In this document: positions 1-64,000 of the stretch, piece by piece
Layout: the number at the start of each line of letters is the position of its first letter
How positions within the stretch are numbered: the stretch's first letter is position 1
NCBI GenBank assembly: GCA_964567755.1
Contig: CAZMNW010000061.1
Location: forward strand, 4,890 to 68,889
DNA length: 64,000 bases
Direction of reading: 5' to 3'
From: an uncultured bacterium
GTDB lineage: Bacteria; Krumholzibacteriota; Krumholzibacteriia; G020349025
Notes under the pieces: generated by a model
Seen by the model: only the letters and a program-made list of their open reading frames with translations
What the model was told of the DNA's origin: nothing
Database searches by the model: none
Made by a program: the position numbers and the translations under genes

Positions 1-70
1 CAACTCAAGTCCGGAAGCTGAACCAGCTGGTCTCCTGCGCGCGTTCGGCGGAGCGCCGACCGCGCGGCGC

Positions 71-389
71 GTGACACGCGACACCGTCCGCTGCAACTTG
101 TTGCTCTGCGTGCAGCAGATCGTGCCAGCACGATGGAAGCCGAGGTACACTGGTAACGAGGCAAGTGGAGCTGGGCGGAATGATTCGCGTCATCGAGGAG
201 TCGGGAGAGCACTGCTTGTATCCGACCCCGATGCTCGTCGCGACCAACATTTCGCAGCGGGTCGCAAGGGCCTTCAAGAAATGGAGCTCGCCGCAACGGT
301 GCGGCGTGAGCGACCGGGTCGCGACGGAGTCACTCCCGTCCAACAGAGATGCACTGATCACAGGTGACAGACCTGTTGGGATGACTTGA
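71..389 (+). pseudogene. Probable decayed or frameshifted small hypothetical protein of the RVIDESGEDYLYP type often found beside TA modules
   Basis: Frame of ORF 165..389 gives MIRVIEESGEHCLYP. The matching N-terminal part (LLCVQQIVPARWKPRY) is in the frame of ORF 71..367, so a frameshift is implied. Confidence 0.35.
338..381 (+). repeat. Short imperfect palindrome resembling a degenerate integron attC site
   Basis: GTCCAAC (RYYYAAC) at 338-344. CCAACAG pairs with CTGTTGG. Inner CACTG/CAGGTG has an extra base. It is shorter than typical attC sites. Confidence 0.3.
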
Positions 390-420
390 AATCGCAGCAC
401 TGGGGTGAGAGAATCTTGTC

Positions 421-648
421 ATGATTCGAAATACGCTGGCAGAATTGTTGAAACTCCCCGTCGACCAGCGGGTGGAACTCGCCCTCGCACTGTGGGAAAG
501 CCTCGACGACAAGGAGTGCGAAGCCGAGCTCGTGCTTTCCCCAGAGCAGGAAGCGGAGCTGGATCGTCGTCTCGCAGAGCACCTGGCTAGTCCTGGGTCT
601 TCCATCCCATGGGAAGAGGTCCGGCGCAAGCTCATGGGTGGCGCATGA
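421..648 (+). CDS. Putative addiction module antitoxin (TIGR02574-like)
   Basis: 75 aa, LLKLPVDQRVELALALWESL...ELDRRL...IPWEEVRRKL pattern. ATGA overlap with the downstream toxin. Confidence 0.9.
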   Translation: MIRNTLAELLKLPVDQRVELALALWESLDDKECEAELVLSPEQEAELDRRLAEHLASPGSSIPWEEVRRKLMGGA

Positions 649-941
649 GCCTGTGGCTCGTCGTTCGGCCCGAAGCTGAGGCGGAGTTTCTCGAAGCGCA
701 AGTCTGGTACGAGTCCCGTCGCGAAGGTCTCGGTGCGAGATTTGCCGTAGCCGTCGATGCGAGCGTGGCGAAAGTTCTTGCGGCTCCGCTTGCATTTCCT
801 CGAGTCCGTGGTGACATCCGGCGCTCGCTCATCATGACTTTTCCCTACGCGATGTACTACCAGATCGTGGCGAACGAGGTAGTGATCTTGGCAATCATGC
901 ATGGTCGCAGACATCCTCGGCTGTGGCGTTCTCGGCGTTGA
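645..941 (+). CDS. RelE/ParE family type II toxin
   Basis: RPEAEAEFLEAQVWYE...FPYAMYY...VILAIMHGRRHP pattern. ATG at 645 overlaps the antitoxin stop. Confidence 0.9.
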   Translation: MSLWLVVRPEAEAEFLEAQVWYESRREGLGARFAVAVDASVAKVLAAPLAFPRVRGDIRRSLIMTFPYAMYYQIVANEVVILAIMHGRRHPRLWRSRR

Positions 942-943
942 AG

Positions 944-1020
944 GTCTAACGTGCTGCACCTGCGGAGCACCGCAGGTTGGCGGGGCAGTAGCACCACACG
1001 TTGTCGTGGCCGGACAAGTG
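944..1020 (+). repeat. attC-like imperfect palindrome just after the toxin stop, truncated at its right end
   Basis: GTCTAAC begins 3 nt after the stop codon. CACCTGCGG can pair with CCG-GA-CAAGTG (1010-1020). No terminal GTTRRRY is seen. Confidence 0.35.
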
Positions 1021-3057
1021 TCAGGCCTCGAACAACTCTGGTCGCCATTCGACGCCGAGCGCGCTCGGTGGCGCCATGTAACCGAGGAGCGCTGACGCCG
1101 CGACCACGGCGGGGCTGGCGAGATAGCCTTCGCCGCCAAAGCCCATGCGGTTCTGCCAATTGCGATTGAACGAGGTGATGGCGCGCTGCCCCGGTTGCAG
1201 CGCGTCCGGTCCTTGGCCGAAGCATGGCCCGCACCATGAATCGCGGATCTTCCCGCCCACGGAGCGTAAGACGTCGGCGACGGATTCGCCGCCCAAGCGA
1301 TCCTCTGCCTTTTCGATCAGCTGCTTGACGCCGCCCGAGCCTGGGAAGACGACGAAGTCTCCGTGGACTTGGGAATGGCCGGTGGCGCGTGCCGCGGCGA
1401 TCACGAGTGCTGCGTGCAGCAGATCGGTGTAGCTGCCGTTGGTGCACGAGCCGATGTATGCCTTGTCGAAACGCAGGCGCTCCTTGGCGACATCCTCGGC
1501 GGGGAAGGCGTTGGCGGGGCTGTGTGGCTTGGCGATCATCGGCACGATGCCGGAGAGGTCGAGCGTCTCGTCGATGTCGAAGTTGGCATCCTCGCCCGGG
1601 CGGATGGCGGGATACGGCAACGACGTCATGCCCTTGGCGCGGAACCAGGCGTTGGTGATCTCGTCGGGCGCAAAGATTCCATTCAATGCCTCGCCCTCGG
1701 CCATCATGTTGGCGATGGTGTTGCGGAAGGCGATGGGCAGCTGGCGCTTCGCGTCCACGAACTCCACCGACATGCCTTGCGACTGCTTCGCCCCCCAACA
1801 TTCGAGCAGCTTGAGCACGATGTCTTTGCCCGTCACCCAAGGTTGCAGGCGACCGCTGAAAACGACGCGTCGGGCGCGCGCCAGCGTCATGTACACGTAG
1901 CCCGTGGACCAACCGAAGCCGAGCGTGGTCGAACCAACACCGATGCCGACGGCACCGTATGCGCCATAAGCACGGCTGTGTGAATCGGCGCCCGGAATGA
2001 ACTGCCCCGGGTACACGAGCCCCTGCTCGGGGAAGTAGAAGTGGAAGATGCCGTCGCCCGGCGTGGCGTAGTAGGGCTTCTTCATGCCCTGTTGCGCCGC
2101 GAAGGCACGGCCGATGGAAGTCTGCTTGTCGTCGGCCTCCTTGCCAGTGAACACGAAGTGATCGTTGGCGACAGCGGCCTGGCGCGGGAAGATGCGCCCG
2201 CCGGTGATCTGGTTGAAGGTGTGGATGGCGAACGGGGCGGTGCCGTCGGAAGCCGGCAACAGGTCGGCGTAGATGCGCAACGTCGCTCCTGGCTTCACTG
2301 CGTCGTTCTTGTCGACGCGGTGTGCCCAGACGATCTGCTCCGTCGTGGTGAGCAAACGCGCCGTCTTTTCGTCGGGCCACTCGATCCGTGGAGCGGTTTC
2401 GACGGATCGCCGCAGCTCGCGCCGGCCGATTTCGAAGACGCCGCCGCTGCGACGGATCTCGTCTTCCTTCGCCGTCAACGGCTTGGGCGCGTAGGTCTTG
2501 GTCCGGGTCTCGTTGGTGAGCTGCCGCGTCACCGGTTCGAAAGCGAAAGCATCGCCGTCCTGCGCGTCCTCGACAGCCTCCTTGCATTGCACAACCTGCA
2601 AACCCAAGTTGAGCGCGTTGCGCCGGAAGATGTCGCCCATGTTGTCGCCGCACACGATCACCATCTGCAGATGTGCTTCCTCGGCGACCGCTTTGAGACC
2701 CGCTGGACTCATCTCACGCGACGAGCCGATGGCGAAGCGATCGCCGGCGATCAAGAAGGTCTCGCCGCGGTGCACGCGGTCTCTGAAATCGGGCATGAGA
2801 AAGCGGAAGGAACCGGCCTTCCAGCGTTCGTCCAGCGTTTCCAAACTTTCGGAGACGCAGTCCGACGCCGGTGTGATCTGATCGGTGTCGATGGCATCGA
2901 GCTTGTGGCCCGGCCGCTTCGGATCCCAAAACACGAGGGCACGCCCGCGGATGACATGTGCCGCATCCGGCGCGGCCGCGGCGCCGGAGGATTCGAGATC
3001 CGTCGCGGTCACACCCGGCTTCAGTCGTGCAGGCTGGATCGTGTGCATCGCTTGCAT
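1021..3057 (-). CDS. Aconitase-superfamily [4Fe-4S] dehydratase/isomerase; LeuD-like swivel domain fused N-terminal to a LeuC/homoaconitase-like domain
   Basis: N-terminal IDTDQITP and FAIGSSRE; then GADSHS, cluster ligands GSCTNG and CGPC, and TSFNRNW...YLASPAVVAASA. Confidence 0.9.
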   Translation of the reverse strand: MQAMHTIQPARLKPGVTATDLESSGAAAAPDAAHVIRGRALVFWDPKRPGHKLDAIDTDQITPASDCVSESLETLDERWKAGSFRFLMPDFRDRVHRGETFLIAGDRFAIGSSREMSPAGLKAVAEEAHLQMVIVCGDNMGDIFRRNALNLGLQVVQCKEAVEDAQDGDAFAFEPVTRQLTNETRTKTYAPKPLTAKEDEIRRSGGVFEIGRRELRRSVETAPRIEWPDEKTARLLTTTEQIVWAHRVDKNDAVKPGATLRIYADLLPASDGTAPFAIHTFNQITGGRIFPRQAAVANDHFVFTGKEADDKQTSIGRAFAAQQGMKKPYYATPGDGIFHFYFPEQGLVYPGQFIPGADSHSRAYGAYGAVGIGVGSTTLGFGWSTGYVYMTLARARRVVFSGRLQPWVTGKDIVLKLLECWGAKQSQGMSVEFVDAKRQLPIAFRNTIANMMAEGEALNGIFAPDEITNAWFRAKGMTSLPYPAIRPGEDANFDIDETLDLSGIVPMIAKPHSPANAFPAEDVAKERLRFDKAYIGSCTNGSYTDLLHAALVIAAARATGHSQVHGDFVVFPGSGGVKQLIEKAEDRLGGESVADVLRSVGGKIRDSWCGPCFGQGPDALQPGQRAITSFNRNWQNRMGFGGEGYLASPAVVAASALLGYMAPPSALGVEWRPELFEA

Positions 3058-3210
3058 TCCTGTGGTGAGACTGATGTCGAGTTCGCATGAGTACGGTGAA
3101 CGTCGAGAAGCTGCCAGATTGCCGGGAGTTCTGCAAGCGCCCCAGAATCAGAGGGCTCATATTGCCCGCGATCTTTGCGAGATGCGATGTCGAAGTGGCG
3201 GAAGGGCTGA

Positions 3211-4098
3211 TCATCGCAGCGCGGCGGTCACCGCGCGCAGGTGCTCGGGCGTCGTGCCGCAGCAGCCGCCGATGAGCCGGGCGCCGAGGGTGCGCCACGT
3301 TGCGGCGATGCGGCCGTACTCGACGGGCGGCGTCCGTGTGTCGGGCGCCCAGTCGCCCGCGGGCGTTTCGTGGCCGAAGTTGGCGTAGGCGCCGATGGGT
3401 CGCTTGTCGGCGGGCCAATGCATGCGCTCGAGGGCCAGAGTCACCACGTGCGGCGGCGAGCAGTTGACCAGGAAGCCGGCCACGGGCAGCGGGCGGATGT
3501 GCGCCCATGCGACATCGAGATCCTCGCCCGAGAGGAGGTCGCCCTCGCCTGCGGGATCGAGGATCAAACTGACGAGTACGGGGAGACCGGTTTCGAGCGC
3601 GACGAGCGCTGCGTCGTGCGCTTCGCGAGCGGTGTTCATCGTCTCGACGAGAAGGAGATCCACGCCCGCGGCCTGCAAATGCCGTGCGTGCAGCGTGTGC
3701 TCGCGAAGCAGCACGTCGCCGGGCGGCACACGCTCGGGATGGAAGCAATCTTCGAGCGGGGCCATGCAGCCGGCCACGAGACCGCGACCCGCATGCGTGC
3801 ACGCACGGCGCGCGAGGGCAACGGTGCGCCGCGTGAGCTCCTGGGCGTCCGCTTCGCGGCCGAGCTTGCGCAACGTGTACGGCGTCGAGCGAAATGTATT
3901 GGCCGTCAGGATATCGGCGCCAGCGAGCAAGTAGTCGCTGTGGATTTTTTCCAACACATCGGGTGCGATCGTCGCTGCTTCCGCAGTCCAGAGCGGTGGC
4001 TGCGCCGGCACACCACGCCGTTGCAACTCCGTCCCGATGGCGCCGTCCAAGAACACGACATCGCGGGATGCCAAGAGGTTTTCGAACGCACTGGCCAT
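3211..4098 (-). CDS. Homocysteine S-methyltransferase family protein (stand-alone)
   Basis: LDGAIGTELQRRG, GADILTANTF, LVNCS and IGGCCGTTPEH zinc motifs. Start re-picked at ATG 4098. Confidence 0.92.
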   Translation of the reverse strand: MASAFENLLASRDVVFLDGAIGTELQRRGVPAQPPLWTAEAATIAPDVLEKIHSDYLLAGADILTANTFRSTPYTLRKLGREADAQELTRRTVALARRACTHAGRGLVAGCMAPLEDCFHPERVPPGDVLLREHTLHARHLQAAGVDLLLVETMNTAREAHDAALVALETGLPVLVSLILDPAGEGDLLSGEDLDVAWAHIRPLPVAGFLVNCSPPHVVTLALERMHWPADKRPIGAYANFGHETPAGDWAPDTRTPPVEYGRIAATWRTLGARLIGGCCGTTPEHLRAVTAALR

Positions 4099-4297
4099 GT
4101 CACGCTCCGGATGCGCGCTGCGAGTCGATTCTGCCAGGGACCAGACGGCGGCGCCACCGCGGCGCCGGTTGCGTGCTATCTCTTGTTCGGCTAGGGTCTT
4201 CGGCTGGCGAGGCCACCGGGAAAACAGGGTGCAGCGAGCCGGGACGGCGTTGCCCAACGCGACCCCGAATCGCCGGCGAAACAAGCAGGAGATCTCG

Positions 4298-5455
4298 TTG
4301 GCCGTTGCGACCGTCGACAAGCTGCTGCAGGACGCCGCCGCTGGGCGCCGTCTCTCGACCGACGATGCCTTGCGCTTGTACCACGACGCCAATCTGCTCG
4401 ACCTCGGGCAAGCGGCACGCGCGGCGCGCTTCCGCCACGTTCCCGATCGCCGGGTCACTTACCTCGTCGACCGCAACATCAACTACACCAACGTTTGCAT
4501 CACCGACTGCCACTTCTGCGCTTTCTACCGCCCCAGCGAGTCTCATCCCGAGGCGTACACGTTGTCGCGCGCCGAGATCGCGGCGAAAATGAACGAGCTG
4601 CTCGATGCCGGCGGCACGCGCGTTCTCATGCAGGGTGGCCACAACCCGCGCCTGCCACTCGCGTGGTACGAAGATCTGCTGCGCTGGCTGCGTGCGGAGT
4701 ATCCCGAGATCGAATTGAACTGCTTTTCGCCTTCCGAAATCGACCATATCGCAGGGGTCGAAGGTTGCACGATGGAAGATGTCCTAGTGCGCCTGCAAGC
4801 GGCCGGGCTCGCCGGTCTCCCGGGCGGTGGCGCCGAGATGCTCGACGACGCGGTGCGCGGGCGCGTGAGCCCGAAGAAACAGAGCGCCACAGGTTGGTTG
4901 GAAGCGATGCGGATTGCCCAGGGGTTGGGACTCGTGACGACGGCCACCATGGTCATCGGCTTCGGTGAAACGCTCGCCCAGCGCTTGGGTCACCTGCAGA
5001 AGATTCGCGACTTGCAGGACGAGAGCCAGCGCGCGCATGGCAACGGCTTCGCCGCCTTCATCGCTTGGACCCTGCAGATCGAGAACACGTCCCTCGGCGG
5101 CAGCAAGGAACGCGAGCGCTACGGCACGAGCGCCCACGAGTACCTGCGGCTGGTCGCCATGGCACGACTCTTCCTCGACAACTTCGATCACATCCAGGCG
5201 TCGTGGCCGACGCAGGGACCGCAGCTCGCGCAGGTGGCGCTCGAGTTCGGCTGCGACGATTTCGGCAGCACGATGATGGAAGAGAATGTGGTATCCGCTG
5301 CGGGAACGAGTCTGTGCTCCGTGGCCGAGGTCTCGTTGCAGCGCCATATCCAGGACGCCGGCTATCTGCCGGCGCAACGCGATTCCCGCTACGACATCGT
5401 GCGCGTCATCCATCGAGTTCCGGACCCTGCCTCGCCCCGGCGTCACCGCGTATGA
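4298..5455 (+). CDS. mqnC: Cyclic dehypoxanthinyl futalosine synthase (radical SAM; futalosine menaquinone pathway)
   Basis: DRNINYTNVCITDCHFCAFYR (CxxxCxxC), MQGGHNP, LPGGGAE and DFGSTMMEENVVSAAG. TTG start after AGGAG. Confidence 0.88.
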   Translation: MAVATVDKLLQDAAAGRRLSTDDALRLYHDANLLDLGQAARAARFRHVPDRRVTYLVDRNINYTNVCITDCHFCAFYRPSESHPEAYTLSRAEIAAKMNELLDAGGTRVLMQGGHNPRLPLAWYEDLLRWLRAEYPEIELNCFSPSEIDHIAGVEGCTMEDVLVRLQAAGLAGLPGGGAEMLDDAVRGRVSPKKQSATGWLEAMRIAQGLGLVTTATMVIGFGETLAQRLGHLQKIRDLQDESQRAHGNGFAAFIAWTLQIENTSLGGSKERERYGTSAHEYLRLVAMARLFLDNFDHIQASWPTQGPQLAQVALEFGCDDFGSTMMEENVVSAAGTSLCSVAEVSLQRHIQDAGYLPAQRDSRYDIVRVIHRVPDPASPRRHRV

Positions 5456-5482
5456 AACAACACGCGACAAAAGGCGGACGGC

Positions 5483-6385
5483 GTGCAGAAGCAGCGGCCG
5501 CATAGGGCACCGCGTTCCCGAGGTCTCGATTTCACCCTGCATCGCCTGCAGACGGTGCTGGCGCAGATCCTGTGCTTGCTCCTCCTCGCGAGCGCGTTGT
5601 GGCTCGCGCCGGGTCTGGGTGTGCCGGTTGCGCTCGGCCAGAGCGAGACCGATACCGTGCGCGTGCGTCAGAAGAAGCTGACGCTGGAAGAGATCATCGA
5701 ACGCTGCGTGCAAGGCGAGAAAACGAAACTGGCCGGGCACCGGGACATGCGCTACACGCTCAATATTCGCGTGATGTTGTACTGGGAGAAGAAGAAGGAA
5801 ACACGCGACATCGTGTACCGTGTCTACACTGACGACACTGGCTTCAGCCGCTCCGTCCAGGCCGGAGAGGTGGTACAACGGCACGAGCTCCGCGACAGCG
5901 TCTGGGTCGAAAGCAAGGATCAGGAGGAGGACTCGAACGTCCAGGTGGAGGCGGATGGAGGATTCGGCGATTTCGTCGAGCTGCCGTTCTTTCTCGAGGA
6001 GCAGAACGAGTTTCATTTCACGTTGCTCGACCGCACCGTGGAACAAGATCACGTGATTTTCAAGATCGGCTTCGTGCCCAAATCCGAGTTCAAGGCCCTG
6101 CCGTCCGGCATCGTCTATGTCGACACCGATGCCTACCGGATCGTGCACGAGGAGTTCGACTTCGAGACCAATCCGTTTCCGTTGCTGCTGAAGGACATCA
6201 AGGGGTTTTCCCGCCATTGGGAAGAGCTTCCCGGAGGCGAGTGGGTCTTCACGCGCATCCTGATGGAGGTCGAGTTGCGCAACCTGGCATTCGGCCGCCT
6301 GCCACGCCGCGCCGCCGCCGCGATTTCGCGCCAACATTTCGAGTTCGACAAGGGTTACGACGCCCGCATCTTTGGGGAGCGTTGA
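5483..6385 (+). CDS. Exported hypothetical protein resembling the N-terminal/periplasmic part of DUF5686-type proteins
   Basis: Hydrophobic signal segment; KIGFVPKSEFKALPSGIVYVDTDAYRIVHEEF pattern. Confidence 0.6.
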   Translation: MQKQRPHRAPRSRGLDFTLHRLQTVLAQILCLLLLASALWLAPGLGVPVALGQSETDTVRVRQKKLTLEEIIERCVQGEKTKLAGHRDMRYTLNIRVMLYWEKKKETRDIVYRVYTDDTGFSRSVQAGEVVQRHELRDSVWVESKDQEEDSNVQVEADGGFGDFVELPFFLEEQNEFHFTLLDRTVEQDHVIFKIGFVPKSEFKALPSGIVYVDTDAYRIVHEEFDFETNPFPLLLKDIKGFSRHWEELPGGEWVFTRILMEVELRNLAFGRLPRRAAAAISRQHFEFDKGYDARIFGER

Positions 6386-6387
6386 GG

Positions 6388-7695
6388 ATGCGATTCCGCG
6401 TTTCAATGCTGGCCTGGAGTGTGGCGGTCATCGGCCTCGCCAGTGGGTTCGAGCCGGTTGCCGCCCAGAATCCCGGCCAGGGTGCGGCCGCCGACAGCGT
6501 GGGCGAAAGTCTGCACGAACGCCTGCAACGCGAAGGCGCTCAACGGTTCGATCCCGAGTTGCTCGAATCCAATCGCTCCTTCCAGGACTCGGTCCTCGCC
6601 AGCCTCGACTCACTGGGACTCGAGGCGCAAAAGAAGAAAACGCGCTTCCGTCTTGGTGTCGATTTCAATCTCGGCGAGCGACTGTGGAACTACAATCGCG
6701 TCGAGGGCTTGGTCGCCGCCGCTGGCATTGGCCTGAAGCGGGGACGTGACGACGAACCCTGGGCCACGTTTCAGGGCGGCTATGCTTTCGGCAGCGAGAA
6801 ATTCCGCCACCTCGAGACTCTCGAGATCCCGATCGGTCCCGAGACTTGGGGCCTCGCTACCGCCGCATCCTTCGGCGAGCGCGTCGTGCCCTACGGCTCG
6901 AACCGCCCGCGCTGGAACAGCCTGCGCGCGTTCGTGGGCGGAGAAGATGCGCAAGAATACCTCGGCAGCCGCGGCGGCGGCGCTTTTCTGCACTGGCGCA
7001 AGTGGCGGAGCGTGCGGCTGTCAGCAGGTTACGAGGCGGCCGAAGAAACGAGCGTCGCAGCAACAACCGAGTTCGCTTTGTTCGGCGACATGGCCCCGGT
7101 CAACATCCCGGTTCAAGACGGAACCGACCGCGCCATCGTCGCCCGGCTCCATCTCGGCTCGCTCGCGCGCCACATGGTGCGCCTCGACGCCGAGCATCGC
7201 GTCGCCGGCGGCGACATAGGCGGCAGCTTCACTTACAATCGCACCGATCTCGATCTCACATTGCGACGCTATTTCTGGCGCCAGGAGCTGGTGCTGCAAA
7301 CGCACTATGTGCACACGGGCGGCGATGCACCCGTGCAGCGTCTTGCGGATATCGGTGGCGTGAGCACGGTGCGCGGCTGGAAGCAGCGCGCACAGGTCGG
7401 GGAGTCGTCGCTCGCCGCGCGGCTGGAGTATCTCATTCCGTATGACCTCTTCGAGCGAGCGCGAATCCCCATCTTGTGGCGATTGCAGCTCCAGCTCGTG
7501 CCCTGGGCCGACGCGGGGCGAACCTGGGATGGTGCCGCGGATGTCTGGATCACGTCCGCAGGCCTGGGTGTCCAACATTTCCTGGGGGATTTTGGCGCGC
7601 CGACCTCTCTCCGCTTCGACGTGGCGCTGCCCATGGGCCCGGACCGCTCGCGTGACGTGCGGCTCGAGCTACACTTCGTCCGCGGTGTATTCTGA
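6388..7695 (+). CDS. Outer-membrane beta-barrel protein (DUF5686 C-terminal/Omp85-like barrel)
   Basis: Signal peptide, WNYNRVEG motif, amphipathic strands and C-terminal Phe (RLELHFVRGVF). Confidence 0.7.
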   Translation: MRFRVSMLAWSVAVIGLASGFEPVAAQNPGQGAAADSVGESLHERLQREGAQRFDPELLESNRSFQDSVLASLDSLGLEAQKKKTRFRLGVDFNLGERLWNYNRVEGLVAAAGIGLKRGRDDEPWATFQGGYAFGSEKFRHLETLEIPIGPETWGLATAASFGERVVPYGSNRPRWNSLRAFVGGEDAQEYLGSRGGGAFLHWRKWRSVRLSAGYEAAEETSVAATTEFALFGDMAPVNIPVQDGTDRAIVARLHLGSLARHMVRLDAEHRVAGGDIGGSFTYNRTDLDLTLRRYFWRQELVLQTHYVHTGGDAPVQRLADIGGVSTVRGWKQRAQVGESSLAARLEYLIPYDLFERARIPILWRLQLQLVPWADAGRTWDGAADVWITSAGLGVQHFLGDFGAPTSLRFDVALPMGPDRSRDVRLELHFVRGVF

Positions 7696-7729
7696 GGGCG
7701 GAGTGCAGCCGAAACATACAGGTGGATGC

Positions 7730-10447
7730 ATGGCCGAGGGAATGATCTCGCGCTACCAGATCCTCGACCGCCTCGGGGCGGGTGGCATGGGCGAGGTGTA
7801 CAAGGCGCTCGATACCAAGATGCGGCGCGAGGTAGCGCTCAAGCTGTTGCCGCCGGCGTACGTGCAGGATGCAGAGCGAGTCGCGCGCTTCAAGCAAGAA
7901 GCGTTCGCCACCTCGGCGCTCAATCATCCCAACATCACCACGATCTTCGAAATCGACGAAGCAGACGGCCATCACTTCATCAGTCTCGAGTACATCACCG
8001 GGCACGCGCTGCGGGTCCTGATTCGCGACGGCAAGCTCGAGCTGCGCCAGATTCTCGAGATCGCCGTGCAGGTGGCCGAAGGGCTGCATGCGGCACACGA
8101 AGCCGGCGTCGTGCATCGTGACCTCAAGCCCGAGAACATCATGGTGCGTCCGGATGGCATCGCCAAGATCCTCGACTTTGGTCTCGCCAAGCTCGGAAGC
8201 GCCCCGGAACCGCCGAGCCTGAGTGACGAAACACTCGTGCAAAGCTCGATGGGCGCCGCGGGACTGACGCAGCCGGGAATGGTTCTCGGCACCGTGGCCT
8301 ATATGTCTCCCGAGCAGGCGCGCGGTATGGAGACGGATCGCAGGTCCGACATCTTCACCTTCGGCAGCATTCTTCTGGAAATGCTGACGCGCAAGCAACC
8401 GTTCCATGCGCCGTCGAGCGTGGAGGTGATGCACGCCATCATTCACGACGCGCCGCGGTCGCTGCAGGAGCTCAGTGGCGGCATTCCGGTCGAGCTGCAT
8501 CGAATCGTGCGCAAAGCGATGGCGAAGGACCCGGGCGAGCGCTATCAGACAGCCAAAGATCTGGCGATCGACATGCGCGCGCTGCAGCGCGAGCTCGAGT
8601 CGGGCAGTGTGAGCGCGGTGCATGCGGCGTTCGCTACGGCACCCGCAGCGGGCACGGCAAAGTCGGCCGCGAGGCGCTCGCTGCGTTGGGTCGCTGGCTT
8701 GGCAACGTTCGCGGTCGTTGGGAGCCTCGTCGTGGTCGTGTTGATGAACCGCAGCTCGCGCGCGCCGGCGCCGGCGCCAGCGCTGCCGCTCGCGATCTCC
8801 AAGATCACCAATACGGGGAAGGCATCGGCGCCCGTGTTTGCACCCCGGGGCCAATTCCTCGCCTACACCAACACGGAGAACGATCAGGTGGCGATCCGGG
8901 TTCGACAGCTCGTCACCGGTACGGAAGTCGAGGCGGTGCCGGCCAAGCCGGACGTGGGTCTCGGCAACATGGCATTTTCTCCCGACGGCAATTGGTTGTT
9001 GTACACCACACGGAAACGCACGGAAGCGATGCGCACGCTGTGGCAAGTGTCTCCCCTCGGCGGCACGCCGCGCGAAGTCATGAAGGATGTCGACGGCGCC
9101 CCATCGTTCTTCTCTGACGGCACGCGTTTCGTTTTTCAACGTGCCAACGAGCAACGGCAGATGCGGTTTTTCATTGCGCCATTCGGCACTGCCGGGGAGC
9201 TGCAGGAGATCCACTCGGCCCCCGAGGGCGCCGTCGGGATTTCGACTCCCATGCTCTCACCCGACGGCGGCGAGATTCTCTATGCCCAGGTCAACGGCGA
9301 CGACGTTCTGCACCCAAGGCTGATGATCAAGACGCTGGATGGAGGTGCGTTGCGTCCCGTGCCTGGCCCGCTGTGGATGCTGCTTGTTGGCTACTGTTGG
9401 GCGCAGGATGGCAAGGGTGTTTATGTTGCCGGCTCGAGTTCCTGGATGGCGCGTCCTCAGATCTGGTACATCGGACTCGCCGAGGACGTCGTGCGCCGGG
9501 TGACGCAGGACCTCGAGGAGCACTCCCAGATCGTGCTGCGTGGCGATGGCAATGCGCTCGCTTCGGTGCGCACCACGGTCGCCGCACAGCTTTGGCACGT
9601 GCCAGTCGAAGGCACGCCGGCCGAGAATGGCGCCCGCGCGCACCAGATCACACGCGGCACTGGCCTCATGGGTTGGCCTCAGGTATCACCGGATGGCAAA
9701 ACTGTGGCGTTGGTTTCCGAAGCGAGCGGCCACATGGACCTGTGGGCGATGGACGTGGATGGATCCAATCTTCGCCAGCTCACGTTCGGCGCGGCGCAGG
9801 ACTTCGGTCAGAGTTGGTCTCCGGATGGCCGCCAGCTCGCATTCGCTTCCGAGAGCGAAGGCAACCTGCAAGTGTGGGTCGTGGACGCGGATGGTCACAA
9901 CCCGCGCCAGCTGACGCAGCTGGGCACGACGAACTATGCGCCTTCCTGGTCTCCGGACGGCCGGTGGATTGCCTTCATTGCATCCGTCGCGGACAGCGCC
10001 TTCCTGTGCAAGATCCCAGCCGAAGGTGGCGATCCCATCTTCATGAGTCGACGCGATCTCGCCATGATTCTGACCCGCTGGTCTCCCAACGGAACTTTCA
10101 TCGCCACCTGGCTGCAGCCGGAAAAGCCGACACCGCAGATCGCGGTGGGGCTCTTTCCCGCAGCCGGTGGCGAGATTCACAAGCTCCCGCTCTTGCCGCG
10201 CAGCCGCTGGACCTTGCTCAGTTTGCACTGGACCCCCGATGGCGACGCGCTCTCTCTCGTCGATCAAGTGCAGGGTGCCTGGGTGGTGCAGCGTGTGCCG
10301 CTCGATGGCAGCGAGCGCACGACCGTGGCTTCTTTCACCGAAGACCAGACGCTCTTCAACTTCGATTGGGTACCGGGTGGCCGCGCTCTCATTGCTCAAC
10401 GCGGGACCATCAGTTCCGACATCGTGTTGCTCGAGAACCTGCCGTAA
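7730..10447 (+). CDS. Hanks-type Ser/Thr kinase with a TM helix and extracytoplasmic TolB/PD40 beta-propellers
   Basis: LGAGGMGEVY, VALK, HRDLKPEN, DFGLAK and GTVAYMSPEQ; one TM helix; repeated FSPDG/WSPDG. Confidence 0.95.
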   Translation: MAEGMISRYQILDRLGAGGMGEVYKALDTKMRREVALKLLPPAYVQDAERVARFKQEAFATSALNHPNITTIFEIDEADGHHFISLEYITGHALRVLIRDGKLELRQILEIAVQVAEGLHAAHEAGVVHRDLKPENIMVRPDGIAKILDFGLAKLGSAPEPPSLSDETLVQSSMGAAGLTQPGMVLGTVAYMSPEQARGMETDRRSDIFTFGSILLEMLTRKQPFHAPSSVEVMHAIIHDAPRSLQELSGGIPVELHRIVRKAMAKDPGERYQTAKDLAIDMRALQRELESGSVSAVHAAFATAPAAGTAKSAARRSLRWVAGLATFAVVGSLVVVVLMNRSSRAPAPAPALPLAISKITNTGKASAPVFAPRGQFLAYTNTENDQVAIRVRQLVTGTEVEAVPAKPDVGLGNMAFSPDGNWLLYTTRKRTEAMRTLWQVSPLGGTPREVMKDVDGAPSFFSDGTRFVFQRANEQRQMRFFIAPFGTAGELQEIHSAPEGAVGISTPMLSPDGGEILYAQVNGDDVLHPRLMIKTLDGGALRPVPGPLWMLLVGYCWAQDGKGVYVAGSSSWMARPQIWYIGLAEDVVRRVTQDLEEHSQIVLRGDGNALASVRTTVAAQLWHVPVEGTPAENGARAHQITRGTGLMGWPQVSPDGKTVALVSEASGHMDLWAMDVDGSNLRQLTFGAAQDFGQSWSPDGRQLAFASESEGNLQVWVVDADGHNPRQLTQLGTTNYAPSWSPDGRWIAFIASVADSAFLCKIPAEGGDPIFMSRRDLAMILTRWSPNGTFIATWLQPEKPTPQIAVGLFPAAGGEIHKLPLLPRSRWTLLSLHWTPDGDALSLVDQVQGAWVVQRVPLDGSERTTVASFTEDQTLFNFDWVPGGRALIAQRGTISSDIVLLENLP

Positions 10448-10512
10448 AGGCGCCGCCGCATCCGACAGGTCGGTGGACCGAGTCGCACGGGTGTCGGCGC
10501 CGAGAGAAGAGA

Positions 10513-11190
10513 ATGAACCGCTGGTTGCCAGAGAACGCTTCGAGCTACGGCGCGCGCATCGACGGCGTGATCGATCTCGTGTTCTGGATCGTCGGCGCCT
10601 GGTTCGTGCTCGTCATGGGCGTCCTGCTCGTTTTTGCGATTCGCTATCACCACCGTTGGCATGAGCGTGCGGCTTATGTCCCGGCGCGGACCTTGCGCGG
10701 CATGGCCATCGTGCTCGTGCCCACCGCGGTCATCTTGCTCTTCGACCTCGTGATCGAAGCCGCGAGCACGCGCGTGTGGGATCGCGTCAAGATCGACATG
10801 CCGCCGGCGGCGCAAACGGTGCGCGTGATTGCCAAACAATACACGTGGACGATCGTGCATCCGGGAGCTGACAACCAGCTGGACACGCCGGACGATATCA
10901 CCGAGCTCAACGTCATGCACGTTCCCAAAGGCGAAGTCGTGCATTTCGAGCTTCTGTCCGAGGATGTGATCCACAGCTTCTTCTTGCCGAATCTGCGCCT
11001 GAAGCAAGATGCGGTTCCTGGCCGCACCATCCGTGGGTGGTTCGAGGCGACGCGCCCAGGCACGTATCAGCTCGTGTGTGCGGAGCTGTGCGGCTTGGGG
11101 CACACCAACATGCGCGGTCGGTTGGTGGTGCACGATGCGGAGGGCTATCGTGCTTGGCTGGGATCGGCGTCAGCGGCCGGAGGACGATAG
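10513..11190 (+). CDS. coxB: Cytochrome c oxidase subunit II (CuA), without a fused cytochrome c
   Basis: Two TM helices; DVIHSFF and CAELCGLGHTNM CuA ligands. Confidence 0.95.
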   Translation: MNRWLPENASSYGARIDGVIDLVFWIVGAWFVLVMGVLLVFAIRYHHRWHERAAYVPARTLRGMAIVLVPTAVILLFDLVIEAASTRVWDRVKIDMPPAAQTVRVIAKQYTWTIVHPGADNQLDTPDDITELNVMHVPKGEVVHFELLSEDVIHSFFLPNLRLKQDAVPGRTIRGWFEATRPGTYQLVCAELCGLGHTNMRGRLVVHDAEGYRAWLGSASAAGGR

Positions 11191-12897
11191 ATGCAGCACG
11201 GAGCAAACGGGCCTCGGGGTTTCTGGAGACGCTGGGTCTTCTCCCTCGATCACAAGACCATTGCCAAGCAATACCTGGTGACTGGGCTCGTCATGGCGAT
11301 CGTCGGCGGCTGGCTTGCCCAGGGAATGCGGGTGCAGCTGGCGTGGCCGTATCGAGATTTCCCGTTCTTCGGTCTCATCGAGCCCGGGCGCTACAACGCG
11401 CTCGTGACCATGCATGGCACCATCATGCTGTTCTGGGTGGCGATGCCGATCTTGCTCGGTGCGTTCGGGAACTTCCTCATCCCGCTCATGATCGGCGCGC
11501 GCGACATGGCGTTTCCGCGCCTCAACATGCTGTCCTTCTGGACCTTTCTGCTCAGTACGCTGGTCCTGCTGGCGTCGTTTTTCGTCGAATCCGGGCCGGC
11601 GGCCGGCGGCTGGACCGCGTATCCGCCTCTGTCGGCCGTGCCCGGCTACACCGGCGTCGATGTTGGCACCGATCTATGGATCGTTGCGGTGGCGCTCGAG
11701 TTTATTTCAGTGTTGATGGGCGGCGTCAACTTCCTGACCACGGCCGTCAACCTGCGCGCCCGCGGGCTCCGCATGATGGACCTGCCGCTCGTGGTTTGGA
11801 TGCTGCTCGTGTCCTCGGTGCTGTTCATGTTGTCGGTGGGCCCATTGATCGCCGGTGCCGCCATGCTCTTCCTCGATCGCAACGCCGGCAGTGGTTTCTT
11901 CGATCCGGCCAAGGGCGGTGACCCGCTGCTGTGGCAGCATCTCTTCTGGTTCTTCGGCCATCCCGAGGTGTACGTCATCCTGCTGCCAGGGCTCGGGATC
12001 GTGGCGGAAGTTCTCACGGCGGGTGCGCGAAAGACCCTCTTCGGCTACACCATGATCGTGTGGGCAGTGATCGTGTCGGGGCTGCTCAGCTTCTTGGTGT
12101 GGTCGCACCATCAGTTCGTGAGCGGGCTCGATCCCCGCTTCGCCATGCCTTTCGCGCTCACCACGATTCTCATCTCCGTGCCGTTCGCCGTGCAGTTGTT
12201 CGCGCTCATCGCCACGCTGTGGCGCGGTTCCATTCGATACTCGCCGGCGATGCTGTTCGCCGTCGGCACCATCGCCACATTTCTCGTCGGCGGCACCACG
12301 GGGATTGTTCTGGGTGCAGCTGCCGCCGACATCTATTTCCACGACACCTATTTCGTCGTCGCACACTTTCATTACACACTTTTCCCCGCGGTCATTCTCG
12401 CCATGCACGCCGGGATCTACCACTGGTTCCCGAAAATGTTCGGGCGTTTGATGAATGCCAGATTGGGGCATGTACACTTTTGGCTGACCTTCGTTTTCTT
12501 CCAGTTGACGTTCATCCCGCAGTTCTTGCTCGGACTCGCGGGGCACCCGCGTCGCGTCGCGGATCCCCTGCAGTTCGATCTGTTGTTGTCCGGGATGCAG
12601 CCATACAACATCGTGTCCACCATCGGCGCGCTGGGCCTGTTCGCGGCGCAAGTGCCGTTCCTGATCAATTTCTGTTGGAGTCTCTGGCGCGGGAAGCATG
12701 CCGGCGCCAATCCCTGGCAGGCCACCACGATCGAGTGGCTGGCTTCTTCGCCACCTCCGCACGACAACTTCCCAGGCGAGGTCGTGGCGGTGCGCGGGCC
12801 CTACGAGTACAGCACTCCCGGAAGTGACCGCGATTGGCTGCCCCAGGGGGAGCTGGAAGGTGCGGATTTGGCAGCGCCCACGGTAGCAGCGCCATGA
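11191..12897 (+). CDS. coxA: Cytochrome c oxidase subunit I (A1-type haem-copper oxidase)
   Basis: DHKTI, TMHGTIM, WFFGHPEVY, WSHHQF and VAHFHYT. Confidence 0.97.
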   Translation: MQHGANGPRGFWRRWVFSLDHKTIAKQYLVTGLVMAIVGGWLAQGMRVQLAWPYRDFPFFGLIEPGRYNALVTMHGTIMLFWVAMPILLGAFGNFLIPLMIGARDMAFPRLNMLSFWTFLLSTLVLLASFFVESGPAAGGWTAYPPLSAVPGYTGVDVGTDLWIVAVALEFISVLMGGVNFLTTAVNLRARGLRMMDLPLVVWMLLVSSVLFMLSVGPLIAGAAMLFLDRNAGSGFFDPAKGGDPLLWQHLFWFFGHPEVYVILLPGLGIVAEVLTAGARKTLFGYTMIVWAVIVSGLLSFLVWSHHQFVSGLDPRFAMPFALTTILISVPFAVQLFALIATLWRGSIRYSPAMLFAVGTIATFLVGGTTGIVLGAAAADIYFHDTYFVVAHFHYTLFPAVILAMHAGIYHWFPKMFGRLMNARLGHVHFWLTFVFFQLTFIPQFLLGLAGHPRRVADPLQFDLLLSGMQPYNIVSTIGALGLFAAQVPFLINFCWSLWRGKHAGANPWQATTIEWLASSPPPHDNFPGEVVAVRGPYEYSTPGSDRDWLPQGELEGADLAAPTVAAP

Positions 12898-13496
12898 AGG
12901 AAGGCAGTCGGACGATGTCGGCGAATGTCGCGCCACTCGCAGAGGGACGAGCCTCCACACGTGTTCCCACCGGACGGCTCGGAATGTGGTGGTTCCTCGG
13001 TTCGGAGTTCACACTCTTCGCCGGGATGATGCTGATTTATGTCGTGAACCGCGTCCGGCATCCGGACTGGGCGAGCGTCGCGTCAAACACCTGGATCGCA
13101 CTCGGCGTGGCGGGCACGGCGGCGCTGCTCGCCAGCATTTTCACCGTGGGGCGCGCGCAAGTGGCAGCGAAGCGAAACCAGGCCGTGACTGCGGCGCGTT
13201 GGCTGTTCGCCACGGCTGTACTGGGCGCGGCGTTTCTCGTTTGCCAGGCACTCGAGTACGCACGGGCCCTTGGCGCCGGGCTGGATCCGTCCGCGCATCT
13301 CTTCTGGGCGTATTACTTCCTCATGACCGGGATGCATGCGACGCGAATCTTGGGCGGCGTGGTGGCGTTGACGGCGGTGCTTCCCGCCGCAGCCCGCGGG
13401 AACCACATGCGCCGCGTCGGAACAGTCGGATTGTATTGGCGATTCGTTTGCATCGTTTGGTTGGTGTACTTCATGCTGTTGTACGTCGTGCGTTGA
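12894..13496 (+). CDS. coxC: Cytochrome c oxidase subunit III-like protein, copy 1
   Basis: GMWWFLGSEFTLF and YWRFVCIVWLVYF; ATGA overlap with coxA. Confidence 0.85.
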   Translation: MKEGSRTMSANVAPLAEGRASTRVPTGRLGMWWFLGSEFTLFAGMMLIYVVNRVRHPDWASVASNTWIALGVAGTAALLASIFTVGRAQVAAKRNQAVTAARWLFATAVLGAAFLVCQALEYARALGAGLDPSAHLFWAYYFLMTGMHATRILGGVVALTAVLPAAARGNHMRRVGTVGLYWRFVCIVWLVYFMLLYVVR

Positions 13497-13554
13497 AGAG
13501 CGAGAACCGAGCTCGGCCGAAGCGCCGTCGCCGAGGCCAAGGAGGCAGCCGACC

Positions 13555-14127
13555 GTGTCGACGCGCATCGATTCGCTTCGACCCTGGCCCGTGACACACG
13601 AGCCCCCGGTTTCCAATGCGGTGCTGGGGACGGCGATCTACGTCGCCACCGCGCTCATGTTCTTTGGTGGCTTGATGAGCGCCACCTTGGTCCTGCGCGC
13701 CGGAGCGCCCCCGTGGCCGCCTCCGGGTGTGCCACGCTTGCCGGCCCTCGTCACCGAATTGAACATGGCAGTGCTGTGCGCAAGCGGAGCCATGGTGTGG
13801 TGGGCTTGGCACGCGCGCGCACGGGAATCTCGGTTGCGCGCCTTGCTCGCGGCCGTCCTTTTGGGCACGATGTTCGTCGGCGTGCAAGGAGCCGAATGGG
13901 CACGGCTGCTGGCGCATGGCGTGCGCGTCTCGTCGGGGCAGCATGCCGCCACGTTCTACACCCTGGTGGGGGCGCACGCCCTGCATGTCGTGGGAGGTCT
14001 CGCAGTGCTCGTCGTCACCTGGCGCCGCGTGCGCCGAGGCCGCGGCGATCTCGCCGCCTGCGCGCTGTACTGGGGTTTCGTCGTCCTATTGTGGCCGGTG
14101 CTCTATGTTCTCGTCTACTCGGGTTGA
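13555..14127 (+). CDS. Cytochrome c oxidase subunit III-like protein, copy 2
   Basis: FYTLVGAHALHVVGG and YWGFVVLLWPVLY; GTG start. Confidence 0.82.
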   Translation: MSTRIDSLRPWPVTHEPPVSNAVLGTAIYVATALMFFGGLMSATLVLRAGAPPWPPPGVPRLPALVTELNMAVLCASGAMVWWAWHARARESRLRALLAAVLLGTMFVGVQGAEWARLLAHGVRVSSGQHAATFYTLVGAHALHVVGGLAVLVVTWRRVRRGRGDLAACALYWGFVVLLWPVLYVLVYSG

Positions 14128-14140
14128 CCACGCGCCTTGC

Positions 14141-14485
14141 ATGGGCTGCGCGCGCATCATCCGCCGGTGGGTTGGTGAGCGTCGGCGCTCCATCGGCAGC
14201 AGGCGCAGTGCCGGCGCATGGACGCTGCTCGCGTTTGCCATGAGCCTCGTGCTGATGCCGGGTCTGCTCCATGCCTGTCCTGCATGTGCCCCGGGTGACG
14301 GGAAAACGCAGGGGTTGTACATAGTGAGCACGGCCACCCTCTCGCTGTTGCCACTTTGCATCGTGGGTTTCGGCGCTTGGTTCCTGCGCCGCGCCGCTCG
14401 CCTGGCGAATGGCGGTGACGCGGCCCGCACACATGCGGTCCTCGACACGACAACAGCCGCCAGCGGTTCAGAGCCGCAGCCCTAG
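14141..14485 (+). CDS. Small membrane protein with CxxC at the end of the cox operon
   Basis: Signal-like segment, then ACPAC and one TM helix. Start uncertain. Confidence 0.55.
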   Translation: MGCARIIRRWVGERRRSIGSRRSAGAWTLLAFAMSLVLMPGLLHACPACAPGDGKTQGLYIVSTATLSLLPLCIVGFGAWFLRRAARLANGGDAARTHAVLDTTTAASGSEPQP

Positions 14486-14576
14486 CGAAAATAGAATGTC
14501 CCAACGGCCGAACGAACGACAGAAACGCCGGGACGTCTCCCGGCGTTTCTGTCGCGTCATTCCAGCGCGGGATCTC

Positions 14577-16178
14577 TCAGTTGCGCTCCAAGCCGATGCC
14601 GAAGTGGATCCGCAGCAAGTGGTTGCCTGGCACGGTCGGCAGCACGATCTCCACCGGGTTGGGTGTCGTGTGCCCCAGGAACATCGGCATCGTCTGCATG
14701 ACCCCGGTCACCGGGCAGATGCGTACTACATCGGGATCGAAGCGATAGTAGCCGTCCGCATTCGTCCTCGCGGCGAGGAACACGTCGCAAGGTGACATGA
14801 GCTGCAGCTCGACGAAGGCGATCCCCGTGTCGACGCTGTCGCGAACGCCATTGTGATTGTAGTCGGCGAACACGAAACCTTCGATGGTGACGTTGACGGG
14901 GTGAGTTGAATCCTCTGTCGCGATGCCGAAATCGACATGGAACCGATCGCTGTTCGGCGGCCGCTGTTCGAGGATCATCTGCTCGGGCGTGGTGCCGATG
15001 AATCCGGGAACGGGCAGGCGTTGCACGATCCATGGGAGCGGGCAGCGAATGCTGCTGCCGGGGATGGCGTAGTGTCCGAGCCCGTCGGTGTAGACAATGG
15101 CCGCGCCCGGATTGAGGCAGAGGAGTCCGCTGGCGCCGATGCCGGCGCCGGCATAGCCTTCGTCTCCACGATCCCGCTGGCCATTCCGGTTGTGATCCAC
15201 GAACACGACGCCTTCGATGAAGAGTTCCTCTGGCGGAGCGGTTTTCACCAGACCGAAATCGGCGTGCAAGAAACCGGAAAGCGAGCCGTCCGGACGGCGC
15301 ACGATGAGGACCTGCAATTCTTCGGGTGTGGTGGCGCGGGCGCCGTCCGGAATCGTCAGGTCCAGTGTGTACAACCCAGGGTCCTGGACTTCGAACACGT
15401 AGCGACCGAGTTCGTCGGTCACCTGGATGCGCACGAGATCCGGCATCACGAGGCCGACACCGACGCCGGCGATGCCTGGCTCCTCGAGATCACGCTGTCC
15501 GTTCTCGTTGTGGTCTTCGAAGACGACGCCGGAAATGACGCCATCCTGTGGCGCGGGCTCCGTCACCAGCCGGGCGTGAAACGCGAAGCTGTCGCCACCG
15601 GTGCCGGTGAAGATCCATTCGACGGCGGCGGAGGTTTCACCTGCGGCCAGCATTCCATCGTCGCCGTAGGTGCCGCGATGGTCGAAGAAGCACCCGCCGG
15701 GGAATGGGATCGGAGGCAGGGGTGTGACCGTGGAGTCGCCAGGGACCGGTAGCGGCCAAGGCAACGGCGGCCACGGTTCGGTGGAGTCGGCGGGGATCGG
15801 CACCGGGCAATCGGTGTTCACCGGAGTGACCCAGAACGGTTGGAAGTGAGACACGAGCACGCCCGCGGGTCCCGGGACGGATTCGCTGCCATCATTGCGA
15901 ATAGAGACGTTGACGTGCAGAAGATCGTTCGCGTCGAGAATAATCCCACTCGCGACGAGGCGCATGGACACTCCCGGCGGCGATTCGACCGCGAACTCCA
16001 TTTCCCCCGAACCCGAGTCGTAATTGCCCGAAAAATCCGTGTCGCCGTTCGGGGCCGGGTCGGGAGTCACGTGCTCCGCGCAGCTTTGGAGAAGGAACAT
16101 GACGGGGAATGCCAGGAGCGCGCCGAAATGCGCACGCACGTCCCGGAGCCTGGTACTGAAGAAGTGCATCCGATTCAT
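14577..16178 (-). CDS. Lipoprotein with three SdrD B-like (Cna-B) repeats
   Basis: Lipobox LLQSC; three GxVFxDxNxNGxRD repeats; AAGGAGA RBS before ATG 16178. Confidence 0.85.
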   Translation of the reverse strand: MNRMHFFSTRLRDVRAHFGALLAFPVMFLLQSCAEHVTPDPAPNGDTDFSGNYDSGSGEMEFAVESPPGVSMRLVASGIILDANDLLHVNVSIRNDGSESVPGPAGVLVSHFQPFWVTPVNTDCPVPIPADSTEPWPPLPWPLPVPGDSTVTPLPPIPFPGGCFFDHRGTYGDDGMLAAGETSAAVEWIFTGTGGDSFAFHARLVTEPAPQDGVISGVVFEDHNENGQRDLEEPGIAGVGVGLVMPDLVRIQVTDELGRYVFEVQDPGLYTLDLTIPDGARATTPEELQVLIVRRPDGSLSGFLHADFGLVKTAPPEELFIEGVVFVDHNRNGQRDRGDEGYAGAGIGASGLLCLNPGAAIVYTDGLGHYAIPGSSIRCPLPWIVQRLPVPGFIGTTPEQMILEQRPPNSDRFHVDFGIATEDSTHPVNVTIEGFVFADYNHNGVRDSVDTGIAFVELQLMSPCDVFLAARTNADGYYRFDPDVVRICPVTGVMQTMPMFLGHTTPNPVEIVLPTVPGNHLLRIHFGIGLERN

Positions 16179-16328
16179 CGCTCTCGATTCTCCTTGGTGG
16201 ACCGCGAAACGGCCGCGTGCGGGGAGGCGCGGGCTCGCGGCGTACGCCACGTAGCGAAGGGACGTGACCAGGAGGCAATATTCAATATACGCCCCTTCCG
16301 CCTAGGCCGCAACGAAGGAAACGTCCGC

Positions 16329-17405
16329 TCACTTTTGGGGCGGAGCCGAGGACGGGCGGGTGCCGTGCGTCCAATCGGTCCAGCCGACGTTCTTTCCAGG
16401 CTCGGTCGGTGTGCCATCCCAGAAACTCGTGGCGTAATAGTGGTCGATCAAAGGGGATAGCCAGGTATCGTCCCCTGTGGGCGGATAGTTCGCTTCGTCT
16501 CGAAGCCAGGCGAAGGCCCGGAGGAGGGCGCGGTCCTGCCACTCCCAGACGTCGTAGCCCGCGCGGTGCAAGATGACGGCTTGAGCGAGCGCACCCTGCA
16601 GTGCGCCGTACACATAGTTCTCCTGTGGCGGTGGCCAGGCGAAGCCTCCTGCGCGGCGTTGGTCGTCCGGGAGCACACCATCGATGGAGTGCCCGTCACG
16701 CGTCGCCCCTTTGGGATTGATTCCCACAAGTTGCCGTGAATCGGATTGCCATGCGCGCTCGCCAAACTCGAAGCCGGACCACGATTGCGCGTCGCCGAGC
16801 CAGCCTTTGAAGACCTGTGCCGTCCGCTTCATTTCGCTGTCATCGCCCAGGTAGGCGGCGATGGCAGCTCGACTGGCACCGGCATGGGTTCCCCAATTAT
16901 TCGGACGCTCTTCGTGTGTGGAGCGAAGCGACTGGCCGTGCAGCTTCGTATCGAGAAGCGCACGCAACCAGGTGCGAAACCGGGCATCCTCTTCCGGTGG
17001 CAGGCGGACGAGATCGGCGGCGATGATGTAGGCGATCAGCTTGCGTCCGACAGCGAGGGTGCGCGCACCCTTTTCGGTGCCGATGACGGCGTGGACGGCA
17101 TCGATCACTTGGTAGCGTAGATCCCCGTCCCCCGTGCGCGCAGCCACCAGGGCCTTCGCCAGGATGCGCACGTTGGTGCGCTCGTCCTGATCCGAGAGGT
17201 CCGGTGCTTCTGCATCGAGCTGTGCTTCCCGCACCATGCCTTCCCAGGCCGGGCCTTCCATGGGCAGCGCAGCAAGCTCCGCTCGCGCCAGCCAGATGCC
17301 GTCGAGATTCAGAGTCCCGGCGCTCTCGGTCTCGCAGCTGAGAAGCACTCCACCGGCGACGGCGAGGGCGGTTGCCGCATGTCTTTGCATTCGTCGAGAC
17401 CGCAT
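16329..17405 (-). CDS. Alginate lyase-like (alpha/alpha toroid) exported protein, probable lipoprotein
   Basis: Lipobox-like LLSC; RPNNWGTHAGAS motif; aromatic-rich helical C-terminal half. Confidence 0.65.
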   Translation of the reverse strand: MRSRRMQRHAATALAVAGGVLLSCETESAGTLNLDGIWLARAELAALPMEGPAWEGMVREAQLDAEAPDLSDQDERTNVRILAKALVAARTGDGDLRYQVIDAVHAVIGTEKGARTLAVGRKLIAYIIAADLVRLPPEEDARFRTWLRALLDTKLHGQSLRSTHEERPNNWGTHAGASRAAIAAYLGDDSEMKRTAQVFKGWLGDAQSWSGFEFGERAWQSDSRQLVGINPKGATRDGHSIDGVLPDDQRRAGGFAWPPPQENYVYGALQGALAQAVILHRAGYDVWEWQDRALLRAFAWLRDEANYPPTGDDTWLSPLIDHYYATSFWDGTPTEPGKNVGWTDWTHGTRPSSAPPQK

Positions 17406-17727
17406 CGGTCGTCCTCCCGTGCTCAGCGCCGTCGCAGTGTATGAACGGGAAGGCCATCCGGCAACGACGGCGCGAGGCCGACGCAGACTGGATCTCCTCG
17501 TGACCCGTGCGGGTCGAGCCCCCAGCAGGCGGAGGGAGGACGCAACTCCTCGCGACCCGAGGGGCAAGCCGCTGTGCGCAGGCTCGAGGGTCTGCAGACC
17601 GGTCTTGATGCGTGTCGGGCTCGCATGTGACAGTGCGCGCGCGTAAGGTGATGACTCTCGATCGCAGGTCACGGAGCAGCCTTTGAAGTTCAACTGGTTC
17701 TTGAAACAAACCGAGATCAGTCACCCG

Positions 17728-18921
17728 GTGAGTGACCTAACCTGGGACAGCCGTCCGCTCGTGGTCCACGTGATCAATAACTTGGGCGTCGGGGGCGCCG
17801 AGCGTTTTCTGGTGCAGTTGATGCACGCACAGCTCGCGCGCGGCTGGCGTGTCGGAGTGGCGACGCTCGTCGAGCCCAACCCTTTGACGCACGACATTTA
17901 TGGCAGTGGCATCCTGTACCGTGGTTGTAATCGGCCGCGCCTCAACGATCCGCGCTTGCTTTTCGACTTGATCGCCATCCTGCAGCGTCTGCGTCCCGAC
18001 GTCGTGCACACGCATCTTTTCTACGCCGACATTTTCGGTGCCGCGGCCGCGCGCCTCACGGGCATCCGCGCCATCCTCAGCACCGAACACAGCACCGAGG
18101 GTTGGGCGCTGAGCCGGAAGCGCCGTCTGGCCATGCGCTGCAGCGCGCGATTGGGGCGGCGGATCGTGGCGGTTTCGGATGCGGTGCGCGCACGTACGGC
18201 CGAACGACTGCGAGTGCCGGTGCAGCAGATCGACGTCATTCCAAACGGCATCGACCTCGAGCCGTTCGCTCAGGCTGCACCGCTGTCACGTCCCGATCTA
18301 GGTCTCGCGGCCGACGAGTGTGTCGTCGGTTGCGTCGGCAGGATGGTGGAATCCAAGGGATACGCCGTGTTGTTGCGCGCTCTGGCGCGGCTCGGCGCCA
18401 CGGGGGCTGACATGTCGCAGCCGCCTCTGCGTCTGCTCATGGTCGGTGATGGTCCGGAGCGAAGTGCGCTGCAGGCACAAGCCGAAGAATTGGGTTTGGG
18501 GTCGAAGGTTCAGTGGTTGGGTTTCCGCAACGATGTCGCGCGACTCTTGAAAACGCTCGATGTCTTCGTCATGCCCTCGGCGTACGAGGGGCATTCGATC
18601 GCGCTACTGGAAGCCATGGCGGCAGGCTGCGCTTGTCTCGTGAGCGATCTGCCGGAAATCGCCGAGACGATCGGTGAAGCCGCCGTCCGCGTTCCAGCCG
18701 GCGACGACGTCGCGATTGCGGCCGCGCTGCGAGCTCTGGCGGAAAATCCATCGCGACGTCAGGCACTGGGTGCCGAGGCTCGAGGTGTCGCACGGCGATT
18801 CTCCATCGCGGCGGCCGCCGAGAGCTATCTTCGGCTGTACGCCCGAATCCTCGATGACACCGCGTCGCGCTCCTCGAGCGCCAATCGGCGCCGTGCAGCT
18901 GCCGATTCAGGCTCGATGTGA
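17728..18921 (+). CDS. Glycosyltransferase family 4 (GT-B)
   Basis: VGGAER, PDVVHTH, IPNGID, VGRMVESKG and PSAYEGHSIALLEAMA. Confidence 0.93.
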   Translation: MSDLTWDSRPLVVHVINNLGVGGAERFLVQLMHAQLARGWRVGVATLVEPNPLTHDIYGSGILYRGCNRPRLNDPRLLFDLIAILQRLRPDVVHTHLFYADIFGAAAARLTGIRAILSTEHSTEGWALSRKRRLAMRCSARLGRRIVAVSDAVRARTAERLRVPVQQIDVIPNGIDLEPFAQAAPLSRPDLGLAADECVVGCVGRMVESKGYAVLLRALARLGATGADMSQPPLRLLMVGDGPERSALQAQAEELGLGSKVQWLGFRNDVARLLKTLDVFVMPSAYEGHSIALLEAMAAGCACLVSDLPEIAETIGEAAVRVPAGDDVAIAAALRALAENPSRRQALGAEARGVARRFSIAAAAESYLRLYARILDDTASRSSSANRRRAAADSGSM

Positions 18922-18958
18922 AGCGGTCGAGGCATGGATCTTCTGCTATCCTTTCGGC

Positions 18959-19768
18959 ATGGAGAAGCGATCCTCGACACCCATCATGGTCGTAGTTGGT
19001 CTCGTCCTTCTCGTTGCCCTTGCGGCCGCTGCACTGCATGCGCAGGGGTTGGTGGGCAAACGTGTGCGTGGCTTTCCTTCTCCTGGCGACAAGCCCGAAG
19101 GTCTGGCCTGGGATGGGCAGTTCCTGTGGTGCAACAACTTCAACGGCGGCTCGCTGCACAAGCTGGATCCATCCGACGGCCGTGTGATCGCCCACTATCA
19201 GGGCGTCGGCTTGCCGGCCAACCCTGAAGGTTTGGCGTGGGACGGTGAGCATCTGTGGACCTGCGATTGGCACGCCGGCATCATCGTCAAAATTCGCCCG
19301 ACATCCGAGGGCATCCAAGTCGTGGCCAATTACTCAAAACCGGATTCCTCGGGCCCGAACGTCGGACTTGAGTGGGACGGGACGTCGTTGTGGCTCAGTT
19401 GCTGGCCAGATGTGTCCAAGGGGCTGGGGTTCGGTCAACTCTTTCGTCTGCACCCGGCGACACTCGCGGTGCAGCAGAGGCTCATCCTGCCGGTGCATTT
19501 CATCGAGGACCTGGCCTGGGATGGGCGCTATCTTTGGAGCAGCGATTGGTTGAACGGTATCGGCTTTGCCATCGACCCGGCGACTGGAGACACGTTACAT
19601 ACCTATCGGACGCCGGGTCCGAATCCCGTCGGCAGTGCCTGGGATGGCACGTCGCTCTGGATCACGGACACGGATCGTGATTCCATCTGGGCGCTCGACA
19701 TCGATGGTGCGACGCCTGCGACTGCGAACTCGTGGAGTCAGGTGAAACGCCTGTTCCGCGGGCGTTGA
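18959..19768 (+). CDS. Secreted beta-propeller protein (glutaminyl cyclase/YncE-like repeats) with C-terminal W-x-x-V-K-x-L-F tail
   Basis: Signal peptide; repeated GLAWDG units; ends TPATANSWSQVKRLFRGR. Confidence 0.8.
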   Translation: MEKRSSTPIMVVVGLVLLVALAAAALHAQGLVGKRVRGFPSPGDKPEGLAWDGQFLWCNNFNGGSLHKLDPSDGRVIAHYQGVGLPANPEGLAWDGEHLWTCDWHAGIIVKIRPTSEGIQVVANYSKPDSSGPNVGLEWDGTSLWLSCWPDVSKGLGFGQLFRLHPATLAVQQRLILPVHFIEDLAWDGRYLWSSDWLNGIGFAIDPATGDTLHTYRTPGPNPVGSAWDGTSLWITDTDRDSIWALDIDGATPATANSWSQVKRLFRGR

Positions 19769-19794
19769 TGGCCTCGCACCGAGAGGAATCATCG

Positions 19795-20472
19795 ATGGAT
19801 GCCAAGGAGCGCGCTGCTCGTTCGGCGGTCGGAGAGGTGCAGAGCGGGCAAGTTCTCGGGCTCGGCACCGGCTCGACGGCGATGAAGGCCCTGTACGTTC
19901 TCGCCGAGCGCATCCGCAACGAGGGCTTGGATGTCATCGGCGTTCCCACCTCGGTGGCGACGCAGGCGGAAGCCGAGAAGCTCGGCATCCCACTCACGAC
20001 TCTCTCGGCGCATCCGGAGATCGATCTCGCCTTCGATGGCGCCGATCAAGTGGATGCAACCTTGGCGGTCATCAAAGGTTATGGCGGCGCCTTGCTGCGC
20101 GAGAAAATCGTGGCGCGATGCGCCAAGCGTTTCCTCGTCATGGTGGACACCTCGAAACTGGCGCAGATATTGTGCATCGCCGTTCCCGTCGAGGTCCTGC
20201 CCTTCGGAGTCGGCGCTGCCAAGCGGCATCTGGAATCCCTGGGCGGCCAGGTGCGGCAGCGGCTTGGCCCAGACGCGCCCTACGTCTCGGATAACGGCAA
20301 TCACATTCTCGACGTCGACTTCGGTTCCATCCTGGACCCGGCGGCGCTCGCGGCGCGGCTCGACGCCATCCCGGGTGTCATGGATCACGGTCTCTTCGTC
20401 GGGATGGTGGATGCGCTGCACGTCGGAGAGTCCACCGCGGCCCGCATCGTGCATCGCCCCGCGCCGCGCTGA
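19795..20472 (+). CDS. rpiA: Ribose-5-phosphate isomerase A
   Basis: GLGTGST, DGAD, KGYGGALLREK and SDNGNHILD. Confidence 0.96.
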   Translation: MDAKERAARSAVGEVQSGQVLGLGTGSTAMKALYVLAERIRNEGLDVIGVPTSVATQAEAEKLGIPLTTLSAHPEIDLAFDGADQVDATLAVIKGYGGALLREKIVARCAKRFLVMVDTSKLAQILCIAVPVEVLPFGVGAAKRHLESLGGQVRQRLGPDAPYVSDNGNHILDVDFGSILDPAALAARLDAIPGVMDHGLFVGMVDALHVGESTAARIVHRPAPR

Positions 20473-20614
20473 ACACGCCCTGGTGTAGTGTCTCAGAAAA
20501 ATAATGTCGGCTGTTCTCGGCAGCTTGCCGGCATGCCCCCGTACGACGAAGCAGGCTGAGTTGACGGGCCCGACGGCATCGGTTGGCACGACTCGGTCTG
20601 TGCAGGTTCATTTG

Positions 20615-21295
20615 TTATGCGTTCGCCTCGGCCTCGGGAAAGTTGGGCGCAGTTTGCCGTTCCCGCTCCTGGAGAGCGGCGTCGAGCTGTGCGGCCAGTT
20701 CGCCTTCCTGAATCGTTCGGAGCTGCTTTGGCAACTCAGGCCGAGACGCCGGATAGACGCCATGCTTGGCGAGCGCGGACCGCGCGAGGAACGTCAGATA
20801 CGAGACATTGAGTTCGTTTGCGGCGGCCTGGTCGCCCGATTCGCGCACCGCCATGAGGTGCCTGAAGACCGCTGCCGCCATCTTCTGTGCAAGATCTGGG
20901 TCCGGAAGCGGTACGTGATCGCGCAATTCTGCCACCAGCTTTGCCCACGTTCCGTCTCGGTCGAATACCACCTTCCCGAATTTGACAGCCCACCCAAGCA
21001 GAAGATGACCCCCGACCACGTCGTCGCGCGCCGCTGCAAGCGCGAAGGCTCGGACATCCACCTCGATCGGGGCTTTGTATTGAAACCGATCGCACTCTTT
21101 GCATAGAACCACCAAGTCTAGATCATCGCTTCGTACTGCACTCCTTATGGTGGAGCCGACCGCGACTACTGCGACCACATTGACGTCTGTGGCGATGACG
21201 CTCAAGAAATCCACAAGCCACTTACGCGAGGTCTGCGTAGGCCAGCGAAGAATGATGCCGTCCAAGCGGTCGATGTCGTCGGTTTTGCTGCTCAA
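20615..21295 (-). CDS. Minimal nucleotidyltransferase (MNT)-like protein with a C-terminal helical extension
   Basis: GSTIR...SDDLDL (GS-x-DxD) motif; TTG start overlapping the upstream HEPN gene stop. Confidence 0.75.
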   Translation of the reverse strand: MSSKTDDIDRLDGIILRWPTQTSRKWLVDFLSVIATDVNVVAVVAVGSTIRSAVRSDDLDLVVLCKECDRFQYKAPIEVDVRAFALAAARDDVVGGHLLLGWAVKFGKVVFDRDGTWAKLVAELRDHVPLPDPDLAQKMAAAVFRHLMAVRESGDQAAANELNVSYLTFLARSALAKHGVYPASRPELPKQLRTIQEGELAAQLDAALQERERQTAPNFPEAEANA

Positions 21296-21675
21296 GGGTT
21301 TCCGCCTTTGGGACTGACAAGTGCGGATACGGCGTCTACGAACTCTTCAATTGCCCCTGCGACACTCTCCGCGTCAAGCTTGGGAGCTGCAACGTCACCG
21401 TACGCTTCGCTTTTGCGAACTTCGTTCAGATCTCTGAGCAACTCGGCCACATCGGGAAGCCCCCACTTGGTGTGAAGCGTCTTCGCAACTGCTACACGTT
21501 GTGCGTGGACGGCCGTTATCGGTTGTTTCAGGTGTAGTGCAGCCGCATCGACCGCGGCCTCGAGAGAGTAGAAGCCATAGAGGGAGAGATCCGCCCATTC
21601 TGGTGGATCCCAGGCTACTTGTACCCTCCTGAGGTGTTTCCTCGCGAGGTGCAGCTTCTCCAGCGCCGTTGGCAT
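21292..21675 (-). CDS. HEPN domain protein
   Basis: Helical 127 aa with YSLEAAVDA, an H-containing segment and RKSEAYG (R-x4-Y). Confidence 0.7.
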   Translation of the reverse strand: MPTALEKLHLARKHLRRVQVAWDPPEWADLSLYGFYSLEAAVDAAALHLKQPITAVHAQRVAVAKTLHTKWGLPDVAELLRDLNEVRKSEAYGDVAAPKLDAESVAGAIEEFVDAVSALVSPKGGNP

Positions 21676-21917
21676 AACGCGCTTCCTCAGAGGTCACCAA
21701 AACTATTGAGCACCGGAGTGCGCGATCCGACATGATCCTAGCATAGCATGCGCGAAGCAGGCAACTTTGCGTGCGGCCTTGCGATGACCGAAGAGTTGAA
21801 AATGAGGTACTTCGTGAGCGGCTTTTTCACCTTGTCGTGGGACGAATGGCGATCGGATCCGCGAAGTCCCACCGAGAACTGCCAGCATTGTCTATGGCAC
21901 CGAGCTCTGCACTAGAA

Positions 21918-22937
21918 CTAGAACAGCTCCTGCTGCAACTTCGGGCGCGTGAACGTCCCCGTTCGGATGTGGATTTCACCATTACGGCCCGCGGCGAACC
22001 CGAGTCGGCGCGTGTGCAGTTCCCACTGGCGCTCGATCATGTCCCAGTAGATTCCCTCGCCGCGCTGGCGCGCGAAGAAGCGCGAATCATCGAGCTTGCC
22101 GGCGCGGACGTCATGGATCCGGTTCTCGATCCGGGCCGCGCGCCCGGGCAGAGCCGCGCGCAGACGCGCGAGGAACACGTCGCGCACATTTCCCGGCAGC
22201 CGCAAAAGCACGCACTGCGCATAAAGAGCCCCCGCGTCGTGTGCGCGCTCGAGGATGCGTGGAATGTCTTCATCGTTCAGGCCGGGGATGAGCGGAGCCA
22301 CCGAGACACCGGTCGGGATTCCGGCGGCCGCCAGACGCCGGATGGCTTCGAAGCGACGGGACACCGGCGCCACACGCGGCTCGATCGCACGTCCGATGGC
22401 GTCATCCGCAAAGGCGATGCTGGCGAACACGCGCACGCTGGCATGCCGATGCAGCTCCAGCAGCAGATCGATGTCCCGTTCGATCAGCGGCGATTTCGTG
22501 ATGATGCCGACGGGATTCCGAAACTCGCGGCACACCTCGAGGCAACGGCGGGTCAATCGCCAGGAGCTCTCGAGCGGCTGGTAGCAGTCGGTGTTGCCGG
22601 AAAAGACGACGAGCTCTCCGCTCCATGACGAGCGCAGAAATGCCGCGCGCAGGAGCTCCGGCGCCCGAGGTTTGACCACGATCTTGGTGTCGAAGTCGGT
22701 TCCGGCACCGAATCCGAGGTACTCGTGCGTGGCGCGCGCATAGCAATAGGCACATGCATGTGCACAGCCGCGGTAGGGGTTGACGCTCCAGCGGAACGGC
22801 AAATCAGGGCTCGTGTTCGCGCTCAGAATCTCGCGGCTCGAATCCTCGAACACCTGGAGCTCGGCGGGTGGTGGCTCGTCGAGCCACTCGCGATCGATCG
22901 CGGCAAAAGGGTTGGGAGGATTGTCGACCCGGCGCAT
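21918..22937 (-). CDS. PA0069/Rv2578c-family radical SAM protein (SplB-like)
   Basis: SVNPYRGCAHACAYCYAR, SGNTDCYQPLE and ITKSPLIERDIDLL. Confidence 0.92.
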   Translation of the reverse strand: MRRVDNPPNPFAAIDREWLDEPPPAELQVFEDSSREILSANTSPDLPFRWSVNPYRGCAHACAYCYARATHEYLGFGAGTDFDTKIVVKPRAPELLRAAFLRSSWSGELVVFSGNTDCYQPLESSWRLTRRCLEVCREFRNPVGIITKSPLIERDIDLLLELHRHASVRVFASIAFADDAIGRAIEPRVAPVSRRFEAIRRLAAAGIPTGVSVAPLIPGLNDEDIPRILERAHDAGALYAQCVLLRLPGNVRDVFLARLRAALPGRAARIENRIHDVRAGKLDDSRFFARQRGEGIYWDMIERQWELHTRRLGFAAGRNGEIHIRTGTFTRPKLQQELF

Positions 22938-23043
22938 GCAGACCCCCACGTGAACGTGTGTCCGGCGGAGGGCATCGCAACCGGTGGCGCCGAGAGTAGG
23001 GTGAAAGTCCTTCGCAATCAAGCCCTTGGCGTGCGCTTCGGTT

Positions 23044-24525
23044 TCAGCGCTGTGCGAGGCGTGTGGCGATGGCCTCGGCTTCCTTGATGCAAGCATTCAT
23101 CGCGATGCCGCGATAGGAATTGCCCGAAAGATGCAGACCGATGTGCCGTTGGAGAGCGGTGTCGATGCGCGCCAACGTGCGCGCATGACCCACAGGGTAT
23201 TGAGGAATGCCTCGCGGATGACGGATGACGCCAAGGACCTCGGGGTCGCCGTGCAGATTCAAGAGCCGATGCAGCGTGGTGAGCGCGCGCTGCGTGAGCT
23301 GGGCGTCGGTTTCCTCGACAGCGCCGGGGTCGCGTGCACCTCCAATCATCGTGCGCAGCAGCACCTGCCCGTCTCGTGCACGGCCCGGAAAGACCCAGGA
23401 GTCGAAGAGCGTGCCGAGAATCGGCAGTTTCTCGCAGGCTGGTACCAGGAAGCCGAAGCCACGGCTCACATGCTGCAAATCCTGGGCGCGGAAATCGAGG
23501 CACACTACCGCCACCGGGGCTGAAGGGATGCTGACTACCGCGCTCGCCAACTCGGCGTCGAGCGGATGCAGCAGTGCCGCGGCTTTCCATGCCGGGCCTG
23601 CGATCACCACGTCCGTGGCTTCGACACTCTCGCCATCAGGAATCGTCAATCGCCAGCGCGGCTCGCCAAGGTGTGATGCCCCCCGTGCGCCCCCCACAGG
23701 GGCAGGGTCTCCGATCGGCGCAATCGCATCGACCGGTGTGTCCAAGTGCAACCGCGGGCCGAGAGCCTGCACCAAAGCGCGAACGAGCGTTTCCATGCCA
23801 TCGACGAAGGAAGTGAGCGTGCCACCTGGCCCGATGGGACCGCCCGCCGCGCCACGACGATCTCCTTCTCCCCGCGCACCGGCAGTCATGGTCGCGTCCG
23901 GCTCGTCTCTGCTGGCCCGAAGTTCCCGGCGCCGGGCAATCATGGCCTTGAACAAGCCACCGCAACGGCGCTCCATTTCACGCATGCGCGGGAACGCGCA
24001 CTCGAGGCTCAGCGTTCTCGAGTCCCCGGCATAGATCCCGGTCACCATCGCATCGACCAAGACCTCGGCAGCCTCACGGCCGATGCGTCGTGCGGCGAAA
24101 TCGAAAACGGATTCGTCGGCATCTTCCCGTCGCGGGGGTTGCGCCCATTCCAGGAGTACGCGAGCCCTACCGCGCAGGCTCAAGACATCGCTGGTGAGGA
24201 ACTGCGCCGGACGTTGCGGCAGCGCGCGCAAGGCACCGGCGCGCACGATCCAACGAGTGCTCGCGTCACTGCTCGCCTGCACCACCTGAGGCTGCAGTCC
24301 CAGGAACTCGATCAGGCGCGTGGTGGCCGGCTCGTTGTCGAGCCAACCGTTCGGACCCCATTCACACAAGGTGCCGCTACGTCGCTCGCTCCGAATGTTG
24401 CCGCCCGCACGCCCATGGGTCTCGAACACCTGGACGTCGATCCCCAGCCGTTGGAGGTGAAACCCCAAGGCCAAGCCGGAAATGCCGCCGCCCACTACGG
24501 CAACTCGAGTCCGGAGCGTGGCCAT
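23044..24525 (-). CDS. hemG: Protoporphyrinogen oxidase (HemY-type flavoprotein)
   Basis: VGGGISGL FAD motif, EWGPNG, GIYAGD and GNSYRGIAMNACI. Confidence 0.93.
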   Translation of the reverse strand: MATLRTRVAVVGGGISGLALGFHLQRLGIDVQVFETHGRAGGNIRSERRSGTLCEWGPNGWLDNEPATTRLIEFLGLQPQVVQASSDASTRWIVRAGALRALPQRPAQFLTSDVLSLRGRARVLLEWAQPPRREDADESVFDFAARRIGREAAEVLVDAMVTGIYAGDSRTLSLECAFPRMREMERRCGGLFKAMIARRRELRASRDEPDATMTAGARGEGDRRGAAGGPIGPGGTLTSFVDGMETLVRALVQALGPRLHLDTPVDAIAPIGDPAPVGGARGASHLGEPRWRLTIPDGESVEATDVVIAGPAWKAAALLHPLDAELASAVVSIPSAPVAVVCLDFRAQDLQHVSRGFGFLVPACEKLPILGTLFDSWVFPGRARDGQVLLRTMIGGARDPGAVEETDAQLTQRALTTLHRLLNLHGDPEVLGVIRHPRGIPQYPVGHARTLARIDTALQRHIGLHLSGNSYRGIAMNACIKEAEAIATRLAQR

Positions 24526-24579
24526 GCGAACCACCTGCCGAGGTGCGGCGCCAATGCCCTGGGGCTCGTGGCGGCGCGA

Positions 24580-25980
24580 TCAGATCGTGCGGGAAAACGT
24601 CTTCTCGGTGTCCTTATCCTTCAAGTACCGATCGAACGTCATGGCGATGTTGCGGATGAAGACCCGACCCACGCGGGTGACGGCGATCGTTGCAACATCG
24701 AGATGCAGAAAGCCGCTCTGCTCATGTGCGCGCAGGCCTTCGAGTTCGGCGGCGAAATAGGTGCCGAAGTCGAGTCCGAAGCGCCGCTCGACGTCCTGGA
24801 GATCGAGATGGAAGTTGCACATGATCTGAGTGATCACGTGCCGGCGAATGGCGTCGTCCGACGACAGCAGCACGCCACGCAGCACCGGCAGGCGATCGGC
24901 GCGCAACGAATCGTAATAGGAATCTTGGTTCTTGTGGTTCTGGATGTAGGCGCCCTGAAGGTCGCCGATGCCGGAAACACCGAAAGCGATGGCATCGGTC
25001 GCGGGCTTGACCGTGTAGCCCATGAAGTTGCGGTGCAGCACCCGGTTCTGCAAGGCGCGGGCCATCTCGTCGCTGGGCAACGCGAAGTGATCCATGCCGA
25101 TCTGCACGTAGCCGGCATCCGTGAACTTGCGCACGCCGAGGAGGTAGAGCTCCACCTTCAGCTCCGGCGGCGGCAGCATGTCTTCGGTCATGACGTTCTG
25201 GTTGCCGGATTTCCATGGTACGAAGGCGAAGCTGTACATCGCCACGCGCTCGGGACGCATGCCGAGGACCGAGTCGAGCGTGCGCTCGAACGTGACGCAG
25301 GTCTGCAGCGGCAAACCATAGATGAGATCGACGTTGATGCTGTCGAAGCCCTGGCGGCGACTGTAGTCGAAGAGCTCGCGCGTGCCGGGCTCGTCCTGAT
25401 AGCGGCTGATGATGGCTTGCACCTCGGGGGTGAAGTCCTGCACCCCCATGCTGAGCCGGTTGAAACCGAACTCGCGCAAGACATCGATATGCTCCTGCGT
25501 GGTGACGCGTGGATCGACCTCGATGGCGACCTCGGCCTCGGGAAGGATCTCGAAGCGGTCGAGGACGGTTTGATGCAACTGGCGCATTTCCGCCGGTGAG
25601 TAATAGGTGGGTGTGCCCCCGCCCCAGTGGTACTGCGCCACCTGGCGCCGGTGCGGCAGATGCTTGCTCACGAGGTCGATCTCGCGCTGGAGGTATCCCA
25701 GGTACTCGAGTGCGCGCTCGCGTTTCTTGGTGATGACTACGTGGCAGCCGCAGAAGGTGCAACGCTCGTGACAGAAGGGCAGGTGAAAATACAGCGACAG
25801 CGGTTCGTTCGCGTGCGTGTCCGCCTCGGCGAGCTTGCCCTGGTAATCGGCTTCGCCTACGCCGGCATGAAACTCCACCGCTGTGGGATAGGACGTGTAG
25901 CGCGGCCCTGGCCGATCGAACCTGCGGATCAGCTCCGCTGTCAGCTCGGGCTCTGGAGGATGCGCCTGCGAGGGTCTCAT
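24580..25980 (-). CDS. hemN: Oxygen-independent coproporphyrinogen III oxidase
   Basis: GPRYTSYPTA, HLPFCHERCTFCGC, WGGGTPT and RNFMGY. Confidence 0.96.
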   Translation of the reverse strand: MRPSQAHPPEPELTAELIRRFDRPGPRYTSYPTAVEFHAGVGEADYQGKLAEADTHANEPLSLYFHLPFCHERCTFCGCHVVITKKRERALEYLGYLQREIDLVSKHLPHRRQVAQYHWGGGTPTYYSPAEMRQLHQTVLDRFEILPEAEVAIEVDPRVTTQEHIDVLREFGFNRLSMGVQDFTPEVQAIISRYQDEPGTRELFDYSRRQGFDSINVDLIYGLPLQTCVTFERTLDSVLGMRPERVAMYSFAFVPWKSGNQNVMTEDMLPPPELKVELYLLGVRKFTDAGYVQIGMDHFALPSDEMARALQNRVLHRNFMGYTVKPATDAIAFGVSGIGDLQGAYIQNHKNQDSYYDSLRADRLPVLRGVLLSSDDAIRRHVITQIMCNFHLDLQDVERRFGLDFGTYFAAELEGLRAHEQSGFLHLDVATIAVTRVGRVFIRNIAMTFDRYLKDKDTEKTFSRTI

Positions 25981-26098
25981 GGATGTCACGGCTTCTTTGC
26001 GATCCGGGTGAGCACACTGGAGCAACTCTCAGATGGAATATACGGACCCGGCTTGCCGACGACCACCCCGTGAGGGGTGCGGGTGCGGGCTCTGGCCC

Positions 26099-26136
26099 AA
26101 AAAAGCCAGAGGCCCCGTCTGCACGGGGCCCCTGGT
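26099..26136 (-). terminator. Rho-independent terminator of the PEP-CTERM gene
   Basis: On the minus strand, CCAGGGGCCCCGT-GCAG-ACGGGGCCTCTGG is followed by CTTTTTT. Confidence 0.8.
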
Positions 26137-26159
26137 TTCTTGCTCGATGAGGGAAGGGG

Positions 26160-26885
26160 TTACGACCTACGACGGCGTTTGCGCGCCAGGCCGGCGCTCG
26201 CCATGCCCACGCCCAAGAGGACGAGAGTCGTGGGTTCGGGGACGGCGTGTTCTGCGTCGTGCGAGAACGGTGCGAAGGCGTTGACGAGATCCTTGTCCGT
26301 GCCGGTGGCCGTGGGATCGAACGTGCCATCGCCTCTGGTGACGAACAGATCCATATGGATCCCGGTCACTGACGCGTCCAGGGAATTGATGGTGAAGTCG
26401 AACGCCTCGGCGTAGCCATCGCCAGGATCGCCGCCAGGAGGCTGGGTATTGAAAATGGTCTGCACAGAGCCGTCGAACTGGAACTCATAGATCTCGAAAT
26501 AGGTGTCGAAGATTCCGTGCGGCGCGAGAGAATTGTTGTCCTGGATCGGTGGATTGCCGAACCCCGAAGTAAACAGGGACAATGCGCCGCCATCGTTTTC
26601 GACGCTGACATCGAAACCATCGAAGTTGATCATGGGCACTGCCGAGACCACGAGATAGGCGTTCCGCGTCGCGGCGCCAGCCGCCTCCCACGCGAAATCA
26701 CCGTTGCCGGGTGACGCGTTCGCATAGGCGAATAGGCTGAACGGATTCGTGTTGGTGAACCAGGTCTGGCTTCCCACGTTATACGACCACGAACCGACAC
26801 CTGGACCCAACTGCAGTGACGGCAAGGCGTACGCCGAACCGCCGAACGTTCCCAGGAGGACGAGAGTGACGATTAGTCTTTTCAT
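26160..26885 (-). CDS. PEP-CTERM surface protein (passenger resembles choice-of-anchor N type)
   Basis: Signal peptide; C-terminal AVPEPTTLVLLGVGMASAGL-ARKRRRRS. Confidence 0.92.
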   Translation of the reverse strand: MKRLIVTLVLLGTFGGSAYALPSLQLGPGVGSWSYNVGSQTWFTNTNPFSLFAYANASPGNGDFAWEAAGAATRNAYLVVSAVPMINFDGFDVSVENDGGALSLFTSGFGNPPIQDNNSLAPHGIFDTYFEIYEFQFDGSVQTIFNTQPPGGDPGDGYAEAFDFTINSLDASVTGIHMDLFVTRGDGTFDPTATGTDKDLVNAFAPFSHDAEHAVPEPTTLVLLGVGMASAGLARKRRRRS

Positions 26886-26923
26886 GATTTCCCTCCGATA
26901 GTCTTTTCATGATTTCCCTCCGA
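26874..26923. repeat. Perfect 25-bp tandem duplication covering the RBS and first four codons of the PEP-CTERM gene
   Basis: TAGTCTTTTCATGATTTCCCTCCGA occurs at 26874-26898 and again at 26899-26923. Confidence 0.95.
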
Positions 26924-26959
26924 GCAAGATCAGGACATGGTAACCCTTGTTCTCCACGC

Positions 26960-26975
26960 AGCAATGACGGTGCCG
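26960..26975 (-). promoter_or_regulatory. Putative sigma54 (-24/-12) promoter of the PEP-CTERM gene
   Basis: Minus strand reads CGGCAC-CGTCA-TTGCT, versus consensus TGGCAC-N5-TTGCW. Confidence 0.7.
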
Positions 26976-27287
26976 TCTTGTAACTGCATGTTTTTGTGCT
27001 GTTTAACAAAAACGCATCAGGTTATTTGTAAAGAGTTCCAACACCTGATCGGGGGGCGCCCTCTGTCCACCTCAGGGTCCACCCGCGAGTGGCTCTCAGG
27101 GCCCTCTGCGGGCGGCTCTGCGAGGCGAGCTCCCAAGTCTCCATGGATGCCAGAAAATGTCGGGTGTAAGGACTGGGCGAACTGCCGACATCGCGAGGAA
27201 TACGGAGTCGGCGTCACAAAACAGCATAAGATTATTTATTACAGCAATTTATATCGATACCGACGCCAGTGAGACGCTGCCGGATGG

Positions 27288-27305
27288 GTGTCGTCTTTCT
27301 GACAC
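27288..27305. promoter_or_regulatory. Putative enhancer (UAS) palindrome for a sigma54 activator
   Basis: GTGTC-N8-GACAC (TGT-N10-ACA), about 310 bp upstream of the -24 box, with AT-rich tracts in between. Confidence 0.45.
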
Positions 27306-27356
27306 ATTCAGGCAGAGTCTGCGCCCCCGGCTTCTGTGCGCCGGCCGCCAGTCCCG

Positions 27357-28679
27357 TCAAAGACGCCGTAAGAGGTGATGTCCGATGAGGGGGCGACCCT
27401 TCGAATCCCTGACGTGCACCAAGTCCTCGGGGACGAGGTCCAGCTTCTCGAACAAGGCAGTCAGGGCGTCGTCGCTGTAGCGCCGGGTGAAGAGCATGGT
27501 GCGAATCCGCTGCTGCATTTTCTCTTCCTGGATGACCAGGTCGTGACAAAAGTTCACACTGCCCGGAACCTTGCAGCTGTCGTCCCCACCATCATAGCGC
27601 TGCAAGGTCACGCGCAAGTTCACTTCGCGCGGCAGCCGTCCCTGCGAGACTTCCCACACGCGATACGGCATCTCGAGGAGCGTTGCGCGGGTGGATTCTT
27701 CCGCCGTGCGCTCGCCTTTCGACACCGTCATCGGGTAGACGGGGTCGCTTTCGATGGGATCGAGCTTGCGGGCGACTTCGATCCAGACTAAGTCGCCGGG
27801 GCGTGTGAGGCGGTGGAGTGTGTGCCGAATGAAGGATTCCTCGTCGCGCACGTTGCCGAGGATGTTGCCAAGAACGAGAACGATGCGGCACCCATCGGTC
27901 CGTTGATCCCCGGCCAAGCGCGACACGAAGTCGAGCTTCCCGTACTCGAAATCGGCGCACACGGGGATCATCTGCCGCATTCCGGCACCGCGAGCCACCC
28001 ACAGGTTCGGTTCCGACAACGCCCGCTTCGCCGCTTTGAGGAGCAAGGGCATGGAGAGATCCACCGGCATGTAGGTGAGCCAGGCGAAGGGGCGGTGCAA
28101 CTGCTGTTCGCGCTGCACGACCTTGCGCAGGATGCGAGATTCCTTCTCGCCTTCTCCCGGACCCAGGCTTATGACCTCGACCCCTTGGCCCTCGCGCAGG
28201 GACCCCAACCATTTTTCGGCGCAGCGCTCGACGCCATGCAGCCATTCTTCCTGGCCGTAGCCGCGCTTGATCAGATTCTCCCAGGCGAGCGCGCAGTGCG
28301 GGTCGTAGTAGAGGAACCGGTGCCCAAGGTAGGAATCGTGATGGTACTTGTCACCGAACTGACGCAGTAGCTCCGAAGGCCCCGCCCCTTCTTCCACCTC
28401 CAGCCTGACCGACGTCGAATTCGGGTCGACGGAGTGCGTCTGCGCCAAAATGGAACCCAGATGCGCCGCCAAGGCGCGTTTCACCCCTTCGAGCGTCACG
28501 AGCTTGAGGTTCTCGCCGAGCCCCTTCTTCCAGTTCTTGACCTGCTCGCGGGAGACGCCGACCAGATCGGCGATCTCCTGATCGTCGGTGATGCGCAAGA
28601 CGCCGAGCAGGTGCAGCAGCAAGTCGATGACTTGGCTAGATGGAGCGCCACGGATCTCCCTTTCGGCCTTTTTGGTCAT
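27357..28679 (-). CDS. N-terminal HTH domain fused to an EgtD-like (L-histidine N-alpha-methyltransferase family) SAM-binding domain
   Basis: DQEIADLVGVSREQVKNWKKG HTH; ISLGPGEGEKE, VDLSMPLL, CADFE, LGNILGN and PGD methyltransferase motifs. Confidence 0.72.
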   Translation of the reverse strand: MTKKAEREIRGAPSSQVIDLLLHLLGVLRITDDQEIADLVGVSREQVKNWKKGLGENLKLVTLEGVKRALAAHLGSILAQTHSVDPNSTSVRLEVEEGAGPSELLRQFGDKYHHDSYLGHRFLYYDPHCALAWENLIKRGYGQEEWLHGVERCAEKWLGSLREGQGVEVISLGPGEGEKESRILRKVVQREQQLHRPFAWLTYMPVDLSMPLLLKAAKRALSEPNLWVARGAGMRQMIPVCADFEYGKLDFVSRLAGDQRTDGCRIVLVLGNILGNVRDEESFIRHTLHRLTRPGDLVWIEVARKLDPIESDPVYPMTVSKGERTAEESTRATLLEMPYRVWEVSQGRLPREVNLRVTLQRYDGGDDSCKVPGSVNFCHDLVIQEEKMQQRIRTMLFTRRYSDDALTALFEKLDLVPEDLVHVRDSKGRPLIGHHLLRRL

Positions 28680-28792
28680 CCCGCGCCTTCTTTCGCCTCG
28701 GGGCACCCTTTTTTCGCGCTGGCCGATTGCTTTTCCAGTTGGGAACGGATCGGGGCCTGCATACGCTTGGTTGTAGCGAGAGTCCAGACCGC

Positions 28793-28891
28793 TTCGACGA
28801 TCTCAACGGGGTCTCTCGGTGGGGACAGCCTCCAGCTCGCGGAGGATACAGCGCCGCCGAGGAGCACGCCAAGCAGAGACCCCGTGTCGAA
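28793..28891. other. Candidate structured RNA or cis-element in the divergent intergenic region
   Basis: Nested helices TTCGAC/GTCGAA, ACGGGGTCTCT/AGAGACCCCGT, CGGTGG/CCGCCG and CCTCC/GGAGG. Confidence 0.4.
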
Positions 28892-28968
28892 ACGAACACT
28901 CCCGCGGTCCAGCGGACAACGCCAGAGCAGGCCGGGCTGACCGGCCCCGGTGAGAAAGGAAGAGAGCC

Positions 28969-30249
28969 ATGCGTCCACTCGTCCTCGCAACGCTCCTGGT
29001 TGCATCGTTGAGCTCGGCCCCCCGGTCCGCGATGGCGGACCACGGCGACGTGATCTTCGTCGACTTTCCGGAGCTGGCCGAGTTCGGATACCTCGTGGTG
29101 ATCGATGGGGCGGAGTATTGGGCGCCGCACGCGTTTCGCTACGAAGGCAACTGGGCGCCGTACGCGCGCGGCTACCTCTACGAGGATCCGGCCGAGGGCC
29201 TCGTCTGGGTGTCCTCCGATCCCTGGGGATTCATCACCGAACACTACGGGTACTGGCGTCATCACGATCAGTACGGTTACGTGTGGCGCCCGCTCTATCC
29301 GTTGCAATGGCGGCCGTACGTCGCATCGGTGTTCCACAATCAACGCGGCGCTATCATCGGCTGGAGCCCGTTCTATACGGAGGCGTGGGACCATGGATTC
29401 TATCGCGTCGGTTACGGCTTCGACGATAGCTTCTGGGCGCCGTATTGGGGTCGGGTCCATTACGGGGATTTCTACTACCACCACTACCAGCGCTTCTCCG
29501 GCTGGTACGTGGGAGTGACGTTGTACGATTACGACGTCTATTATCGCGACGCCCCCGATCATTGCTATCGGCGCGACTGGGAATACCGCGAGCGGCACGA
29601 GCGCAAGCGCCACGACTCCGGGTCAGCGGCATACGGGTTCCGGGACCGGCGGGAAGCCAAGCGTACTGAACAATCCACCGTGCGGCGGCGCGAGGATGCT
29701 CCGGCACCGGCGGCGGAATTGCGCGGGGCGGTGTCCATGCCAGCGCGAAACTTGGAGGTCGCACGCGAGACTCGGGAGAATCGTCAGCGCACCTTCGCGC
29801 AGAGGTTCGACACGAGCCGGGTGAAGTCGAGCGATGTGCAGCGGCCGGCCGCCACCCGGGCCGCGGCTCCTGCACGTCCGGCGGCGCAGTCTCCGGCGGA
29901 AAGGGCGCTGGACGTGGTGCAACCGCAACAAGCCGCAAGCTCGCGCAACGCGGAGCCCGTAGCGCATGCACGATCGCAGGCCACGGTCGAGCCGCGCCGT
30001 GTGTCGTTGGAACCGCGGCAACCGCGTGCAGAATCGCGCCGTGCACCCGAGGTGCGGGAGTCGCAACCCTCGCGCCCGGCGCGCGAGGTGCAGGTGACAC
30101 AGCCTTCGCGTCAGGTCGACCGCGGACGCGCGGAGCCTGCCCGATCGAGCCAGGTCGAGGCGAGCCGGTCGCGGCCGAGCAACCCACCGGCGGAGCGCGT
30201 CAAGGCTGCCTTCGAGTCGCGCTCGAAGGACCGAAAGGGGCGAGATTAG
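28969..30249 (+). CDS. Secreted DUF6600-like aromatic-rich protein with a long R/S/P/A-rich disordered tail
   Basis: Signal peptide; WAPYARG...WVSSDPWGFITEHYGYW motif; low-complexity C-terminal half. Confidence 0.75.
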   Translation: MRPLVLATLLVASLSSAPRSAMADHGDVIFVDFPELAEFGYLVVIDGAEYWAPHAFRYEGNWAPYARGYLYEDPAEGLVWVSSDPWGFITEHYGYWRHHDQYGYVWRPLYPLQWRPYVASVFHNQRGAIIGWSPFYTEAWDHGFYRVGYGFDDSFWAPYWGRVHYGDFYYHHYQRFSGWYVGVTLYDYDVYYRDAPDHCYRRDWEYRERHERKRHDSGSAAYGFRDRREAKRTEQSTVRRREDAPAPAAELRGAVSMPARNLEVARETRENRQRTFAQRFDTSRVKSSDVQRPAATRAAAPARPAAQSPAERALDVVQPQQAASSRNAEPVAHARSQATVEPRRVSLEPRQPRAESRRAPEVRESQPSRPAREVQVTQPSRQVDRGRAEPARSSQVEASRSRPSNPPAERVKAAFESRSKDRKGRD

Positions 30250-30410
30250 TCGATCGCCCCTTCGGGCGAGCCGAGGCCCGCGAGAGGATCGCTCGCCGTG
30301 ACTGGAATGGGTGATGCAGGACGCGCATGGTAATCTAGAGTTGGTCCGCCGCGGATTGAGTACCAGCGTTGCCTCCGCGCGCGGTGAGAGCGTCGAGCGC
30401 GGGTGGATGC

Positions 30411-31850
30411 ATGAACCTCGAGCTGCGCCAGCACGTCGGTCTTCTCGTCCTGAGCATCGTCACTGCCACGGCCCTCTCGGGCTGTGGCGACGACGAACCG
30501 CTCATCCCGCCGGAACCCCCTTCGCTGGAGATGCTCGATCTCTCGCTCGAGGTATCGTCCACGTCCGTTCTCATTTCCGACCTGGTCACCGCGAGGATTC
30601 GCGTGGCGGGAGGAGATGCCCGTGGCGAGCTTGCGTCTGCCGTCATCAGCTGGGGTTGGCTCGAAGAATACACGTACCTGTTCGATGATTTAGGTCGTAC
30701 GGAGCTCGATCTGCAGTTTTTCGCTCTCGGCGAGCAGGAGGTTCGCGTCCGCATCCAGCGCAACGGCCAGGAACGCCTGCTGTCGCGCCGGGTCGACGTT
30801 CGGGGTGGTTCGAGCGACGGCTCTTTGGAGATGATCCCGGTCGCCGAAGGACAGTTCCTGCGCGGCGATACCCAAAGCGCGTTCTCGTTTCAGCAGCCAC
30901 AACGGCAAATCCATGTCTCGGAGTTCGCGCTCGCGCGTACCGAGATGACGAACGCGACCTTCGCGCGCGCGATCGATTGGGCAGCTGGGCTCGGGCGTGT
31001 CGAAGCCGCGCCCACCCCGCGCTACCTGGTATGGACGCCGGTCCCCGCAGGCCAGTTGCAAATCATCCTGGATTTCTCCAAGACGGATCTGTCCTGGAAC
31101 GGCTCGGGCGTGTCCGTCGTTCCCGGACGAGAATTCCATCCGATGACAGGCGTTCGATGGTATGGGATGGCCGCTGTCTGCAATTGGCTGAGCGAAATGG
31201 AGGGCCTCGAGCCGTGCTACTCCATCACTCCTTCCGATCCTCTACATCTCTATCTCGTGACCGGCGATTTCAGCCGCAACGGCTACCGGCTGCCGACCGA
31301 GGCCGAGTGGGAGAAGGCGGCGCGCGGTGGGCTGATGCTGCCTGCAGGGGCGAACGACAATCCCGAACGCGACTATCCGTGGGGCGATGAAGATCTCTAT
31401 TTCCCGATCAACGACGAGCTTGCCGACTCCATTCCCACGAGATCGGTGTACGGCTCGCTGCGAGCCAACGTGGCGGCTCCATTTCTGGCAACCAGGCCTC
31501 TCGACCAGTTGATCTTCGGCGGCACACTCCCCGTCGGCAGCTTCCTGCGCGGCCGCGGCCCGTACGGACACGACGATCTGATGGGCAACGTGGCCGAATG
31601 GTGCCACGATTGGTTCGGGGCCGGTTACTACGGTGCTTCTCCCGACGTGGATCCAACGGGGCCGACCGAGTTCTATCCGAGCGTGGATGACTTCAAGGTG
31701 CTGCGGGGCGACAGCTGGTTTGGATCTTACATCCCGGAGTGGAACGCCTTCTCGATCGAAGAGGGTTGTTCCAAACGTCGCTGGGCTGCGTACCACTACG
31801 ATGCGACCTTCGTCGGGTTCCGCGTCGCAAGGTCGCTGCCATCCCCGTGA
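30411..31850 (+). CDS. Lipoprotein with an FGE-sulfatase (SUMF1-like) domain
   Basis: Lipobox LSGC; EMTNATF, YRLPTEAEWEKAARGG, DLMGNVAEW, RGDSW and GFRVAR. Confidence 0.9.
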   Translation: MNLELRQHVGLLVLSIVTATALSGCGDDEPLIPPEPPSLEMLDLSLEVSSTSVLISDLVTARIRVAGGDARGELASAVISWGWLEEYTYLFDDLGRTELDLQFFALGEQEVRVRIQRNGQERLLSRRVDVRGGSSDGSLEMIPVAEGQFLRGDTQSAFSFQQPQRQIHVSEFALARTEMTNATFARAIDWAAGLGRVEAAPTPRYLVWTPVPAGQLQIILDFSKTDLSWNGSGVSVVPGREFHPMTGVRWYGMAAVCNWLSEMEGLEPCYSITPSDPLHLYLVTGDFSRNGYRLPTEAEWEKAARGGLMLPAGANDNPERDYPWGDEDLYFPINDELADSIPTRSVYGSLRANVAAPFLATRPLDQLIFGGTLPVGSFLRGRGPYGHDDLMGNVAEWCHDWFGAGYYGASPDVDPTGPTEFYPSVDDFKVLRGDSWFGSYIPEWNAFSIEEGCSKRRWAAYHYDATFVGFRVARSLPSP

Positions 31851-32833
31851 CTTCAACGCATAACGGATTCGCGGCGCTCGTCGTGATGACACTCGCTGTG
31901 AGTGTGGCGGCGCCATGCTCTGCTGCAGCGGCGGCGCAGCGTGGGGCGAAGATGGACGCGCTCGGACGAACACCCTACGTGGTGGTCCTCGGCATCGCAC
32001 AGGATGGTGGAGTTCCGCAAGCGGGAAGCCGGGAGCATCCAGGCTGGAAGGAACCGTTGGCGCGACGGCGTGTCGTCTGTCTCGCGATCGTGGATCCGGA
32101 ATCTTCCCGACGTTGGATGATCGAAGCGACGCCGGATTTCCCGCAGCAGCTGCAAGCGTTGGATACGCTGGCGGCAGTGACGGCGAAGCCGGGCCTCGAT
32201 GGCATCTTCCTCACCCACGCGCATGTTGGACATTACGCCGGGCTGCTGCATCTGGGGCACGAGGTCATGGGAGCGCGCGCGGTCCCGGTCTATGCCATGC
32301 CGCGGATGCTGGAGTTTCTGCGCACGAACGGGCCGTGGGAGATGCTCACCCAGAGGGGCAACATCGAGCTGCGCGCGCTACAAGAAAGTGAGGCCGTGGA
32401 GTTGACGGCGGACATCCGTGTCGCGCCGTTTCGTGTGCCACATCGACAGGAATACTCCGAAGTCGTGGGCTTCCGCATCCAGGGGCCGCGACGAGCGATC
32501 CTTTTTCTGCCCGACATCGATCGCTGGGAAGACCTGGACGCGATGGGAGTTCGCATCGAGGACCTCATCCGGGGCGTCGACGTCGCCTACCTCGACGCGA
32601 CGTTCTACAGCGATGGCGAGATCCCCGGTCGCGACATGAGCGGGTTCCCGCACCCCTTCATCACGAGAAGCATGGAACGATTCGCCGCACTTCCTGGCCC
32701 GGAGCGCGACAAGATCCGCTTCATTCATCTCAACCACACCAACCCGGTGCTCGACCCCCAAAGCGACGCCCGCCACACCATCGAGTCCCAAGGCTTCCAC
32801 GTCGCGGACGAAATGGAACGCCAGGATCTCTAA
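31847..32833 (+). CDS. Exported MBL-fold metallo-hydrolase, PqqB-like
   Basis: LGIAQDGGVPQ, FLTHAHVGH, VPHR and HLNHTNP; GTGA overlap with the upstream gene. Confidence 0.85.
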   Translation: MTSTHNGFAALVVMTLAVSVAAPCSAAAAAQRGAKMDALGRTPYVVVLGIAQDGGVPQAGSREHPGWKEPLARRRVVCLAIVDPESSRRWMIEATPDFPQQLQALDTLAAVTAKPGLDGIFLTHAHVGHYAGLLHLGHEVMGARAVPVYAMPRMLEFLRTNGPWEMLTQRGNIELRALQESEAVELTADIRVAPFRVPHRQEYSEVVGFRIQGPRRAILFLPDIDRWEDLDAMGVRIEDLIRGVDVAYLDATFYSDGEIPGRDMSGFPHPFITRSMERFAALPGPERDKIRFIHLNHTNPVLDPQSDARHTIESQGFHVADEMERQDL

Positions 32834-32914
32834 GGCCGTGACCCCCGTTTTGGCGCGTGTGTCATGAATGAGTGCCTGGCTCGAAAGGCACCGGACTCAC
32901 GCATGGGGACGCGT

Positions 32915-35656
32915 TCAAGGAGTGTGCGCGGGGGCTGCAGTCGTTGCTTTCGCCTGGGCGAAGGCGCGCCGGATCAGGAACATCCCCGGCTGTTCCGAAA
33001 AGGGCCAGCTCATCGTCGAGGCGTTGGGCACCGCGAAGGCACGCGGCAGCGCGGCGGTGACGTTGGCGTCGTACCAGCCCATGGCACGCTGCAATCCCTC
33101 GCGTTCGAAGACGTCGCAGAAAGCGTAGATCTGCTGCCCGAGTAGCACGTGCGAGCGCAACGGCCCGGCGGGAGTCTGACGCGCGACGTGTTGCAACGCC
33201 GCGACGAGCTCGGAACCGACGAAGAAACGCGGCGGTTGTTGACGCTGCACTCGCGGCGCGTGATCTGCCAGCCACGGCCGGTCGAGAGTCATGATCGGGA
33301 TGTTGGGGGGCAACGCCGGGCGCACGGGGCCGACGAGAAACAACGCCACGCCGGACGGATCGCGCAAGAGCGGTTCGCGCAACTCGGGAACGGCTCCGAG
33401 CTCGCGGCAGCGTTGCGCCAAGATGTTCGCATCTGGTCCGAGCTGCGAGCCCCCGGCCGACGATGATTCTACAATCGCGGTGTCCCCGGTGCCGCGCGGT
33501 GCTGATGTTTGCCAGCCGATGAGAGCGACACCCGGGTTGGCGGGTTGGAAGTCGGCGATGGCCAGCCAGGCGTTTGGGAACACAGTGCAGAAAGTGGTCG
33601 CGATTCCCCAGAAACCTCGTGCGTCGAGCTGGAAGAGCGGCAGCCACTGCGCGAAGATCCCACCGGGCCGCAGGTGTGCCGCGACCGCCTCGAAGTGCTC
33701 TCGCGCGTACAGATTCGCGACTCCGGATCGCCAGGGCACGAAGAGATCGGCTACCACGACATCGAACTGCTCGCGCGTGGCGCGAAAGTACATCCGGCCA
33801 TCTTCGACGACGGTGCGCGCTCGCGGGTGACTGCACAAATCGACGTTCCAGTCGCGAAAGTGCTCACAGGCGAGCTGCATGGTCTGGGCCGAGAGCTCGA
33901 TGGCGGTCAGCGATTCGAGGCGCGGGTCGCGCAGCGCCGCGCTCGCCGTGATGCCGGTGGCCGCACCGATGAAGGCAACTCGCCGCGGTTGCGGATGCAA
34001 AAGGAGTGGCAGATACCCCATCCGTGCCTGCTGCGCGGCGTTGGCGCTGCCTCCGAGCGAATACGTGTTGTTCCACTTGATGCGCCGATCGTGCGCTTGT
34101 TCGATCACGGCGGAAACACCGGCGGAACCGGATCGCCAAGCGACGATGCGCTCGCCGGGATCCAGGTGCGCTGCGGGGAGCGACCACGGTGCGGCAAGAG
34201 TCAACAAGACGACCGCAGCTCCGGCCAAACCGAACAGGAACAATCGCGGTCGCCGGTCGGGCAATCGCGCGGTCGTGACGACGCCCGCCGCGAGAATCAA
34301 CAAACACCACGCTGCGAGCGATCCCCAGAGTCCAAGTCCCGGCATTGCCAAGTGATTGGCGCAGAGGAGACCGAGAAGCGCACCGGCTGCATTCATGCCC
34401 AGAAGCCGTCCCCATGTCGTGCCGATCGAATCGGCAGCCTCGTGCACCGAAGGCCGGGACGCAGCGCGCGCGGTCGAAGGACCAATGGCGCGAAGCTGTG
34501 CCGCACCGGCGCCTGCGAGCACGAGGGGGAACACCCAGCCCGCGAGCACGAAGGGCGGGCCGAGGACGAGGGCGGCGCTGCCGAGCACGCGCGCAATGTA
34601 GATCCAGAAACCGCCGGCGCCACCGCCGAAGGGAGTCATGCCCCCGGTGCTCATGACGAAAAAGCGCGACAGGATCGCCGTACTGCAAGCAGCAAGCAGC
34701 AGGACCAGCGCCAGTTGCTGCCAAGCACGGCGTTCATCGATGACGGAGCGCTGCGTCACGAGGGCGCCCACGGACAGGGCCGCGATGACGACGACCAAGA
34801 CGCTCGCGAACGTGTAGCTCGAGTTGTGCAGCACTTGGCTGAAGAGATGCAGAGCGAGGATCTCGTATCCCAGAACGATGAAACCAGACAGCAGTGCGAT
34901 CCAACTCCAAGCACCGACCCCCGGTGTCCAAGATGCGGTGCACTCGTTTCCAGGGTCGAGCGGCTTCTTTTCCCCGCGCCCGCGCGGGGAGGCGGTACGA
35001 CCTGCCGCTGGCTGCGCTGCAGTGGCGGCTGCAACGCCGTGCGCGATCCGCGGTTTCCTTCCAATGCGAAGCCCGAGCACGGCCAACACGAGACTGAATG
35101 CCATGAGGGCCAGGAATGCACCCCGTAAGCCGAGTGCCGGGATGAAGGCAAAGGTGGTGACGAGGATTCCCGCCGCGCCTCCCAACGTGTTGACACCATA
35201 GATCGCGTTGCCTTCGCGCCCGAGCCGGCCCGCGACGACGGCAGCTTGCCCGAGCGCCGGCAGCGTGCCCCCCATGAAGAACGAGGGAGGGCCGACGAAG
35301 ACGACCGCGAGCAGAGCTTTCACGGCAATTCCGGCGCGCGGATGCAGGAGCACCGGGCCGAAGGCTTGTGCCAAGAACCCCGAGATGTGCTCACCGAAAA
35401 AAGACGGAAGGATCGCGAGCAAGATGCCGAGCTCCAGCAAACCATAGAGACGCCATGGCGAAGCATGGCGTGACACGCGCGGGCCGATCCACACGGCGCC
35501 GGCTGCGAGTGCGAGGAAAAACACGCCGACGACGAGACTGGAAGCGAGTGCCGTGGCGCCGATGATATCCGCGAGCCGCCGCGCCCACAGGATCTCGTAC
35601 CCGAGAGCGACGAAGCCGGACAACAAGGAGACGAACGTGGCGAGCCGCAAGCGCAT
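32915..35656 (-). CDS. Multi-TM membrane protein fused to a spermidine-synthase-like domain
   Basis: SGFVALGYEILWAR repeated TM units; EDGR, FDVVVADLFVPW, LYAREHF and PGGIFAQWLP. Confidence 0.88.
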   Translation of the reverse strand: MRLRLATFVSLLSGFVALGYEILWARRLADIIGATALASSLVVGVFFLALAAGAVWIGPRVSRHASPWRLYGLLELGILLAILPSFFGEHISGFLAQAFGPVLLHPRAGIAVKALLAVVFVGPPSFFMGGTLPALGQAAVVAGRLGREGNAIYGVNTLGGAAGILVTTFAFIPALGLRGAFLALMAFSLVLAVLGLRIGRKPRIAHGVAAATAAQPAAGRTASPRGRGEKKPLDPGNECTASWTPGVGAWSWIALLSGFIVLGYEILALHLFSQVLHNSSYTFASVLVVVIAALSVGALVTQRSVIDERRAWQQLALVLLLAACSTAILSRFFVMSTGGMTPFGGGAGGFWIYIARVLGSAALVLGPPFVLAGWVFPLVLAGAGAAQLRAIGPSTARAASRPSVHEAADSIGTTWGRLLGMNAAGALLGLLCANHLAMPGLGLWGSLAAWCLLILAAGVVTTARLPDRRPRLFLFGLAGAAVVLLTLAAPWSLPAAHLDPGERIVAWRSGSAGVSAVIEQAHDRRIKWNNTYSLGGSANAAQQARMGYLPLLLHPQPRRVAFIGAATGITASAALRDPRLESLTAIELSAQTMQLACEHFRDWNVDLCSHPRARTVVEDGRMYFRATREQFDVVVADLFVPWRSGVANLYAREHFEAVAAHLRPGGIFAQWLPLFQLDARGFWGIATTFCTVFPNAWLAIADFQPANPGVALIGWQTSAPRGTGDTAIVESSSAGGSQLGPDANILAQRCRELGAVPELREPLLRDPSGVALFLVGPVRPALPPNIPIMTLDRPWLADHAPRVQRQQPPRFFVGSELVAALQHVARQTPAGPLRSHVLLGQQIYAFCDVFEREGLQRAMGWYDANVTAALPRAFAVPNASTMSWPFSEQPGMFLIRRAFAQAKATTAAPAHTP

Positions 35657-35746
35657 CGGGCCAGTTTACCCCAAGCGGAGGATCACCGGCGTCGCGCGTG
35701 AGATGAGGTGGAGCAGCGACGGTGAACCGAGGCCGTGGCGAAGGTC

Positions 35747-36802
35747 TCATTCCTCGCGCGGGCGCCACGAGTGCACGTGCTCGACCAGGCGGCGCACATT
35801 GTCCACGGGTGTTTCGGGAAGAATCCCATGACCGAGATTGAAGATGTGTCCGGGAGCATTCCCGGCACGCTCGAGCACGCGGTCGGCGCGCTCGCGCAGC
35901 GCCGGCCACGGCGCGAACAGCGTCGCCGGATCGAGGTTGCCTTGGACGGCGAAGTCGGGGCCGAGGGTGCGGCGAGCCAGATCGAGAGGCACGCGCCAAT
36001 CGAGGCTCAGCACGTCGGCGCCGCAGAGGCGCAAGTGATCGGCCGCGCCCCAAGCGTCGCGGGCGAAATAGATGATGGGCGCTGCACCCGCAGTGGCGCT
36101 GTGGACGTCGGCGATCATCTGTTGCACGTGCGGCAACGCCCAGCGCGCGAAATCATCCGGGTCGAGCAGACCCGCCCAGGTGTCGAAGATCTGCACGGCC
36201 TGGGCGCCGGCTTCGATCTGCGCCACGAGGTACGCCGCGTTGGTCGCCGCGAGCTTTTGCAGCAATCGCTCTCCCGTCACCGGATCCTCGTACAGGAGGC
36301 GCTTCATGCGCGTGAACTCTTTGGCACCACCGCCCTCGACGAGATAGTTGGCGAGCGTCCACGGCGCGCCACAAAAGCCGATGAGCGCCGTCTCGGGCGC
36401 GAGCTCGCTGCGCAAGCGGCGCAGGGCTTCGAGGACGTAGGGCACCGAGGCCTGCGGATCGGGAATGCGCAAGGACTCGACCTGAGCGCGCGTACGCACG
36501 GGGTCGGGGATCAGCGGACCCGGAGCGAATTCGATGTGCACGCCCATGCCTTCGACGGGGACCAAGATGTCGCTGAACAGAATCGCCGCATCGACGCCGA
36601 GAGCGCGCACGGGCTGCAACGTCACCTCGACCGCGAGATCCGGGTTCTTGCACATGTCGAGGAAGCCGTGGCGCTCCCGGATGGCGCGGTACTCCGGCAT
36701 GTAGCGCCCGGCCTGGCGCATGAACCACACGGGCCGGTGTGACGTCGGGAGTCGGCCGCACGCGCGCAGGAACGGGACCTCGCGCTCCGGTTGGGTGCTC
36801 AT
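35747..36802 (-). CDS. hemE: Uroporphyrinogen decarboxylase
   Basis: PVWFMRQAGRYMPEY, FSDIL, QGNLDP and NLGHGI. Confidence 0.97.
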   Translation of the reverse strand: MSTQPEREVPFLRACGRLPTSHRPVWFMRQAGRYMPEYRAIRERHGFLDMCKNPDLAVEVTLQPVRALGVDAAILFSDILVPVEGMGVHIEFAPGPLIPDPVRTRAQVESLRIPDPQASVPYVLEALRRLRSELAPETALIGFCGAPWTLANYLVEGGGAKEFTRMKRLLYEDPVTGERLLQKLAATNAAYLVAQIEAGAQAVQIFDTWAGLLDPDDFARWALPHVQQMIADVHSATAGAAPIIYFARDAWGAADHLRLCGADVLSLDWRVPLDLARRTLGPDFAVQGNLDPATLFAPWPALRERADRVLERAGNAPGHIFNLGHGILPETPVDNVRRLVEHVHSWRPREE

Positions 36803-38109
36803 GCGTGGATCTCCTCGAGGGCAGCGCCGATGGCGCGCACAGTCTCGTCGACCACGGGCTCATCGTGGGCGGCACTCAAGAAACACGCTTCGAACTGCGA
36901 AGGCGCGAGCAAGACGCCGCGGCGCAACAAGGCTTGGTGAAAGCGGGCGAACAGCTTGGTGTCGCAGCGCGCGGCCTCGACCCAGCTGCGCACGGGCCCG
37001 GCGTGGAAGAACAACGTCCACATCGACCCGATGTGCTGCACGCAAGCGTGGAATCCGAGGCGTTGCAGGTGCGCTTCGATGCCGGTCACGAGCCGCTGCG
37101 TCCGCGCCTCGAGACGCGTGTAGAGATCCGGGGTCGCCGCAATGAGCTCGAGCATGGCCAGGCCGGCGGCGACAGCGACCGGATTCCCCGACAGCGTGCC
37201 GGCTTGGTAGACCGGGCCGCTGGGGGCGATCATCTCCATGAGCTCGCGCCGCCCGCCGTAAGCACCGATCGGCAACCCGCCGCCGATGATCTTGCCGAAG
37301 GTGACGAGATCGGCGCGAATGCCGAGCCGCTCCTGCGCTCCTCCGGCTGCGAGACGGAACCCGGTCATCACCTCGTCGAAAAGAAGCAAAGCCTCGTTGG
37401 CGTCGCACAGCTCGCGCAGTTTCTGCAAGAAAAGCCGTCTCGGCAGCACGACACCCATGTTGCCGACGACGGGCTCGACGATGACCGCGGCGATGGCGCC
37501 ATGGTTGGCGTCGAAGTACTCGGCGACGAGATCGGCGTCGTTGAATTCGGCGACCAGCGTATCCGCGGCCACTCCGGTCGGCACACCGGGGCTGTCGGGG
37601 AGCCCGAGCGTCACCACGCCGGACCCGGCCTTGATGAGGAAGGAATCGGCGTGACCGTGATAGCAACCGGCGAACTTCACGATCTTGGAACGGCCGGTGT
37701 AGGCGCGGGCCAGGCGAATGGCGGACATCGTGGCCTCGGTGCCGGAGTTCACCAACCGGACCATGTCGACGCCGGGGACCATGGCGCAGATGCGTTCGGC
37801 GATCTCGATCTCGGCTGCGGTGGGTATGCCGAAGCTGGTGCCGCGCGCAGAGGCGGACCGCACGGCTTCGACGATGCGCGGGTGCGCGTGACCGAAGAGG
37901 AGAGGTCCCCAGGAGCCGATGTAGTCGATGTAGCGCCGCCCGTCTTCGTCCCAGATGGTAGAGCCTTCGCCTCGAGCGGCGAAGATCGCTTCACCACCGA
38001 CGGCGCGGAAGGCGCGCACGGGAGAATTCACGCCTCCTGGAATCCAGTGGAGCGCGCGGTTCATGAGCTCGCGACTGCGCGGGCCGGTAGTGTCGTCCAC
38101 GGCAACCAT
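36799..38109 (-). CDS. hemL: Glutamate-1-semialdehyde 2,1-aminomutase
   Basis: PGGVNSPVRAF, NSGTEA, FDEVMTGFR, GKIIGGG and QAGTLSGNP. Confidence 0.97.
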   Translation of the reverse strand: MVAVDDTTGPRSRELMNRALHWIPGGVNSPVRAFRAVGGEAIFAARGEGSTIWDEDGRRYIDYIGSWGPLLFGHAHPRIVEAVRSASARGTSFGIPTAAEIEIAERICAMVPGVDMVRLVNSGTEATMSAIRLARAYTGRSKIVKFAGCYHGHADSFLIKAGSGVVTLGLPDSPGVPTGVAADTLVAEFNDADLVAEYFDANHGAIAAVIVEPVVGNMGVVLPRRLFLQKLRELCDANEALLLFDEVMTGFRLAAGGAQERLGIRADLVTFGKIIGGGLPIGAYGGRRELMEMIAPSGPVYQAGTLSGNPVAVAAGLAMLELIAATPDLYTRLEARTQRLVTGIEAHLQRLGFHACVQHIGSMWTLFFHAGPVRSWVEAARCDTKLFARFHQALLRRGVLLAPSQFEACFLSAAHDEPVVDETVRAIGAALEEIHA

Positions 38110-38234
38110 CCCATTGCGCCAACGCGCGTGCATCGTTCGCGGCCAGAGGCCGGTTCACCCGCGCGTGCAGTCGGAATCTATCACAGGATCTCGAGTACCG
38201 GGAGGTCAGAGCGGGGTGTGCCGGCCGGCGTTCT

Positions 38235-40055
38235 TCATTTCAACACGATGAGCTTGCGCGTTTCGCGTTCGACATGGCCGGGCTGGTCGAGGAAGGCAGC
38301 CTGCAAACGCAGATAGTAGGCGCCCGACGGCACGCCGTGGCCGCCATCGTCCAGGCCGTTCCACTCGATCGAGTAACTGGTGGCCTGCAACGGTTCGGAA
38401 AGCAACGCGCGCACGAGCCGGCCGCGAACGTCGAAGAGATGCAGGGTCACGTGCGCCGGTGCGGGCAGCTCGATGCGAATCGGTGTCGAGGGCACAAGGG
38501 GATAGGGGTTGGGCACGATGCGAGCGGTTCGGCCACCGAACGGCGGTGGCTCGGGACCCAAGTCGCGGAGCGCACGGTATGCCGCGAACGCATCGACGAT
38601 GCCCCACCCTTGGTAACGATCGGGTGCCGCGGCGCGGCTCGCGGTGGAACGCAAGGCATCGCGGATCTGCAGCGGTGTTGCGTCGGGGAAGGCGGAGATC
38701 AGCAGTGCCGCCACTCCGGCGACCAGTGGACATGCAGCCGACGTGCCGCCACCCGCGCCGTAGACCATGGGGTTGTCCGCTTGCGCCATGATGGTGCCGA
38801 TGCCTTCGGCGAGAACGTCCGGTTTGGTGCGTCCATCGGCGGTCGGCCCGTAGGAGCTGAGGATGGAGTAGACGCCGTTCCGATCGACGGCGCCGACGCC
38901 GATGACGGAATCGCCGTCGGCCGGTGCGAAGAGAGTATTGGGTGCGGTGAAGATTCCCTCGTTGCCGGCTGCATTCACCACGACGATTCCACGCGCCACG
39001 GCCATGTCGGCGGCACGGGTGATGACAGTCGTGTTGCCATCCATGTCTTCCCAGCCGTGATCGAATCGAGGATCGTCGAAAGTGCGGTAACCGACGGACG
39101 AGCTCACGACGTCAGCGCCAATGCTATCCGCCCATTCCACTGCCGCGACCCACAGGTCCTCCTCGAGCGGAGATTCGACGGCGTCGTTCTCGGTGCGTGC
39201 CAGGAGGAAGTCGGCTTCGAAGGCGGGTCCGATGAGCTTCCCGGGTTTGTATCCAGCCAGAATCGACAGTGTTTCCAACCCATGCGACGAGCACACCTGC
39301 CCCGCAGGGCAGGGAGCGGGGTCGGGATTTTCTTCATCGAGGACGAAGTCCCAGGTGGCATGGATACGCAGGTTCGCCATGGATTCGTGCGACAGCTGAC
39401 GATAGCCATTGTCGAAGTGGGCGATGAGGACGCCGCTTCCGGTCAGCCCCATGCGATGCAGGTCGACGACGCCGATTTGGTTCAGCTGGTTGAACGATGG
39501 GCCATACGGAAACGGTGACGGTGGCGTATCCAGTAAACCGGAGTCGGCCTGCCGCCGCATATCCGCGGCGGATGGCGTCGCGGCCTTGGATGCGGACGAG
39601 GGATCCGGGGCTCGTCGCGCCAAAGGTTGAATGCCACGCACGCACGGCAGCGCGCGCAACGCCGCCAGTTGCGCCGGTGTGGCGTCGACGCTCACCGCAT
39701 TGAGCCACTTCGAGAGCTGCCGCAGCCGCTGCACCCGTGCAGCAACCGCCGCCACATAAGATGGCTCGAGCCGCAGATCGCCGCCATCGATCACCTGTTG
39801 TGGCTCGCGCACCTTGAGCCGGCGCCGGAGCGATCGCTCGGAAACGAGCGTCTGCGCCACCGATGGCTTGGCCGTGCTCTGTGGACCCTTGTCACGGAAG
39901 AAAACCCAGGCGCGGAGGACGAGGCCAGGTTTGGGCTCGCTGTCCTCTGCGCGCGCAGCGCTTGTTCCGGGACTCCAAGACACGCCGAGGAGACTCCCCG
40001 CAATGCACAGCATCCGGAGTCGAGTGAGGAGATTGGCTCGGCGTGACAACGGCAT
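38235..40055 (-). CDS. Secreted S8 (subtilase) serine peptidase with a C-terminal FlgD-Ig/T9SS-CTD-like domain
   Basis: Triad FDNG, SHG and GTSAACP; tail PNPY...LFDVRGRLVR...EWNGLDDGG..VPSGAYYLRL...KLIVLK. Confidence 0.92.
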   Translation of the reverse strand: MPLSRRANLLTRLRMLCIAGSLLGVSWSPGTSAARAEDSEPKPGLVLRAWVFFRDKGPQSTAKPSVAQTLVSERSLRRRLKVREPQQVIDGGDLRLEPSYVAAVAARVQRLRQLSKWLNAVSVDATPAQLAALRALPCVRGIQPLARRAPDPSSASKAATPSAADMRRQADSGLLDTPPSPFPYGPSFNQLNQIGVVDLHRMGLTGSGVLIAHFDNGYRQLSHESMANLRIHATWDFVLDEENPDPAPCPAGQVCSSHGLETLSILAGYKPGKLIGPAFEADFLLARTENDAVESPLEEDLWVAAVEWADSIGADVVSSSVGYRTFDDPRFDHGWEDMDGNTTVITRAADMAVARGIVVVNAAGNEGIFTAPNTLFAPADGDSVIGVGAVDRNGVYSILSSYGPTADGRTKPDVLAEGIGTIMAQADNPMVYGAGGGTSAACPLVAGVAALLISAFPDATPLQIRDALRSTASRAAAPDRYQGWGIVDAFAAYRALRDLGPEPPPFGGRTARIVPNPYPLVPSTPIRIELPAPAHVTLHLFDVRGRLVRALLSEPLQATSYSIEWNGLDDGGHGVPSGAYYLRLQAAFLDQPGHVERETRKLIVLK

Positions 40056-40103
40056 GCACCCTCGGCGGAACGGGCTTCATCATTATAGCATCCGACCGGC
40101 GGA

Positions 40104-41099
40104 TTACCCCGCCCATCCCTGCAAGTGCTGCATGACGATCTCCACCAGAGCGGTGACGTGATCGGAGCGATCGTTGAGCGCCGGGATGTAGCGCAAGCGC
40201 TGGCCACCGGACTGCAAGAAGCCCTGTCGGCTGCGAATGGCGATCTCTTCGAGCGTCTCGAGACAATCGACGGCGAAGCCCGGGCAAATGACGTCGACGC
40301 TCGCGACCCCCTTGCGCGCCCACTCTTGGAGTGTCGGATCGGTATACGGTTGCAGCCATTCCTCGCGCCCGAAGCGCGACTGATATGCGAGCGCAAAGCG
40401 GTGCGCATCGAGGCCCAGAGCCGTGGCGAGACGCGCCGCAGTCTGCTCGCACTGGCCGCGGTAGGGGTCGCCGGCCGCGTCGTAGCGTTTGGGTAAGCCA
40501 TGGAACGAGACGAGCAGGCGATCGGAAGCGCCGTGCTGCTCCCAGAACTCACGCACGCTGCGCGCGAGAGCCTCGATGTATCGACCCTGATCGTGGTAGC
40601 CAAAGATCGTGCGCATTTCCGGCACACGCCGCCAACCCGCGAGCGCTCGCGTCACGGCGTCGAACGCGGAGCCCGTGGTCGGGGACGAGTACTGTGGAAA
40701 CAGCGGCAGCACGATCAGGTGCTGGCAGCCGGCTGCACGCAACTGTTCGAGTGCGCGCGCCATGCTCGGATTGCCGTACCCCATGCCGATGGCGACTTCG
40801 ACCGGGTTGGTGACCTGGAGGCGCAGCGCGCCGGCGAGCGCGGTGGCGAGATCCTGCATGATGCAGAGGAGCGGCGACCCCTCGTTGGTCCAGATGCTGG
40901 CATACGCGTGCGCCGAGCGCCGCGGTCGCAATGGCAAAATGATCAGATACAGGATGGGAAGCCAAATGGCGCGTGGCAGGTCGACGACACGCCGGTCGGA
41001 AAGGAACTGCCGCAGATAACGTCGGACCGCCGCGGCCGTGGGTGCGTCCGGCGTTCCGACGTTGGTGAGCAGGACGCCAATTCGAGCCTGCATTCTCAT
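40104..41099 (-). CDS. hemH: Ferrochelatase
   Basis: LTNVGTPD, LFPQYS, SFHGLP, YQSRFG, WLQPYT and DCLETLEEI. Confidence 0.96.
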   Translation of the reverse strand: MRMQARIGVLLTNVGTPDAPTAAAVRRYLRQFLSDRRVVDLPRAIWLPILYLIILPLRPRRSAHAYASIWTNEGSPLLCIMQDLATALAGALRLQVTNPVEVAIGMGYGNPSMARALEQLRAAGCQHLIVLPLFPQYSSPTTGSAFDAVTRALAGWRRVPEMRTIFGYHDQGRYIEALARSVREFWEQHGASDRLLVSFHGLPKRYDAAGDPYRGQCEQTAARLATALGLDAHRFALAYQSRFGREEWLQPYTDPTLQEWARKGVASVDVICPGFAVDCLETLEEIAIRSRQGFLQSGGQRLRYIPALNDRSDHVTALVEIVMQHLQGWAG

Positions 41100-41306
41100 C
41101 TCCCACCGTGACGTTCCGGGGCCCCCGCGCCTGCGCCGCCACCCGACCGAGCGGGCGTCGACACGATTGGCGGGCGGCTTCGCCACCGCCGGGCATTCTC
41201 GCACATGGGGGGTGTCCCTTGACGGCCCCAGATTCGTGCCGTTTACTCGCTCCTCGAAATGCCGGCGAGATCGGACCGCACATTCATCGATTTCAAGGAG
41301 TCGTTC

Positions 41307-42383
41307 GTGAACCAGCAAGGCCGCGATTCACATTTTCTGCGGCGCCGCGGGCCAGCCGTGTTGGCGGCGATGGCGCTGTGGAACGCGTGCGCCAGCGGCG
41401 CCGGGGCAGAGGACCCGCCTGACCGCAAGGAAACGCATCTTCGTAACGTTCGCCAACTCACTTTCGGCGGCGAGAATGCCGAGGCCTACTGGTCACACGA
41501 TGGCAAGCAGCTCATCCTGCAATCGACCCGCGACAGCCTCGGGTGCGATCAGATCTTCGTCATGAACCCGGAGGGTTCGAACACGCGCATGGTGTCCACG
41601 GGCAAAGGACGCACGACGTGCGCCTATTTCTTCCCGAACGGCAAGCGCATCCTGTATGCATCGACCCATGCCGCGAGCCCCGACTGCCCGCCAGCCCCGG
41701 ACTTCTCCAAGGGTTACGTGTGGAAGCTGTACCCGACGTATGATTTGTACGCTGCCGATCCTGACGGGACCAATCTCTTGCGTCTCACCACGACCGAGGG
41801 CTACGACGCCGAAGCGACGATTGCCCCCGATGGCAGCCGTGTCATCTTCACCTCCGAGCGCGACGGCGATCTCGACCTCTACACCATGCGGCTCGACGGC
41901 ACCGACGTCCGCCGGCTCACCACCGAGCTGGGCTACGATGGCGGCGCGTTCTTCTCGCCCGACAGCAAGAAGATCGTCTGGCGCGCATCGAGACCACGCA
42001 GCGCCGAGGACAAGGCGGCGTATACCGCGCTGCTGCACGACCACACCATTCGCCCGGGGGCGCTGGAGATTTTCACCGCCAACGCCGATGGCAGCGCTGC
42101 GCGCCAGTTGACGCAGAATGACGCTGCCAATTTCTGCCCGTTCTTCTTCCCGGACGGGAAGCGAATCATCTTCGCCTCCAACATGGCGAATCCCCAGGGC
42201 CGGAACTTCGACCTGTGGATGATGAACGTCGACGGCTCGGGCCTCGAGCAAGTGACATTCGATCCGACCTTCGACGGGTTCCCCATGTTCAGTCCGGATG
42301 GTAAGCGGTTGGTGTTCGCCAGCAACCGCAACTCGAAGGGTCGCACCGACACGAACGTCTTCCTCGCCGATTGGGTCGAGTGA
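41307..42383 (+). CDS. Secreted TolB-like PD40-repeat protein
   Basis: GTG after AAGGAG; signal peptide; ENAEAYWS, YDAEAT and repeated FSPDG. Confidence 0.88.
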   Translation: MNQQGRDSHFLRRRGPAVLAAMALWNACASGAGAEDPPDRKETHLRNVRQLTFGGENAEAYWSHDGKQLILQSTRDSLGCDQIFVMNPEGSNTRMVSTGKGRTTCAYFFPNGKRILYASTHAASPDCPPAPDFSKGYVWKLYPTYDLYAADPDGTNLLRLTTTEGYDAEATIAPDGSRVIFTSERDGDLDLYTMRLDGTDVRRLTTELGYDGGAFFSPDSKKIVWRASRPRSAEDKAAYTALLHDHTIRPGALEIFTANADGSAARQLTQNDAANFCPFFFPDGKRIIFASNMANPQGRNFDLWMMNVDGSGLEQVTFDPTFDGFPMFSPDGKRLVFASNRNSKGRTDTNVFLADWVE

Positions 42384-42388
42384 ATTCC

Positions 42389-43189
42389 ATGCGCAGACTC
42401 GCGATCATCGGCGGAGGTTTCATGGGCGCCGCGCTCGCCGAAGGGCTCGTGGCCTCCGGGTGGGAGCGCGATGCGATCGTGGTCTCGGGGCGAAGAGAGT
42501 CGCGGCGGCGCGCCTTGCACGAGCGCCTCGGTCTCGAAACCACGGACGATTCGGCCGCTGCTGCGGCCAGCGCGCCGACGGTGCTGTTCGCGGTCAAACC
42601 GCAGGACATGAAAGCGGCGCTGGCGCAAGTGGCGCCGCAATACACCCGCGACAAGCTCGCGATCAGCATCGCGGCGGGGATTCCCATCGCGCGGCTCGAG
42701 ACCGCGTTGAATGGGTGTCCGGTGATTCGCGCCATGCCCAACACACCGGCCGCCATCGGCATGGGTGTCACGGCCGTCGCCAAGGGCCGCTACGCCACCG
42801 ACACGCATCTGGTGACCGCGCTCAACATCTTCGGGTACGTGGGCAAGACGGTGATCGTCGAGGAACCGCAGATGGATGCAGTTACCGCGGTGAGCGGCAC
42901 CGGTCCAGCTTACTTGTTCCTGCTCGCCGAGGCCCTGATTCAAGCAGCAATCCGCGAGGGGCTCAGCAAGGAACAGGCATATGCGCTCACCTATCAAACG
43001 CTCGCAGGTGCCTCACGTTTGCTGACGCACGACCCGGCCGATCCCGCCGAGCTGCGGGCACGGGTGACATCGCCGAATGGCACCACGCACGCCGCCATGA
43101 AGCACTTGGAAGGCGAGCACTGGACGCGCACCTTCGTCGAGGCCGTGCACGCTGCGCGCCAACGCTCGGAAGAGCTGGGTCGTGGATGA
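42389..43189 (+). CDS. proC: Pyrroline-5-carboxylate reductase
   Basis: IGGGFMG, AVKPQ, RAMPNTP, TAVSGTGPAY and VTSPNGTT. Confidence 0.96.
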   Translation: MRRLAIIGGGFMGAALAEGLVASGWERDAIVVSGRRESRRRALHERLGLETTDDSAAAAASAPTVLFAVKPQDMKAALAQVAPQYTRDKLAISIAAGIPIARLETALNGCPVIRAMPNTPAAIGMGVTAVAKGRYATDTHLVTALNIFGYVGKTVIVEEPQMDAVTAVSGTGPAYLFLLAEALIQAAIREGLSKEQAYALTYQTLAGASRLLTHDPADPAELRARVTSPNGTTHAAMKHLEGEHWTRTFVEAVHAARQRSEELGRG

Positions 43190-44322
43190 GGGCGAGCGCT
43201 CGGTCTCGATCGCCGCGGAATTTTGCGCATCCGATCACGCCGCACACCGCCGCAAGCTGGCGAGTGATGATCCTCAGCGCGGTGGTCGGTCTGCTGGGGC
43301 CGATGGCAGCATCACCCTCTGGCGCTCTGGACGTCGATCTGGTTCACGTCGCCCCCGGGGTGCATGCGGCGCTGCAAGCGCCGGATAAGCGCTTCAACGA
43401 TTGCAATTCCGTCGTCATCGTGGGCGCGGCGGACGTCCTCGTCGTCGATGCGCAGGCGAGTGCGGCGTACGTGCAGGGACTGATCGCGCGCATCCGCGCG
43501 CTCACCGACAAGCCGGTGCGGACGTTGGTGCATACCCATTGGCATGCGGACCACACGCAGAACGCCGGTCTGTACACGGACGCCTTCGGAGACTCGCTCG
43601 AGATCATTGGCCATGTGTCGCTTGGCGACGACATTCGCGCGCGCGCCATCCCACAGCTCCTCGGTGAGGTGGATGAGCTGGAGGCGGCGATCGTGGCTGC
43701 CAAGGAGCGACTCGAACACGGGATGGCGCGCGACGGCAGCCTGCTCGACGCCGCGGGCAAGGCGACGCTGGCGGCGCAGATCGAGGCCGCGGGTGTCACG
43801 CTGGCCGAGAAACGTACGCCGCGTTTTCCCGAACCCACGCGAACGGTGACGCAAGAACTCGCTCTGCAAGACGGCGAACACACGATTCGATTGCTGCACT
43901 TCCGCGCCCACACACGTGGCGATCTGATTGTTTTCTTGCCGGCCGAGAAGGTGCTCGTGACCGGCGATGTGCTCGACGATCTGCCGTTTGGCGGTCATGG
44001 CTACCCGCGCGAATGGATCGCGGCGCTCTCGGCTCTCGAGCGCCTCGACTTCGACACCATCGTTCCCGGACATGGGCAGATCCGGCACGGCAAGGAGCAC
44101 CTGCGGCGCGTGCGCGATTTCTTCACCGCGATCGTCGAGCAGGTCGATGCAGCAGTGCGCGAGGGCAAGTCGCTGGCGGACACGCAGGCTGCGATCGACT
44201 GGACCTCCTGGCGCACAGCACTCGCCGGGAACGACGCCCGGGCGCAGCGCGCCTTCGACACCTTCGCGCCGGCCGCGGTCGAGCGCGCCTGGCTCGAAGC
44301 TCGCGCCGAGCTTCCCGACTGA
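43186..44322 (+). CDS. Exported MBL-fold metallo-hydrolase (cyclase/glyoxalase II-like)
   Basis: HTHWHADH, AHTRGD, TGD and VPGHG; ATGA overlap with proC. Confidence 0.9.
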   Translation: MRASARSRSPRNFAHPITPHTAASWRVMILSAVVGLLGPMAASPSGALDVDLVHVAPGVHAALQAPDKRFNDCNSVVIVGAADVLVVDAQASAAYVQGLIARIRALTDKPVRTLVHTHWHADHTQNAGLYTDAFGDSLEIIGHVSLGDDIRARAIPQLLGEVDELEAAIVAAKERLEHGMARDGSLLDAAGKATLAAQIEAAGVTLAEKRTPRFPEPTRTVTQELALQDGEHTIRLLHFRAHTRGDLIVFLPAEKVLVTGDVLDDLPFGGHGYPREWIAALSALERLDFDTIVPGHGQIRHGKEHLRRVRDFFTAIVEQVDAAVREGKSLADTQAAIDWTSWRTALAGNDARAQRAFDTFAPAAVERAWLEARAELPD

Positions 44323-44393
44323 ATCGATTCGGCGCTTCTCAGGGCGACTGCTCGTGGTCGCCTTCACAGGTTCCCACACCCGCCTGCGGTTCG

Positions 44394-45074
44394 TCAGACA
44401 CCCAGGAACAGCAAATCCACCGCGAGGCGAAACACCGGCCGGAAGATGCTGCCGAAGATGCGCCAGACGATGAGCATTCCCATCATCGCGACCATCGGTT
44501 GCGCGAAGATCTCCTGCACGCGGGCGCTGTAGTCGCGGCCGAGGAGGAGCGGCAGCACGCCGCTGCCGTCGAGGGGTGGAAAGGGCAGAATGTTGAGAAC
44601 GAAAAGGAGGAGATTCATCGAGAAGAGCACGCACACGATGAGCGCGACGCTTTCCCATCCCGGCCAACCATTCACCAGATGCGCGATGCTCGCCTCACCC
44701 GGCATGAACCATCCGGCGCCGAGCCCCAAGCGGATCAGCAACGCGGCCACGAGTGCCAAGGTCAGGTTCGCCGCCGGCCCGGCAAGCGACATGAGCGCTG
44801 ATCGCTTCGGGTAACGTCGTGCCCACTGCGGATCGTAGGGGGCGCTGGCGAAACCCATCGGCCAGCCGGAAAGGAACACCGAGAGCAATGGTAAGATCAC
44901 CATACCGAACGGTTCTCGACGAATGTGCGGCAGTGGATTGATCGACACCTGCCCGCCGCGATACGCAGTGAGATCGCCGCCGAGCATGCCGACCCAGGCG
45001 TGGGCTGCTTCGTGCAGCGTGGTCGAGAGCAAGAAAACGACGTAGAACACGACAGCTTCGAAAGGGTGGGCCAC
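44394..45074 (-). CDS. Site-2 protease (M50) family membrane metalloprotease
   Basis: LHEAAH, LAGPAAN and NILPFPPLDG. Start uncertain. Confidence 0.9.
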   Translation of the reverse strand: MAHPFEAVVFYVVFLLSTTLHEAAHAWVGMLGGDLTAYRGGQVSINPLPHIRREPFGMVILPLLSVFLSGWPMGFASAPYDPQWARRYPKRSALMSLAGPAANLTLALVAALLIRLGLGAGWFMPGEASIAHLVNGWPGWESVALIVCVLFSMNLLLFVLNILPFPPLDGSGVLPLLLGRDYSARVQEIFAQPMVAMMGMLIVWRIFGSIFRPVFRLAVDLLFLGV

Positions 45075-45195
45075 GCGAAGACCTCTCGGATTCCAAGACC
45101 CGCGCACCATATCACGCCAGGGGATCCGCCGGCACGGTTTCGGGCGCAGTGGTGTCACACTTCGATCCAGCCCGAAAGGCCGTCACGCGCGTTGG

Positions 45196-46338
45196 ATGGG
45201 TACGAGCCTGCGTGTGGTCGGGAGCACCGCGCGCAGCTTCGCGCTTGCTGCAGGTTTCACGGCGCACGCCCTCGCTCAGACCTCTGAACCGCCAGCGAAA
45301 CCGCCGAGCAACCAGTCACAGCTTTTCCCGCCCAAGTTGGCGCTCGCTGGCGCTTTCATTCTGCCGACAATCTCCTACTCGCAGGAGATTGGCTTTGGCG
45401 TCGGGGCTGAAGTGTTGTTCCCATTCCTGCTTTCCGCCAGCGAAACGGCGCATCCATCGGAGGTGCGCGTTAAGGGACTCGTGACCTTCAAAGGCCAGAC
45501 CCGGCTCGACGTTTCCACCGCGCTCTACTTTCGCGATGGCGCCCACTTCCTGAAGGCGAGGGTGTCGCATCGGGGGACCTCCGAACGCTTCTACGGCATC
45601 GGTCCCTCTACACCCGTGAGCCACGAGGAGATCTACCGGCCGCGGCGCTTCTTGGCCTACATCGAAGGTTTTCATCAGGTCTCGCCATATTTCAAGGCTG
45701 GGTTGCGAGCGGAAATGGAGTTCTTCGAGTTCCTCGAGCGCGAGGTTGGCGGCCAGCTCGAGGACCCGACGTATGCGAACACCAGCGGCGAAACCGCCTT
45801 GGGTCTCGGCGTGGCGCTCGAATGGGATACGCGCGACCGGCGCTACGGTCCCACACGCGGTCTCTACTACCAGGTGTTCGGCATGCTCTTCGACGATGCC
45901 CTCGGCAGCGATTTCGACTTCAACAACTACAACATCGATCTGCGCAACTACTTCTCGCTCGGGCCGGAGCATGTCTTGGCCACGCAACTGTTCCTCTATG
46001 GCGCCACCGACAGTCCGCCATTCTGGCGTCTGGCGTCACTCGGCGGCCGCGTGCACACACGCGGCTATCGTCGCGATCGATTTCTCGACCAGGTGTTGGT
46101 GGCGGTGCAGGGCGAGTATCGAGCCCCGGTGGTGTGGCGACTGAGCGCCAGCGTGTTCGGCGGCGTGGCCACCGTGGCCCCCGCGATCGCCACGCTGGAG
46201 TTTCAGTACTTGCACCCGACGATCGGGTTCGGGCTCAACATGCATTACAAAGCCAACAAGGCCATCGTCGCCCGACTCGACAACGGGTTCGGCGAAGATG
46301 GGATCCGCATCGACTTCGGGATCAGCGAGTCCTTCTGA
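45196..46338 (+). CDS. BamA/TamA (Omp85)-family barrel-only outer-membrane protein
   Basis: Signal peptide; WDTRD, LGG...RGY..RF motifs; C-terminal Phe; no POTRA domains evident. Confidence 0.85.
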   Translation: MGTSLRVVGSTARSFALAAGFTAHALAQTSEPPAKPPSNQSQLFPPKLALAGAFILPTISYSQEIGFGVGAEVLFPFLLSASETAHPSEVRVKGLVTFKGQTRLDVSTALYFRDGAHFLKARVSHRGTSERFYGIGPSTPVSHEEIYRPRRFLAYIEGFHQVSPYFKAGLRAEMEFFEFLEREVGGQLEDPTYANTSGETALGLGVALEWDTRDRRYGPTRGLYYQVFGMLFDDALGSDFDFNNYNIDLRNYFSLGPEHVLATQLFLYGATDSPPFWRLASLGGRVHTRGYRRDRFLDQVLVAVQGEYRAPVVWRLSASVFGGVATVAPAIATLEFQYLHPTIGFGLNMHYKANKAIVARLDNGFGEDGIRIDFGISESF

Positions 46339-46345
46339 CCGGTGG

Positions 46346-47362
46346 TTATTCCAAGCGCAACGCGTCGAAATAGAGGCTGACTGGTTGCGGGGGATCGACA
46401 GTGAAGATCACGATCCGGGCGATGTGCGTCAGGTCCATTTCGCGGCCTCGAGGCGTTCGGCGCACGTCCGCGAGCGGAATGCGGAACAGATTGGCGCCCG
46501 GGGAGACGGTCAAAGGCCGGTTGAAACGGTCGTCGTATTGCTGGTTGTGCACGGCGTCGTCGATCCGGAGCACAATCTCGACCGGCGTCTCGAGTTGCGA
46601 AAAGACTTCGAAGACCAAAGCTTGTTGACGGCTCCAATCGCGCACCGGTTCCTTGAGGGCGAAGCACGGATAGTTGCCGCCGCGAAATGTCATATGGCCC
46701 ACCATGTCGTCGGTTTGCCCTGATTCCCAACCGGAGGGTCGCGGCGTGCGCTCGAGATCCGAGTCCCTCATTTGGACGAAGTACGTTTCCCAGCGTGCAT
46801 CGAAATCACATAGACGGGGGAAAGCGGCATCACGTTGCATAGTGGCCACGACTACGGCGCCGACGGGCGCGAAGGCCAACACGTACAGCAGCATCGCGCT
46901 CCCGAGCAGCGCGGTGCGTGCACCGCGCCGACGCACGAGGTGACCGCCCGCATCACGGACGCAGGCCCACTCGGCCGACAGCATCCCCGCGGCACCAAGA
47001 CCATTGCGCACCAGATCGCCGAGACTGGCGTCGCGCGGCAAGATGATCTGCACCATCTCGATGCCAAGCCCGCACGCCATGGTGAAACCGAAGGCCCAAA
47101 GTGAGGCGCGCAACGGCGAACAGGCGCCCCCAGTCCACGCCAGGATCAGTTGCAAGAACACGAGCGCGAGGTACCCGGAGACCACGGCATGGCCGGCATC
47201 GAAGAGCGATTTCCATAACATCGTCTCGGCGGGGGGGCGCAGCAATGCCACCAGAGCCACGAGGGCGCCGGCGGAGGCGATCCAAAACAGAACGCGCTCG
47301 GGTTGCTTCGGCCCAAGAGTCACGAGTGCTGGGCCTCCCGCAGCAACCCCAGGTTTCTGCAT
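46346..47362 (-). CDS. VanZ-like membrane protein with a C-terminal carbohydrate-binding-like beta-sandwich
   Basis: DAGHA, GLGIEMVQIILPRDASLGDLVRNGLG; C-terminal DWS..ALVFEV...LRIDD...YFDALRLE. Confidence 0.7.
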   Translation of the reverse strand: MQKPGVAAGGPALVTLGPKQPERVLFWIASAGALVALVALLRPPAETMLWKSLFDAGHAVVSGYLALVFLQLILAWTGGACSPLRASLWAFGFTMACGLGIEMVQIILPRDASLGDLVRNGLGAAGMLSAEWACVRDAGGHLVRRRGARTALLGSAMLLYVLAFAPVGAVVVATMQRDAAFPRLCDFDARWETYFVQMRDSDLERTPRPSGWESGQTDDMVGHMTFRGGNYPCFALKEPVRDWSRQQALVFEVFSQLETPVEIVLRIDDAVHNQQYDDRFNRPLTVSPGANLFRIPLADVRRTPRGREMDLTHIARIVIFTVDPPQPVSLYFDALRLE

Positions 47363-47375
47363 TCCTGAAACGGTG

Positions 47376-48782
47376 TCACGGGTTCGGCAGAGATCTGATC
47401 TTCTTCTCGAGGCCGGCCACGGTGCTCTCGCTGTACTGGCCGGGGGGGAGCGACTGGGCCAGCTGCAGCGCGTCTTGCAATGTCGAGCGCGCGGCGCCCA
47501 ACTCTCCCTTGCTGCGGTAGAGGTCGGCGAGAGTTTGCAAGACGCGCAGCTTTCGTGGTCCGTAGATCCTGTCGAGAGCACGACGCGATGCGGCAATGCC
47601 TTTGTCCCAATGCTGCAGCTCCTTGTATGTGACCGCGAGTCGTGCGGGCGGGTTGTAATCATCCGGGAAGTCACGTTCCGATGCTTCCAGCATTGGAATG
47701 GCCCGCGCGGGTTCTCCGAGGGCGATGTACGCCGAAAGTCGGTGCGCGTCGAACACGGTGCGTCCCTCGGCTGTCTTGGCGAGCGCCGCTTCGTGCTCGA
47801 GGAAGCGCGCCCACCGGCTGGCCATGTCGCGGGCTCCGAGGCTGTCGTTGGCATCCGTGCGCGCGTCGACCAACACGGCATAGAGTCCGGAACGGTCGTC
47901 GGCGGCCACGGAAACCTGCGCGTCGTCCACGACCGCACGCGCAGCCGATTCGAACTCCGCGACCAGCGCGGCGCGGTGCGCGTCCTCATGCGGCAACGAC
48001 AGCGCCGCATCCAGGCCGATGGCGGCGACGTTCACCGCCGAGGCGGTCGAGCGCAGTTTCGGCATTGCCGCACGCGCGGTCTCGGTACAGGTCGCGTAGT
48101 CGCGGCTTTCGAATGCGGCGAAGAGGAGGGATTCCGTGGCGCGGGCGTACGCGGGCCAGCCGCGCGGCGCTTTCGCGACCGCCTGACGATAGAACGCCAC
48201 CGCATCATGGTTCTTGCCCTCGCCATACAAGTCGTCCGCGCGCGCGAGGAGTGCGTCGGCGCTCATCCCGGCATCCAGCTTCGCAGCGTCGGGCGCAGTG
48301 CTCGGAACAGGCGGGGTTCCCTGCCGGTGTTGCAGGAGCGCGGCGTGACTTTCGTCGAGCATCGCGTTCAGCTGGGTCACGGTCGCACCCCCCACCCAGC
48401 GCAGGACGACCGTTTCACGATCGGGATCGACAATGAAAAAGGAAGGCAGCGCCTGCACGGCGTACTGCTGGCGGAAGAAAGCGTTCTCGCGCTTCTCAGT
48501 GTCGATCTCGAGCCAGACGAACCGCCCGGCCTGTCGAGACAGGCCGGCATCGGTGAAGACGAAGGCCCGCATCGAACGGCAGGTGTGTCACCAGGGCGCC
48601 CACGCCTCGATGAAGAGCGGCAGCTTGGCCGCCCGGGCTCGTGCCAGGGCGCCTGCATAGTCGTCCTGGATGAACGGCAGCACTTTTTTTGCCGCGCCCG
48701 CCGGTTGCGGCGCGCCGGCTGCCGTTCCCTGACTCGCGAACAACACCAGAAGCAGCGACAGCGATCGCTGGATCCGTGTCAT
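47376..48782 (-). CDS. Exported thioredoxin-fold/TPR protein, probable selenoprotein (UHTC)
   Basis: ORFs 48588..48782 and 47376..48572 are in frame and separated only by TGA 48588-48590 in WAPW-TGA-HTC. Signal peptide; TPR-like helical C-terminus. Confidence 0.8.
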
Positions 48783-48847
48783 GCAGCATGCTACCAGTCT
48801 TCTGCTCACGCAACCAGCCCGCGCTCGGGAGGCGATCGCGCCTGGCT

Positions 48848-49498
48848 TCAAGGCCTGGCGAAGAGCGCCTTGACCTCACCCCAGGTCATCGTTTCCACGG
48901 GCACGGTCGGAGGATCCAGGTCGAACGAAATGAACCAGAAGCCCCCCAGATTCGAGGTCGAAGTCACCGAGCCCGACTGGAAACTAGCCGCGCCGAAGAC
49001 GATGTCCTCAGGCGCATCCGGCAGATCGTGTCCGTTGAGGAGTGTGAACGGCGATTCTTCGTCACTGAACTCGATTGCCAGGATGCCGGTCTCCAAATTT
49101 CCCGGGAAGTTGACCGTCGTGTTCGAGAATCCTGCGAAGTCGAGATAGTCACCGGCACACACACTGTCACACGTGCTCACGCCCAGCAGGTCAGTTGTCC
49201 AAACATGTGATTCGATGGTGATGGTGAACTGGTGCGTGCTTCCGAGGGGAAAGATGAAGCTGCGCTCCGAAGGCCCCGTTTCCACCTCGGTGGCCGCGGT
49301 GGGTACGTACGTGACCCGGCCGCTCACCTGGCTGCCGATGCTGATCCCCGACGGCGGGGATGCCCCGAATCCGCCGACATCGTTGACCGTTCCGGTGAAG
49401 GTGAGCACGACTTCGGCATTGGCCGGCCCCAAAGCGAGAGTTCCGGCGAGCAACGCGCCGGTAAGAAGGAACCAAGAGCGCATTCGCAGTGGTTTCAT
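48848..49498 (-). CDS. Secreted beta-rich protein with C-terminal TWGEVKALF tail
   Basis: AAAGGA RBS; signal peptide; ends PTVPVETMTWGEVKALFARP. Confidence 0.8.
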   Translation of the reverse strand: MKPLRMRSWFLLTGALLAGTLALGPANAEVVLTFTGTVNDVGGFGASPPSGISIGSQVSGRVTYVPTAATEVETGPSERSFIFPLGSTHQFTITIESHVWTTDLLGVSTCDSVCAGDYLDFAGFSNTTVNFPGNLETGILAIEFSDEESPFTLLNGHDLPDAPEDIVFGAASFQSGSVTSTSNLGGFWFISFDLDPPTVPVETMTWGEVKALFARP

Positions 49499-49753
49499 TT
49501 CGGTCCTTTCTGTGGCGTCGACCGTGGCGACCACGAAGATGGAGATTCTCAAACTCTAGCAGAAGGCAATTCCGGCTGGCGTTTCGTCGCCGCCGCTCGC
49601 GAAGTCGCGGTCTTGCGGCCTCATGTCGGCATCGTGATGGTGCGAAAGTGAGCACTTTGCCCCAAGTGAATCCGCCGGCGCGGCGAGACGCAGGTGCCGA
49701 GGAGTCTGCGCCTCGAGACACGCGACGTCCAGGATCAGCGCGAATAGTGAGCC

Positions 49754-51340
49754 TCAGGGTGGCGCGTGGGAGGAATCGCGCGGAACGAAAACTTCGGCGA
49801 ACCCGGGAGTCACGAACCGAGTCTCGTGTCCAGCGATGCGTGCACGCACATCAAAAGACCCCTGCAGCTGGAGAAAGACCTGTTCCTCGGGTTGGCGCAT
49901 TCGGCTCGAGGCGACGTGGTGGACATCGAGCCGCACGTCGATCCGATCACGCTCGGCCGGGTTCAAGTGAGTGGTCCCGGATTCGGACGTGGCTGCAAGC
50001 GTCATCGCCGTCGGCGCGTGCGGGGCGCCACCGGCTGGTGCTTCGCTCCAGTCATATTGCGTCGCTTGCGGCCGAAAGAGTGCGAGCGTGCCCCCACGTT
50101 GCCCAGCGCTGCGGGCTTGCGCCAGGAGCAAGAAGATGCCGGCGCCAGCCGCGCCGGGGCTGTGTGTCGGATGTTCCACCCGGCCATACAAGAGCGCGTG
50201 CTCCGCGCTGCTCGCGGTTCCCCATTCCCAACTGACGCCGCGCCAAGTGCCCCAGTTGTGATCGTGATAGCCGGGAACTTCGCGCAATGTGAGCGTGACC
50301 CCCGGGGCCCGAATGGTGCCCGAAACCCAGGTGCGCAATGCCGGCACGGTGTAGCCCGAGATCCACCGTTCGCTGTCCTGGATGAGCACCGGAGGATAGT
50401 AAAGATCCAGCAGCGGACGAACCGTGAGATCGGCGTACACAGGTCCCCGTGGATCGGTCCACTCCAGATGCAATTGGTAAGCCCCATCGCGAAAGGTGGC
50501 GGTCGTGTGCGCGCCGAAACGCAGATCGACTCCTGCGAGCGAAATGCCGTCGGCTGCGAGCGGCATCTCCGTCCGCAGCTCATGGGCTGGTTCGCCGGGG
50601 CTCACGATCTGCAGGAGTGAAGTCGCGCGACCTTGACCGGCCTCGATGTCGCCGCTCGCGATCAAGCTCACAGTGCCGAAGACACCAGTCGCGGGATCGG
50701 TGAAGTTGAAGTACAGCCATTCTGCCCAGCGGTCGAGGTCGGGGAGAGTGCGCGGCGGCAAGTGGAAGCGATCCATGTCGTTGTACAGCGAGTCGACAGG
50801 TGGATCCACCCACATACGATCCGCGTCATGGTCACGCCAGACGATGCCCTGGCGCACAAATGCCGCCGTCGGGCCGCCGGCCGCGACATCGAGGCTCGGG
50901 ATGAAACCGTGCGCCAGAACCTCGAGAGGGGCCGCCGGCGTGCCTGCAGGCACGGCTAGCCGCGCATACATCACTTTCTCCACCAGCCCCGGCGAGGCGG
51001 CGGCGAATGGAAGGTCGGCATAATCCGGCGTCACGGGCGCGAAGGTCGCCGCGAAGCGCGGTCCCGAGAGCACTTGCCGGAACAGGAAGCGCGCATTGGC
51101 GAGCATGGAGTACATCCCCGTCGGGCCACCGATCTTCATGACCTCGACATCGATGCCGGCGGGAAGGAGCAGGAGGTCGCCGCCGCCGACCAGGTCCTTG
51201 TCGGTGGCTTGCACGAGAACCGCCTCGCCAATGGAGAGCAGGGTGATCATGACACCGACGGCGATGCCGAGACCCAAGAGCAGCATCGCCGTGCGGCGAG
51301 GACGATCGCTCAACGTGCGCAACGCCAACATCCCGATCAT
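49754..51340 (-). CDS. MacB/LolE-type permease N-terminal segment fused to a lipocalin/AttH(CrtC)-like domain
   Basis: RTAMLLLGLGIAVGVMITLLSIG TM1, then a soluble region with AEWLYFNF and GYHDHNWG. No C-terminal TM bundle. Confidence 0.65.
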   Translation of the reverse strand: MIGMLALRTLSDRPRRTAMLLLGLGIAVGVMITLLSIGEAVLVQATDKDLVGGGDLLLLPAGIDVEVMKIGGPTGMYSMLANARFLFRQVLSGPRFAATFAPVTPDYADLPFAAASPGLVEKVMYARLAVPAGTPAAPLEVLAHGFIPSLDVAAGGPTAAFVRQGIVWRDHDADRMWVDPPVDSLYNDMDRFHLPPRTLPDLDRWAEWLYFNFTDPATGVFGTVSLIASGDIEAGQGRATSLLQIVSPGEPAHELRTEMPLAADGISLAGVDLRFGAHTTATFRDGAYQLHLEWTDPRGPVYADLTVRPLLDLYYPPVLIQDSERWISGYTVPALRTWVSGTIRAPGVTLTLREVPGYHDHNWGTWRGVSWEWGTASSAEHALLYGRVEHPTHSPGAAGAGIFLLLAQARSAGQRGGTLALFRPQATQYDWSEAPAGGAPHAPTAMTLAATSESGTTHLNPAERDRIDVRLDVHHVASSRMRQPEEQVFLQLQGSFDVRARIAGHETRFVTPGFAEVFVPRDSSHAPP

Positions 51341-52023
51341 GATTCCGCCTCGATGTGCCCGTCACGCATGCGCAGTCGACGCGATGCGCGCGCCGCGAGC
51401 TCGGGATTGTGGGTCACGAGGACGATGGCGACACCAGCCGCATGCAGTGTCTCCAGCAAGGCAGCGATCTGTGCCCCCGTGGCCTCATCGAGCTCTCCCG
51501 TGGGTTCGTCGGCGAGCAACAGCTGCGGCCGGTTGACCAGGGCGCGCGCGATCGCCACGCGCTGCTGTTCGCCGCCGGAGAGCTGTCCCGGCTTGTGCCG
51601 CAGCCGGTGTGCGAGCCCGACGGTGGTCAGAACCTCGCGGACACGGGCTTCGCGCTCCGCCTTGGGCAAGCGGGCTTCGAGTGCCGGCAACGCCACGTTC
51701 TCGCCCGCGGTCAACATGGGCAGCAGGAAGAAGCGTTGGAAGACGAAACCAAGGGTGCGCAGTCGCAGTTCGGTGCGCATGGCATCGGACGCACCGATCA
51801 TGTCGCGCCCAAAGAGCCGGAGCTCGCCGGAGGTCGGTACGTCGACCGCGCCCAGGAGGTGCAGCAGCGTCGACTTGCCACATCCAGAGGGTCCCATGAT
51901 GGAAACGAACTCGCCCGGCTGCACGCTCAAGTTCACCGCGCGCAGCGCGTGAATGTCATGACCGTCCAGGACATAATCCTTGCGCAAGTCCCGTGCGACG
52001 ACGATCGGATCCGCTGGCTTCAT
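51337..52023 (-). CDS. ABC transporter ATP-binding protein (LolD/MacB-like)
   Basis: GPSGCGKST, LSGGEQQRVAIARAL, LADEPTGELD and VTH. Confidence 0.96.
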   Translation of the reverse strand: MKPADPIVVARDLRKDYVLDGHDIHALRAVNLSVQPGEFVSIMGPSGCGKSTLLHLLGAVDVPTSGELRLFGRDMIGASDAMRTELRLRTLGFVFQRFFLLPMLTAGENVALPALEARLPKAEREARVREVLTTVGLAHRLRHKPGQLSGGEQQRVAIARALVNRPQLLLADEPTGELDEATGAQIAALLETLHAAGVAIVLVTHNPELAARASRRLRMRDGHIEAES

Positions 52024-53225
52024 CCGATCACCTCGCGATGCAACGTCGGCGCAATGCGCAAGCGCGCGACAAGAAACGCCGGATATAAACCGGCCAGCGC
52101 ACCGCACAGCAACAACAGCACGAAGGTTCGCAGCACAGCCCGTGGTGTGAGAACGAAGAAGCTCAAGTCGACGGGAATGCTGGGGGCGCGGGTCAAGATG
52201 GCGTCGAGCCAGAGCGCGATGGCGAGTCCCGCCCCGAAGGTGATCGGGAGCGACAGAACCACCAGGCTCAGACTTTCCAAGAACACCAACGACACCAGGC
52301 GGCGGCGCCGCAATCCGACGGCACGCAAGATCGCGAGCTCGCCCAGTCGTTCGCCGAGAGACAACGCCACCAACGTGCCAACGAGCAACACACATACGAT
52401 CATGCTCACGGTGCCGAGAACGAGAGAAAAAAGGTTGAAATAGGTAAGCTGCCCTTGCACGGTGTCGAGTGCTTCGGCCATCGAGTACGCCTCCACTTCG
52501 GGAAACGTCGAGCGAATCCACGCCGACATCGCTTCACCCGTGCCGGCCGTGCCGGAGCCCTCGTCACGCAAGGCCACGGCGATGAGCGACAAACCATCGC
52601 GTGCCGCTTCGCCGCGCAGGAGCTGTGCCTGCCGCGTGCCGACAGCCAAGCTGCGCTGCGCGCGCAGATCGAAATGGAAGCTCGCGATGCCGCACACCGC
52701 GTAGCTTCGTGGCGAATGGAGCATGCCGACTTGGCTGGTGTACTCGGCGGCCACGAAGACCGTGTCTCCCGGAGCGATCTCGAGGGCATTCGCCAATGCG
52801 CGGCTCACGACTGCTTGCGTGCTGTCGGCGAGATCGGCGCCCTCGACCACGCGCCACAACGCGACCGAGGGCGGGTTCATGCCATAGACGAAGGCGGCCA
52901 CGGGGACACCATTCGGCCTGGCGGCGTACACCGTGCCGCCGACGATGGGCGCCACGTGCGCGACGCGCGCGTCGCCGGCGATCGCGGCCGCGATGCGATG
53001 TCCGTCGGGAAACGTGGCGTCGGTCTCGAACGGCAATGTGCCGCGTGGGGTCACCCGCACTTCGTAGCCGATGTTCTCGAGAATCCGGCGTAAGCTCGCT
53101 TGCAGGCCGCGCGACAGCATTTGCATGTCGAGCAGCAACGCGCCCGCGACGCCGACGCCGACAATGCCGAGCAGCGTGCGCGCACGGTGGCGAAACAAAC
53201 CACGCAGCACCAGGAAGCCGATCAC
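52020..53225 (-). CDS. FtsX/MacB-type ABC permease (complete 4-TM)
   Basis: N-terminal TM, periplasmic domain, ERLGELAILRAVG and three C-terminal TMs. Confidence 0.9.
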   Translation of the reverse strand: MIGFLVLRGLFRHRARTLLGIVGVGVAGALLLDMQMLSRGLQASLRRILENIGYEVRVTPRGTLPFETDATFPDGHRIAAAIAGDARVAHVAPIVGGTVYAARPNGVPVAAFVYGMNPPSVALWRVVEGADLADSTQAVVSRALANALEIAPGDTVFVAAEYTSQVGMLHSPRSYAVCGIASFHFDLRAQRSLAVGTRQAQLLRGEAARDGLSLIAVALRDEGSGTAGTGEAMSAWIRSTFPEVEAYSMAEALDTVQGQLTYFNLFSLVLGTVSMIVCVLLVGTLVALSLGERLGELAILRAVGLRRRRLVSLVFLESLSLVVLSLPITFGAGLAIALWLDAILTRAPSIPVDLSFFVLTPRAVLRTFVLLLLCGALAGLYPAFLVARLRIAPTLHREVIG

Positions 53226-53242
53226 GGGTCACCTGCCAACGG

Positions 53243-54082
53243 TCAGCGGCCGACGCAATCCAACGGATCGCGTCCCACGATGTGCCGCGCCACCAATCCT
53301 CCGGCGAGCAAGCCGGCGACAATCGAAAGCCCGGCCGCGAGGATCACGATCTCCGGGGTGACGCGCGCGAAGACGAGATCGGTGTCGTACCGGGCGCGTG
53401 ACGCCGGGTTGATGATGGCCACGGCGAGGTGCGCCAGACCCATCCCGGCGATGCTGCCCAACAAGGAGACGAGGGCCGAGATGAGAACCACACCACGCAC
53501 GATGGTGCGTCGAGAAATCCCGATGAGGCGCAGCACTCCGAGTTCGCGTCGCAACGATTCCACTTTGAGCACCATGATGGCGACGAGGAACACCAGACCG
53601 GCCAGCATCGACACCAAGCCGATGGCCTTGTGGAACTGTGAAATGACCACGAACGTGGAGGAATTCCGTGCCGCGACCTCACGCGCGCTGTAGGCGCCGA
53701 TGCCGATGCCCATGCCGTTGATCTCGCTGGCGACTCGCTCGGCTTGCAGGGGATCCCGCAGGCGCACTGCGAAACGGTCGACACGATCCATGCTTCCCGT
53801 CAAGCGCTCCAGGTCCGGAAGATGCATCGTCACGTGCAACTGTTCGAAGCCCACCTCGAAAGGATCCGGCGAGGGTCGGACGATGCCGCCGACGACGAAG
53901 CGGCGTGTGTTGCGCATGGCGGCGTCGGCGGCGATCTCCAACGTATCCCCTAGCCCCGCGCCGAGCGCGTCGGCCGTGCGGTCGCTCAAGACCACATCCG
54001 AGAGCGGCATCGTGGCCGGGGCGCTCGCGATGCAGACGCGAGCCATGAGAATGAAAACGAAGAAGATCGCGGCACGGCACAT
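53243..54082 (-). CDS. FtsX/MacB-type ABC permease lacking the N-terminal half
   Basis: Signal-like N-terminus (VCIASA), partial periplasmic domain, RRELGVLRLIG and three TMs. Confidence 0.75.
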   Translation of the reverse strand: MCRAAIFFVFILMARVCIASAPATMPLSDVVLSDRTADALGAGLGDTLEIAADAAMRNTRRFVVGGIVRPSPDPFEVGFEQLHVTMHLPDLERLTGSMDRVDRFAVRLRDPLQAERVASEINGMGIGIGAYSAREVAARNSSTFVVISQFHKAIGLVSMLAGLVFLVAIMVLKVESLRRELGVLRLIGISRRTIVRGVVLISALVSLLGSIAGMGLAHLAVAIINPASRARYDTDLVFARVTPEIVILAAGLSIVAGLLAGGLVARHIVGRDPLDCVGR

Positions 54083-54167
54083 GAGCGTAGCGTACCCGCC
54101 GAGCGAGAGCTGGTGCAACGCCGAGCGGACTTGGGCTCGTGCCCGGCGCTGCAGCGGTTGCAGAGCC

Positions 54168-54941
54168 TCACGCCGTGTGCGTCGACTGGCCGTTGCGCGC
54201 GCCGGCGACCCAAAGGGCGCGGTCGAGATCGATGGCGATCCAGCGCGGGCGCGGCAAGCGATCGACGAAGGCGCGCACGGCGCCACCGACGAGTGCCGCG
54301 GCGGCAGCGGCTGCGTGTGTCGCGGCCTGGTCGGCGCAATCGCCGGCTGCGGCGAGGGCGTCATCGGAGAGCGACGCTTCGTAGACGGAGACATCCTCCG
54401 GATCCGATGGCTGCACCTCGTGCAGGCGCACGAGACCGCGTCCGATGCGCAGATCCAGCACCAGCAAAATGCCTGCATCTCCGCGCAAGCGTTCCCACAG
54501 TTGCCGGCGTGTGGCCATGGTGTCGACGGCGAGCACCACGATCGGCGAGCGCCGCTGCTGTGGGCTCGCGATAAAACTCTCTGCATGCATCTCCACCCGG
54601 CAGCCAGGAACGATGGTCTGCAGCAGACCACGCAGCGCTTTCACCTTCTGCCGCCCCGCCGCCACGTCGCGCCGGCGATACAGCTGCAGACCCTGATTCT
54701 CGGCTCCCAGTCGGTCGCCGTCGTAGAGTCGCAGTTGCAGTCCCAGCATCGCCAGGACGAGAGCGATCTGCGACCCAGAGCGTCCGACTCCGACGATGGT
54801 GACTTCGACATCCGTCAGGTGCAAGGCGTCGAACCCGGCGTCATCCAGCGTCATGAGCTTCTGGGAACGCTCGCGATTCTGCCCCGGCGTGGACGGAACA
54901 TCACCGGGTGAAGTCGTGGATAGTGCGATTCGTTGCGTCAT
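54168..54941 (-). CDS. ThiF/E1-like ubiquitin-like-protein activating enzyme
   Basis: GVGRSGS, YDGDRL..EN...Q.Y, QKVKAL and AVDT..TRR; a single Cys in GDCADQ; no Zn CxxC pairs; GGAGG RBS. Confidence 0.88.
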   Translation of the reverse strand: MTQRIALSTTSPGDVPSTPGQNRERSQKLMTLDDAGFDALHLTDVEVTIVGVGRSGSQIALVLAMLGLQLRLYDGDRLGAENQGLQLYRRRDVAAGRQKVKALRGLLQTIVPGCRVEMHAESFIASPQQRRSPIVVLAVDTMATRRQLWERLRGDAGILLVLDLRIGRGLVRLHEVQPSDPEDVSVYEASLSDDALAAAGDCADQAATHAAAAAAALVGGAVRAFVDRLPRPRWIAIDLDRALWVAGARNGQSTHTA

Positions 54942-55791
54942 CGATTGCCACCTCCGTTGCATCCGGGACATCGAGCCACAGCGACAATCCTTGCGGCACT
55001 TTCCCTTGCCGATCGCCGCGCAGCACCGGGCGCCATTCTTTCGGGCAGGCGTCGAGAGGGACACCGATCACCCGCCGCGACGTTTCCGCCGCGACTTGGG
55101 CGATGAAACCGATTCGCGGCATCAATCGCGGCGGCGCGACGAGGACGACTTCTCGCGCGCTGGTGGCGAGCAGCCCGGCGAGCAGCACCACTTCGCTCCA
55201 TGAGAGAGTCTCGAGGCGCCACAGGCCGTGCTGGCCAAGGCGCCAGAATGGACCTCCACGTTCGCCACGGCATGGCAGATCGAGCCCGCGTTCGCCGATC
55301 CAACGCTCGCGTTGCGGACCCTGAGCATGCAGCACCGGGGGGACGAAGAACGCCTCGCCCAAGCTGCGCAGCCGCGGCGAATGAATGGCTGCCACAGCGG
55401 CGAGGCCCTTCCAAGATCGATCCGGTGCGGCGCCATCCTCGAGCGCCAGATAGGCGCAGGATCGTCCACGCAGATTCGCTTCGTAGAGAAACACACAGGG
55501 ACGGAAGATTGGGAGCAGTGCGTCGAGTGTGTCGGTCGCGCGTCGAGCCTGCGCGAAGCAAGCTGCGGCCAGCGCGGTCTCGAGACAGACAAGATGCTGC
55601 GGGGCGCTATTCGACAGGCCAGGTGCGGCGTGAGATTCCGCCGCCAGACATGCCCCGTGCAATGCTCTCTGTTGAATCTCCACGGCTGCCGCGTCGAATC
55701 GGCCGCAGCTCCACTCGTCCTGGGTTTCGGGTGCGACGAGCATGTCCTGCAATGGCAGGTGAAAATTTCGCCAGAACTCGCGCCACGGCAT
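54901..55791 (-). CDS. Hypothetical protein in the Ubl/E1 operon
   Basis: About 296 aa; starts 19 nt after the upstream stop and overlaps the E1 start by 41 nt. No family recognised. Confidence 0.6.
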   Translation of the reverse strand: MPWREFWRNFHLPLQDMLVAPETQDEWSCGRFDAAAVEIQQRALHGACLAAESHAAPGLSNSAPQHLVCLETALAAACFAQARRATDTLDALLPIFRPCVFLYEANLRGRSCAYLALEDGAAPDRSWKGLAAVAAIHSPRLRSLGEAFFVPPVLHAQGPQRERWIGERGLDLPCRGERGGPFWRLGQHGLWRLETLSWSEVVLLAGLLATSAREVVLVAPPRLMPRIGFIAQVAAETSRRVIGVPLDACPKEWRPVLRGDRQGKVPQGLSLWLDVPDATEVAIDDATNRTIHDFTR

Positions 55792-55810
55792 GGTTGTCCC
55801 CCCCACGGCT

Positions 55811-56383
55811 TCAGTTCTCTCGCAGATACGCGATGGTGGTCAGAAACAGCGTGCGCAGATCCAAGCGATTGAGCGCCCATCCCATGTAGGCGAAGCCGGC
55901 GTCCCCATAGCAGCGTGGCATTGCATCCTTGGTCTGGGATGGATTCGATGCGTCCAGCTCCTGAATCTGAATGCGCCGGCGGCGCAACCCTTCGGGTAGC
56001 AAGAGGATGCGGAGATTGCGGTCCTGGACCTGGCTCGGAGCCACACGCGCTCCCAAACGATCGCGCGCAAACTCGAGAGCGGTCAAAGATCCACCCACGA
56101 GCGGCAACAATGCCTCGAGGCAGCGCGCCGCCTCGGCCAGGGGATCGCGCGTCACCCGACCGAAGAATGCGAGCAACGTCTCGGCGCGTTCGAGATCGAC
56201 GGACATCATCCGTGATGGTTCTCTGGAAGGATCGCGACGCAGAGCCAGGAAGTACTCCCGCCGCTGCCTGACATCCTGAAGTGCAAGCGACGCCTGACAG
56301 GTCAGGATTTGGCCAAGGCTCGCAAGAGCCTGCTGTCGCTTCGGCGGTGGCGGATTGCTTTCGCACACGGTCAAGGTGAACAT
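55811..56383 (-). CDS. Putative prokaryotic E2 (UBC-fold)-like protein with a helical N-terminus
   Basis: AAGGAAGGA RBS; C-terminal strands, then NPS..PRCYGDAG and helix WAL.RLDL..L...IAYL.EN. Family call is inference. Confidence 0.5.
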   Translation of the reverse strand: MFTLTVCESNPPPPKRQQALASLGQILTCQASLALQDVRQRREYFLALRRDPSREPSRMMSVDLERAETLLAFFGRVTRDPLAEAARCLEALLPLVGGSLTALEFARDRLGARVAPSQVQDRNLRILLLPEGLRRRRIQIQELDASNPSQTKDAMPRCYGDAGFAYMGWALNRLDLRTLFLTTIAYLREN

Positions 56384-56480
56384 CGACAGGTCCTTCCTTC
56401 GTAGCCACGGGCCCGAGAGGCCGAGATGCGCAGGCCCAGTACCCACGCGCCGGACGAACTGGCGCGGTGATGAACTGCCG

Positions 56481-56520
56481 GGCGGCGGCGGCGCTGCAGC
56501 GTGGCTGTCGCGCCGCCGCC
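56481..56520. other. GC-rich intergenic hairpin between the Ubl and E2-like genes, no U-tract
   Basis: GGCGGCGGCG (56481-90) pairs with CGCCGCCGCC (56511-20), with an inner GCAGC/GCTGT helix. Confidence 0.6.
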
Positions 56521-56536
56521 ACTCCGGACCTGTCGG

Positions 56537-56764
56537 TCAACCGCCGCGGATGTGCGGCATGAGCAAAGTCTCGGTGCCAGGCTGCACGATGGGATCGCCC
56601 ACCACGGGCGACCCGTTCATGAACAGCTGGCCGTTGCGGTTCGAGATCCCCAGCCCCTCCAGCATTTCCGACAGCCGAATGGAGCTCGTTTCCGGCAAGG
56701 GCACTTCGTATTCGCCCTCCGCCAAAATGACGACACGAGCCGATGGTTTGGCGCTGGTCTGCAT
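56537..56764 (-). CDS. Ubiquitin-like beta-grasp protein ending in Gly-Gly
   Basis: 75 aa after GGAGGA; ...QLFMNGSPVVGDPIVQPGTETLLMPHIRGG-stop. Confidence 0.85.
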   Translation of the reverse strand: MQTSAKPSARVVILAEGEYEVPLPETSSIRLSEMLEGLGISNRNGQLFMNGSPVVGDPIVQPGTETLLMPHIRGG

Positions 56765-57129
56765 CCTCATTCCTCCCAAATTTGCGCGGCGTGTTTTTCG
56801 GCACACTTGCGAGTGCGTGTGCAAACAACTCTGACGGCTCCATCATGCATGCCAGCGCGCTCGAATCCTCTTTCTCAGATTGGCTCTCAAGAAAACTCAG
56901 AAGTGCGCGATCTGGTGTCCCGAAAAAAGGACGTGTAGACATGACACACTCGGTGTCGATACACACCGGCGCTGTGGAAATCTGCCCACGAACACGAGTC
57001 AATGCACACAAACGCGGGGACTTCGCGGTGCTCTTGATCGACGGCGAGTCTTCTGGTAAACAAAGCAAGCGCGGCCCGCGCACGGAGACATTGCAATGCG
57101 TATGTACGCTTCGGCGAAGGGGCTTGGTC

Positions 57130-58203
57130 ATGCCGTCCGTCCACACCTTCAACCAGAGAACGCGCACCACCCACAAGTCGCTGGAAGAACTACTGAAGCT
57201 GCACGAAAAGGTGACACCGATGCAGCTGGCCGCGAAGCTCTATCCCGAAGAGGCGGCGCTCTTGGAGGAGATCGTGGCGTTCTTGGACTCGGTTCCTGAT
57301 GCGATCCAAAGGCTGCAGCCCGACGACTTGAAGCTCCTGCGCGCGATCGCCGAAGAGCTCGAAAACGGGCGACGCCGCAGTCGCCCGCTCAAGATTCTCG
57401 CGCGCAAGATCCTGTGCGCACCCAGCAGCGACTTCCAGGTGGAAAAAGCGCACGCCGCGCGCCTGAGGGATCTCTTCGAACAAGCTCTGGTGCAGGACGT
57501 GCAAACGCGCGTGCATGAGCTGCGCCTGCAGCTGCCGACACTGGGGACCGACGACCATGGACAGACGCTCACGGTGTCACGGTCGCCCTATCGTCTGCTG
57601 CGCGTCGATTGGACCTTGAGCGACGAGGACATGGTGGCCCTCGAAGCCGTGTATCCGATGTTCGACCGCCAAGCGTGGAAGGGCCCGCCGAGTTACATGG
57701 AAACCAAGGCGTTTCGCCTGGCGCAGGAGCGCCTGCGTTTCGCGCTCGCGACCGGCATGATCCTGGCGGATGACGGCACGCCGCTGCTGCAGCAGGGTGT
57801 GCGCAAGTGTTCGCTCAGCACCGCCGTGCGCGACCAGCTCGACTGGGTCGTCGAGGTGAGCGACAAGATGCAGCAGATTTTCGAAATCTTCTATGCTCCA
57901 TGCGCCACGGCGTGGGAACGCGATCGTTTCTATGCCCTGGCGGAATGGGCCGAACCGCACGCGGTGGACATCGTGCGTTTCATCTTGGCGTGCCGAAACG
58001 AGATCTTGCGGGTGATGAATGCCTTCTTCACCAGCATCGGCCAGAAGCCGTGGCCGGCGGTGCAGGGTCACGACTTCCCCCAACGGCTGGTGCCGCCCGG
58101 GAGGATTCCACAGCAGCCGTTCCTGGTCCTGCGCGACGACCTGCTGGCGATGCACCGGCGGCTGCGCGAGATCGGCGTCAATTACTTGTCGCGCGCGGCG
58201 TGA
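57130..58203 (+). CDS. Hypothetical helical protein divergent from the Ubl operon
   Basis: About 357 aa with protein-like composition; no motif recognised. Confidence 0.65.
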   Translation: MPSVHTFNQRTRTTHKSLEELLKLHEKVTPMQLAAKLYPEEAALLEEIVAFLDSVPDAIQRLQPDDLKLLRAIAEELENGRRRSRPLKILARKILCAPSSDFQVEKAHAARLRDLFEQALVQDVQTRVHELRLQLPTLGTDDHGQTLTVSRSPYRLLRVDWTLSDEDMVALEAVYPMFDRQAWKGPPSYMETKAFRLAQERLRFALATGMILADDGTPLLQQGVRKCSLSTAVRDQLDWVVEVSDKMQQIFEIFYAPCATAWERDRFYALAEWAEPHAVDIVRFILACRNEILRVMNAFFTSIGQKPWPAVQGHDFPQRLVPPGRIPQQPFLVLRDDLLAMHRRLREIGVNYLSRAA

Positions 58204-58303
58204 GCGCGGGGGCGAACCACCTCGGTCTCGGCTCCTGTTTCGCCAGCGAGAGTCGCGCACGCTACAGTGAATGCAGCCACCGGCGACGCGACGAGGAGAA
58301 CCG

Positions 58304-58999
58304 ATGCGCATGCACGTGGGCACGAGTGGCTACTCCTACAAGGAGTGGAAGCCGGCGTTCTATCCGCAAGAGCTCGCCTCGACTGCGATGCTGCGCTTCT
58401 ATGCCGAGCGGCTCGACACCGTCGAGATCAACAACACCTTCTACCGCATGCCGTCGAAGAAGGTCTTGCAAGGTTGGTGCGCCGAGGTTCCGCCATTTTT
58501 CCGTTTCGCGGTGAAGGCGACGCGGCGCGTCACGCACTTCAAGCGTCTGCGCGATGTGGGCAGCGAGCTGGATTTTCTCTTCGGGAATCTGGCGGCGCTC
58601 GAAGGCCGACTGGGGCCGGTGCTGTTCCAGCTGCCGCCGAATCTCGGCATCGACATGCCGCTGTTACAGGACTTCCTGGCCCAGGTGCCGCCCCACATCC
58701 AGAGCGTGCTGGAGTTTCGCGAGCCGTCCTGGTTCGACGACACGGTGTTTTCTTTGTTGCGGCAGAACGGTGTCGCCTTGTGTGCGATGGAGGAAGAGGA
58801 GGCGGAGGCGCGCGTCGTCCCGACCACCAATTTCGGCTACTTCCGCCTGCGGCGCGAGCGCTATTCCGCCGCGGAGCTCGAATCCTGGGTGGACCGCATC
58901 CGTGCCCAGCCGTGGGACGAAACTTTTGTCTACTTCAAACACGACACCGCCGCCCCGAACCTCGCCTTGGATTTCGTGCGCGCAACGCGCGGCGAATGA
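58304..58999 (+). CDS. DUF72 family protein
   Basis: VGTSGYSYKEW, VEINNTFYRMP, LFQLPP and EFR..SW. Confidence 0.95.
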   Translation: MRMHVGTSGYSYKEWKPAFYPQELASTAMLRFYAERLDTVEINNTFYRMPSKKVLQGWCAEVPPFFRFAVKATRRVTHFKRLRDVGSELDFLFGNLAALEGRLGPVLFQLPPNLGIDMPLLQDFLAQVPPHIQSVLEFREPSWFDDTVFSLLRQNGVALCAMEEEEAEARVVPTTNFGYFRLRRERYSAAELESWVDRIRAQPWDETFVYFKHDTAAPNLALDFVRATRGE

Positions 59000-59028
59000 T
59001 GCGATGTCGCGCAGCTCGACCCGGAGCC

Positions 59029-59057
59029 TTGACCGGTGAGTGCTGCGGCGGCATGAT
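59029..59057 (+). promoter_or_regulatory. Putative sigma70 promoter of the disulfide oxidoreductase gene
   Basis: TTGACC-17 bp-CATGAT, 21 nt upstream of the ATG. Confidence 0.55.
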
Positions 59058-59078
59058 GCAGTCAGAGGTGCGAAGATC

Positions 59079-59729
59079 ATGATGCTACAGGAACGAGATC
59101 GTCAAGCGGTGCGCCAGCGGCTCGCGGACTTGGCCAAGCCCGTGCGACTCGTCAATTTCACCCAGGAACTGGAGTGCGAGTTCTGCAGGGAGACGCGGAC
59201 GCTGCTCGAGGAAGTCGTATCCCTCTCGGACAAAGTGAGCTTGGAGGTTTACAACTTCCAGACCGACCGCGATCAACGCGATGCCTACGGCATCGACAAG
59301 ATTCCTGCCACGGTGGTGATGAGCGAGAATGACCTAGGGATCCGTTTCTACGGCATTCCTTCCGGTTACGAGTTCGCCTCGCTCCTGGACACGATGTTGT
59401 TGGTCGCAAGCGGCGACAGTGGTTTGGCGCCGGAAACACGCACGCGACTGGCCCAGCACCAGAAGCCGCTGCATCTCGAGGTGTTCGTCACTCCGACTTG
59501 ACCGCACTGTCCGCGAGCCGTGCTGCTCGCCAACGCCTTCGCGATCGAAAGCATGCTCGTGCGCGTCGACTGCATCGAGGCCACGGAATTCCCGCACCTG
59601 GCGCAGCGCCATCGCGTCATGGGTGTGCCGAAGACAGTGGTGAACGCCACCGGCGGTGTCGAAGGTGCCATGCCCGAGTCGCATTACCTCGACGCCGTGC
59701 TCGCCGCCGCCGAAGCGCAAGCCTCCTGA
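59079..59729 (+). CDS. Two-domain glutaredoxin-like protein disulfide oxidoreductase (PDO/AhpF-NTD-like), probable selenoprotein (UPHC)
   Basis: CEFC in domain 1. In-frame TGA 59499-59501 in FVTPT-TGA-PHC, continuing to GVPKTVVN. GIPSGYEF motif. Confidence 0.88.
59513..59530 (+). promoter_or_regulatory. Candidate bacterial SECIS hairpin
   Basis: GCGAGC-CGTGCT-GCTCGC; loop begins 17 nt after the UGA, with G then U near its 5' side. Confidence 0.6.
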
Positions 59730-59793
59730 TCCAAGCCCCGGATCGGGGTGGGGTCGAAACGGGAGTGCTTGCGGCGCCAACGGGGCTCGCTTT

Positions 59794-60723
59794 TCACTTC
59801 TTCCATGCACGAATCTTTGTCGAAATCACGGCGTCAGCCGCCGCGTCGCGCAACTCGTCTCCGAGACCGGTCGCGCAACCGGCGTAGGATTTTTCCTCGA
59901 CAATCTCGACGCGCGAGAACCCCGCGTCGCGGACCATCTGGACGTAGTCGTCGCGGAGTGCGGCTCCTGCGACGCAGCCGACGTAGGCCTCGACGGAGGC
60001 CTTCACCGCCGGCGGCAGCGGGCGCAGGAGCACGAGATCGCTCACCACCAGTCGGCCGCCGGAGCGCAACACGCGCAGGGACTCGCGAAAGACCTGCGGC
60101 TTGTCCGGAGACAAGTTGATGACGCAGTTCGAGATGATGACGTCGACGCTGGAGTCGGCCACTGGCAGATGCTCGATCTCGCCGAGACGGAACTCGATGT
60201 TGTCGATTCCCACCTTGCGCGCATTCAGCCGCGCGCGTTCGATCATGTCGGGTGTCATGTCGACGCCGAGAACGCGACCCGAGGGCCCGACCTCGCGGGC
60301 GGCGAGGAACGCATCCATCCCTGCCCCGGAGCCCAAGTCGAGCACGGTCTCGCCGGCGCCGAGGTGCGCGTGTGCCAGGGGATTGCCGCAGCCGAGCCCG
60401 AGGTTGGCACCCTCGGGGATGGCCCGAGCCTGTTCGGGGCTGTAGCCCAACTGCTCCGGATTCTCGACCACGCTGGTGCCGCAGCAGCCAGGGGACTCGG
60501 CGCGCGCAATCTGAGCGTACCTGTCGCGGACCAGACGATGGATGTCCATCTCCGAGGTCAGCGCGATCTCTTGTCCAGGCGCCGGGGCAGAGGCGTCGCA
60601 ACAAGCCGACGCCGTATCTTTGGTGACGGCTGGCGCATCCGTAGTGTCGCTGCAACATGTTGGGGCGCAACAAGACTCGTTGGCGTCCGTCGTGTCCTTC
60701 ACGTGTGAATTCGTCGCATCCAT
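59794..60723 (-). CDS. arsM: Arsenite S-adenosylmethionine methyltransferase with a Cys-pair-rich N-terminal extension
   Basis: GCCG, ANLGLGCGNP, LDLGSGAG, IISNCVINL and YVGCVAGA. Confidence 0.93.
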   Translation of the reverse strand: MDATNSHVKDTTDANESCCAPTCCSDTTDAPAVTKDTASACCDASAPAPGQEIALTSEMDIHRLVRDRYAQIARAESPGCCGTSVVENPEQLGYSPEQARAIPEGANLGLGCGNPLAHAHLGAGETVLDLGSGAGMDAFLAAREVGPSGRVLGVDMTPDMIERARLNARKVGIDNIEFRLGEIEHLPVADSSVDVIISNCVINLSPDKPQVFRESLRVLRSGGRLVVSDLVLLRPLPPAVKASVEAYVGCVAGAALRDDYVQMVRDAGFSRVEIVEEKSYAGCATGLGDELRDAAADAVISTKIRAWKK

Positions 60724-60738
60724 GATTCTTCCTCCTTC

Positions 60739-61056
60739 TCAGAGTTCCTCGATGAGTGCCTGCAGCCGGCGGACGGTGGCGTCGTCGAGGCAGTAGCACA
60801 CGTGCGGCGGTTCCACTTCGCCGCGGATGAGACCCGCTTCCTTGAGCACCTTGAGATGCTGCGACACCGTGGACTGTGCCCGGGGTAGCTCATCGACCAA
60901 GTCGCCGCAGACGCACTCACCCCGCTGGCGCAGCGTGCGCAGGATTCGCAGTCGCAACGGATGTGCGATCCCGCGGGCGAGGCGCGCCAACTCCAGCTCC
61001 TCGCTGCTCCAACCGCTGGCGCGGCGAGCCGGTGTGTCTGGTCGCGAACGGCCCAT
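60739..61056 (-). CDS. arsR: ArsR/SmtB metalloregulator
   Basis: [34 protein letters not shown] and CYC. Confidence 0.93.
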
Positions 61057-61077
61057 GTGGCCACCCCCTTCAATCGT

Positions 61078-61114
61078 CAATCGTAAATATACGATTGGAT
61101 GCCGCGTGGGTCAA
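61078..61114 (-). promoter_or_regulatory. sigma70 promoter of arsR-arsM with overlapping palindromic operator
   Basis: Minus strand TTGACC-17-TATATT. CAATCGTA-AATA-TACGATTG (61078-61097) overlaps the -10 box. Confidence 0.8.
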
Positions 61115-61227
61115 GGGCTCGAAAGCGAGACTGGTCTCTCAATCGTCGGGCGCTAGCCGCTGGAATCATGGGGGCGGCGGATCGCCTGCCCCATGGTGGG
61201 CCCGATCCGACGACATCGGATGAACGC

Positions 61228-62544
61228 TCAACGCGCGCGGTAGAGTTCTTTCAGGTCGCCCCAGCCGGTGTCGCGCACCGCGGTGGGATTGCGGCGAATG
61301 CGATAAATGCTTCCCCCGTAGGAACAAACATAGACCCCATCCGGGCCCGTTTCCATGTCGGTGATGGTGCCGAAGCCACTGCCGATGCGGAAGGCGTTGC
61401 GCTCGGCGACACTGTCGGCGATGCGGTCGGACGTCTCGGGCGTTGGCATGATGAGGCTGGCACGATCTGCGCTCAGCTCGAAGCGATACAGAGTGCCCGT
61501 GTTGTTGTCGCCGACCAAGAGATCCTGCGCGTACTCCGGTCCGAGCACGCCGCCGCGCACGAAGTGCATGGCGGCGACGCCGACCGGCGCGCGCCATGAA
61601 AACTGCGGATCTTCGTAGCGGGATCCCGTCGCCACCCACAAATCGCCGAGACCTTGCGGATCCTCCGCATCAGGACCCATGATCTGTTCCCAACCGCTGT
61701 TGAAACCCGGGAGCACACGGTTGATCTCGTCGAAGACGGTCGGGCCGTTCTCGGTATCCCAGAGAACGGCGGTCGCGGGGTCGAAGTCGAGGCCGAAGCT
61801 GTTGCGGACCCCGTAGGCATAGACCTTGGCCATGTTGCCGCCGAGGCCGAAGAAGGGGTTGTCCGTGGGTGGGGAGCCATCGTCATTGACGCGAAACAGG
61901 ATCCCGGAATCGTCGGGGGCCGGGCCGGTCGGGTAATTCTCCAACTGGCCGTTGCGATTCAAGTCGCCAACCGCACCGTACAGCATGCCATCGGGCCCGA
62001 AGAGGATGACGCCGCCATCGTGGTTCGGACCCGGCGTGGCCGGCAGCGCCAGGATGAGCGTCGGCGCCGACAGACCGCCTCCATCCCAGACGTAGCGCTC
62101 TACCCGATGCGCGGCAACGGAGTTCTGGTCCGCATTGTCGATGGCTGTGCTGCTTGCGGAGTAGTAGACGTACACAGAATGGTTGCTCGCAAACGCCGGA
62201 TGCAAGGCGATCCCCAGTAAACCCCGCTCGCTACGGCTGTTCACCGCCAGGTCGAGCGCTGTGCCGACGATCATGCTGCCGCGAACGTGCATGACCCGGC
62301 CGGTTGCTTTCTCGCACACAAGGAACTCGAGCGGCTGCGCCGCCAGGCCCGGCAGCAGTGCCATGCTCGTGGGTTCCGCCAACGACGAGACTTGCAGTAT
62401 GACCTCGAGCGCAGGATCGACGACGGTTTGTGCCTGCGCCTTCGCCGCGAACACAGCAAACGCCGCCAAACTCAGGCGAAAAACCCACAGTGTCGAGAAC
62501 GGGAAGACACCATGGACGTGATGCGATCGCGTCGGTCGGATCAT
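61228..62544 (-). CDS. Secreted PQQ-dependent glucose/sorbosone dehydrogenase-family propeller with C-terminal W-G-x-L-K-x-L-Y tail
   Basis: ERGLLGIALHP, HDGG, YGVRNSFG, ENGP..FDEIN and GWEQIMG; ends PTAVRDTGWGDLKELYRAR. Confidence 0.9.
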   Translation of the reverse strand: MIRPTRSHHVHGVFPFSTLWVFRLSLAAFAVFAAKAQAQTVVDPALEVILQVSSLAEPTSMALLPGLAAQPLEFLVCEKATGRVMHVRGSMIVGTALDLAVNSRSERGLLGIALHPAFASNHSVYVYYSASSTAIDNADQNSVAAHRVERYVWDGGGLSAPTLILALPATPGPNHDGGVILFGPDGMLYGAVGDLNRNGQLENYPTGPAPDDSGILFRVNDDGSPPTDNPFFGLGGNMAKVYAYGVRNSFGLDFDPATAVLWDTENGPTVFDEINRVLPGFNSGWEQIMGPDAEDPQGLGDLWVATGSRYEDPQFSWRAPVGVAAMHFVRGGVLGPEYAQDLLVGDNNTGTLYRFELSADRASLIMPTPETSDRIADSVAERNAFRIGSGFGTITDMETGPDGVYVCSYGGSIYRIRRNPTAVRDTGWGDLKELYRAR

Positions 62545-62633
62545 GGTGTGGCGAGTCTAACCAAAACACAGCGGCGCGGCCACCGCAGGGTTGGCCGCGC
62601 CGCAGCAGGAGGTGTAGCGCCGTTGCGTGCTGG

Positions 62634-63305
62634 CTACTGGTAGAGGTGCTTGATCGTGCTCCAAGTCGCTTCGGTCAGCGCGACGAAGCCACATGAAGTG
62701 CCCGCGCACGTCGCGCTGTTCACGGCCGAAGTGAACGCCGCCGGTTCCTGCCCGCCGAGCGCCGGGTCGCCCTGCTGATAGGTCAAGCACACCTGCGTGA
62801 ACGCAGGCGCATCGCAGAGTTGCACCGAAGGGCACATGAACGATGGGTTGACCGGTGTATCGGTGCGCCGCACCACGAGCTGATGCTCGGTCGTCATCCC
62901 GAGCACGTGCACCGAGCCGAGGAGGACCTTGTCGCCCGCGAGGCCGGTCTGCGTCTGGCAGCTGCCGAACGACAGGTAGAGCCCGCCGCCGCTGCCGTTG
63001 TCCATGGGATCCCCGTTGGAGACGGAGACGCCACCAGCGGGATTCCAGCTGAAGTTGACGCCCGGGGCCGCAGGCTCGACGGACACTTTGAACTCGGCAC
63101 CGGTGACCCCGGCCGCCGTCGCGCCGCCGGTGACGGCGAAGATGTACAAGCGGCCATTGCCGGCGGCATTCATGGTGACACAACAGGCCGTGCCGGCGGC
63201 GTCACCGAACGCGCCGATATAGCCATTGTTGGGTGGTGCAGCGGCAGCGCTCCCCACGAGCGCCGAGCACAGGCCCACGAGGGCCAAGAACGACGAGCGA
63301 AGCAT
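62634..63305 (-). CDS. Secreted Cys-rich beta-sandwich protein with C-terminal TWSTIKHLY tail
   Basis: GGAGGT RBS; signal peptide; eight Cys; ends VALTEATWSTIKHLYQ. Confidence 0.8.
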   Translation of the reverse strand: MLRSSFLALVGLCSALVGSAAAAPPNNGYIGAFGDAAGTACCVTMNAAGNGRLYIFAVTGGATAAGVTGAEFKVSVEPAAPGVNFSWNPAGGVSVSNGDPMDNGSGGGLYLSFGSCQTQTGLAGDKVLLGSVHVLGMTTEHQLVVRRTDTPVNPSFMCPSVQLCDAPAFTQVCLTYQQGDPALGGQEPAAFTSAVNSATCAGTSCGFVALTEATWSTIKHLYQ

Positions 63306-63505
63306 CAACGCGACCTCCCTGTCGAACGGACGAGTTTCCAGACGCAGCACGAGCCCGTCGAGCTCGCACTCGACAACTGCTGAACAATCAGCGTGCCGGA
63401 TGACCTCGAGGAATGGGGAGTGACGCGGAGGAATCGAACACCGCGATGAGATCATATGCAGTGAATGCTTTTCGCAGCCGGGGAAGAAGATCGTGCATGG
63501 AACGG

Positions 63506-64000
63506 TCAGGGCTGGCAGTCGTTGCGCAGCAGGAGCGATAGGCCAAAGACCAGGCGTTGTTCGGCGAAATTCGCCACGGGATCTCCGAAGAAACGATCGT
63601 CGCGGTACTCGAGCCGAATGCCGGCGCGATCCCCCAGAAGGATCCTCGCACCCAGGTGCAGACCGACCGGGAAGCTCCACTCTGAAGCTTCCTGCTCCTG
63701 AGGGTCGGCAACACCAAGGACGTCATCGACAACGACGTTGGTCGTGATCCGGCCTTCGCGCTGTCGTGCGTGATGGCCAGGAAGCCGTGGCGCGTTTGAT
63801 GGCCGCGAAAGGGGTAAACTAATGGCCAGGTCCGGGCAACCACATTGGGGTTGCCCGCACCGCGGACGGATGGCGCGGTTCACCACCGAATGGCCGCGAT
63901 CGCCACCGGATAGTGCCACGTTCGCCGCCGCATGATCGCCACCGGAATGGCGTCGAACGGCGCCGATTCGCTGGTGGTTCGATGAAGGAGCCGCGTCATG
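63506..64000 (-). CDS. Possible 3' part of an outer-membrane beta-barrel protein running off the window edge
   Basis: Frame is open to the window end. The last ~70 aa (GLHLGARILLGDRAGIRLEYRD...LVFGLSLLL) look like barrel strands; the upstream part is unconvincing. Confidence 0.35.
   Translation of the reverse strand, partial: HDAAPSSNHQRIGAVRRHSGGDHAAANVALSGGDRGHSVVNRAIRPRCGQPQCGCPDLAISLPLSRPSNAPRLPGHHARQREGRITTNVVVDDVLGVADPQEQEASEWSFPVGLHLGARILLGDRAGIRLEYRDDRFFGDPVANFAEQRLVFGLSLLLRNDCQP

Follow-up and report, generated by a model that had tools for sequence, protein, structure and literature searches.

Four proteins encoded in the window (the whole stretch of 64,000 nucleotides from an uncultured bacterium that was analysed) end in a common short tail. 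It is a genuine, modular tag that marks the C-terminus of proteins exported via Sec, lipoproteins included. As judged from sequence comparisons, it is probably a new non-transmembrane sorting or anchoring tag that would be read by a component of the envelope. The four proteins and their tails are located as follows.

18959-19768, plus strand: tail-bearing protein 1, 269 aa, from translation and motif scan; C-terminus TPATANSWSQVKRLFRGR
19703-19765, plus strand: tail of protein 1, with W at 19733-19735; ...GATPATANS-WSQVKRLF-RGR, then stop
48848-49534, minus strand: tail-bearing protein 2, 216-228 aa by the start codon chosen; C-terminus TVPVETMTWGEVKALFARP
48851-48913, minus strand: tail of protein 2; ...PPTVPVETMT-WGEVKALF-ARP, then stop
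61228-62544, minus strand: tail-bearing protein 3, 438 aa; C-terminus PTAVRDTGWGDLKELYRAR
61231-61293, minus strand: tail of protein 3; ...RNPTAVRDTG-WGDLKELY-RAR, then stop
62634-63308, minus strand: tail-bearing protein 4, 224 aa; C-terminus VALTEATWSTIKHLYQ
62637-62693, minus strand: tail of protein 4; ...CGFVALTEAT-WSTIKHLY-Q, then stop

The initial annotation had quoted the C-termini of these proteins, and all four were read identically on retranslation. It had also described signal peptides, unrelated passengers and the absence of a transmembrane anchor, which agreed with our results. A basic-hydrophobic-AxA leader was present at the N-terminus in 4/4 proteins, and the tail, being short and polar, could not span a membrane. 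Between leader and tail, protein 1 (signal-peptide score 13) has a beta-propeller-like passenger with weak DUF6923/SGL propeller matches; protein 2 has the signal peptide MKPLRMRSWFLLTGALLAGTLALGPANA and a passenger without a family match; protein 3, previously called a PQQ-dehydrogenase, contains a beta-propeller of the glucose/sorbosone dehydrogenase family (GSDH, PF07995, E=4e-50); and protein 4 has a Cys-rich passenger without a family match. The syntenic orthologue of protein 4 in another locus (L003) ends in WSQVKHLYQ. A six-frame scan of the whole window with the pattern W-x-x-[VLIM]-K-x-[LMIV]-[FYW] returned exactly these four sites and no others, all 1-3 residues upstream of a stop. 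When the window was shuffled 300 times with dinucleotides preserved, matches averaged 0.033 per window overall and 0.007 close to a stop, indicating that the common motif with identical spacing is real and far above chance (4 vs ~0.03 expected).

A DNA-pattern scan of species-representative genomes gave at least 120 loci, with taxon labels taken from the record titles of metagenome-assembled genomes. A genuine C-terminal tail was found in 54 of the 56 listed loci labelled Eisenbacteria, Krumholzibacteriota, Latescibacterota, Fibrobacteraceae, Gemmatimonadota or Kapaibacterium/Melioribacteraceae, and in 3 of 19 loci from other named taxa among the matches listed; Bacteroidia and Flavobacteriia gave spurious matches only, in the loci sampled. 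The proposal that the tail is specific to one lineage did not hold, as it occurs across several little-studied bacterial phyla, and the initial annotation's statement that related candidate phyla have similar tails was correct for the named FCB candidate phyla among the loci listed. The fetched loci (852 kb) contained 150 regex matches, 131 of them within 8 residues of a stop. A profile search of 1.84 billion proteins, run without positional constraint at a cut-off of E<=0.001, returned 682 matches, and 141 of the best 149 were at the extreme C-terminus (<=5 residues from the end). Using a crude signal-peptide score with a threshold of >=11, 97 of 104 tail proteins were scored as exported, vs 1 of 15 cytoplasmic controls. 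These counts indicated overwhelming enrichment at the C-termini of signal-peptide proteins, a point on which the initial annotation had staked its proposal.

The cargo is diverse. Besides the four carriers in the window, 29 Pfam families were represented among 102 tail carriers, none common to all; passengers included Beta_helix, LTD, NHL, SGL, GSDH, CBMs, cupredoxins, M36 peptidase, ScyF-like proteins, and choice-of-anchor E and V. Tandem arrays of tail proteins were present in two loci (L067 and L061), and the array in L067 consists of eight tandem lipoproteins with a tail on each.

The tail consensus covers ~18 residues, P-V-P-T-E-x-S-T-W-G-x-[IV]-K-x-L-[YF]-R-stop. The linker, P-[VT]-[PAS]-[TVA]-E-x-[ST]-[ST], is part of the conserved unit, and the alignment of tails from the fetched loci showed no conservation upstream of position -10. 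Only 9 residues follow the linker, including a conserved Lys at +4 that lies 4-5 residues from the C-terminus; one homologue, P0156, has R in place of this K. The canonical end is ...L-[YF]-R-stop, of which the window tails are slightly extended variants. In the fetched loci, 108 of 130 tails ended precisely at the +8 R, and a single residue followed the aromatic in 107 of the best 149 of the 682 profile matches. This last residue is usually a single R, sometimes K, H, N or Q, or is missing. Because codons varied freely at synonymous sites (GGC/GGA/GGT/GGG, CTG/CTC/CTT, CGC/CGG/CGT/CGA) and all three stop codons were in use after the tail, the tail is under protein-level selection. Some proteins contained extra copies, placed in tandem, just after the signal peptide or after each repeated module. 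The extra copies fit a binding motif that gains from avidity, and the internal and N-terminal ones argue against a strict need for a free C-terminus; the predominance of tails with a single residue beyond the aromatic speaks for such a need.

Pfam and NCBIfam scans of the 102 tail proteins identified no shared model over the tail. PF07589 and the NCBIfam CTERM models did not match any of the 102 proteins, and PF13860, PF18962 and TIGR04183 did not match the tail in the window or in the 102 proteins. Two window proteins were matched by PF07589 and PF13860, respectively, as positive controls:

26160-26885, minus strand: classical PEP-CTERM protein of the same genome, for comparison; PF07589, E=6.9e-6; end ...AVPEPTTLVLLGVGMASAGLARKRRRRS
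38235-40055, minus strand: subtilase (Peptidase_S8, PF00082) with a C-terminal FlgD_ig (PF13860) at ~38298-38486, a type IX secretion-like C-terminal domain

No PDB chain had the tail, and a literature search found no description of it. Thus, no known family in Pfam, NCBIfam or the PDB explains the tail, the other point on which the proposal had been made to depend.

Homologous passengers showed what takes the place of the tail. GSDH orthologues run to ...IYRIxRxPT and then continue, at the identical junction, into the tail in some and into a FlgD_ig domain of ~85 aa in others. Choice-of-anchor E homologues run to ...VTYxY, followed by the tail (60 proteins) or by a VPEP-TM-RRRR PEP-CTERM (54 proteins). 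Further tail proteins matched NCBIfam models defined by dependence on PEP-CTERM, rhombosortase, myxosortase or MYXO-CTERM. The tail is interchangeable with known sorting signals, and the swaps with FlgD_ig and PEP-CTERM in homologues strengthen the sorting or anchoring reading. Four operational (Haft-type) marks of a sorting signal were found: an extreme C-terminal position, signal peptides, several carriers with unrelated passengers, and alternative signals on homologues. Since the tail recurs across phyla, occupies the junctions of anchoring signals and has no curated family, we infer that it probably serves as an undescribed sorting or anchoring tag.

The tail lacks a transmembrane segment and does not constitute a folded domain. 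In the AlphaFold2 model of the window GSDH (mean pLDDT 90.5), the tail had pLDDT 49-56, was not packed on the fold and formed a 4-residue helix with pLDDT ~50; in a homologous context, it formed a 7-residue helix from W to L with pLDDT ~65. On two different passengers, it extended off the folded domain as coil and then short helix. The hydrophobic moment of the tail exceeded that of shuffles with z=10 at 100 degrees and also z=7.8 at 180 degrees, so the moment fails to tell helix from strand. The initial annotation had expected an amphipathic helix: the raised moment at 100 degrees agreed with this, whereas helical character was weakly supported by the pLDDT of 49-65 and the rise at 180 degrees. 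On the proposed helix, W, I/V, L and Y/F would lie on one side, plus K and R.

We propose that tail proteins would first be exported to the periplasm via Sec. The Pro/Thr-rich linker would be extended, and W-G-x-[IV]-K-x-L-[YF] would probably form an amphipathic helix of 7-9 residues capped by the preceding Ser/Thr; a single basic residue bearing the free carboxylate usually closes the tail. After export, a conserved putative envelope component (receptor, translocon or enzyme) would recognize the tail and thereby set the destination of the passenger, either retention or display at the outer membrane or cell surface. On homologous passengers, the tail would thus do the job of PEP-CTERM, MYXO-/GlyGly-CTERM or T9SS C-terminal domains. 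For the mode of recognition, we tentatively favour a helix that docks non-covalently to a conserved receptor; that the tail is read as a signal for outer-membrane export is possible but less probable, and covalent attachment via the conserved Lys appears distinctly unlikely. Some passengers, e.g. GSDH, could equally act in the periplasm, and therefore the surface is only one possible destination.

The chances are about even that the tail belongs to a previously unrecognized sorting or anchoring system of the non-Bacteroidia FCB phyla (Eisenbacteria, Krumholzibacteriota, Latescibacterota, Fibrobacterota, Gemmatimonadota and Ignavibacteria-like), with a dedicated receptor, translocon or enzyme. 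When ORFs from 123 fetched loci and the window were clustered all against all, the clusters near tail genes were limited to generic neighbours and FlgD_ig cargo, and no co-distributed machinery emerged, a dedicated sorting enzyme or receptor being a further Haft-type mark. If such a system exists, a C-terminal helix of ~10 residues, rather than a transmembrane signal or a folded domain, would direct exported proteins to the envelope or surface, and tail-directed exported proteins are projected to number on the order of a hundred per genome.

Among the other readings, type IX secretion, or a related system, may use the tail as a minimal signal: the FlgD_ig/T9SS outer-membrane machinery would recognize it, export the passenger and possibly process it. 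T9SS is present in the FCB superphylum, to which the tail-carrying taxa belong. FlgD_ig cargo was found in the window and at least 15 other fetched loci, the tail and FlgD_ig alternate at one junction in GSDH orthologues, and both end in hydrophobic residues, a basic residue and the carboxylate. However, known T9SS signals are folded beta-sandwiches of 70-100 aa, whereas the tail is ~18 aa of predicted coil and helix and was not matched by any T9SS C-terminal domain model; in the classic hosts, Bacteroidia and Flavobacteriia, the sample contained spurious matches only; and PEP-CTERM, another signal with which the tail alternates, does not belong to T9SS. We consider this explanation unlikely. 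In the sequence examined, FlgD_ig cargo alone was seen, and SprA, PorV and PorU were not identified. A PBP5/6-like interfacial anchor, with the tail as a short cationic amphipathic helix in the headgroup region of a leaflet or on lipopolysaccharide, also seems improbable. The moment at 100 degrees, the modelled W-to-L helix on a flexible linker and the presence of W, Y, K and R, which are typical at membrane interfaces, are consistent with it, as are the tandem copies, which would raise avidity. On the other hand, the helix has 7-9 residues vs ~16-20 in known anchors, and lipoproteins that are lipid-anchored already also have the tail. Generic lipid binders conserve a pattern and not specific residues, but W, G, K and the aromatic are kept across phyla and the stop position is precise, which would be unusual for them.

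It is very unlikely that the conserved Lys tethers the tail covalently to peptidoglycan or another polymer, in the manner of Braun's lipoprotein. This Lys and a nearby [YF]-R near the carboxyl end were retained in all detected tails and variants, the L067 lipoproteins (N-terminal lipid, C-terminal tail) mirror the architecture of Braun's lipoprotein, and the signals replaced by the tail are mostly covalent-anchoring. The position of the Lys, 4-5 residues from the end and not terminal, its replacement in P0156, the many passengers that look surface or extracellular rather than periplasmic, and the lack of an enzyme link argue against it. That the tail is not a sorting element at all is scarcely credible. 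C-terminal tags can be degrons, and a degradation or quality-control tag for periplasmic proteases is conceivable, but precise substitution for PEP-CTERM or FlgD_ig is not what a degron would be expected to show, nor is retention on a sizeable share of exported proteins. A by-product of DNA or RNA repeats at gene 3' ends was excluded by the free synonymous variation and cross-phylum conservation, and a part of the passenger fold was excluded by the unrelated passengers, the lack of upstream conservation and the AlphaFold2 models.

Several known C-terminal elements can be compared with the tail. In the beta-signal of outer-membrane proteins that are BAM substrates, a beta-barrel protein ends in the aromatic itself; this signal was rejected, as 107 of the best 149 profile matches have one residue beyond the aromatic and the passengers are soluble folds. 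Braun's lipoprotein has a C-terminal ...KYRK that is cross-linked to meso-diaminopimelate by L,D-transpeptidases. The tail resembles it in having Lys with Tyr-Arg near the carboxyl end of exported proteins, some of them lipoproteins, but the tail Lys is internal, the terminal residue is usually Arg, and the passengers are enzymes and adhesin-like domains. Like the anchors of E. coli PBP5/PBP6, the tail forms the C-terminal end of a soluble domain exported via Sec, lies behind a flexible linker, and is predicted to be amphipathic and cationic. It is, however, half as long. It is amphipathic by moment, and its predicted helix has 4-7 residues at pLDDT 49-65, vs ~16-20 residues in such anchors. 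It also differs in its residue-level conservation across phyla, its strict stop placement, and its occurrence on lipoproteins and in tandem copies.

With the T9SS C-terminal domains (type A, TIGR04183/PF18962; FlgD_ig, PF13860), the tail shares the GSDH junction and the superphylum; genomes with the tail also encode FlgD_ig cargo, and both signals end in a basic residue. It differs as a linear motif from their folded beta-sandwich, and in being absent from Bacteroidia and Flavobacteriia in this sample. Tripartite sorting signals consist of a signature motif, a transmembrane helix and an Arg cluster (bioRxiv 10.1101/2023.06.07.544157), whereas the tail, with its 9 post-linker residues and a Lys mid-way, has neither a transmembrane segment nor an Arg cluster; unlike a PEP-CTERM protein, a tail protein cannot remain lodged in the inner membrane to await an intramembrane sortase. 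In other respects, the tail is like PEP-CTERM/exosortase, LPXTG, GlyGly-CTERM, MYXO-CTERM and PGF-CTERM signals, being short and at the extreme C-terminus of signal-peptide proteins. As with PEP-CTERM-type signals, it is found on many unrelated passenger families; it shares with PEP-CTERM the same junction in choice-of-anchor E homologues, and its Pro/Glu-containing linker PVPTE loosely recalls VPEP.

Translation of the four ORFs reproduced exactly the four C-termini quoted in the initial annotation. A six-frame scan of all 64 kb (G+C content, 64%) with the pattern W-x-x-[VLIM]-K-x-[LMIV]-[FYW] gave exactly these four matches and none elsewhere:

19733-19756, plus strand, motif of tail protein 1 (ORF 18959-19768)
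48860-48883, minus strand, motif of tail protein 2 (ORF 48848-49534)
61240-61263, minus strand, motif of tail protein 3 (ORF 61228-62544)
62640-62663, minus strand, motif of tail protein 4 (ORF 62634-63308)

Every motif terminates a long ORF with high third-position G+C, with the stop codon 1-3 residues after it; 300 dinucleotide-preserving shuffles gave on average 0.033 matches per window and 0.007 near a stop codon. The proteins had been described as exported and otherwise unrelated, and both points held. A basic-hydrophobic-AxA leader was present at all four N-termini. The passengers were one glucose/sorbosone dehydrogenase (GSDH; tail protein 3; PF07995, E=4e-50), one weak match to a DUF6923/SGL propeller, and two proteins without a match in Pfam and NCBIfam scans. 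No Pfam or NCBIfam model touched the tail region of any of the four.

Rough gene calling and Pfam revealed two other C-terminal signals in the window:

26160-26885, minus strand, canonical PEP-CTERM protein ending AVPEPTTLVLLGVGMASAGLARKRRRRS (Pfam and translation)
38235-40055, minus strand, subtilase with a FlgD_ig domain, which resembles type IX secretion (T9SS) C-terminal domains (Pfam)

The tail is thus a third signal type alongside two known ones, and C-terminal signals of at least three kinds are in use in the organism, since all of them occur within one 64-kb stretch. The window also encodes aconitase, MqnC, a Ser/Thr kinase with PD40 repeats, and cytochrome oxidase subunits (I and III at 11191-14127). 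A haem-biosynthesis cluster with unrelated genes in between spans 21918-41327 and includes a radical-SAM HemN, a protoporphyrinogen-oxidase-like flavoprotein, UroD, a HemL-like class-III aminotransferase and ferrochelatase.

We searched 185,579 species-representative genomes for the DNA pattern TGGGGNNNNVTNAARNNNCTNTWCCG, which has no stop codon within it, and obtained at least 120 matching loci. In 852 kb of fetched loci the protein regex matched 150 times, and 131 of these matches lay within 8 residues of a stop codon. The canonical tail reads [C/G]-x-P-[VT]-[PAS]-[TVA]-E-x-[ST]-[ST]-W-G-x-[VI]-K-x-L-[YF]-R-stop, the terminal Arg directly preceding the stop codon in 108 of 130 tails. A tail HMM run over all locus ORFs gave bimodal scores and recovered the variants WGSIKAFYR, WGHIKSDYR and WGALKRRYR, indicating that Leu at +6 (counted from the Trp) is variable while W, G/S, [IVL], K and [YF] are retained.

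Loci with a genuine tail among the matches listed, by taxon label as given in record titles
Eisenbacteria: 26 of 27
Krumholzibacteriota: 7 of 7
Latescibacterota: 4 of 4
Fibrobacteraceae: 9 of 10
Gemmatimonadota: 5 of 5
Kapaibacterium/Melioribacteraceae: 3 of 3
Unclassified 'bacterium': 41 of 44
Other named taxa: 3 of 19

The remaining 16 of the 19 loci from other named taxa were internal matches or tiny spurious ORFs and served as an internal negative control. The three positives, L073, L107 and L113, came from records titled Verrucomicrobiia, Alphaproteobacteria and Limnocylindria; these labels likely reflect misbinning or mislabelling. Two of the three contigs are shorter than 3 kb, and the L107 tail protein forms one family with proteins of Kapaibacterium and Melioribacteraceae.

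Three other accounts of the motif were weighed. A DNA repeat at gene 3' ends was ruled out because synonymous positions in the tail codons vary freely and all three stop codons occur, which shows that the tail is conserved as protein and not as a DNA element. The tail could also be the visible end of a larger conserved domain, and this was ruled out because conservation among the 130 tails fades upstream of about position -10, with nothing conserved beyond. A shortened PEP-CTERM detectable by PF07589 was excluded by a Pfam scan of 102 tail proteins. No Pfam or NCBIfam family is common to these 102; their passengers include Beta_helix and lamin-tail domains, NHL/SGL/GSDH propellers, carbohydrate-binding modules, cupredoxins, an ExeM-like nuclease, and choice-of-anchor E and V domains. 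Several belong to families known with other anchors: an M36 peptidase matching rhombosortase-dependent and myxosortase-dependent models, ScyF-like proteins (PEP-CTERM proteins by the definition of their NCBIfam model) and an MXAN_6652-like protein of the MYXO-CTERM family.

The exchange of signals on one passenger was directly visible in two families. Among the best 120 homologues of a Gemmatimonadetes choice-of-anchor E tail protein, 60 end in ...VTYxYxCPVPTExxTWGxIKxLYR and 54 in ...VTYxYxVPEP-(hydrophobic helix)-RRRR, so that PEP-CTERM occupies exactly the position of the tail. The last six were two tail near-variants (P0156, K to R; P0171, Ile at the aromatic position), three proteins whose PEP-CTERM-like ends have a variant motif, and a single truncated protein. 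In this unbiased set the aromatic residue is followed by R, K, H, N, Q or nothing. The window GSDH, which is also present on the Logan assembly of SRR9952630, has its best named homologue in the Candidatus Latescibacterota genome CP070763, and the window was placed taxonomically from this homologue. Its nine closest orthologues (57-82% identity) all carry W-G-x-[VIL]-K-x-x-[YF]-R-x-[RK]; the next-closest (53-61% identity) have a FlgD_ig domain of about 85 aa in its place, and still more remote homologues have FG-GAP or other modules. With tail or FlgD_ig the junction is the same, the last propeller strand and a linker ...IYRIxRxPT.... These data show a C-terminal tag of exported proteins that is conserved at the protein level, modular and interchangeable with covalent-anchor signals.

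A profile built from the window and GSDH tails alone scored canonical tails at E>=8.5, which was too weak; a homologue search with the choice-of-anchor E tail protein therefore added 60 tails, and the profile was then strong enough. Full HMMER was run with the final profile (alignment A6; 19 positions; window, GSDH-orthologue and choice-of-anchor E tails) on 1.84 billion cluster representatives, without positional constraint, and 682 proteins were found at E<=0.001. The C-terminal location proposed in the initial annotation was borne out: in 141 of the best 149 of the 682, the end of the core motif is no more than 5 residues from the C-terminus, and in 107 the aromatic is followed by exactly one residue. 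In a local calibration 3 of 95 independent tails reached E<=0.001, so the actual number of tail-bearing clusters, by extrapolation and not by count, is probably at least an order of magnitude above 682. Cluster look-ups returned 'hypothetical protein' only, all from metagenomes. P0242 (925 aa), a tape-measure-like protein, contains five repeats ...AGWSALKALYRWSPLG... with a strong score against the tail profile and a strikingly close core; its 'GWSALKALYRWSPLG' repeats probably resemble the tail by coincidence.

Some of the strongest hits carry extra copies. Two to four tandem tails lie at the C-terminus of P0241, P0244, P0257, P0285 and P0318, and a second copy directly follows the signal peptide in P0243, P0286, P0294 and P0324; the motif is thus not strictly bound to a free C-terminus. 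Seven proteins (P0252, P0247, P0248, P0305, P0325, P0348 and P0386) repeat a lipoprotein module of about 190 aa with a tail after each. A related arrangement occurs at L067:1724-6972 (MAG 'bacterium isolate F1F2.bin.167', JBJXGV010000065.1), where there are eight tandem paralogous lipoproteins of about 215-395 aa; in most, a lipobox (...LGCGDDD, for instance) leads into an acidic stretch. The tail is the C-terminal end in seven; in the eighth, 184 more residues separate the motif from the stop codon. P0252, P0325 and P0386 are fusions of two to three L067-related modules, each closed by the motif, and the repeat-module proteins probably arose by fusion of such tandem paralogues. As judged from sequence, the extra copies speak for a binding motif able to tolerate or exploit multivalency, and the near-universal position one residue from the carboxylate favours free-end recognition.

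AlphaFold2 modelled the window GSDH with a mean pLDDT of 90.5; its last 17 residues (pLDDT 49-56) leave the propeller and include a 4-residue helix. In the choice-of-anchor E protein P0127 (mean pLDDT 91.6), a 9-residue coil linker precedes a helix, W208-L214, at pLDDT of about 65. The hydrophobic moment of the W..R nonamer exceeded that of shuffles at 100 degrees (z=10) and at 180 degrees (z=7.8). A helix is plausible, and a strand would also be possible. The tail-profile search of the PDB gave no match at E<=10, and no chain contains the motif.

In an all-against-all BLAST comparison of the 4931 locus ORFs, no tail-specific machinery emerged from the gene neighbourhoods; the clusters that recurred comprised FlgD_ig cargo, ABC-F ATPases, Ser/Thr kinases, sigma-54 activators and the like. 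Machinery genes are typically absent from the neighbourhoods of PEP-CTERM and T9SS cargo too. A Peptidase_C25 gene adjoining two tail genes in locus L083 was dropped as a lead, being a single occurrence. In the window, tail protein 2 has a 535-aa ORF without family match (49754-51361) on one side and a TPR-repeat protein (47376-48587) on the other; the three share the minus strand, and an Omp85-family gene (45046-46335) and an M50 protease gene (44394-45182) are nearby. TPR proteins frequently bind C-terminal peptides; no recurrence of the tail-TPR arrangement was seen in other loci. The TPR protein, the Omp85 protein, a MacB/FtsX pair and four match-less ORFs had no informative NCBIfam match. 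Past the right end of the window, the same contig family (L001:1-1161) has a gene for a Toluene_X/FadL-family outer-membrane protein, about 8-9 kb away from the adjacent pair of tail genes; PorV of T9SS is FadL-like.

We infer that the destination of the passenger would be fixed by a conserved envelope component that reads the tail in the periplasm or at the outer membrane. Non-covalent docking onto a specific receptor ranks first among four possible sub-mechanisms. Second comes an export signal read by an outer-membrane translocon, either T9SS-related or novel, and third an interfacial lipid or lipopolysaccharide anchor; a covalent tether via the conserved Lys, by analogy with Braun's lipoprotein, would be the last choice.

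A sizeable proportion of the exported proteins in several widespread, almost uncultured phyla of soil, sediment and gut appears to bear the tail; at present these proteins are annotated as hypothetical or by passenger domain alone. A tail model would improve annotation and surface-proteome prediction, offer a handle on the machinery through phylogenetic profiling and peptide pull-downs, and tell whether diderm bacteria are able to sort proteins by a short linear helix without a membrane-spanning segment. LPXTG, PEP-CTERM and T9SS C-terminal domains were each the way into an entire system for secretion or anchoring and the enzymes that belong to it. The tail is absent from Pfam (2025 copy), NCBIfam release 20.0 and the PDB, and we found no description of it in the literature on sorting signals, Eisenbacteria, T9SS in these phyla or choice-of-anchor domains. 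Recognised small C-terminal sorting domains are tripartite, with a signature motif, a transmembrane segment and an Arg cluster (bioRxiv 10.1101/2023.06.07.544157), whereas the tail has neither transmembrane segment nor Arg cluster; unlike the T9SS signals, it is not a folded domain. We place the tail, as a putative new form, with the C-terminal protein-sorting signals. Its near-invariant W, G, K and aromatic residues without transmembrane segment or folded domain form an architecture that differs from every described class, and the chance that the tail marks a system of an altogether new category is substantial.

Follow-up and report, generated by a model that had tools for sequence, protein, structure and literature searches.

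The gene examined here lies on the reverse strand at positions 27357-28679 of the window, by which we mean the whole 64,000-nucleotide stretch of DNA that was analysed. It was originally predicted to encode an XRE-like helix-turn-helix (HTH) fused to a methyltransferase domain of the EgtD family. This architecture proved to be real, as judged from profile comparisons, AlphaFold2 (AF2) models searched with Foldseek, and relatives that carry an HTH_3 domain. All of the motifs quoted in that prediction (SLGPGEGEKE, VDLS, ADFE, LGNILGN and PGD) are present, and the two neighbours that it named, a PEP-CTERM gene and a divergent DUF6600 gene, are where it placed them. The features of the locus, in order of position, are listed below.

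26160-26885, minus strand: PEP-CTERM "choice-of-anchor N" gene (Pfam/NCBIfam-type annotation of the open reading frames of the window)
27357-28679, minus strand: coding sequence of the HTH-EgtD-like fusion protein, 440 amino acids plus stop codon (open reading frame and translation)
27360-28394, minus strand: predicted EgtD-fold (Methyltransf_33) domain, residues ~96-440 (Pfam, hhalign against EgtD, Foldseek)
27477-27500, minus strand: strand TMLFTRRY, residues 394-401, equivalent to the EgtD strand that holds Glu282 and Ser284 (exact register uncertain)
27837-27872, minus strand: LGNILGNVRDEE, residues 270-281, which holds LGNILGN (270-276); the invariant N276 corresponds to EgtD Asn166
27945-27959, minus strand: SAM motif III, CADFE, residues 241-245; the invariant D243 and F244 correspond to the EgtD Asp-Phe pair ending at Phe142
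28053-28067, minus strand: SAM motif II, PVDLS, residues 205-209; the invariant D207 corresponds to EgtD Asp113
28140-28169, minus strand: SAM motif I, SLGPGEGEKE, residues 171-180; G173 corresponds to EgtD Gly86
28257-28331, minus strand: family signature YLGHRFLYY..ALAWENL..GY, residues 117-141 (invariant columns)
28443-28502, minus strand: long helix 4, the linker between the HTH and the methyltransferase domain, residues 60-79 (AF2 models)
28515-28643, minus strand: predicted XRE/Cro-C1-type HTH, residues 13-55, with helices at 16-27, 33-40 and 44-51 (AF2 secondary structure, profile and Foldseek matches)
28644-28679, minus strand: basic N-terminal arm, residues 1-12, MTKKAEREIRGA; a short M-x-K-K-like arm of ~8 residues directly precedes helix 1 in most orthologues
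28680-28968, no strand assigned: intergenic region between the divergent fusion and DUF6600 genes, with their presumed promoters and a direct repeat, CGAAA(A/G)AAGG, in two copies 21 nt apart (28686-28717)
28969-30249, plus strand: DUF6600 gene, divergent from the fusion gene (annotation of the open reading frames of the window)

The fusion gene is single-copy and starts with an ATG at 28679, a start codon shared by five orthologues. An upstream GTG at 28706 was considered as an alternative start and rejected, as the orthologues with 80% identity do not keep it in frame. The basic arm, the XRE/Cro-type HTH (residues 13-55), the long helix (60-79) and the EgtD-fold domain (~96-440) follow one another in this order, and the AF2 model of the whole protein has a pLDDT of 85.4 and a pTM of 0.82. 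Besides the motifs listed above, the protein contains an (R)PGD motif at residues 293-296.

The predicted EgtD-fold domain

The Pfam family PF10017 (Methyltransf_33) matches the fusion protein with 32.1 bits (E 7.9e-8), above the gathering threshold of 23 bits, and is matched by all 30 aligned family members. The match in the fusion protein spans only positions 62-163 of the 304-position profile. Direct sequence searches of the PDB with either the protein or the family profile did not reach EgtD; the relationship emerged only when profile was compared with profile. By hhalign, the family aligned with 21 true EgtD sequences at a probability of 98.1% (E 1e-13) over 311 columns, which span the whole EgtD domain. 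The structural comparison points in the same direction: the 15 best PDB matches of the AF2 model in Foldseek are all EgtD (E 1.6e-13, TM 0.74 on the target) and are followed by generic methyltransferases with TM values of at most 0.62. The identity to the solved EgtD structures is only 12-14%. From alignment and model together, the C-terminal 345 residues are predicted to be a complete, very divergent EgtD-fold domain, which has its fold in common with EgtD of M. smegmatis and M. tuberculosis (PDB 4PIO, 4UY5-7, 7SCF; PF10017; TIGR03438) over the whole domain.

In EgtD, SAM is bound by Gly86, Asp113 and Phe142 (PMC8593015). Tyr39, Tyr56 and Asn166 touch the alpha-carbon, alpha-carboxylate and alpha-amino group of the substrate, with Asn166 at the alpha-amino group (PMC8593015). 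When the substrate is histidine, its backbone is bound by Tyr56, Asn166, Tyr206 and Ser284, and its imidazole is recognized by Glu282 and by Thr213 with a water (PMC8593015). Eight residues of the fusion protein that could be mapped, G173, D207, D243, F244, N276, Y124, W133 and Y141, do not vary among the 30 aligned family members. The last three correspond to EgtD Tyr39, Phe47 and Tyr56 in a register set by comparing the profile of 83 more distant relatives (described below) with EgtD. Every SAM-binding residue of EgtD that can be aligned is predicted to be kept, as are the counterparts of Tyr39, Tyr56, Asn166 and, probably, Ser284.

The position of Glu282, the histidine determinant, differs from EgtD: it is taken by an invariant Met395 or Leu396, and Ser284 is kept as Ser/Thr398, the register being uncertain at both positions. 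For the C-terminal half of the pocket, the direct alignment and that through the profile of the relatives differ by ~6 residues, and equivalents of Tyr206, Thr213 and Met252 are not reliably placed. The family also differs from EgtD in invariant motifs of its own (YLGHRF, RDEE, NFCHDL and RRY) and in ~95 extra N-terminal residues, which include the HTH. Many of the invariant residues of the domain are Arg or His (H120, R121, R331, R356, H379, R399 and R400).

The predicted N-terminal helix-turn-helix

Pfam HTH models match the fusion protein only below threshold (HTH_23 and HTH_28, E 0.02-0.035). Among 30 family members, a sub-threshold HTH_3 match was found in three and a Phage_CI_repr match in one (2.4e-4). 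A search of the PDB with the N-terminal family profile gave, as the best match, the Cro/C1-type domain of the epoxidase HppE (E 1.7e-4), along with the antitoxin HigA3 (E 2.7e-3). The Foldseek top 50 for the model of residues 12-92 contains almost nothing except XRE-family HTH proteins (HipB, C.Esp1396I, C.BclI, SinR, 434 Cro, P22 C2), with an rmsd of ~2.5 Å over 54-60 residues and probabilities of up to 0.97, at E-values that are all at least 0.17. The profile of the whole protein, N-terminus included, aligns with the set of 83 relatives over 406 columns (probability 100%, E 4e-48).

Three residues in and just after the recognition helix (N49, W50 and G53) show no variation across Myxococcota and Krumholzibacteria, and the sequence of the recognition helix is conserved in the two phyla. 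In the linker helix and its approach, K59 is invariant and L63, K67 and L70 are nearly so in the family alignment. The basic arm presumably resembles the DNA-contacting arm of lambda repressor. Sequence, fold and architecture are concordant, and the N-terminus is predicted to be an XRE-type HTH with the fold of phage-repressor-like DNA-binding domains.

The layout is that of the XRE/Cro-C1 one-component regulators (HTH_3/HTH_31; HipB, SinR, ClgR, C-proteins), in which a three-helix HTH with the pattern "GVS..NV.NW..G" is followed by a helix 4, the HTH is N-terminal to an effector-binding domain, and the neighbouring gene is divergent. Unlike these regulators, the fusion family stays below the Pfam HTH thresholds, and among described regulators we found none with an EgtD-fold SAM methyltransferase as the C-terminal module. 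Within the genus, both domains are under purifying selection (dN/dS of 0.05-0.12 in the methyltransferase domain and of 0.24-0.36 in the HTH), and the HTH evolves faster than the enzyme domain.

Genomic neighbourhood and transcription

The original prediction implied a link between the fusion gene and the PEP-CTERM gene, which we reject because the PEP-CTERM gene, with its flanks (~1.2 kb), is absent from the orthologous loci with which the window was compared (94% and 80% identity). The PEP-CTERM gene also has a sigma-54-like -24/-12 element of its own. In RNA-like runs, the coverage of assembled contigs, a poor measure of expression, was ~5x for the fusion gene, 20-44x for the DUF6600 gene and 365-498x for the PEP-CTERM gene. 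The last was therefore ~70-100 times deeper than the fusion gene, and an uncovered gap separates the two. The PEP-CTERM gene is transcribed separately from the fusion gene. The low coverage of the fusion gene fits a regulator. In the divergent intergenic region, the RNA contig on the DUF6600 side starts at 28792 and that on the fusion-gene side extends to 28711.

The divergent DUF6600 gene and the hemN-hemY genes, which lie downstream of the fusion gene, are conserved beside it only within the genus. All-against-all clustering of the open reading frames of 41 related loci gave no conserved neighbour: none is common to more than 9-10 loci, and the neighbours that reach this number reflect synteny among close Kofleriaceae. 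No restriction gene was found near the fusion gene in the window or in the 41 loci.

A search for an operator in the 200 bp upstream of 38 Myxococcota orthologues was similarly negative, as neither palindromes with 5-mer half-sites (gaps of 0-12) nor 7-mers exceeded their level in shuffled sequence. A TTCC-N5-GGAA palindrome in the intergenic region of the window was rejected as an operator, as it is not kept in the 80% orthologues, and the genus-level alignment of this region retains the A-rich direct repeat only. An Rfam scan of 26000-29500 gave nothing significant.

Family and wider relatives

The fusion protein has more than 200 full-length homologues, with which it forms a tight family. 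Where the source is named, all members are from uncultured Myxococcota, save for one genus of Krumholzibacteria. The distribution of the gene is patchy, and it was probably acquired by horizontal transfer in a ~6.9-kb block that splits a haem operon; the edges of this block carry no flanking direct or inverted repeats. The literature search found no description of an HTH joined to an EgtD-like or Methyltransf_33 domain, the matches to "PF10017" being Plasmodium gene names. The suggestion that the architecture is uncharacterised therefore holds in the sense that the family is conserved yet unstudied. It does not hold if rarity was meant, as the family is part of a wider set in which an XRE HTH is combined with Methyltransf_33.

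This wider set is represented by the 83 nearest relatives of the methyltransferase domain outside the family. A Pfam-significant XRE HTH (HTH_3) is present in 34 of them, and the domain in front is a TIR of the CAP12/Pycsar type in 10, TIR_2 in eight, SIR2_2 in one and CHAT in one. The TIR parts match CBASS and Pycsar effector models. These effector-domain relatives are distant: the family profile matches them with E-values of 1e-8 to 1e-17. In the relatives with an XRE HTH, TIR, SIR2 or CHAT domain, the EgtD-like domain occupies the usual place of a ligand-sensing module.

At six relatives' loci with distinct contexts, an MFS, SSF or PTR2 transporter gene adjoins the fusion gene in four, three of them divergent; genes of local regulators that respond to a ligand are classically arranged in such divergent pairs. 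Some relatives adjoin SIR2, AAA_5, reverse-transcriptase, HNH, ImmA-like, Eco57I-type methylase, Fic or transposase genes. The fusion protein and the family proper have no match in PADLOC-DB 2.0 or PHROGs.

Proposed function

Of the readings considered, the best is one that the original prediction had put forward, a one-component regulator that responds to SAM or to an amino acid. We give about even odds to the proposal, which draws on sequence and model comparisons, that the protein is a one-component regulator or a trigger enzyme, with an EgtD-like module that has SAM and an amino-acid-like compound as its ligands. In this view, the module would hold SAM (or SAH) and, along with it, a small molecule that resembles an amino acid but is not histidine. 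Occupancy of the pocket, or turnover in it, would alter DNA binding by the HTH via the long connecting helix, and the protein would thereby switch its target genes. The module might either still transfer methyl groups, as a trigger enzyme does, or merely sense its ligand. At most, the local partners of the fusion gene would be the DUF6600 operon and hemN-hemY, and not the PEP-CTERM gene.

Several observations speak for the regulator: EgtD is the best structural match and has full-length profile homology with the domain, the mapped residues are invariant, the lines of evidence for the HTH are concordant, and the basic arm is found in most orthologues. In the relatives, the domain is coupled to XRE-HTH, TIR, SIR2 and CHAT domains and transporter genes lie adjacent, and the gene itself is single-copy, of low coverage and under purifying selection in both domains. 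Nor is the protein required for ergothioneine, as the genome encodes a true EgtD and a true EgtB elsewhere. Against the regulator stand the lack of an operator and of any conserved neighbour hinting at a regulon or pathway, the best N-terminal PDB match to HppE, the sub-threshold Pfam HTH, the Foldseek E-values of at least 0.17, the faster evolution of the HTH, the ~6-residue discrepancy in mapping the side-chain pocket, and the poor value of contig coverage as a measure of expression.

Trigger enzymes, a concept reportedly due to Commichau and Stulke in 2008, are enzymes that double as repressors, such as BirA, PutA and NadR. The fusion protein resembles them in that an apparently intact small-molecule active site and a putative DNA-binding domain are combined in one polypeptide, so that ligand or product might govern DNA binding, but differs in that no pathway genes are linked to its gene.

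If the regulator reading is true, a fold known only for the synthesis of amino-acid betaines (ergothioneine, hypaphorine) would also serve as the input module of a transcription factor and, in the relatives, of TIR, SIR2 and CHAT effector proteins. This would be a new type of bacterial sensor, through which SAM or amino-acid metabolism could act directly on gene expression. A broader proposal, which we hold only tentatively and think more doubtful than not, is that bacteria have co-opted the EgtD fold as a general sensor of small molecules (SAM/SAH and/or an amino-acid-like metabolite) with interchangeable outputs: gene regulation through an XRE HTH, as in the fusion protein, or killing of the cell or signalling through TIR, SIR2 or CHAT effectors. 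Such a general sensor would represent a new class of sensor domain common to one-component regulators and immune-type effectors, and could include detectors of phage attack on the SAM pool.

Alternative explanations

The protein could instead be a plain small-molecule N-methyltransferase (a betaine-type synthase for an amino-acid-like substrate). Its Cro-like domain would then have lost DNA binding and, like that of HppE (hydroxypropylphosphonate epoxidase, PDB 1ZZ6), would have a role in folding, oligomerisation or substrate handling alone. We consider this unlikely. Both proteins have an N-terminal Cro/C1-like helical domain, and no PDB sequence matches that of the fusion protein better than the enzyme HppE; the catalytic domain of HppE is a cupin and not a methyltransferase. 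The Cro-like domain of HppE is, to our knowledge, not known to bind DNA, which makes HppE a cautionary parallel. A plain enzyme would also agree with the invariance of all mappable residues that bind SAM and the alpha-amino acid, with the negative operator search, and with the far stronger constraint on the enzyme domain (dN/dS of 0.05-0.12, compared with 0.24-0.36 for the HTH). It agrees less well with the invariance of N49, W50, G53 and K59, with a recognition helix conserved across two phyla, or with the basic N-terminal arm. Furthermore, the relatives carry canonical HTH_3/HTH_31 domains, often beside divergent transporter genes, and no partner biosynthetic genes are conserved alongside the fusion gene.

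A rather improbable explanation is that the protein is the transcription-factor member of a conflict or defence group, its EgtD-like domain sensing either SAM itself or a change that a phage induces in SAM or in a related metabolite. The outputs would then differ: the fusion protein would regulate genes, and the relatives would act as NAD-degrading or proteolytic effectors. The same TIR domain as in the CBASS/Pycsar effectors (CAP12/PycTIR) is indeed joined to distant relatives of the methyltransferase domain, and SIR2_2 and CHAT occur in front of it as well; the TIR-fused relatives suggest that an EgtD-like module is able to act as a ligand sensor. The patchy distribution of the gene, its probable horizontal transfer, and the SIR2, reverse-transcriptase, ImmA-like, Fic, transposase and similar genes beside some relatives are in line with a defence role. 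The fusion protein itself, however, has an HTH in place of the TIR, no PADLOC match and no cyclase partner. The family proper matches neither PADLOC nor PHROGs, the gene is single-copy, and the Myxococcota loci inspected have housekeeping surroundings with no defence neighbours. The effector-domain relatives are distant (E 1e-8 to 1e-17), and transporter adjacency in the relatives suits metabolism equally.

The second reading in the original prediction was a DNA-tethered methyltransferase, in which the HTH would be the targeting part and the target would be DNA or a DNA-bound protein (e.g. its N-terminal alpha-amine). We regard it as highly improbable, and as the less likely of the two original readings. 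HTH and SAM methyltransferase are joined in a similar way in M.SsoII, M.EcoRII and M.MspI, C5-cytosine DNA methyltransferases of restriction-modification systems whose N-terminal HTH represses transcription. The many invariant Arg and His residues of the domain would suit such a role, and the methylation of an alpha-amine by EgtD could, we infer, in principle reach a protein N-terminus. In contrast to the M.SsoII type, the domain of the fusion protein is of the small-molecule EgtD type, and the gene has no restriction partner and no conserved neighbour. The Foldseek top 50 consists of EgtD followed by small-molecule and cap methyltransferases, with no DNA methyltransferase among the 50. The lid region of EgtD and the amino-acid-binding residues are kept in what is predicted to be a closed EgtD fold, which argues for a closed small-molecule pocket.

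Relation to true EgtD and ergothioneine synthesis

The absence of egtB and egtC near the fusion gene, as originally noted, was confirmed, since neither is found within the 64-kb window. The genome does contain a true EgtD, on another contig (C8; 346.1 bits against the cut-off of 290.9 of the EgtD equivalog model TIGR03438), and a true EgtB on a third (C54; 573 bits, cut-off 360). Since both are encoded on other contigs of the same genome, the fusion protein appears from its sequence and context not to be part of ergothioneine synthesis. Its gene is unlinked to egtB, egtC and egtE, and it coexists with a true EgtD. An FGE-sulfatase lipoprotein (30369-31850) was considered as a cryptic EgtB and rejected: it scores 29.7 bits against the 360-bit cut-off and has a lipoprotein signal.

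That the fusion protein is nonetheless an ordinary L-histidine N-alpha-methyltransferase (EgtD), as its PF10017 match and EgtD fold might indicate and as the NCBI pipeline names several family members, can hardly be true, given its TIGR03438 score of 22.7 bits against the cut-off of 290.9, its 12-14% identity to solved EgtD, the exchange of Glu282 for a hydrophobic residue, the true EgtD and EgtB elsewhere in the genome, and a true EgtD in 29 of 121 Krumholzibacteriota genomes compared with a fusion gene in one genus only. The public name "L-histidine N(alpha)-methyltransferase" on several members of the family and its relatives is misleading, as it implies ergothioneine synthesis in Myxococcota and other uncultured bacteria. 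Also of note is that, with a compact length of 440 residues and a model pLDDT of 85, the family should be easy to express and test.

Domain architecture of the fusion protein

The fusion protein, in which an XRE-type helix-turn-helix (HTH) precedes an EgtD-like methyltransferase domain, is encoded by a single-copy gene that forms a 440-codon open reading frame on the minus strand (27357-28679). We placed its start at an ATG because five orthologues in the alignment share this codon and the frame of a GTG 27 nt upstream is lost in the 80%-identical orthologues. Immediately 5' of the ATG lies a direct repeat, CGAAA(A/G)AAGG, present twice with a 21-nt spacing (28686-28717, read on the coding strand). 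Similar A-rich repeats are retained in the 80% orthologues. The window's repeat may belong to a leader, contribute to ribosome binding or serve as a binding site.

Pfam HTH matches are sub-threshold only (residues 34-54), and the evidence for the N-terminal domain comes from elsewhere. The AlphaFold2 model predicts helices at residues 16-27, 33-40, 44-51 and 60-79, with a short Lys/Arg-rich arm directly before the first helix in most orthologues, and N49, W50, G53 and K59 are invariant in the family of close full-length homologues. A profile covering residues 12-92, built from 31 orthologues, finds HppE through its Cro/C1-like domain (E 1.7e-4) and the antitoxin HigA3 (E 2.7e-3). When this piece was modelled separately (pLDDT 78.8), nearly all of its top 50 structural matches were XRE-family HTH proteins, including HipB, C.Esp1396I, C.BclI, SinR, 434 Cro, P22 C2, ClgR and DdrO (rmsd ~2.5 Å over 54-60 residues), with E-values of at least 0.17, as expected for such a small domain. 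The strongest argument is the domain architecture of the 83 nearest full-length relatives outside the family, among which Pfam finds significant Methyltransf_33 in 71, HTH_3 in 34 and HTH_31 in 33. The alignment of the family with these relatives spans their full length and takes in the HTH (probability 100%, E 4e-48, 406 columns). Profile, predicted structure and relatives' domains thus agree with the originally predicted XRE-like and EgtD-like architecture, and identify the N-terminus as an XRE/Cro-type HTH.

The EgtD-family motifs quoted in the original prediction are all present in the translation, and the Pfam match to Methyltransf_33 is partial but significant (E 7.9e-8, residues 166-287 against profile positions 62-163 of 304). 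Searching the PDB with the sequence or with the family profile failed to retrieve EgtD. With the AlphaFold2 model, built on 30 homologues (pLDDT 85.4, pTM 0.82), the best 15 PDB structural matches were all EgtD (best E 1.6e-13, TM 0.74 by target, 12-14% identity), and unrelated class I methyltransferases ranked after them (TM at most 0.62). The family profile also matches 21 true EgtD sequences, taken from genomes of the phylum plus M. smegmatis EgtD, over the whole stretch that follows residue ~100 (probability 98.1%, E 1e-13, 311 columns). The C-terminal 345 residues are a complete EgtD-fold domain. The register of its N-terminal part (Tyr39, Phe47 and Tyr56 of EgtD) was set through the more informative profile of the 83 relatives (99.8%, E 1.4e-28 against EgtD).

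EgtD residues, their roles (PMC8593015) and their counterparts in the fusion protein, with conservation in 30 aligned family members
Gly86, SAM contact: G173, invariant
Asp113, SAM contact: D207, invariant
Asp-Phe pair ending at Phe142, which stacks on the SAM adenine: D243/F244, invariant
Asn166, holds the substrate alpha-amino group: N276, invariant
Tyr39, alpha-carbon contact: Y124, invariant
Phe47, pocket aromatic: W133, invariant
Tyr56, carboxylate contact: Y141, invariant
Ser284, carboxylate contact: S/T398, Ser or Thr
Glu282, on the imidazole side: M395 or L396, invariant and hydrophobic

Judging from this mapping, the domain looks able to bind SAM and an alpha-amino-acid backbone, but not histidine specifically. 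Tyr206, Thr213 and Met252, the other residues of the EgtD side-chain pocket, were left unplaced because two alignment routes disagree by ~6 residues. The motifs YLGHRF, RDEE, NFCHDL and TMLxxRRY are invariant and particular to the family.

Possible function

In the explanation that we hold with about even confidence, the protein is a putative one-component regulator or trigger enzyme, in which the EgtD-like module would bind SAM or SAH and a non-histidine, amino-acid-like ligand and would set how the XRE HTH binds DNA. Ligand-sensing modules are typically constant C-terminal modules with swappable output domains. Other N-terminal domains among the nearest relatives are CAP12/Pycsar-type TIR (10), TIR_2 (8), SIR2_2, CHAT and protein kinase (1 each). 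Since a constant EgtD-like module stands behind these interchangeable domains, the analogy supports a sensing role, short of proof. The reading is weakened by the failure to find an operator in a motif search of the orthologues' upstream regions and in the genus intergenic alignment. A literature search found nothing on the family, in keeping with the original view that the architecture looks uncharacterised, and if the protein is a one-component regulator, its sensor or enzyme module lacks an earlier description in that role.

A plain enzyme, its Cro-like domain vestigial on the pattern of HppE, is unlikely. A conflict-system sensor is improbable. The TIR parts of the relatives match CBASS and Pycsar effector models, and several of their loci carry defence or mobile-element genes (SIR2, AAA_5, reverse transcriptase, HNH, ImmA-like, Eco57I-type methylase, Fic, transposases); the EgtD-like part of the TIR relatives has no PADLOC match. 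Next to a pocket apparently suited to an amino-acid backbone, a tethered methyltransferase acting on DNA or protein is very doubtful. That the protein is an ordinary EgtD is scarcely credible: NCBI's pipeline calls several homologues 'L-histidine N(alpha)-methyltransferase', but the NCBIfam EgtD equivalog model gives the fusion protein 22.7 bits, where its cut-off is 290.9.

The non-HTH fusions, which are distant relatives, include P0200, P0222, P0234 and P0190 (alignment A4 of the relatives; loci L097 and L098). Seven locus look-ups of relatives gave six distinct contexts, in four of which an MFS, SSF or PTR2 transporter gene adjoins the fusion gene (three divergent; one upstream, overlapping on the same strand). 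One TIR fusion has an 11-nt overlap with the SSF transporter gene that precedes it, and a second one faces a gene for an MFS/BT1 transporter.

The genome's true egtD (C8:161394-162284) and egtB (C54:26999-28207) lie on separate contigs. A second EgtB-like gene (C1:108029-109309) scores 341.5 bits, slightly below the 360-bit family cut-off.

Distribution and origin

The full-length homologues number more than 200 (41-47% identity, 430-470 aa), and all those with a named source are from uncultured Myxococcota, among them Kofleriaceae, Sandaracinaceae, Polyangiales and Haliangium. JGI names several of them 'transcriptional regulator with XRE-family HTH domain'. Searching 1.84 billion representative proteins gave 523 matches at E ≤0.001, 26 of which (E ≤1e-30) constitute the family proper. 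Regulator-EgtD fusions are widespread. The fusion gene occurs in 3 of 208 genomes of the phylum, all of the same genus as the window; for true EgtD the figure is 29 of 121. A maximum-likelihood tree groups the four Krumholzibacteria sequences in a single clade (SH-aLRT 100). Its stem is long (1.15 changes per site), and its placement among Myxococcota lineages has moderate support (92 and 81).

The genes of the region are:

26029-32917: block of ~6.9 kb
26160-26885, minus strand: PEP-CTERM 'choice-of-anchor N' gene
27357-28679, minus strand: fusion gene
28969-30249, plus strand: DUF6600 gene
30369-31850: FGE-sulfatase lipoprotein gene

The block holds the fusion, DUF6600, FGE-sulfatase and MBL-fold genes, joined in this genome alone by the PEP-CTERM gene. 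It splits a hemL-hemE-(913-aa membrane protein)-hemN-hemY operon whose genes are contiguous in two sister genera. Boundary repeats were looked for and none was found. Given the genus-only spread, the tree nesting and the interrupted operon, horizontal acquisition from Myxococcota is the most economical history. Within the genus, dN/dS is 0.05-0.12 in the enzyme domain and 0.24-0.36 in the arm plus HTH, values which indicate that the gene is under purifying selection.

A ~22-residue insert before SAM motif I (consensus ..RDxxGxxKGPIAxALGxxRR.., columns ~215-240 of family alignment A1) is present in most Myxococcota members, 28 of the 30 aligned. The Krumholzibacteria clade is without it, consistent with a long stem branch following transfer.

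Neighbours and expression

No neighbour is conserved across 41 related loci. Within the genus, the divergent DUF6600 gene noted in the original prediction is kept, followed by the fusion gene and hemN-hemY. The implied link to the PEP-CTERM gene did not hold up. This gene and its flanks (~1.2 kb of lower G+C within 26026-27356) are an insertion that the 94% and 80% orthologous loci lack. The gene has its own sigma-54-type element (GGCAC-N5-TTGCT, 26961-26974, minus strand) and strong terminator (26106-26135). Its coverage is also separate in two freshwater-sediment runs, termed RNA-like for their very uneven coverage (a contrasting DNA run is flat at 33.9x), where no gene between 24500 and 30500, the stretch examined, is covered more deeply.

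Word depth in the RNA-like runs
PEP-CTERM gene: 365-498
Interval 26912-27440: ~0
Fusion gene: ~5
DUF6600 side: 20-44

Fragments of a related strain's copy are present in a metatranscriptome. From this and the run coverage, contig depth being a crude expression measure, the fusion gene is transcribed weakly and independently of the PEP-CTERM gene.

FGE-sulfatase-domain genes adjoin an HTH-Methyltransf_33 gene, together with AAA_5 and SIR2_2 genes, at metagenomic loci L092 and L096 (7628-11878), and that of the window is two genes from the fusion gene. EgtB contains an FGE-sulfatase domain. The proximity may be a coincidence, as such genes are abundant in these genomes.

Rfam has no match in 28792-28968. 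A contig of an RNA-like run starts at 28792, 177 nt ahead of the DUF6600 start codon, which would make 28793-28891 a 5' leader of the DUF6600 mRNA. At 26874-26923, an exact 25-bp tandem duplication (TAGTCTTTTCATGATTTCCCTCCGA twice, plus strand) gives the PEP-CTERM gene a second ribosome-binding site and ATG. As the contig of a DNA run over this region is without one of the two copies, the duplication must be a polymorphism or else an artefact of assembly.

Follow-up and report, generated by a model that had tools for sequence, protein, structure and literature searches.

The gene at 47376..48782 on the minus strand of the window, the whole 64,000-nucleotide stretch of DNA analyzed here, very likely encodes an exported selenoprotein in which an in-frame UGA is recoded to selenocysteine (Sec). 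A preliminary description of this DNA had proposed such a protein, and the proposal is supported by the alternation of the TGA with Cys codons in relatives, by selection on a downstream hairpin that is confined to the TGA forms, and by the presence of a PDO_seleno_TRX gene in the same window. The main features of the gene are listed below, with coordinates in the window.

47376..48782, minus strand: complete coding sequence, 468 codons with the proposed Sec as codon 65, plus the terminal TGA (47378-47376)
48717..48782, minus strand: signal-peptide-like N-terminus, approximately residues 1-22 (MTRIQR + SLSLLLVLFA + SQGTAA), from the sequence
48354..48668, minus strand: thioredoxin-fold domain, approximately residues 39-143 (Pfam Thioredoxin_7 and Thioredoxin), including the invariant P113
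48579..48602, minus strand: redox motif W61-A-P-W-U65-H-T-C68, at the start of thioredoxin helix alpha-1
48588..48590, minus strand: TGA read as selenocysteine U65; Cys alternates in the same alignment column in relatives
48525..48583, minus strand: proposed bacterial SECIS, a long imperfect hairpin (nt 8-66, numbered with the U of UGA as 1)
48552..48557, minus strand: apical loop UUCACC of the candidate SECIS (nt 34-39, 30 nt after the UGA)
48526..48547, minus strand: 10-bp palindrome of the preliminary description, an alternative pairing of the SECIS 3' arm
47379..48269, minus strand: all-alpha TPR-like domain, approximately residues 172-468 (Pfam, AF2 model, Foldseek)

Reading frame and gene neighborhood

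Translated from 48782 to 47376, the minus-strand frame is interrupted once, by a TGA at 48590-48588 with the surroundings EAWAPW-TGA-HTCRSM (longer context ...PLFIEAWAPW-TGA-HTCRSMRAFVFTD...). The ORF listing splits the gene at this codon into an 87-aa ORF that runs up to the TGA and a 398-aa ORF that begins with a Met six codons on. The two had been joined in the preliminary description into a protein of about 468 aa, and the translation indeed gives 468 codons. Full-length Cys homologues of 440-480 aa cover 92-99% of this coding sequence. The TGA at 47378-47376 is a real stop and is the gene's own terminator. TGA also terminates 48 of 141 family genes, so in these organisms the codon still means stop and has not been reassigned.

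A membrane-protein gene with no Pfam match begins 13 nt past the stop of the thioredoxin-TPR gene in the window. When neighbors were clustered across 67 loci, no conserved gene neighbor was found (the commonest occurs in at most 6 loci), and no DsbD/CcdA-like partner that would hint at the direction of electron flow was found among them. An apparent tandem paralogue proved to be a clustering artefact, in which upstream ORFs ran into the N-terminal exon-like part of the gene.

Alternation of TGA and Cys codons among relatives

The relatives found in protein databases fall into full-length Cys forms and short forms that begin after the TGA. Relatives were sought among 5.8 billion proteins; 2403 were obtained, and the best 120 of them were inspected. 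About 65 of these 120 are 435-480 aa long and have a hydrophobic N-terminus and the sequence W-A-P/T/K-W-C-H-T/S-C; all of the full-length proteins among the 120 carry the Cys motif W[AP/AT/AK]WCH[TS]C. About 50 others are 377-407 aa long, and all of them begin with M-R/K-A-F/Y-V-F-T-D, which corresponds to position Met71 in the window protein, where a gene caller meets its first usable start after the TGA. One such short form is annotated as a 388-aa "thioredoxin family protein". When 1.84 billion cluster representatives were scanned exhaustively with HMMER, 277 clusters reached E <= 1e-30; of the best 150 of these, 53 have their start at Met71 and 65 are Cys forms of full length. This is the pattern classically left by a selenoprotein family when its Sec members are mis-called.

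The DNA of the related loci shows the same alternation directly. Among the best 80 loci in one-genome-per-species bacterial assemblies, 70 have an in-frame TGA between the conserved upstream part (LPFIxDDY...FVEAWAPW) and HTCRSM, and nine have TGC or TGT. A further 80 loci were retrieved from metagenomes with a Cys form as seed in order to gather Cys controls; despite this seed, about 70 have TGA and five have Cys. In total approximately 140 of the 160 loci have TGA and approximately 14 have TGC or TGT at the same codon, so that among close relatives the ratio of Sec form to Cys form is about 10:1. Homologue alignment, suggested earlier as a check on the proposal, therefore bears it out: the codon alternates with Cys, as in bacterial selenoproteins, and coding is conserved on both sides of the UGA. 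The closest of the retrieved loci, from a Krumholzibacteriia MAG, is 84% identical and is a TGA form. The taxa named for these loci include Candidatus Krumholzibacteriia, Eisenbacteria, Thermoanaerobaculia and other Acidobacteriota, as well as Vicinamibacteria, Terriglobales, Holophagales, and a Udaeobacter. One TGA form is carried by the complete Eisenbacteria chromosome OY970178.1, and one locus, L046, looks like a recent Sec-to-Cys conversion.

Probable selenocysteine decoding in the source organism

A second in-frame TGA lies at 59499-59501 on the plus strand, 11 kb from the thioredoxin-TPR gene, in the context VFVTPT-TGA-PHCP. Two ORFs are linked through it into one protein of 229 residues, which contains the motifs CEFC and TPT-U-PHC and scores 270 bits against TIGR02187 PDO_seleno_TRX (cut-off 185), a family already among the curated and catalogued selenoproteins (PMC13188914). 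The earlier claim of a second, independent TGA is therefore correct, and since this TGA sits in a PDO_seleno_TRX gene, the source organism very probably decodes Sec. No selA, selB, selD, or tRNA-Sec gene was found within the 64-kb window, and an ARAGORN search for tRNA-Sec was negative both there and in the sequence flanking the 160 related loci.

A conserved hairpin downstream of the UGA

The 71-75 nt that follow from the UGA fold as one long hairpin, with a free energy of -32.7 to -33.4 kcal/mol and pair probabilities of 0.99. Hairpins close to the UGA had been described as weak, which does not hold for this one, beginning at nt 8. When related loci are folded individually, the same long hairpin appears in essentially every TGA form. 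The spacing from UGA to apical loop is 28-31 nt in 115 of 116 non-redundant TGA-form sequences, and the apical loops of these sequences include UCAC (50), UUCACC (35), and UUCACU (5). The published model of the bacterial SECIS has a UGA-to-loop distance of 16-37 nt, a loop of 3-9 nt, an upper stem of 4-16 bp, and a minimum free energy (MFE) of -7.5 kcal/mol or lower (PMC13188914). The spacing, loop size (4-6 nt), stem length, and energy of the hairpin all lie within these limits. The consensus model also requires a G in the first two loop positions, which is absent from the predicted loops UCAC, UUCACC, and UUCACU; not all bacterial SECIS elements conform to the model (PMC13188914). No Rfam SECIS family matches anywhere in the window at the gathering score.

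Pairing in the hairpin is better preserved in TGA forms than in Cys forms. A consensus of 22 pairs was scored on the codon alignment, which is naturally ungapped, and its pairs are formed in 82% of cells for TGA forms and in 60% for Cys forms, compared to 36-53% in slid controls in which the partners were moved by 1-3 columns. Double-sided compensatory changes occur at pairs 9-60, 18-53, 24-48, and 27-45. The covariation is modest (5 of 22 pairs) and confounded with conservation, because the hairpin also encodes near-invariant residues (VFTD, AL). RNAalifold on a fixed in-frame alignment did not recover the long hairpin, since several sequences, including that of the window, shift the 3' arm by one nucleotide; it returned only an invariant 7-bp helix at columns 61-79, without covariation, inside the AGRFVWL codons.

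Because the hairpin encodes conserved residues, two controls were used in which the protein was held constant. For the thermodynamic control, the 66 nt after the codon were folded and compared to synonymous recodings drawn from the family's own codon usage. The TGA forms (n=116) have an MFE of -30.7 kcal/mol versus -24.1 for their recodings, with a mean z of -1.87, and 62% of them fall below z = -1.645. The Cys forms (n=10) have an MFE of -22.8 kcal/mol versus -22.6, with a mean z of -0.11. The difference in z between the two forms has a Mann-Whitney p of 1.5e-6, with a Cys control set of 10 non-redundant sequences, which is small because the Cys-seeded metagenome scan yielded mostly TGA forms. 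Codon choice within the hairpin is also skewed. Arg72 is encoded by AGG in 75 of the 116 TGA forms (65%), while AGG makes up 5.7% of Arg codons elsewhere in the same genes, and the Cys forms mostly have CGN at this position. The rare codon is used for its pairing, in which its A is the partner of the U in the Leu81 codon. Similarly, Val75 is GTC in 106 of 116 TGA forms versus 56% elsewhere. Both controls point to RNA-level selection on the hairpin in TGA forms only.

The preliminary description had pointed to a different structure as the insertion signal, a perfect 10-bp palindrome (CCGGCCTGTC-GA-GACAGGCCGG) at 48526-48547. Its position, beginning 40 nt after the UGA, was given correctly, and by itself it is a stable stem of -18.1 kcal/mol. 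It is nevertheless highly improbable that the palindrome is a functional SECIS. Its loop lies about 50 nt from the UGA, beyond the range of 16-37 nt, and the best structure that contains it (-30.2 kcal/mol) loses to the long hairpin (-33.4 kcal/mol), leaving it an ensemble probability of about 0.003. Nor is it conserved, since the window's copy is the strongest local hairpin among the 116 TGA-form sequences, the family mean is only -7.5 kcal/mol, and the other 115 lack it. The palindrome is specific to the window and probably has no function; the conserved candidate is the long hairpin at 48583..48525. A covariance analysis of the downstream hairpin had also been suggested earlier; compensatory pairs are present in the long hairpin, and the palindrome itself is not conserved.

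Putative signal peptide, thioredoxin fold, and TPR domain

The N-terminus, MTRIQRSLSLLLVLFASQGTAAG, consists of basic residues followed by a hydrophobic run, and looks like a Sec-type signal peptide as predicted by a simple hydropathy heuristic. The same heuristic finds this n-region/h-region pattern in 98% of the 130 related loci whose upstream frame is complete, consistent with the signal peptide proposed before. A few of the N-termini among the 130 loci resemble lipoprotein signals.

The Pfam domain search was carried out with Cys in place of the TGA-encoded residue, and it agrees with the thioredoxin fold and TPR-like helices of the preliminary description. Residues 39-120 match Thioredoxin_7 (PF13899) with 40.5 bits against a cut-off of 27, and residues 52-143 match Thioredoxin (PF00085) with 28.2 bits against 23.5. 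TPR_12, TPR_8, TPR_2, TPR_14, and TPR_19 have matches within residues 175-446. All NCBIfam models score below their cut-offs, and even the best, generic thioredoxin and DsbD models, fall far short. The protein belongs neither to TsoB (NF045694, 26.2 bits versus a cut-off of 805) nor to WAxxUGC_long (NF041054, 12.3 bits versus 300). In the family alignment Cys68 and P113 are invariant and the Sec65 position is conserved; from its position, P113 is presumably the cis-Pro of the thioredoxin fold. The profile scores, the CxxC-type motif at helix alpha-1, and the conserved P113 are those of a thioredoxin-fold thiol-disulfide oxidoreductase. The TPR domain has the invariant motifs PDDYNPPARL, YGPR, and ADDRS. 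Some family members, for example P0195 and P0257, have lost the redox motif and kept the TPR domain.

The structure was modeled with AF2 on a Cys homologue (P0007) that is 53-54% identical to the window protein. The model of this homologue has a mean pLDDT of 90.8 and a pTM of 0.87. Its first 30 residues are disordered with low pLDDT, residues 41-154 form the thioredoxin fold, and after a short linker an unbroken stack of helix pairs with pLDDT above 90 extends to the C-terminus. The redox motif lies between the strand at 60-65 and the helix at 70-79. The closest solved sequences to the thioredoxin domain are 2kuc, a "putative disulphide-isomerase" (E 3e-17), and the DsbD C-terminal domain (E 2e-9). 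The best Foldseek matches of the C-terminal part are TPR superhelices. The sole two-domain match is E. coli YbbN/CnoX (3qou), and it is weak and holds at the domain level only (TM 0.20/0.32, rmsd 25 Å).

Proposed mechanism and alternative explanations

In the proposed mechanism, the UGA at 48590-48588 is recoded to selenocysteine through a SelB-type stem-loop inside the coding sequence (nt 8-66 after the UGA, with the apical loop at nt 34-39). The product is one chain of 468 residues, comprising a Sec-type signal peptide, a DsbD-gamma/Thioredoxin_7-like thioredoxin fold with W-U-H-T-C at its active site, and roughly 290 residues of TPR superhelix. Once the protein is in the periplasm, Sec65 would be the attacking nucleophile and Cys68 the resolving residue, to judge from the chemistry of the family, and the TPR domain may hold a protein substrate or partner. 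On this reading the protein is likely a periplasmic thiol/selenol-disulfide oxidoreductase, which may act as a reductase/isomerase or as an oxidase. Disulfide handling of secreted Cys-rich proteins is a plausible role.

Two alternatives concern the meaning of the UGA. It could be recoded through the same hairpin and yet insert Cys, by a SelC*-type tRNA-Cys, or another residue, by an opal suppressor. SelC*-type tRNA-Cys in some anaerobes and allo-tRNA suppressors, including some on acidobacterial contigs, have been proposed (PMC5389517), and both the lack of Sec synthesis genes in the window and the apical loop without the canonical G would fit this explanation. It is improbable, however. The selC* tRNA-Cys was reported from Firmicutes, Thermodesulfobacteria, Nitrospirae, and Proteobacteria rather than in these lineages (PMC5389517), the recoded position is the catalytic first residue of UxxC, a classic site for Sec, and the window contains a PDO_seleno_TRX gene with the same kind of TGA. 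In addition, it is hard to explain why a costly recoding signal would be kept in about 140 lineages to insert Cys, for which TGC suffices. That the TGA is a true stop has an almost negligible probability. The gene would then be a pseudogene, or would make a secreted peptide of 64 residues and, from Met71, a cytoplasmic TPR protein of 398 residues. TGA is a normal stop in these genomes, and gene callers and NCBI annotation yield exactly such a 380-400-aa product. But about 140 independent loci conserve the 64 upstream codons in the frame of the TGA, and in the Cys forms Met71 is no less invariant although it is an internal residue there. Translation from Met71 would leave the thioredoxin fold without strand beta-1 and without its active site, and the selection on the hairpin is specific to TGA forms.

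Recoding of the UGA to Sec is the preferred reading, and the remaining alternative accepts it and differs on function. The selenoprotein might not be a disulfide oxidoreductase for secreted proteins; it might instead be a periplasmic reductase of peroxides or sulfenic acids, a redox-switched holdase chaperone like CnoX, or a handler of small selenium, sulfur, or metal species. Peroxidase-type chemistry favors Sec, which is resistant to irreversible over-oxidation (PMC13188914). The thioredoxin-plus-TPR architecture is that of CnoX/YbbN, as in the 3qou match, P0195 and P0257 keep the TPR domain without the redox motif, and there is no operon partner. On the other hand, the nearest relatives of the thioredoxin domain, 2kuc and DsbD-gamma, are disulfide-exchange domains, and Cys68 and the presumed cis-Pro are invariant, as would be expected of dithiol exchange. 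Such other functions are rather unlikely, and the oxidoreductase role is preferred.

Significance

The family is widespread in soil bacteria and has consequences for annotation and for studies of Sec insertion. Roughly half of its clusters in public protein databases begin at Met71, so that the signal peptide and active site are lost, and these records are labeled "TPR protein" or "thioredoxin family protein". In soil MAGs, hundreds of gene calls would be put right by a family model that makes an exception for Sec. Regular use of Sec in Acidobacteriota and Eisenbacteria-type soil bacteria is suggested by the family, which also extends the selenoproteome by an exported thioredoxin-TPR architecture. 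The hairpin exists in more than 100 natural variants with the right spacing and no loop G, which form a useful test set for bacterial SECIS models and for the specificity of SelB. If confirmed, a periplasmic thioredoxin-plus-TPR counterpart of the chaperedoxins would be a new element of envelope redox control and proteostasis.

A broader reading is possible but tentative. The protein may represent an uncatalogued extracytoplasmic Sec-thioredoxin with a TPR domain, a "seleno-chaperedoxin", that is among the commonest selenoproteins of aerobic soil phyla (Acidobacteriota/Thermoanaerobaculia, Eisenbacteria/Krumholzibacteriia, and Vicinamibacteria) and perhaps has a lineage-specific SECIS. If the SECIS with its pyrimidine-rich loop (UUCAC/CUUC) is indeed lineage-specific, these organisms would have a SelB with altered RNA specificity.

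Comparison with known systems

The recoding mechanism is ordinary here, because UxxC proteins with a thioredoxin fold are the commonest kind of bacterial selenoprotein; they include exported DsbA-, DsbG-, and TlpA-like proteins, and the catalogued families include Thioredoxin (PF00085) and "thiol:disulfide interchange protein" (PF13098) (PMC13188914, Table 1). Like these proteins, the window protein has Sec as the first residue of UxxC, a thioredoxin fold, Cys orthologues, and a SECIS candidate in the coding sequence just after the UGA, and several of the catalogued families are also exported. It differs from them in having a C-terminal TPR domain of about 290 residues, with Thioredoxin_7 as the best Pfam match, and in the apical loop of its hairpin, which lacks the consensus G. 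The TPR-fused form is not mentioned in the table of 119 selenoprotein families (PMC13188914), the deep-Sep paper does not mention a TPR-fused selenoprotein, and literature searches for one gave nothing relevant. The TPR fusion and the family are apparently uncatalogued, and earlier screens may have counted such genes under "thiol:disulfide interchange protein (PF13098)". An extracytoplasmic Sec-thioredoxin with a TPR scaffold had been called unusual; this applies to the TPR fusion and the family and not to export, since exported DsbA-, DsbG-, and TlpA-like UxxC proteins are catalogued.

The PDO_seleno_TRX protein of the same organism shares the UxxC logic (TPT-U-PHC) and a predicted downstream hairpin with a pyrimidine-rich loop that lacks G (CUUC). 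In contrast to the thioredoxin-TPR protein, it is cytoplasmic, with two thioredoxin domains, no signal peptide, and no TPR domain, and it is already curated. The DsbD gamma domain and 2kuc (Thioredoxin_7) are alike in being periplasmic with a WCxxC-type active site. However, they are single domains or parts of membrane electron transporters, they have no TPR domain, and they use Cys rather than Sec.

The closest architecture is that of CnoX/YbbN (3qou), which also has an N-terminal thioredoxin fold followed by a C-terminal TPR domain. Some family members carry the JGI label "thioredoxin-like negative regulator of GroEL". The best 60 sequence matches in the PDB do not include YbbN, and the thioredoxin domain is DsbD-gamma-like in the window family and Trx1-like in CnoX. 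CnoX is cytoplasmic and docks on GroEL, whereas the window family has signal-peptide-like N-termini and a longer TPR domain. By analogy, the best reading is that the protein works like a CnoX-type chaperedoxin outside the cytoplasm and is not a member of the CnoX family.

Variants of the thioredoxin-TPR family

The homologs of the probable exported thioredoxin-TPR selenoprotein include a form with cysteine and forms with no redox motif. L046, a homologous locus with a Cys codon in place of the TGA, retains the rare AGG arginine codon and most of the hairpin (L046 positions 6187-6260, MFE -26.5); it looks like a recent conversion from Sec to Cys. In the related proteins P0195 and P0257 the redox motif has been lost (…PLWSHFSRWM…, …ASWDHSGRS…), but the TPR domain is retained, suggesting that the TPR part has a role independent of redox chemistry.

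RNAalifold found an invariant 7-bp helix, GCCGGRC / GUCUGGC, in the in-frame alignment (columns 61-79; window 48530-48512, minus strand). The helix lies directly 3' of the main hairpin, inside the AGRFVWL codons. RNAalifold found no covariation within it, and therefore it supports no conclusion.

Genomic context

The gene following that of the thioredoxin-TPR protein starts 13 nt past its stop codon, and the two are probably co-transcribed. Its 338-residue product has no Pfam match; on visual inspection, the N-terminal half of this protein looks similar to VanZ-like proteins. Genes of haem biosynthesis are dispersed in the window; besides the HemN-like radical SAM protein, uroporphyrinogen decarboxylase and ferrochelatase, they include an amine-oxidase/protoporphyrinogen-oxidase-like flavoprotein and a class-III aminotransferase.

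Genes in the window
46346-47364, minus: membrane protein, 338 residues
23044-26025, 35747-38133 and 40104-41318, all minus: haem-biosynthesis genes
11191-12897: cytochrome oxidase subunit I
7442-10447: Ser/Thr kinase fused to PD40 repeats
59040-59729, plus: PDO_seleno_TRX gene, in-frame TGA at 59499-59501
59794-60723, minus: arsenite methyltransferase with a Cys-rich N-terminus (NF008823, 332 bits)
60739-61080, minus: small ORF, ArsR-type regulator-like by eye, next after the methyltransferase

Comparison with the PDO selenoprotein

The PDO_seleno_TRX gene is the first of the two probable selenoprotein genes of the preliminary description, the thioredoxin-TPR gene being the second, and it belongs to a selenoprotein family that is already known. 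Its TGA bridges two ORFs to give a two-domain product of 229 residues with the motifs CEFC and TPT-U-PHC, which matches TIGR02187 (PDO_seleno_TRX) with 270 bits against a cut-off of 185. The arsenite methyltransferase gene immediately adjoins the PDO gene. Sec forms occur in ArsM families; the copy in the window has no internal TGA.

A hairpin is predicted downstream of the PDO TGA (window 59499-59568, plus strand), with the apical loop CUUC about 35 nt 3'. This loop resembles the UUCACC loop of the hairpin proposed for the thioredoxin-TPR gene (48525-48583, minus strand), both being pyrimidine-rich and without the consensus G. Judging from these two single-sequence folds, a pyrimidine-rich loop that lacks the G may be a type of SECIS loop specific to the lineage.
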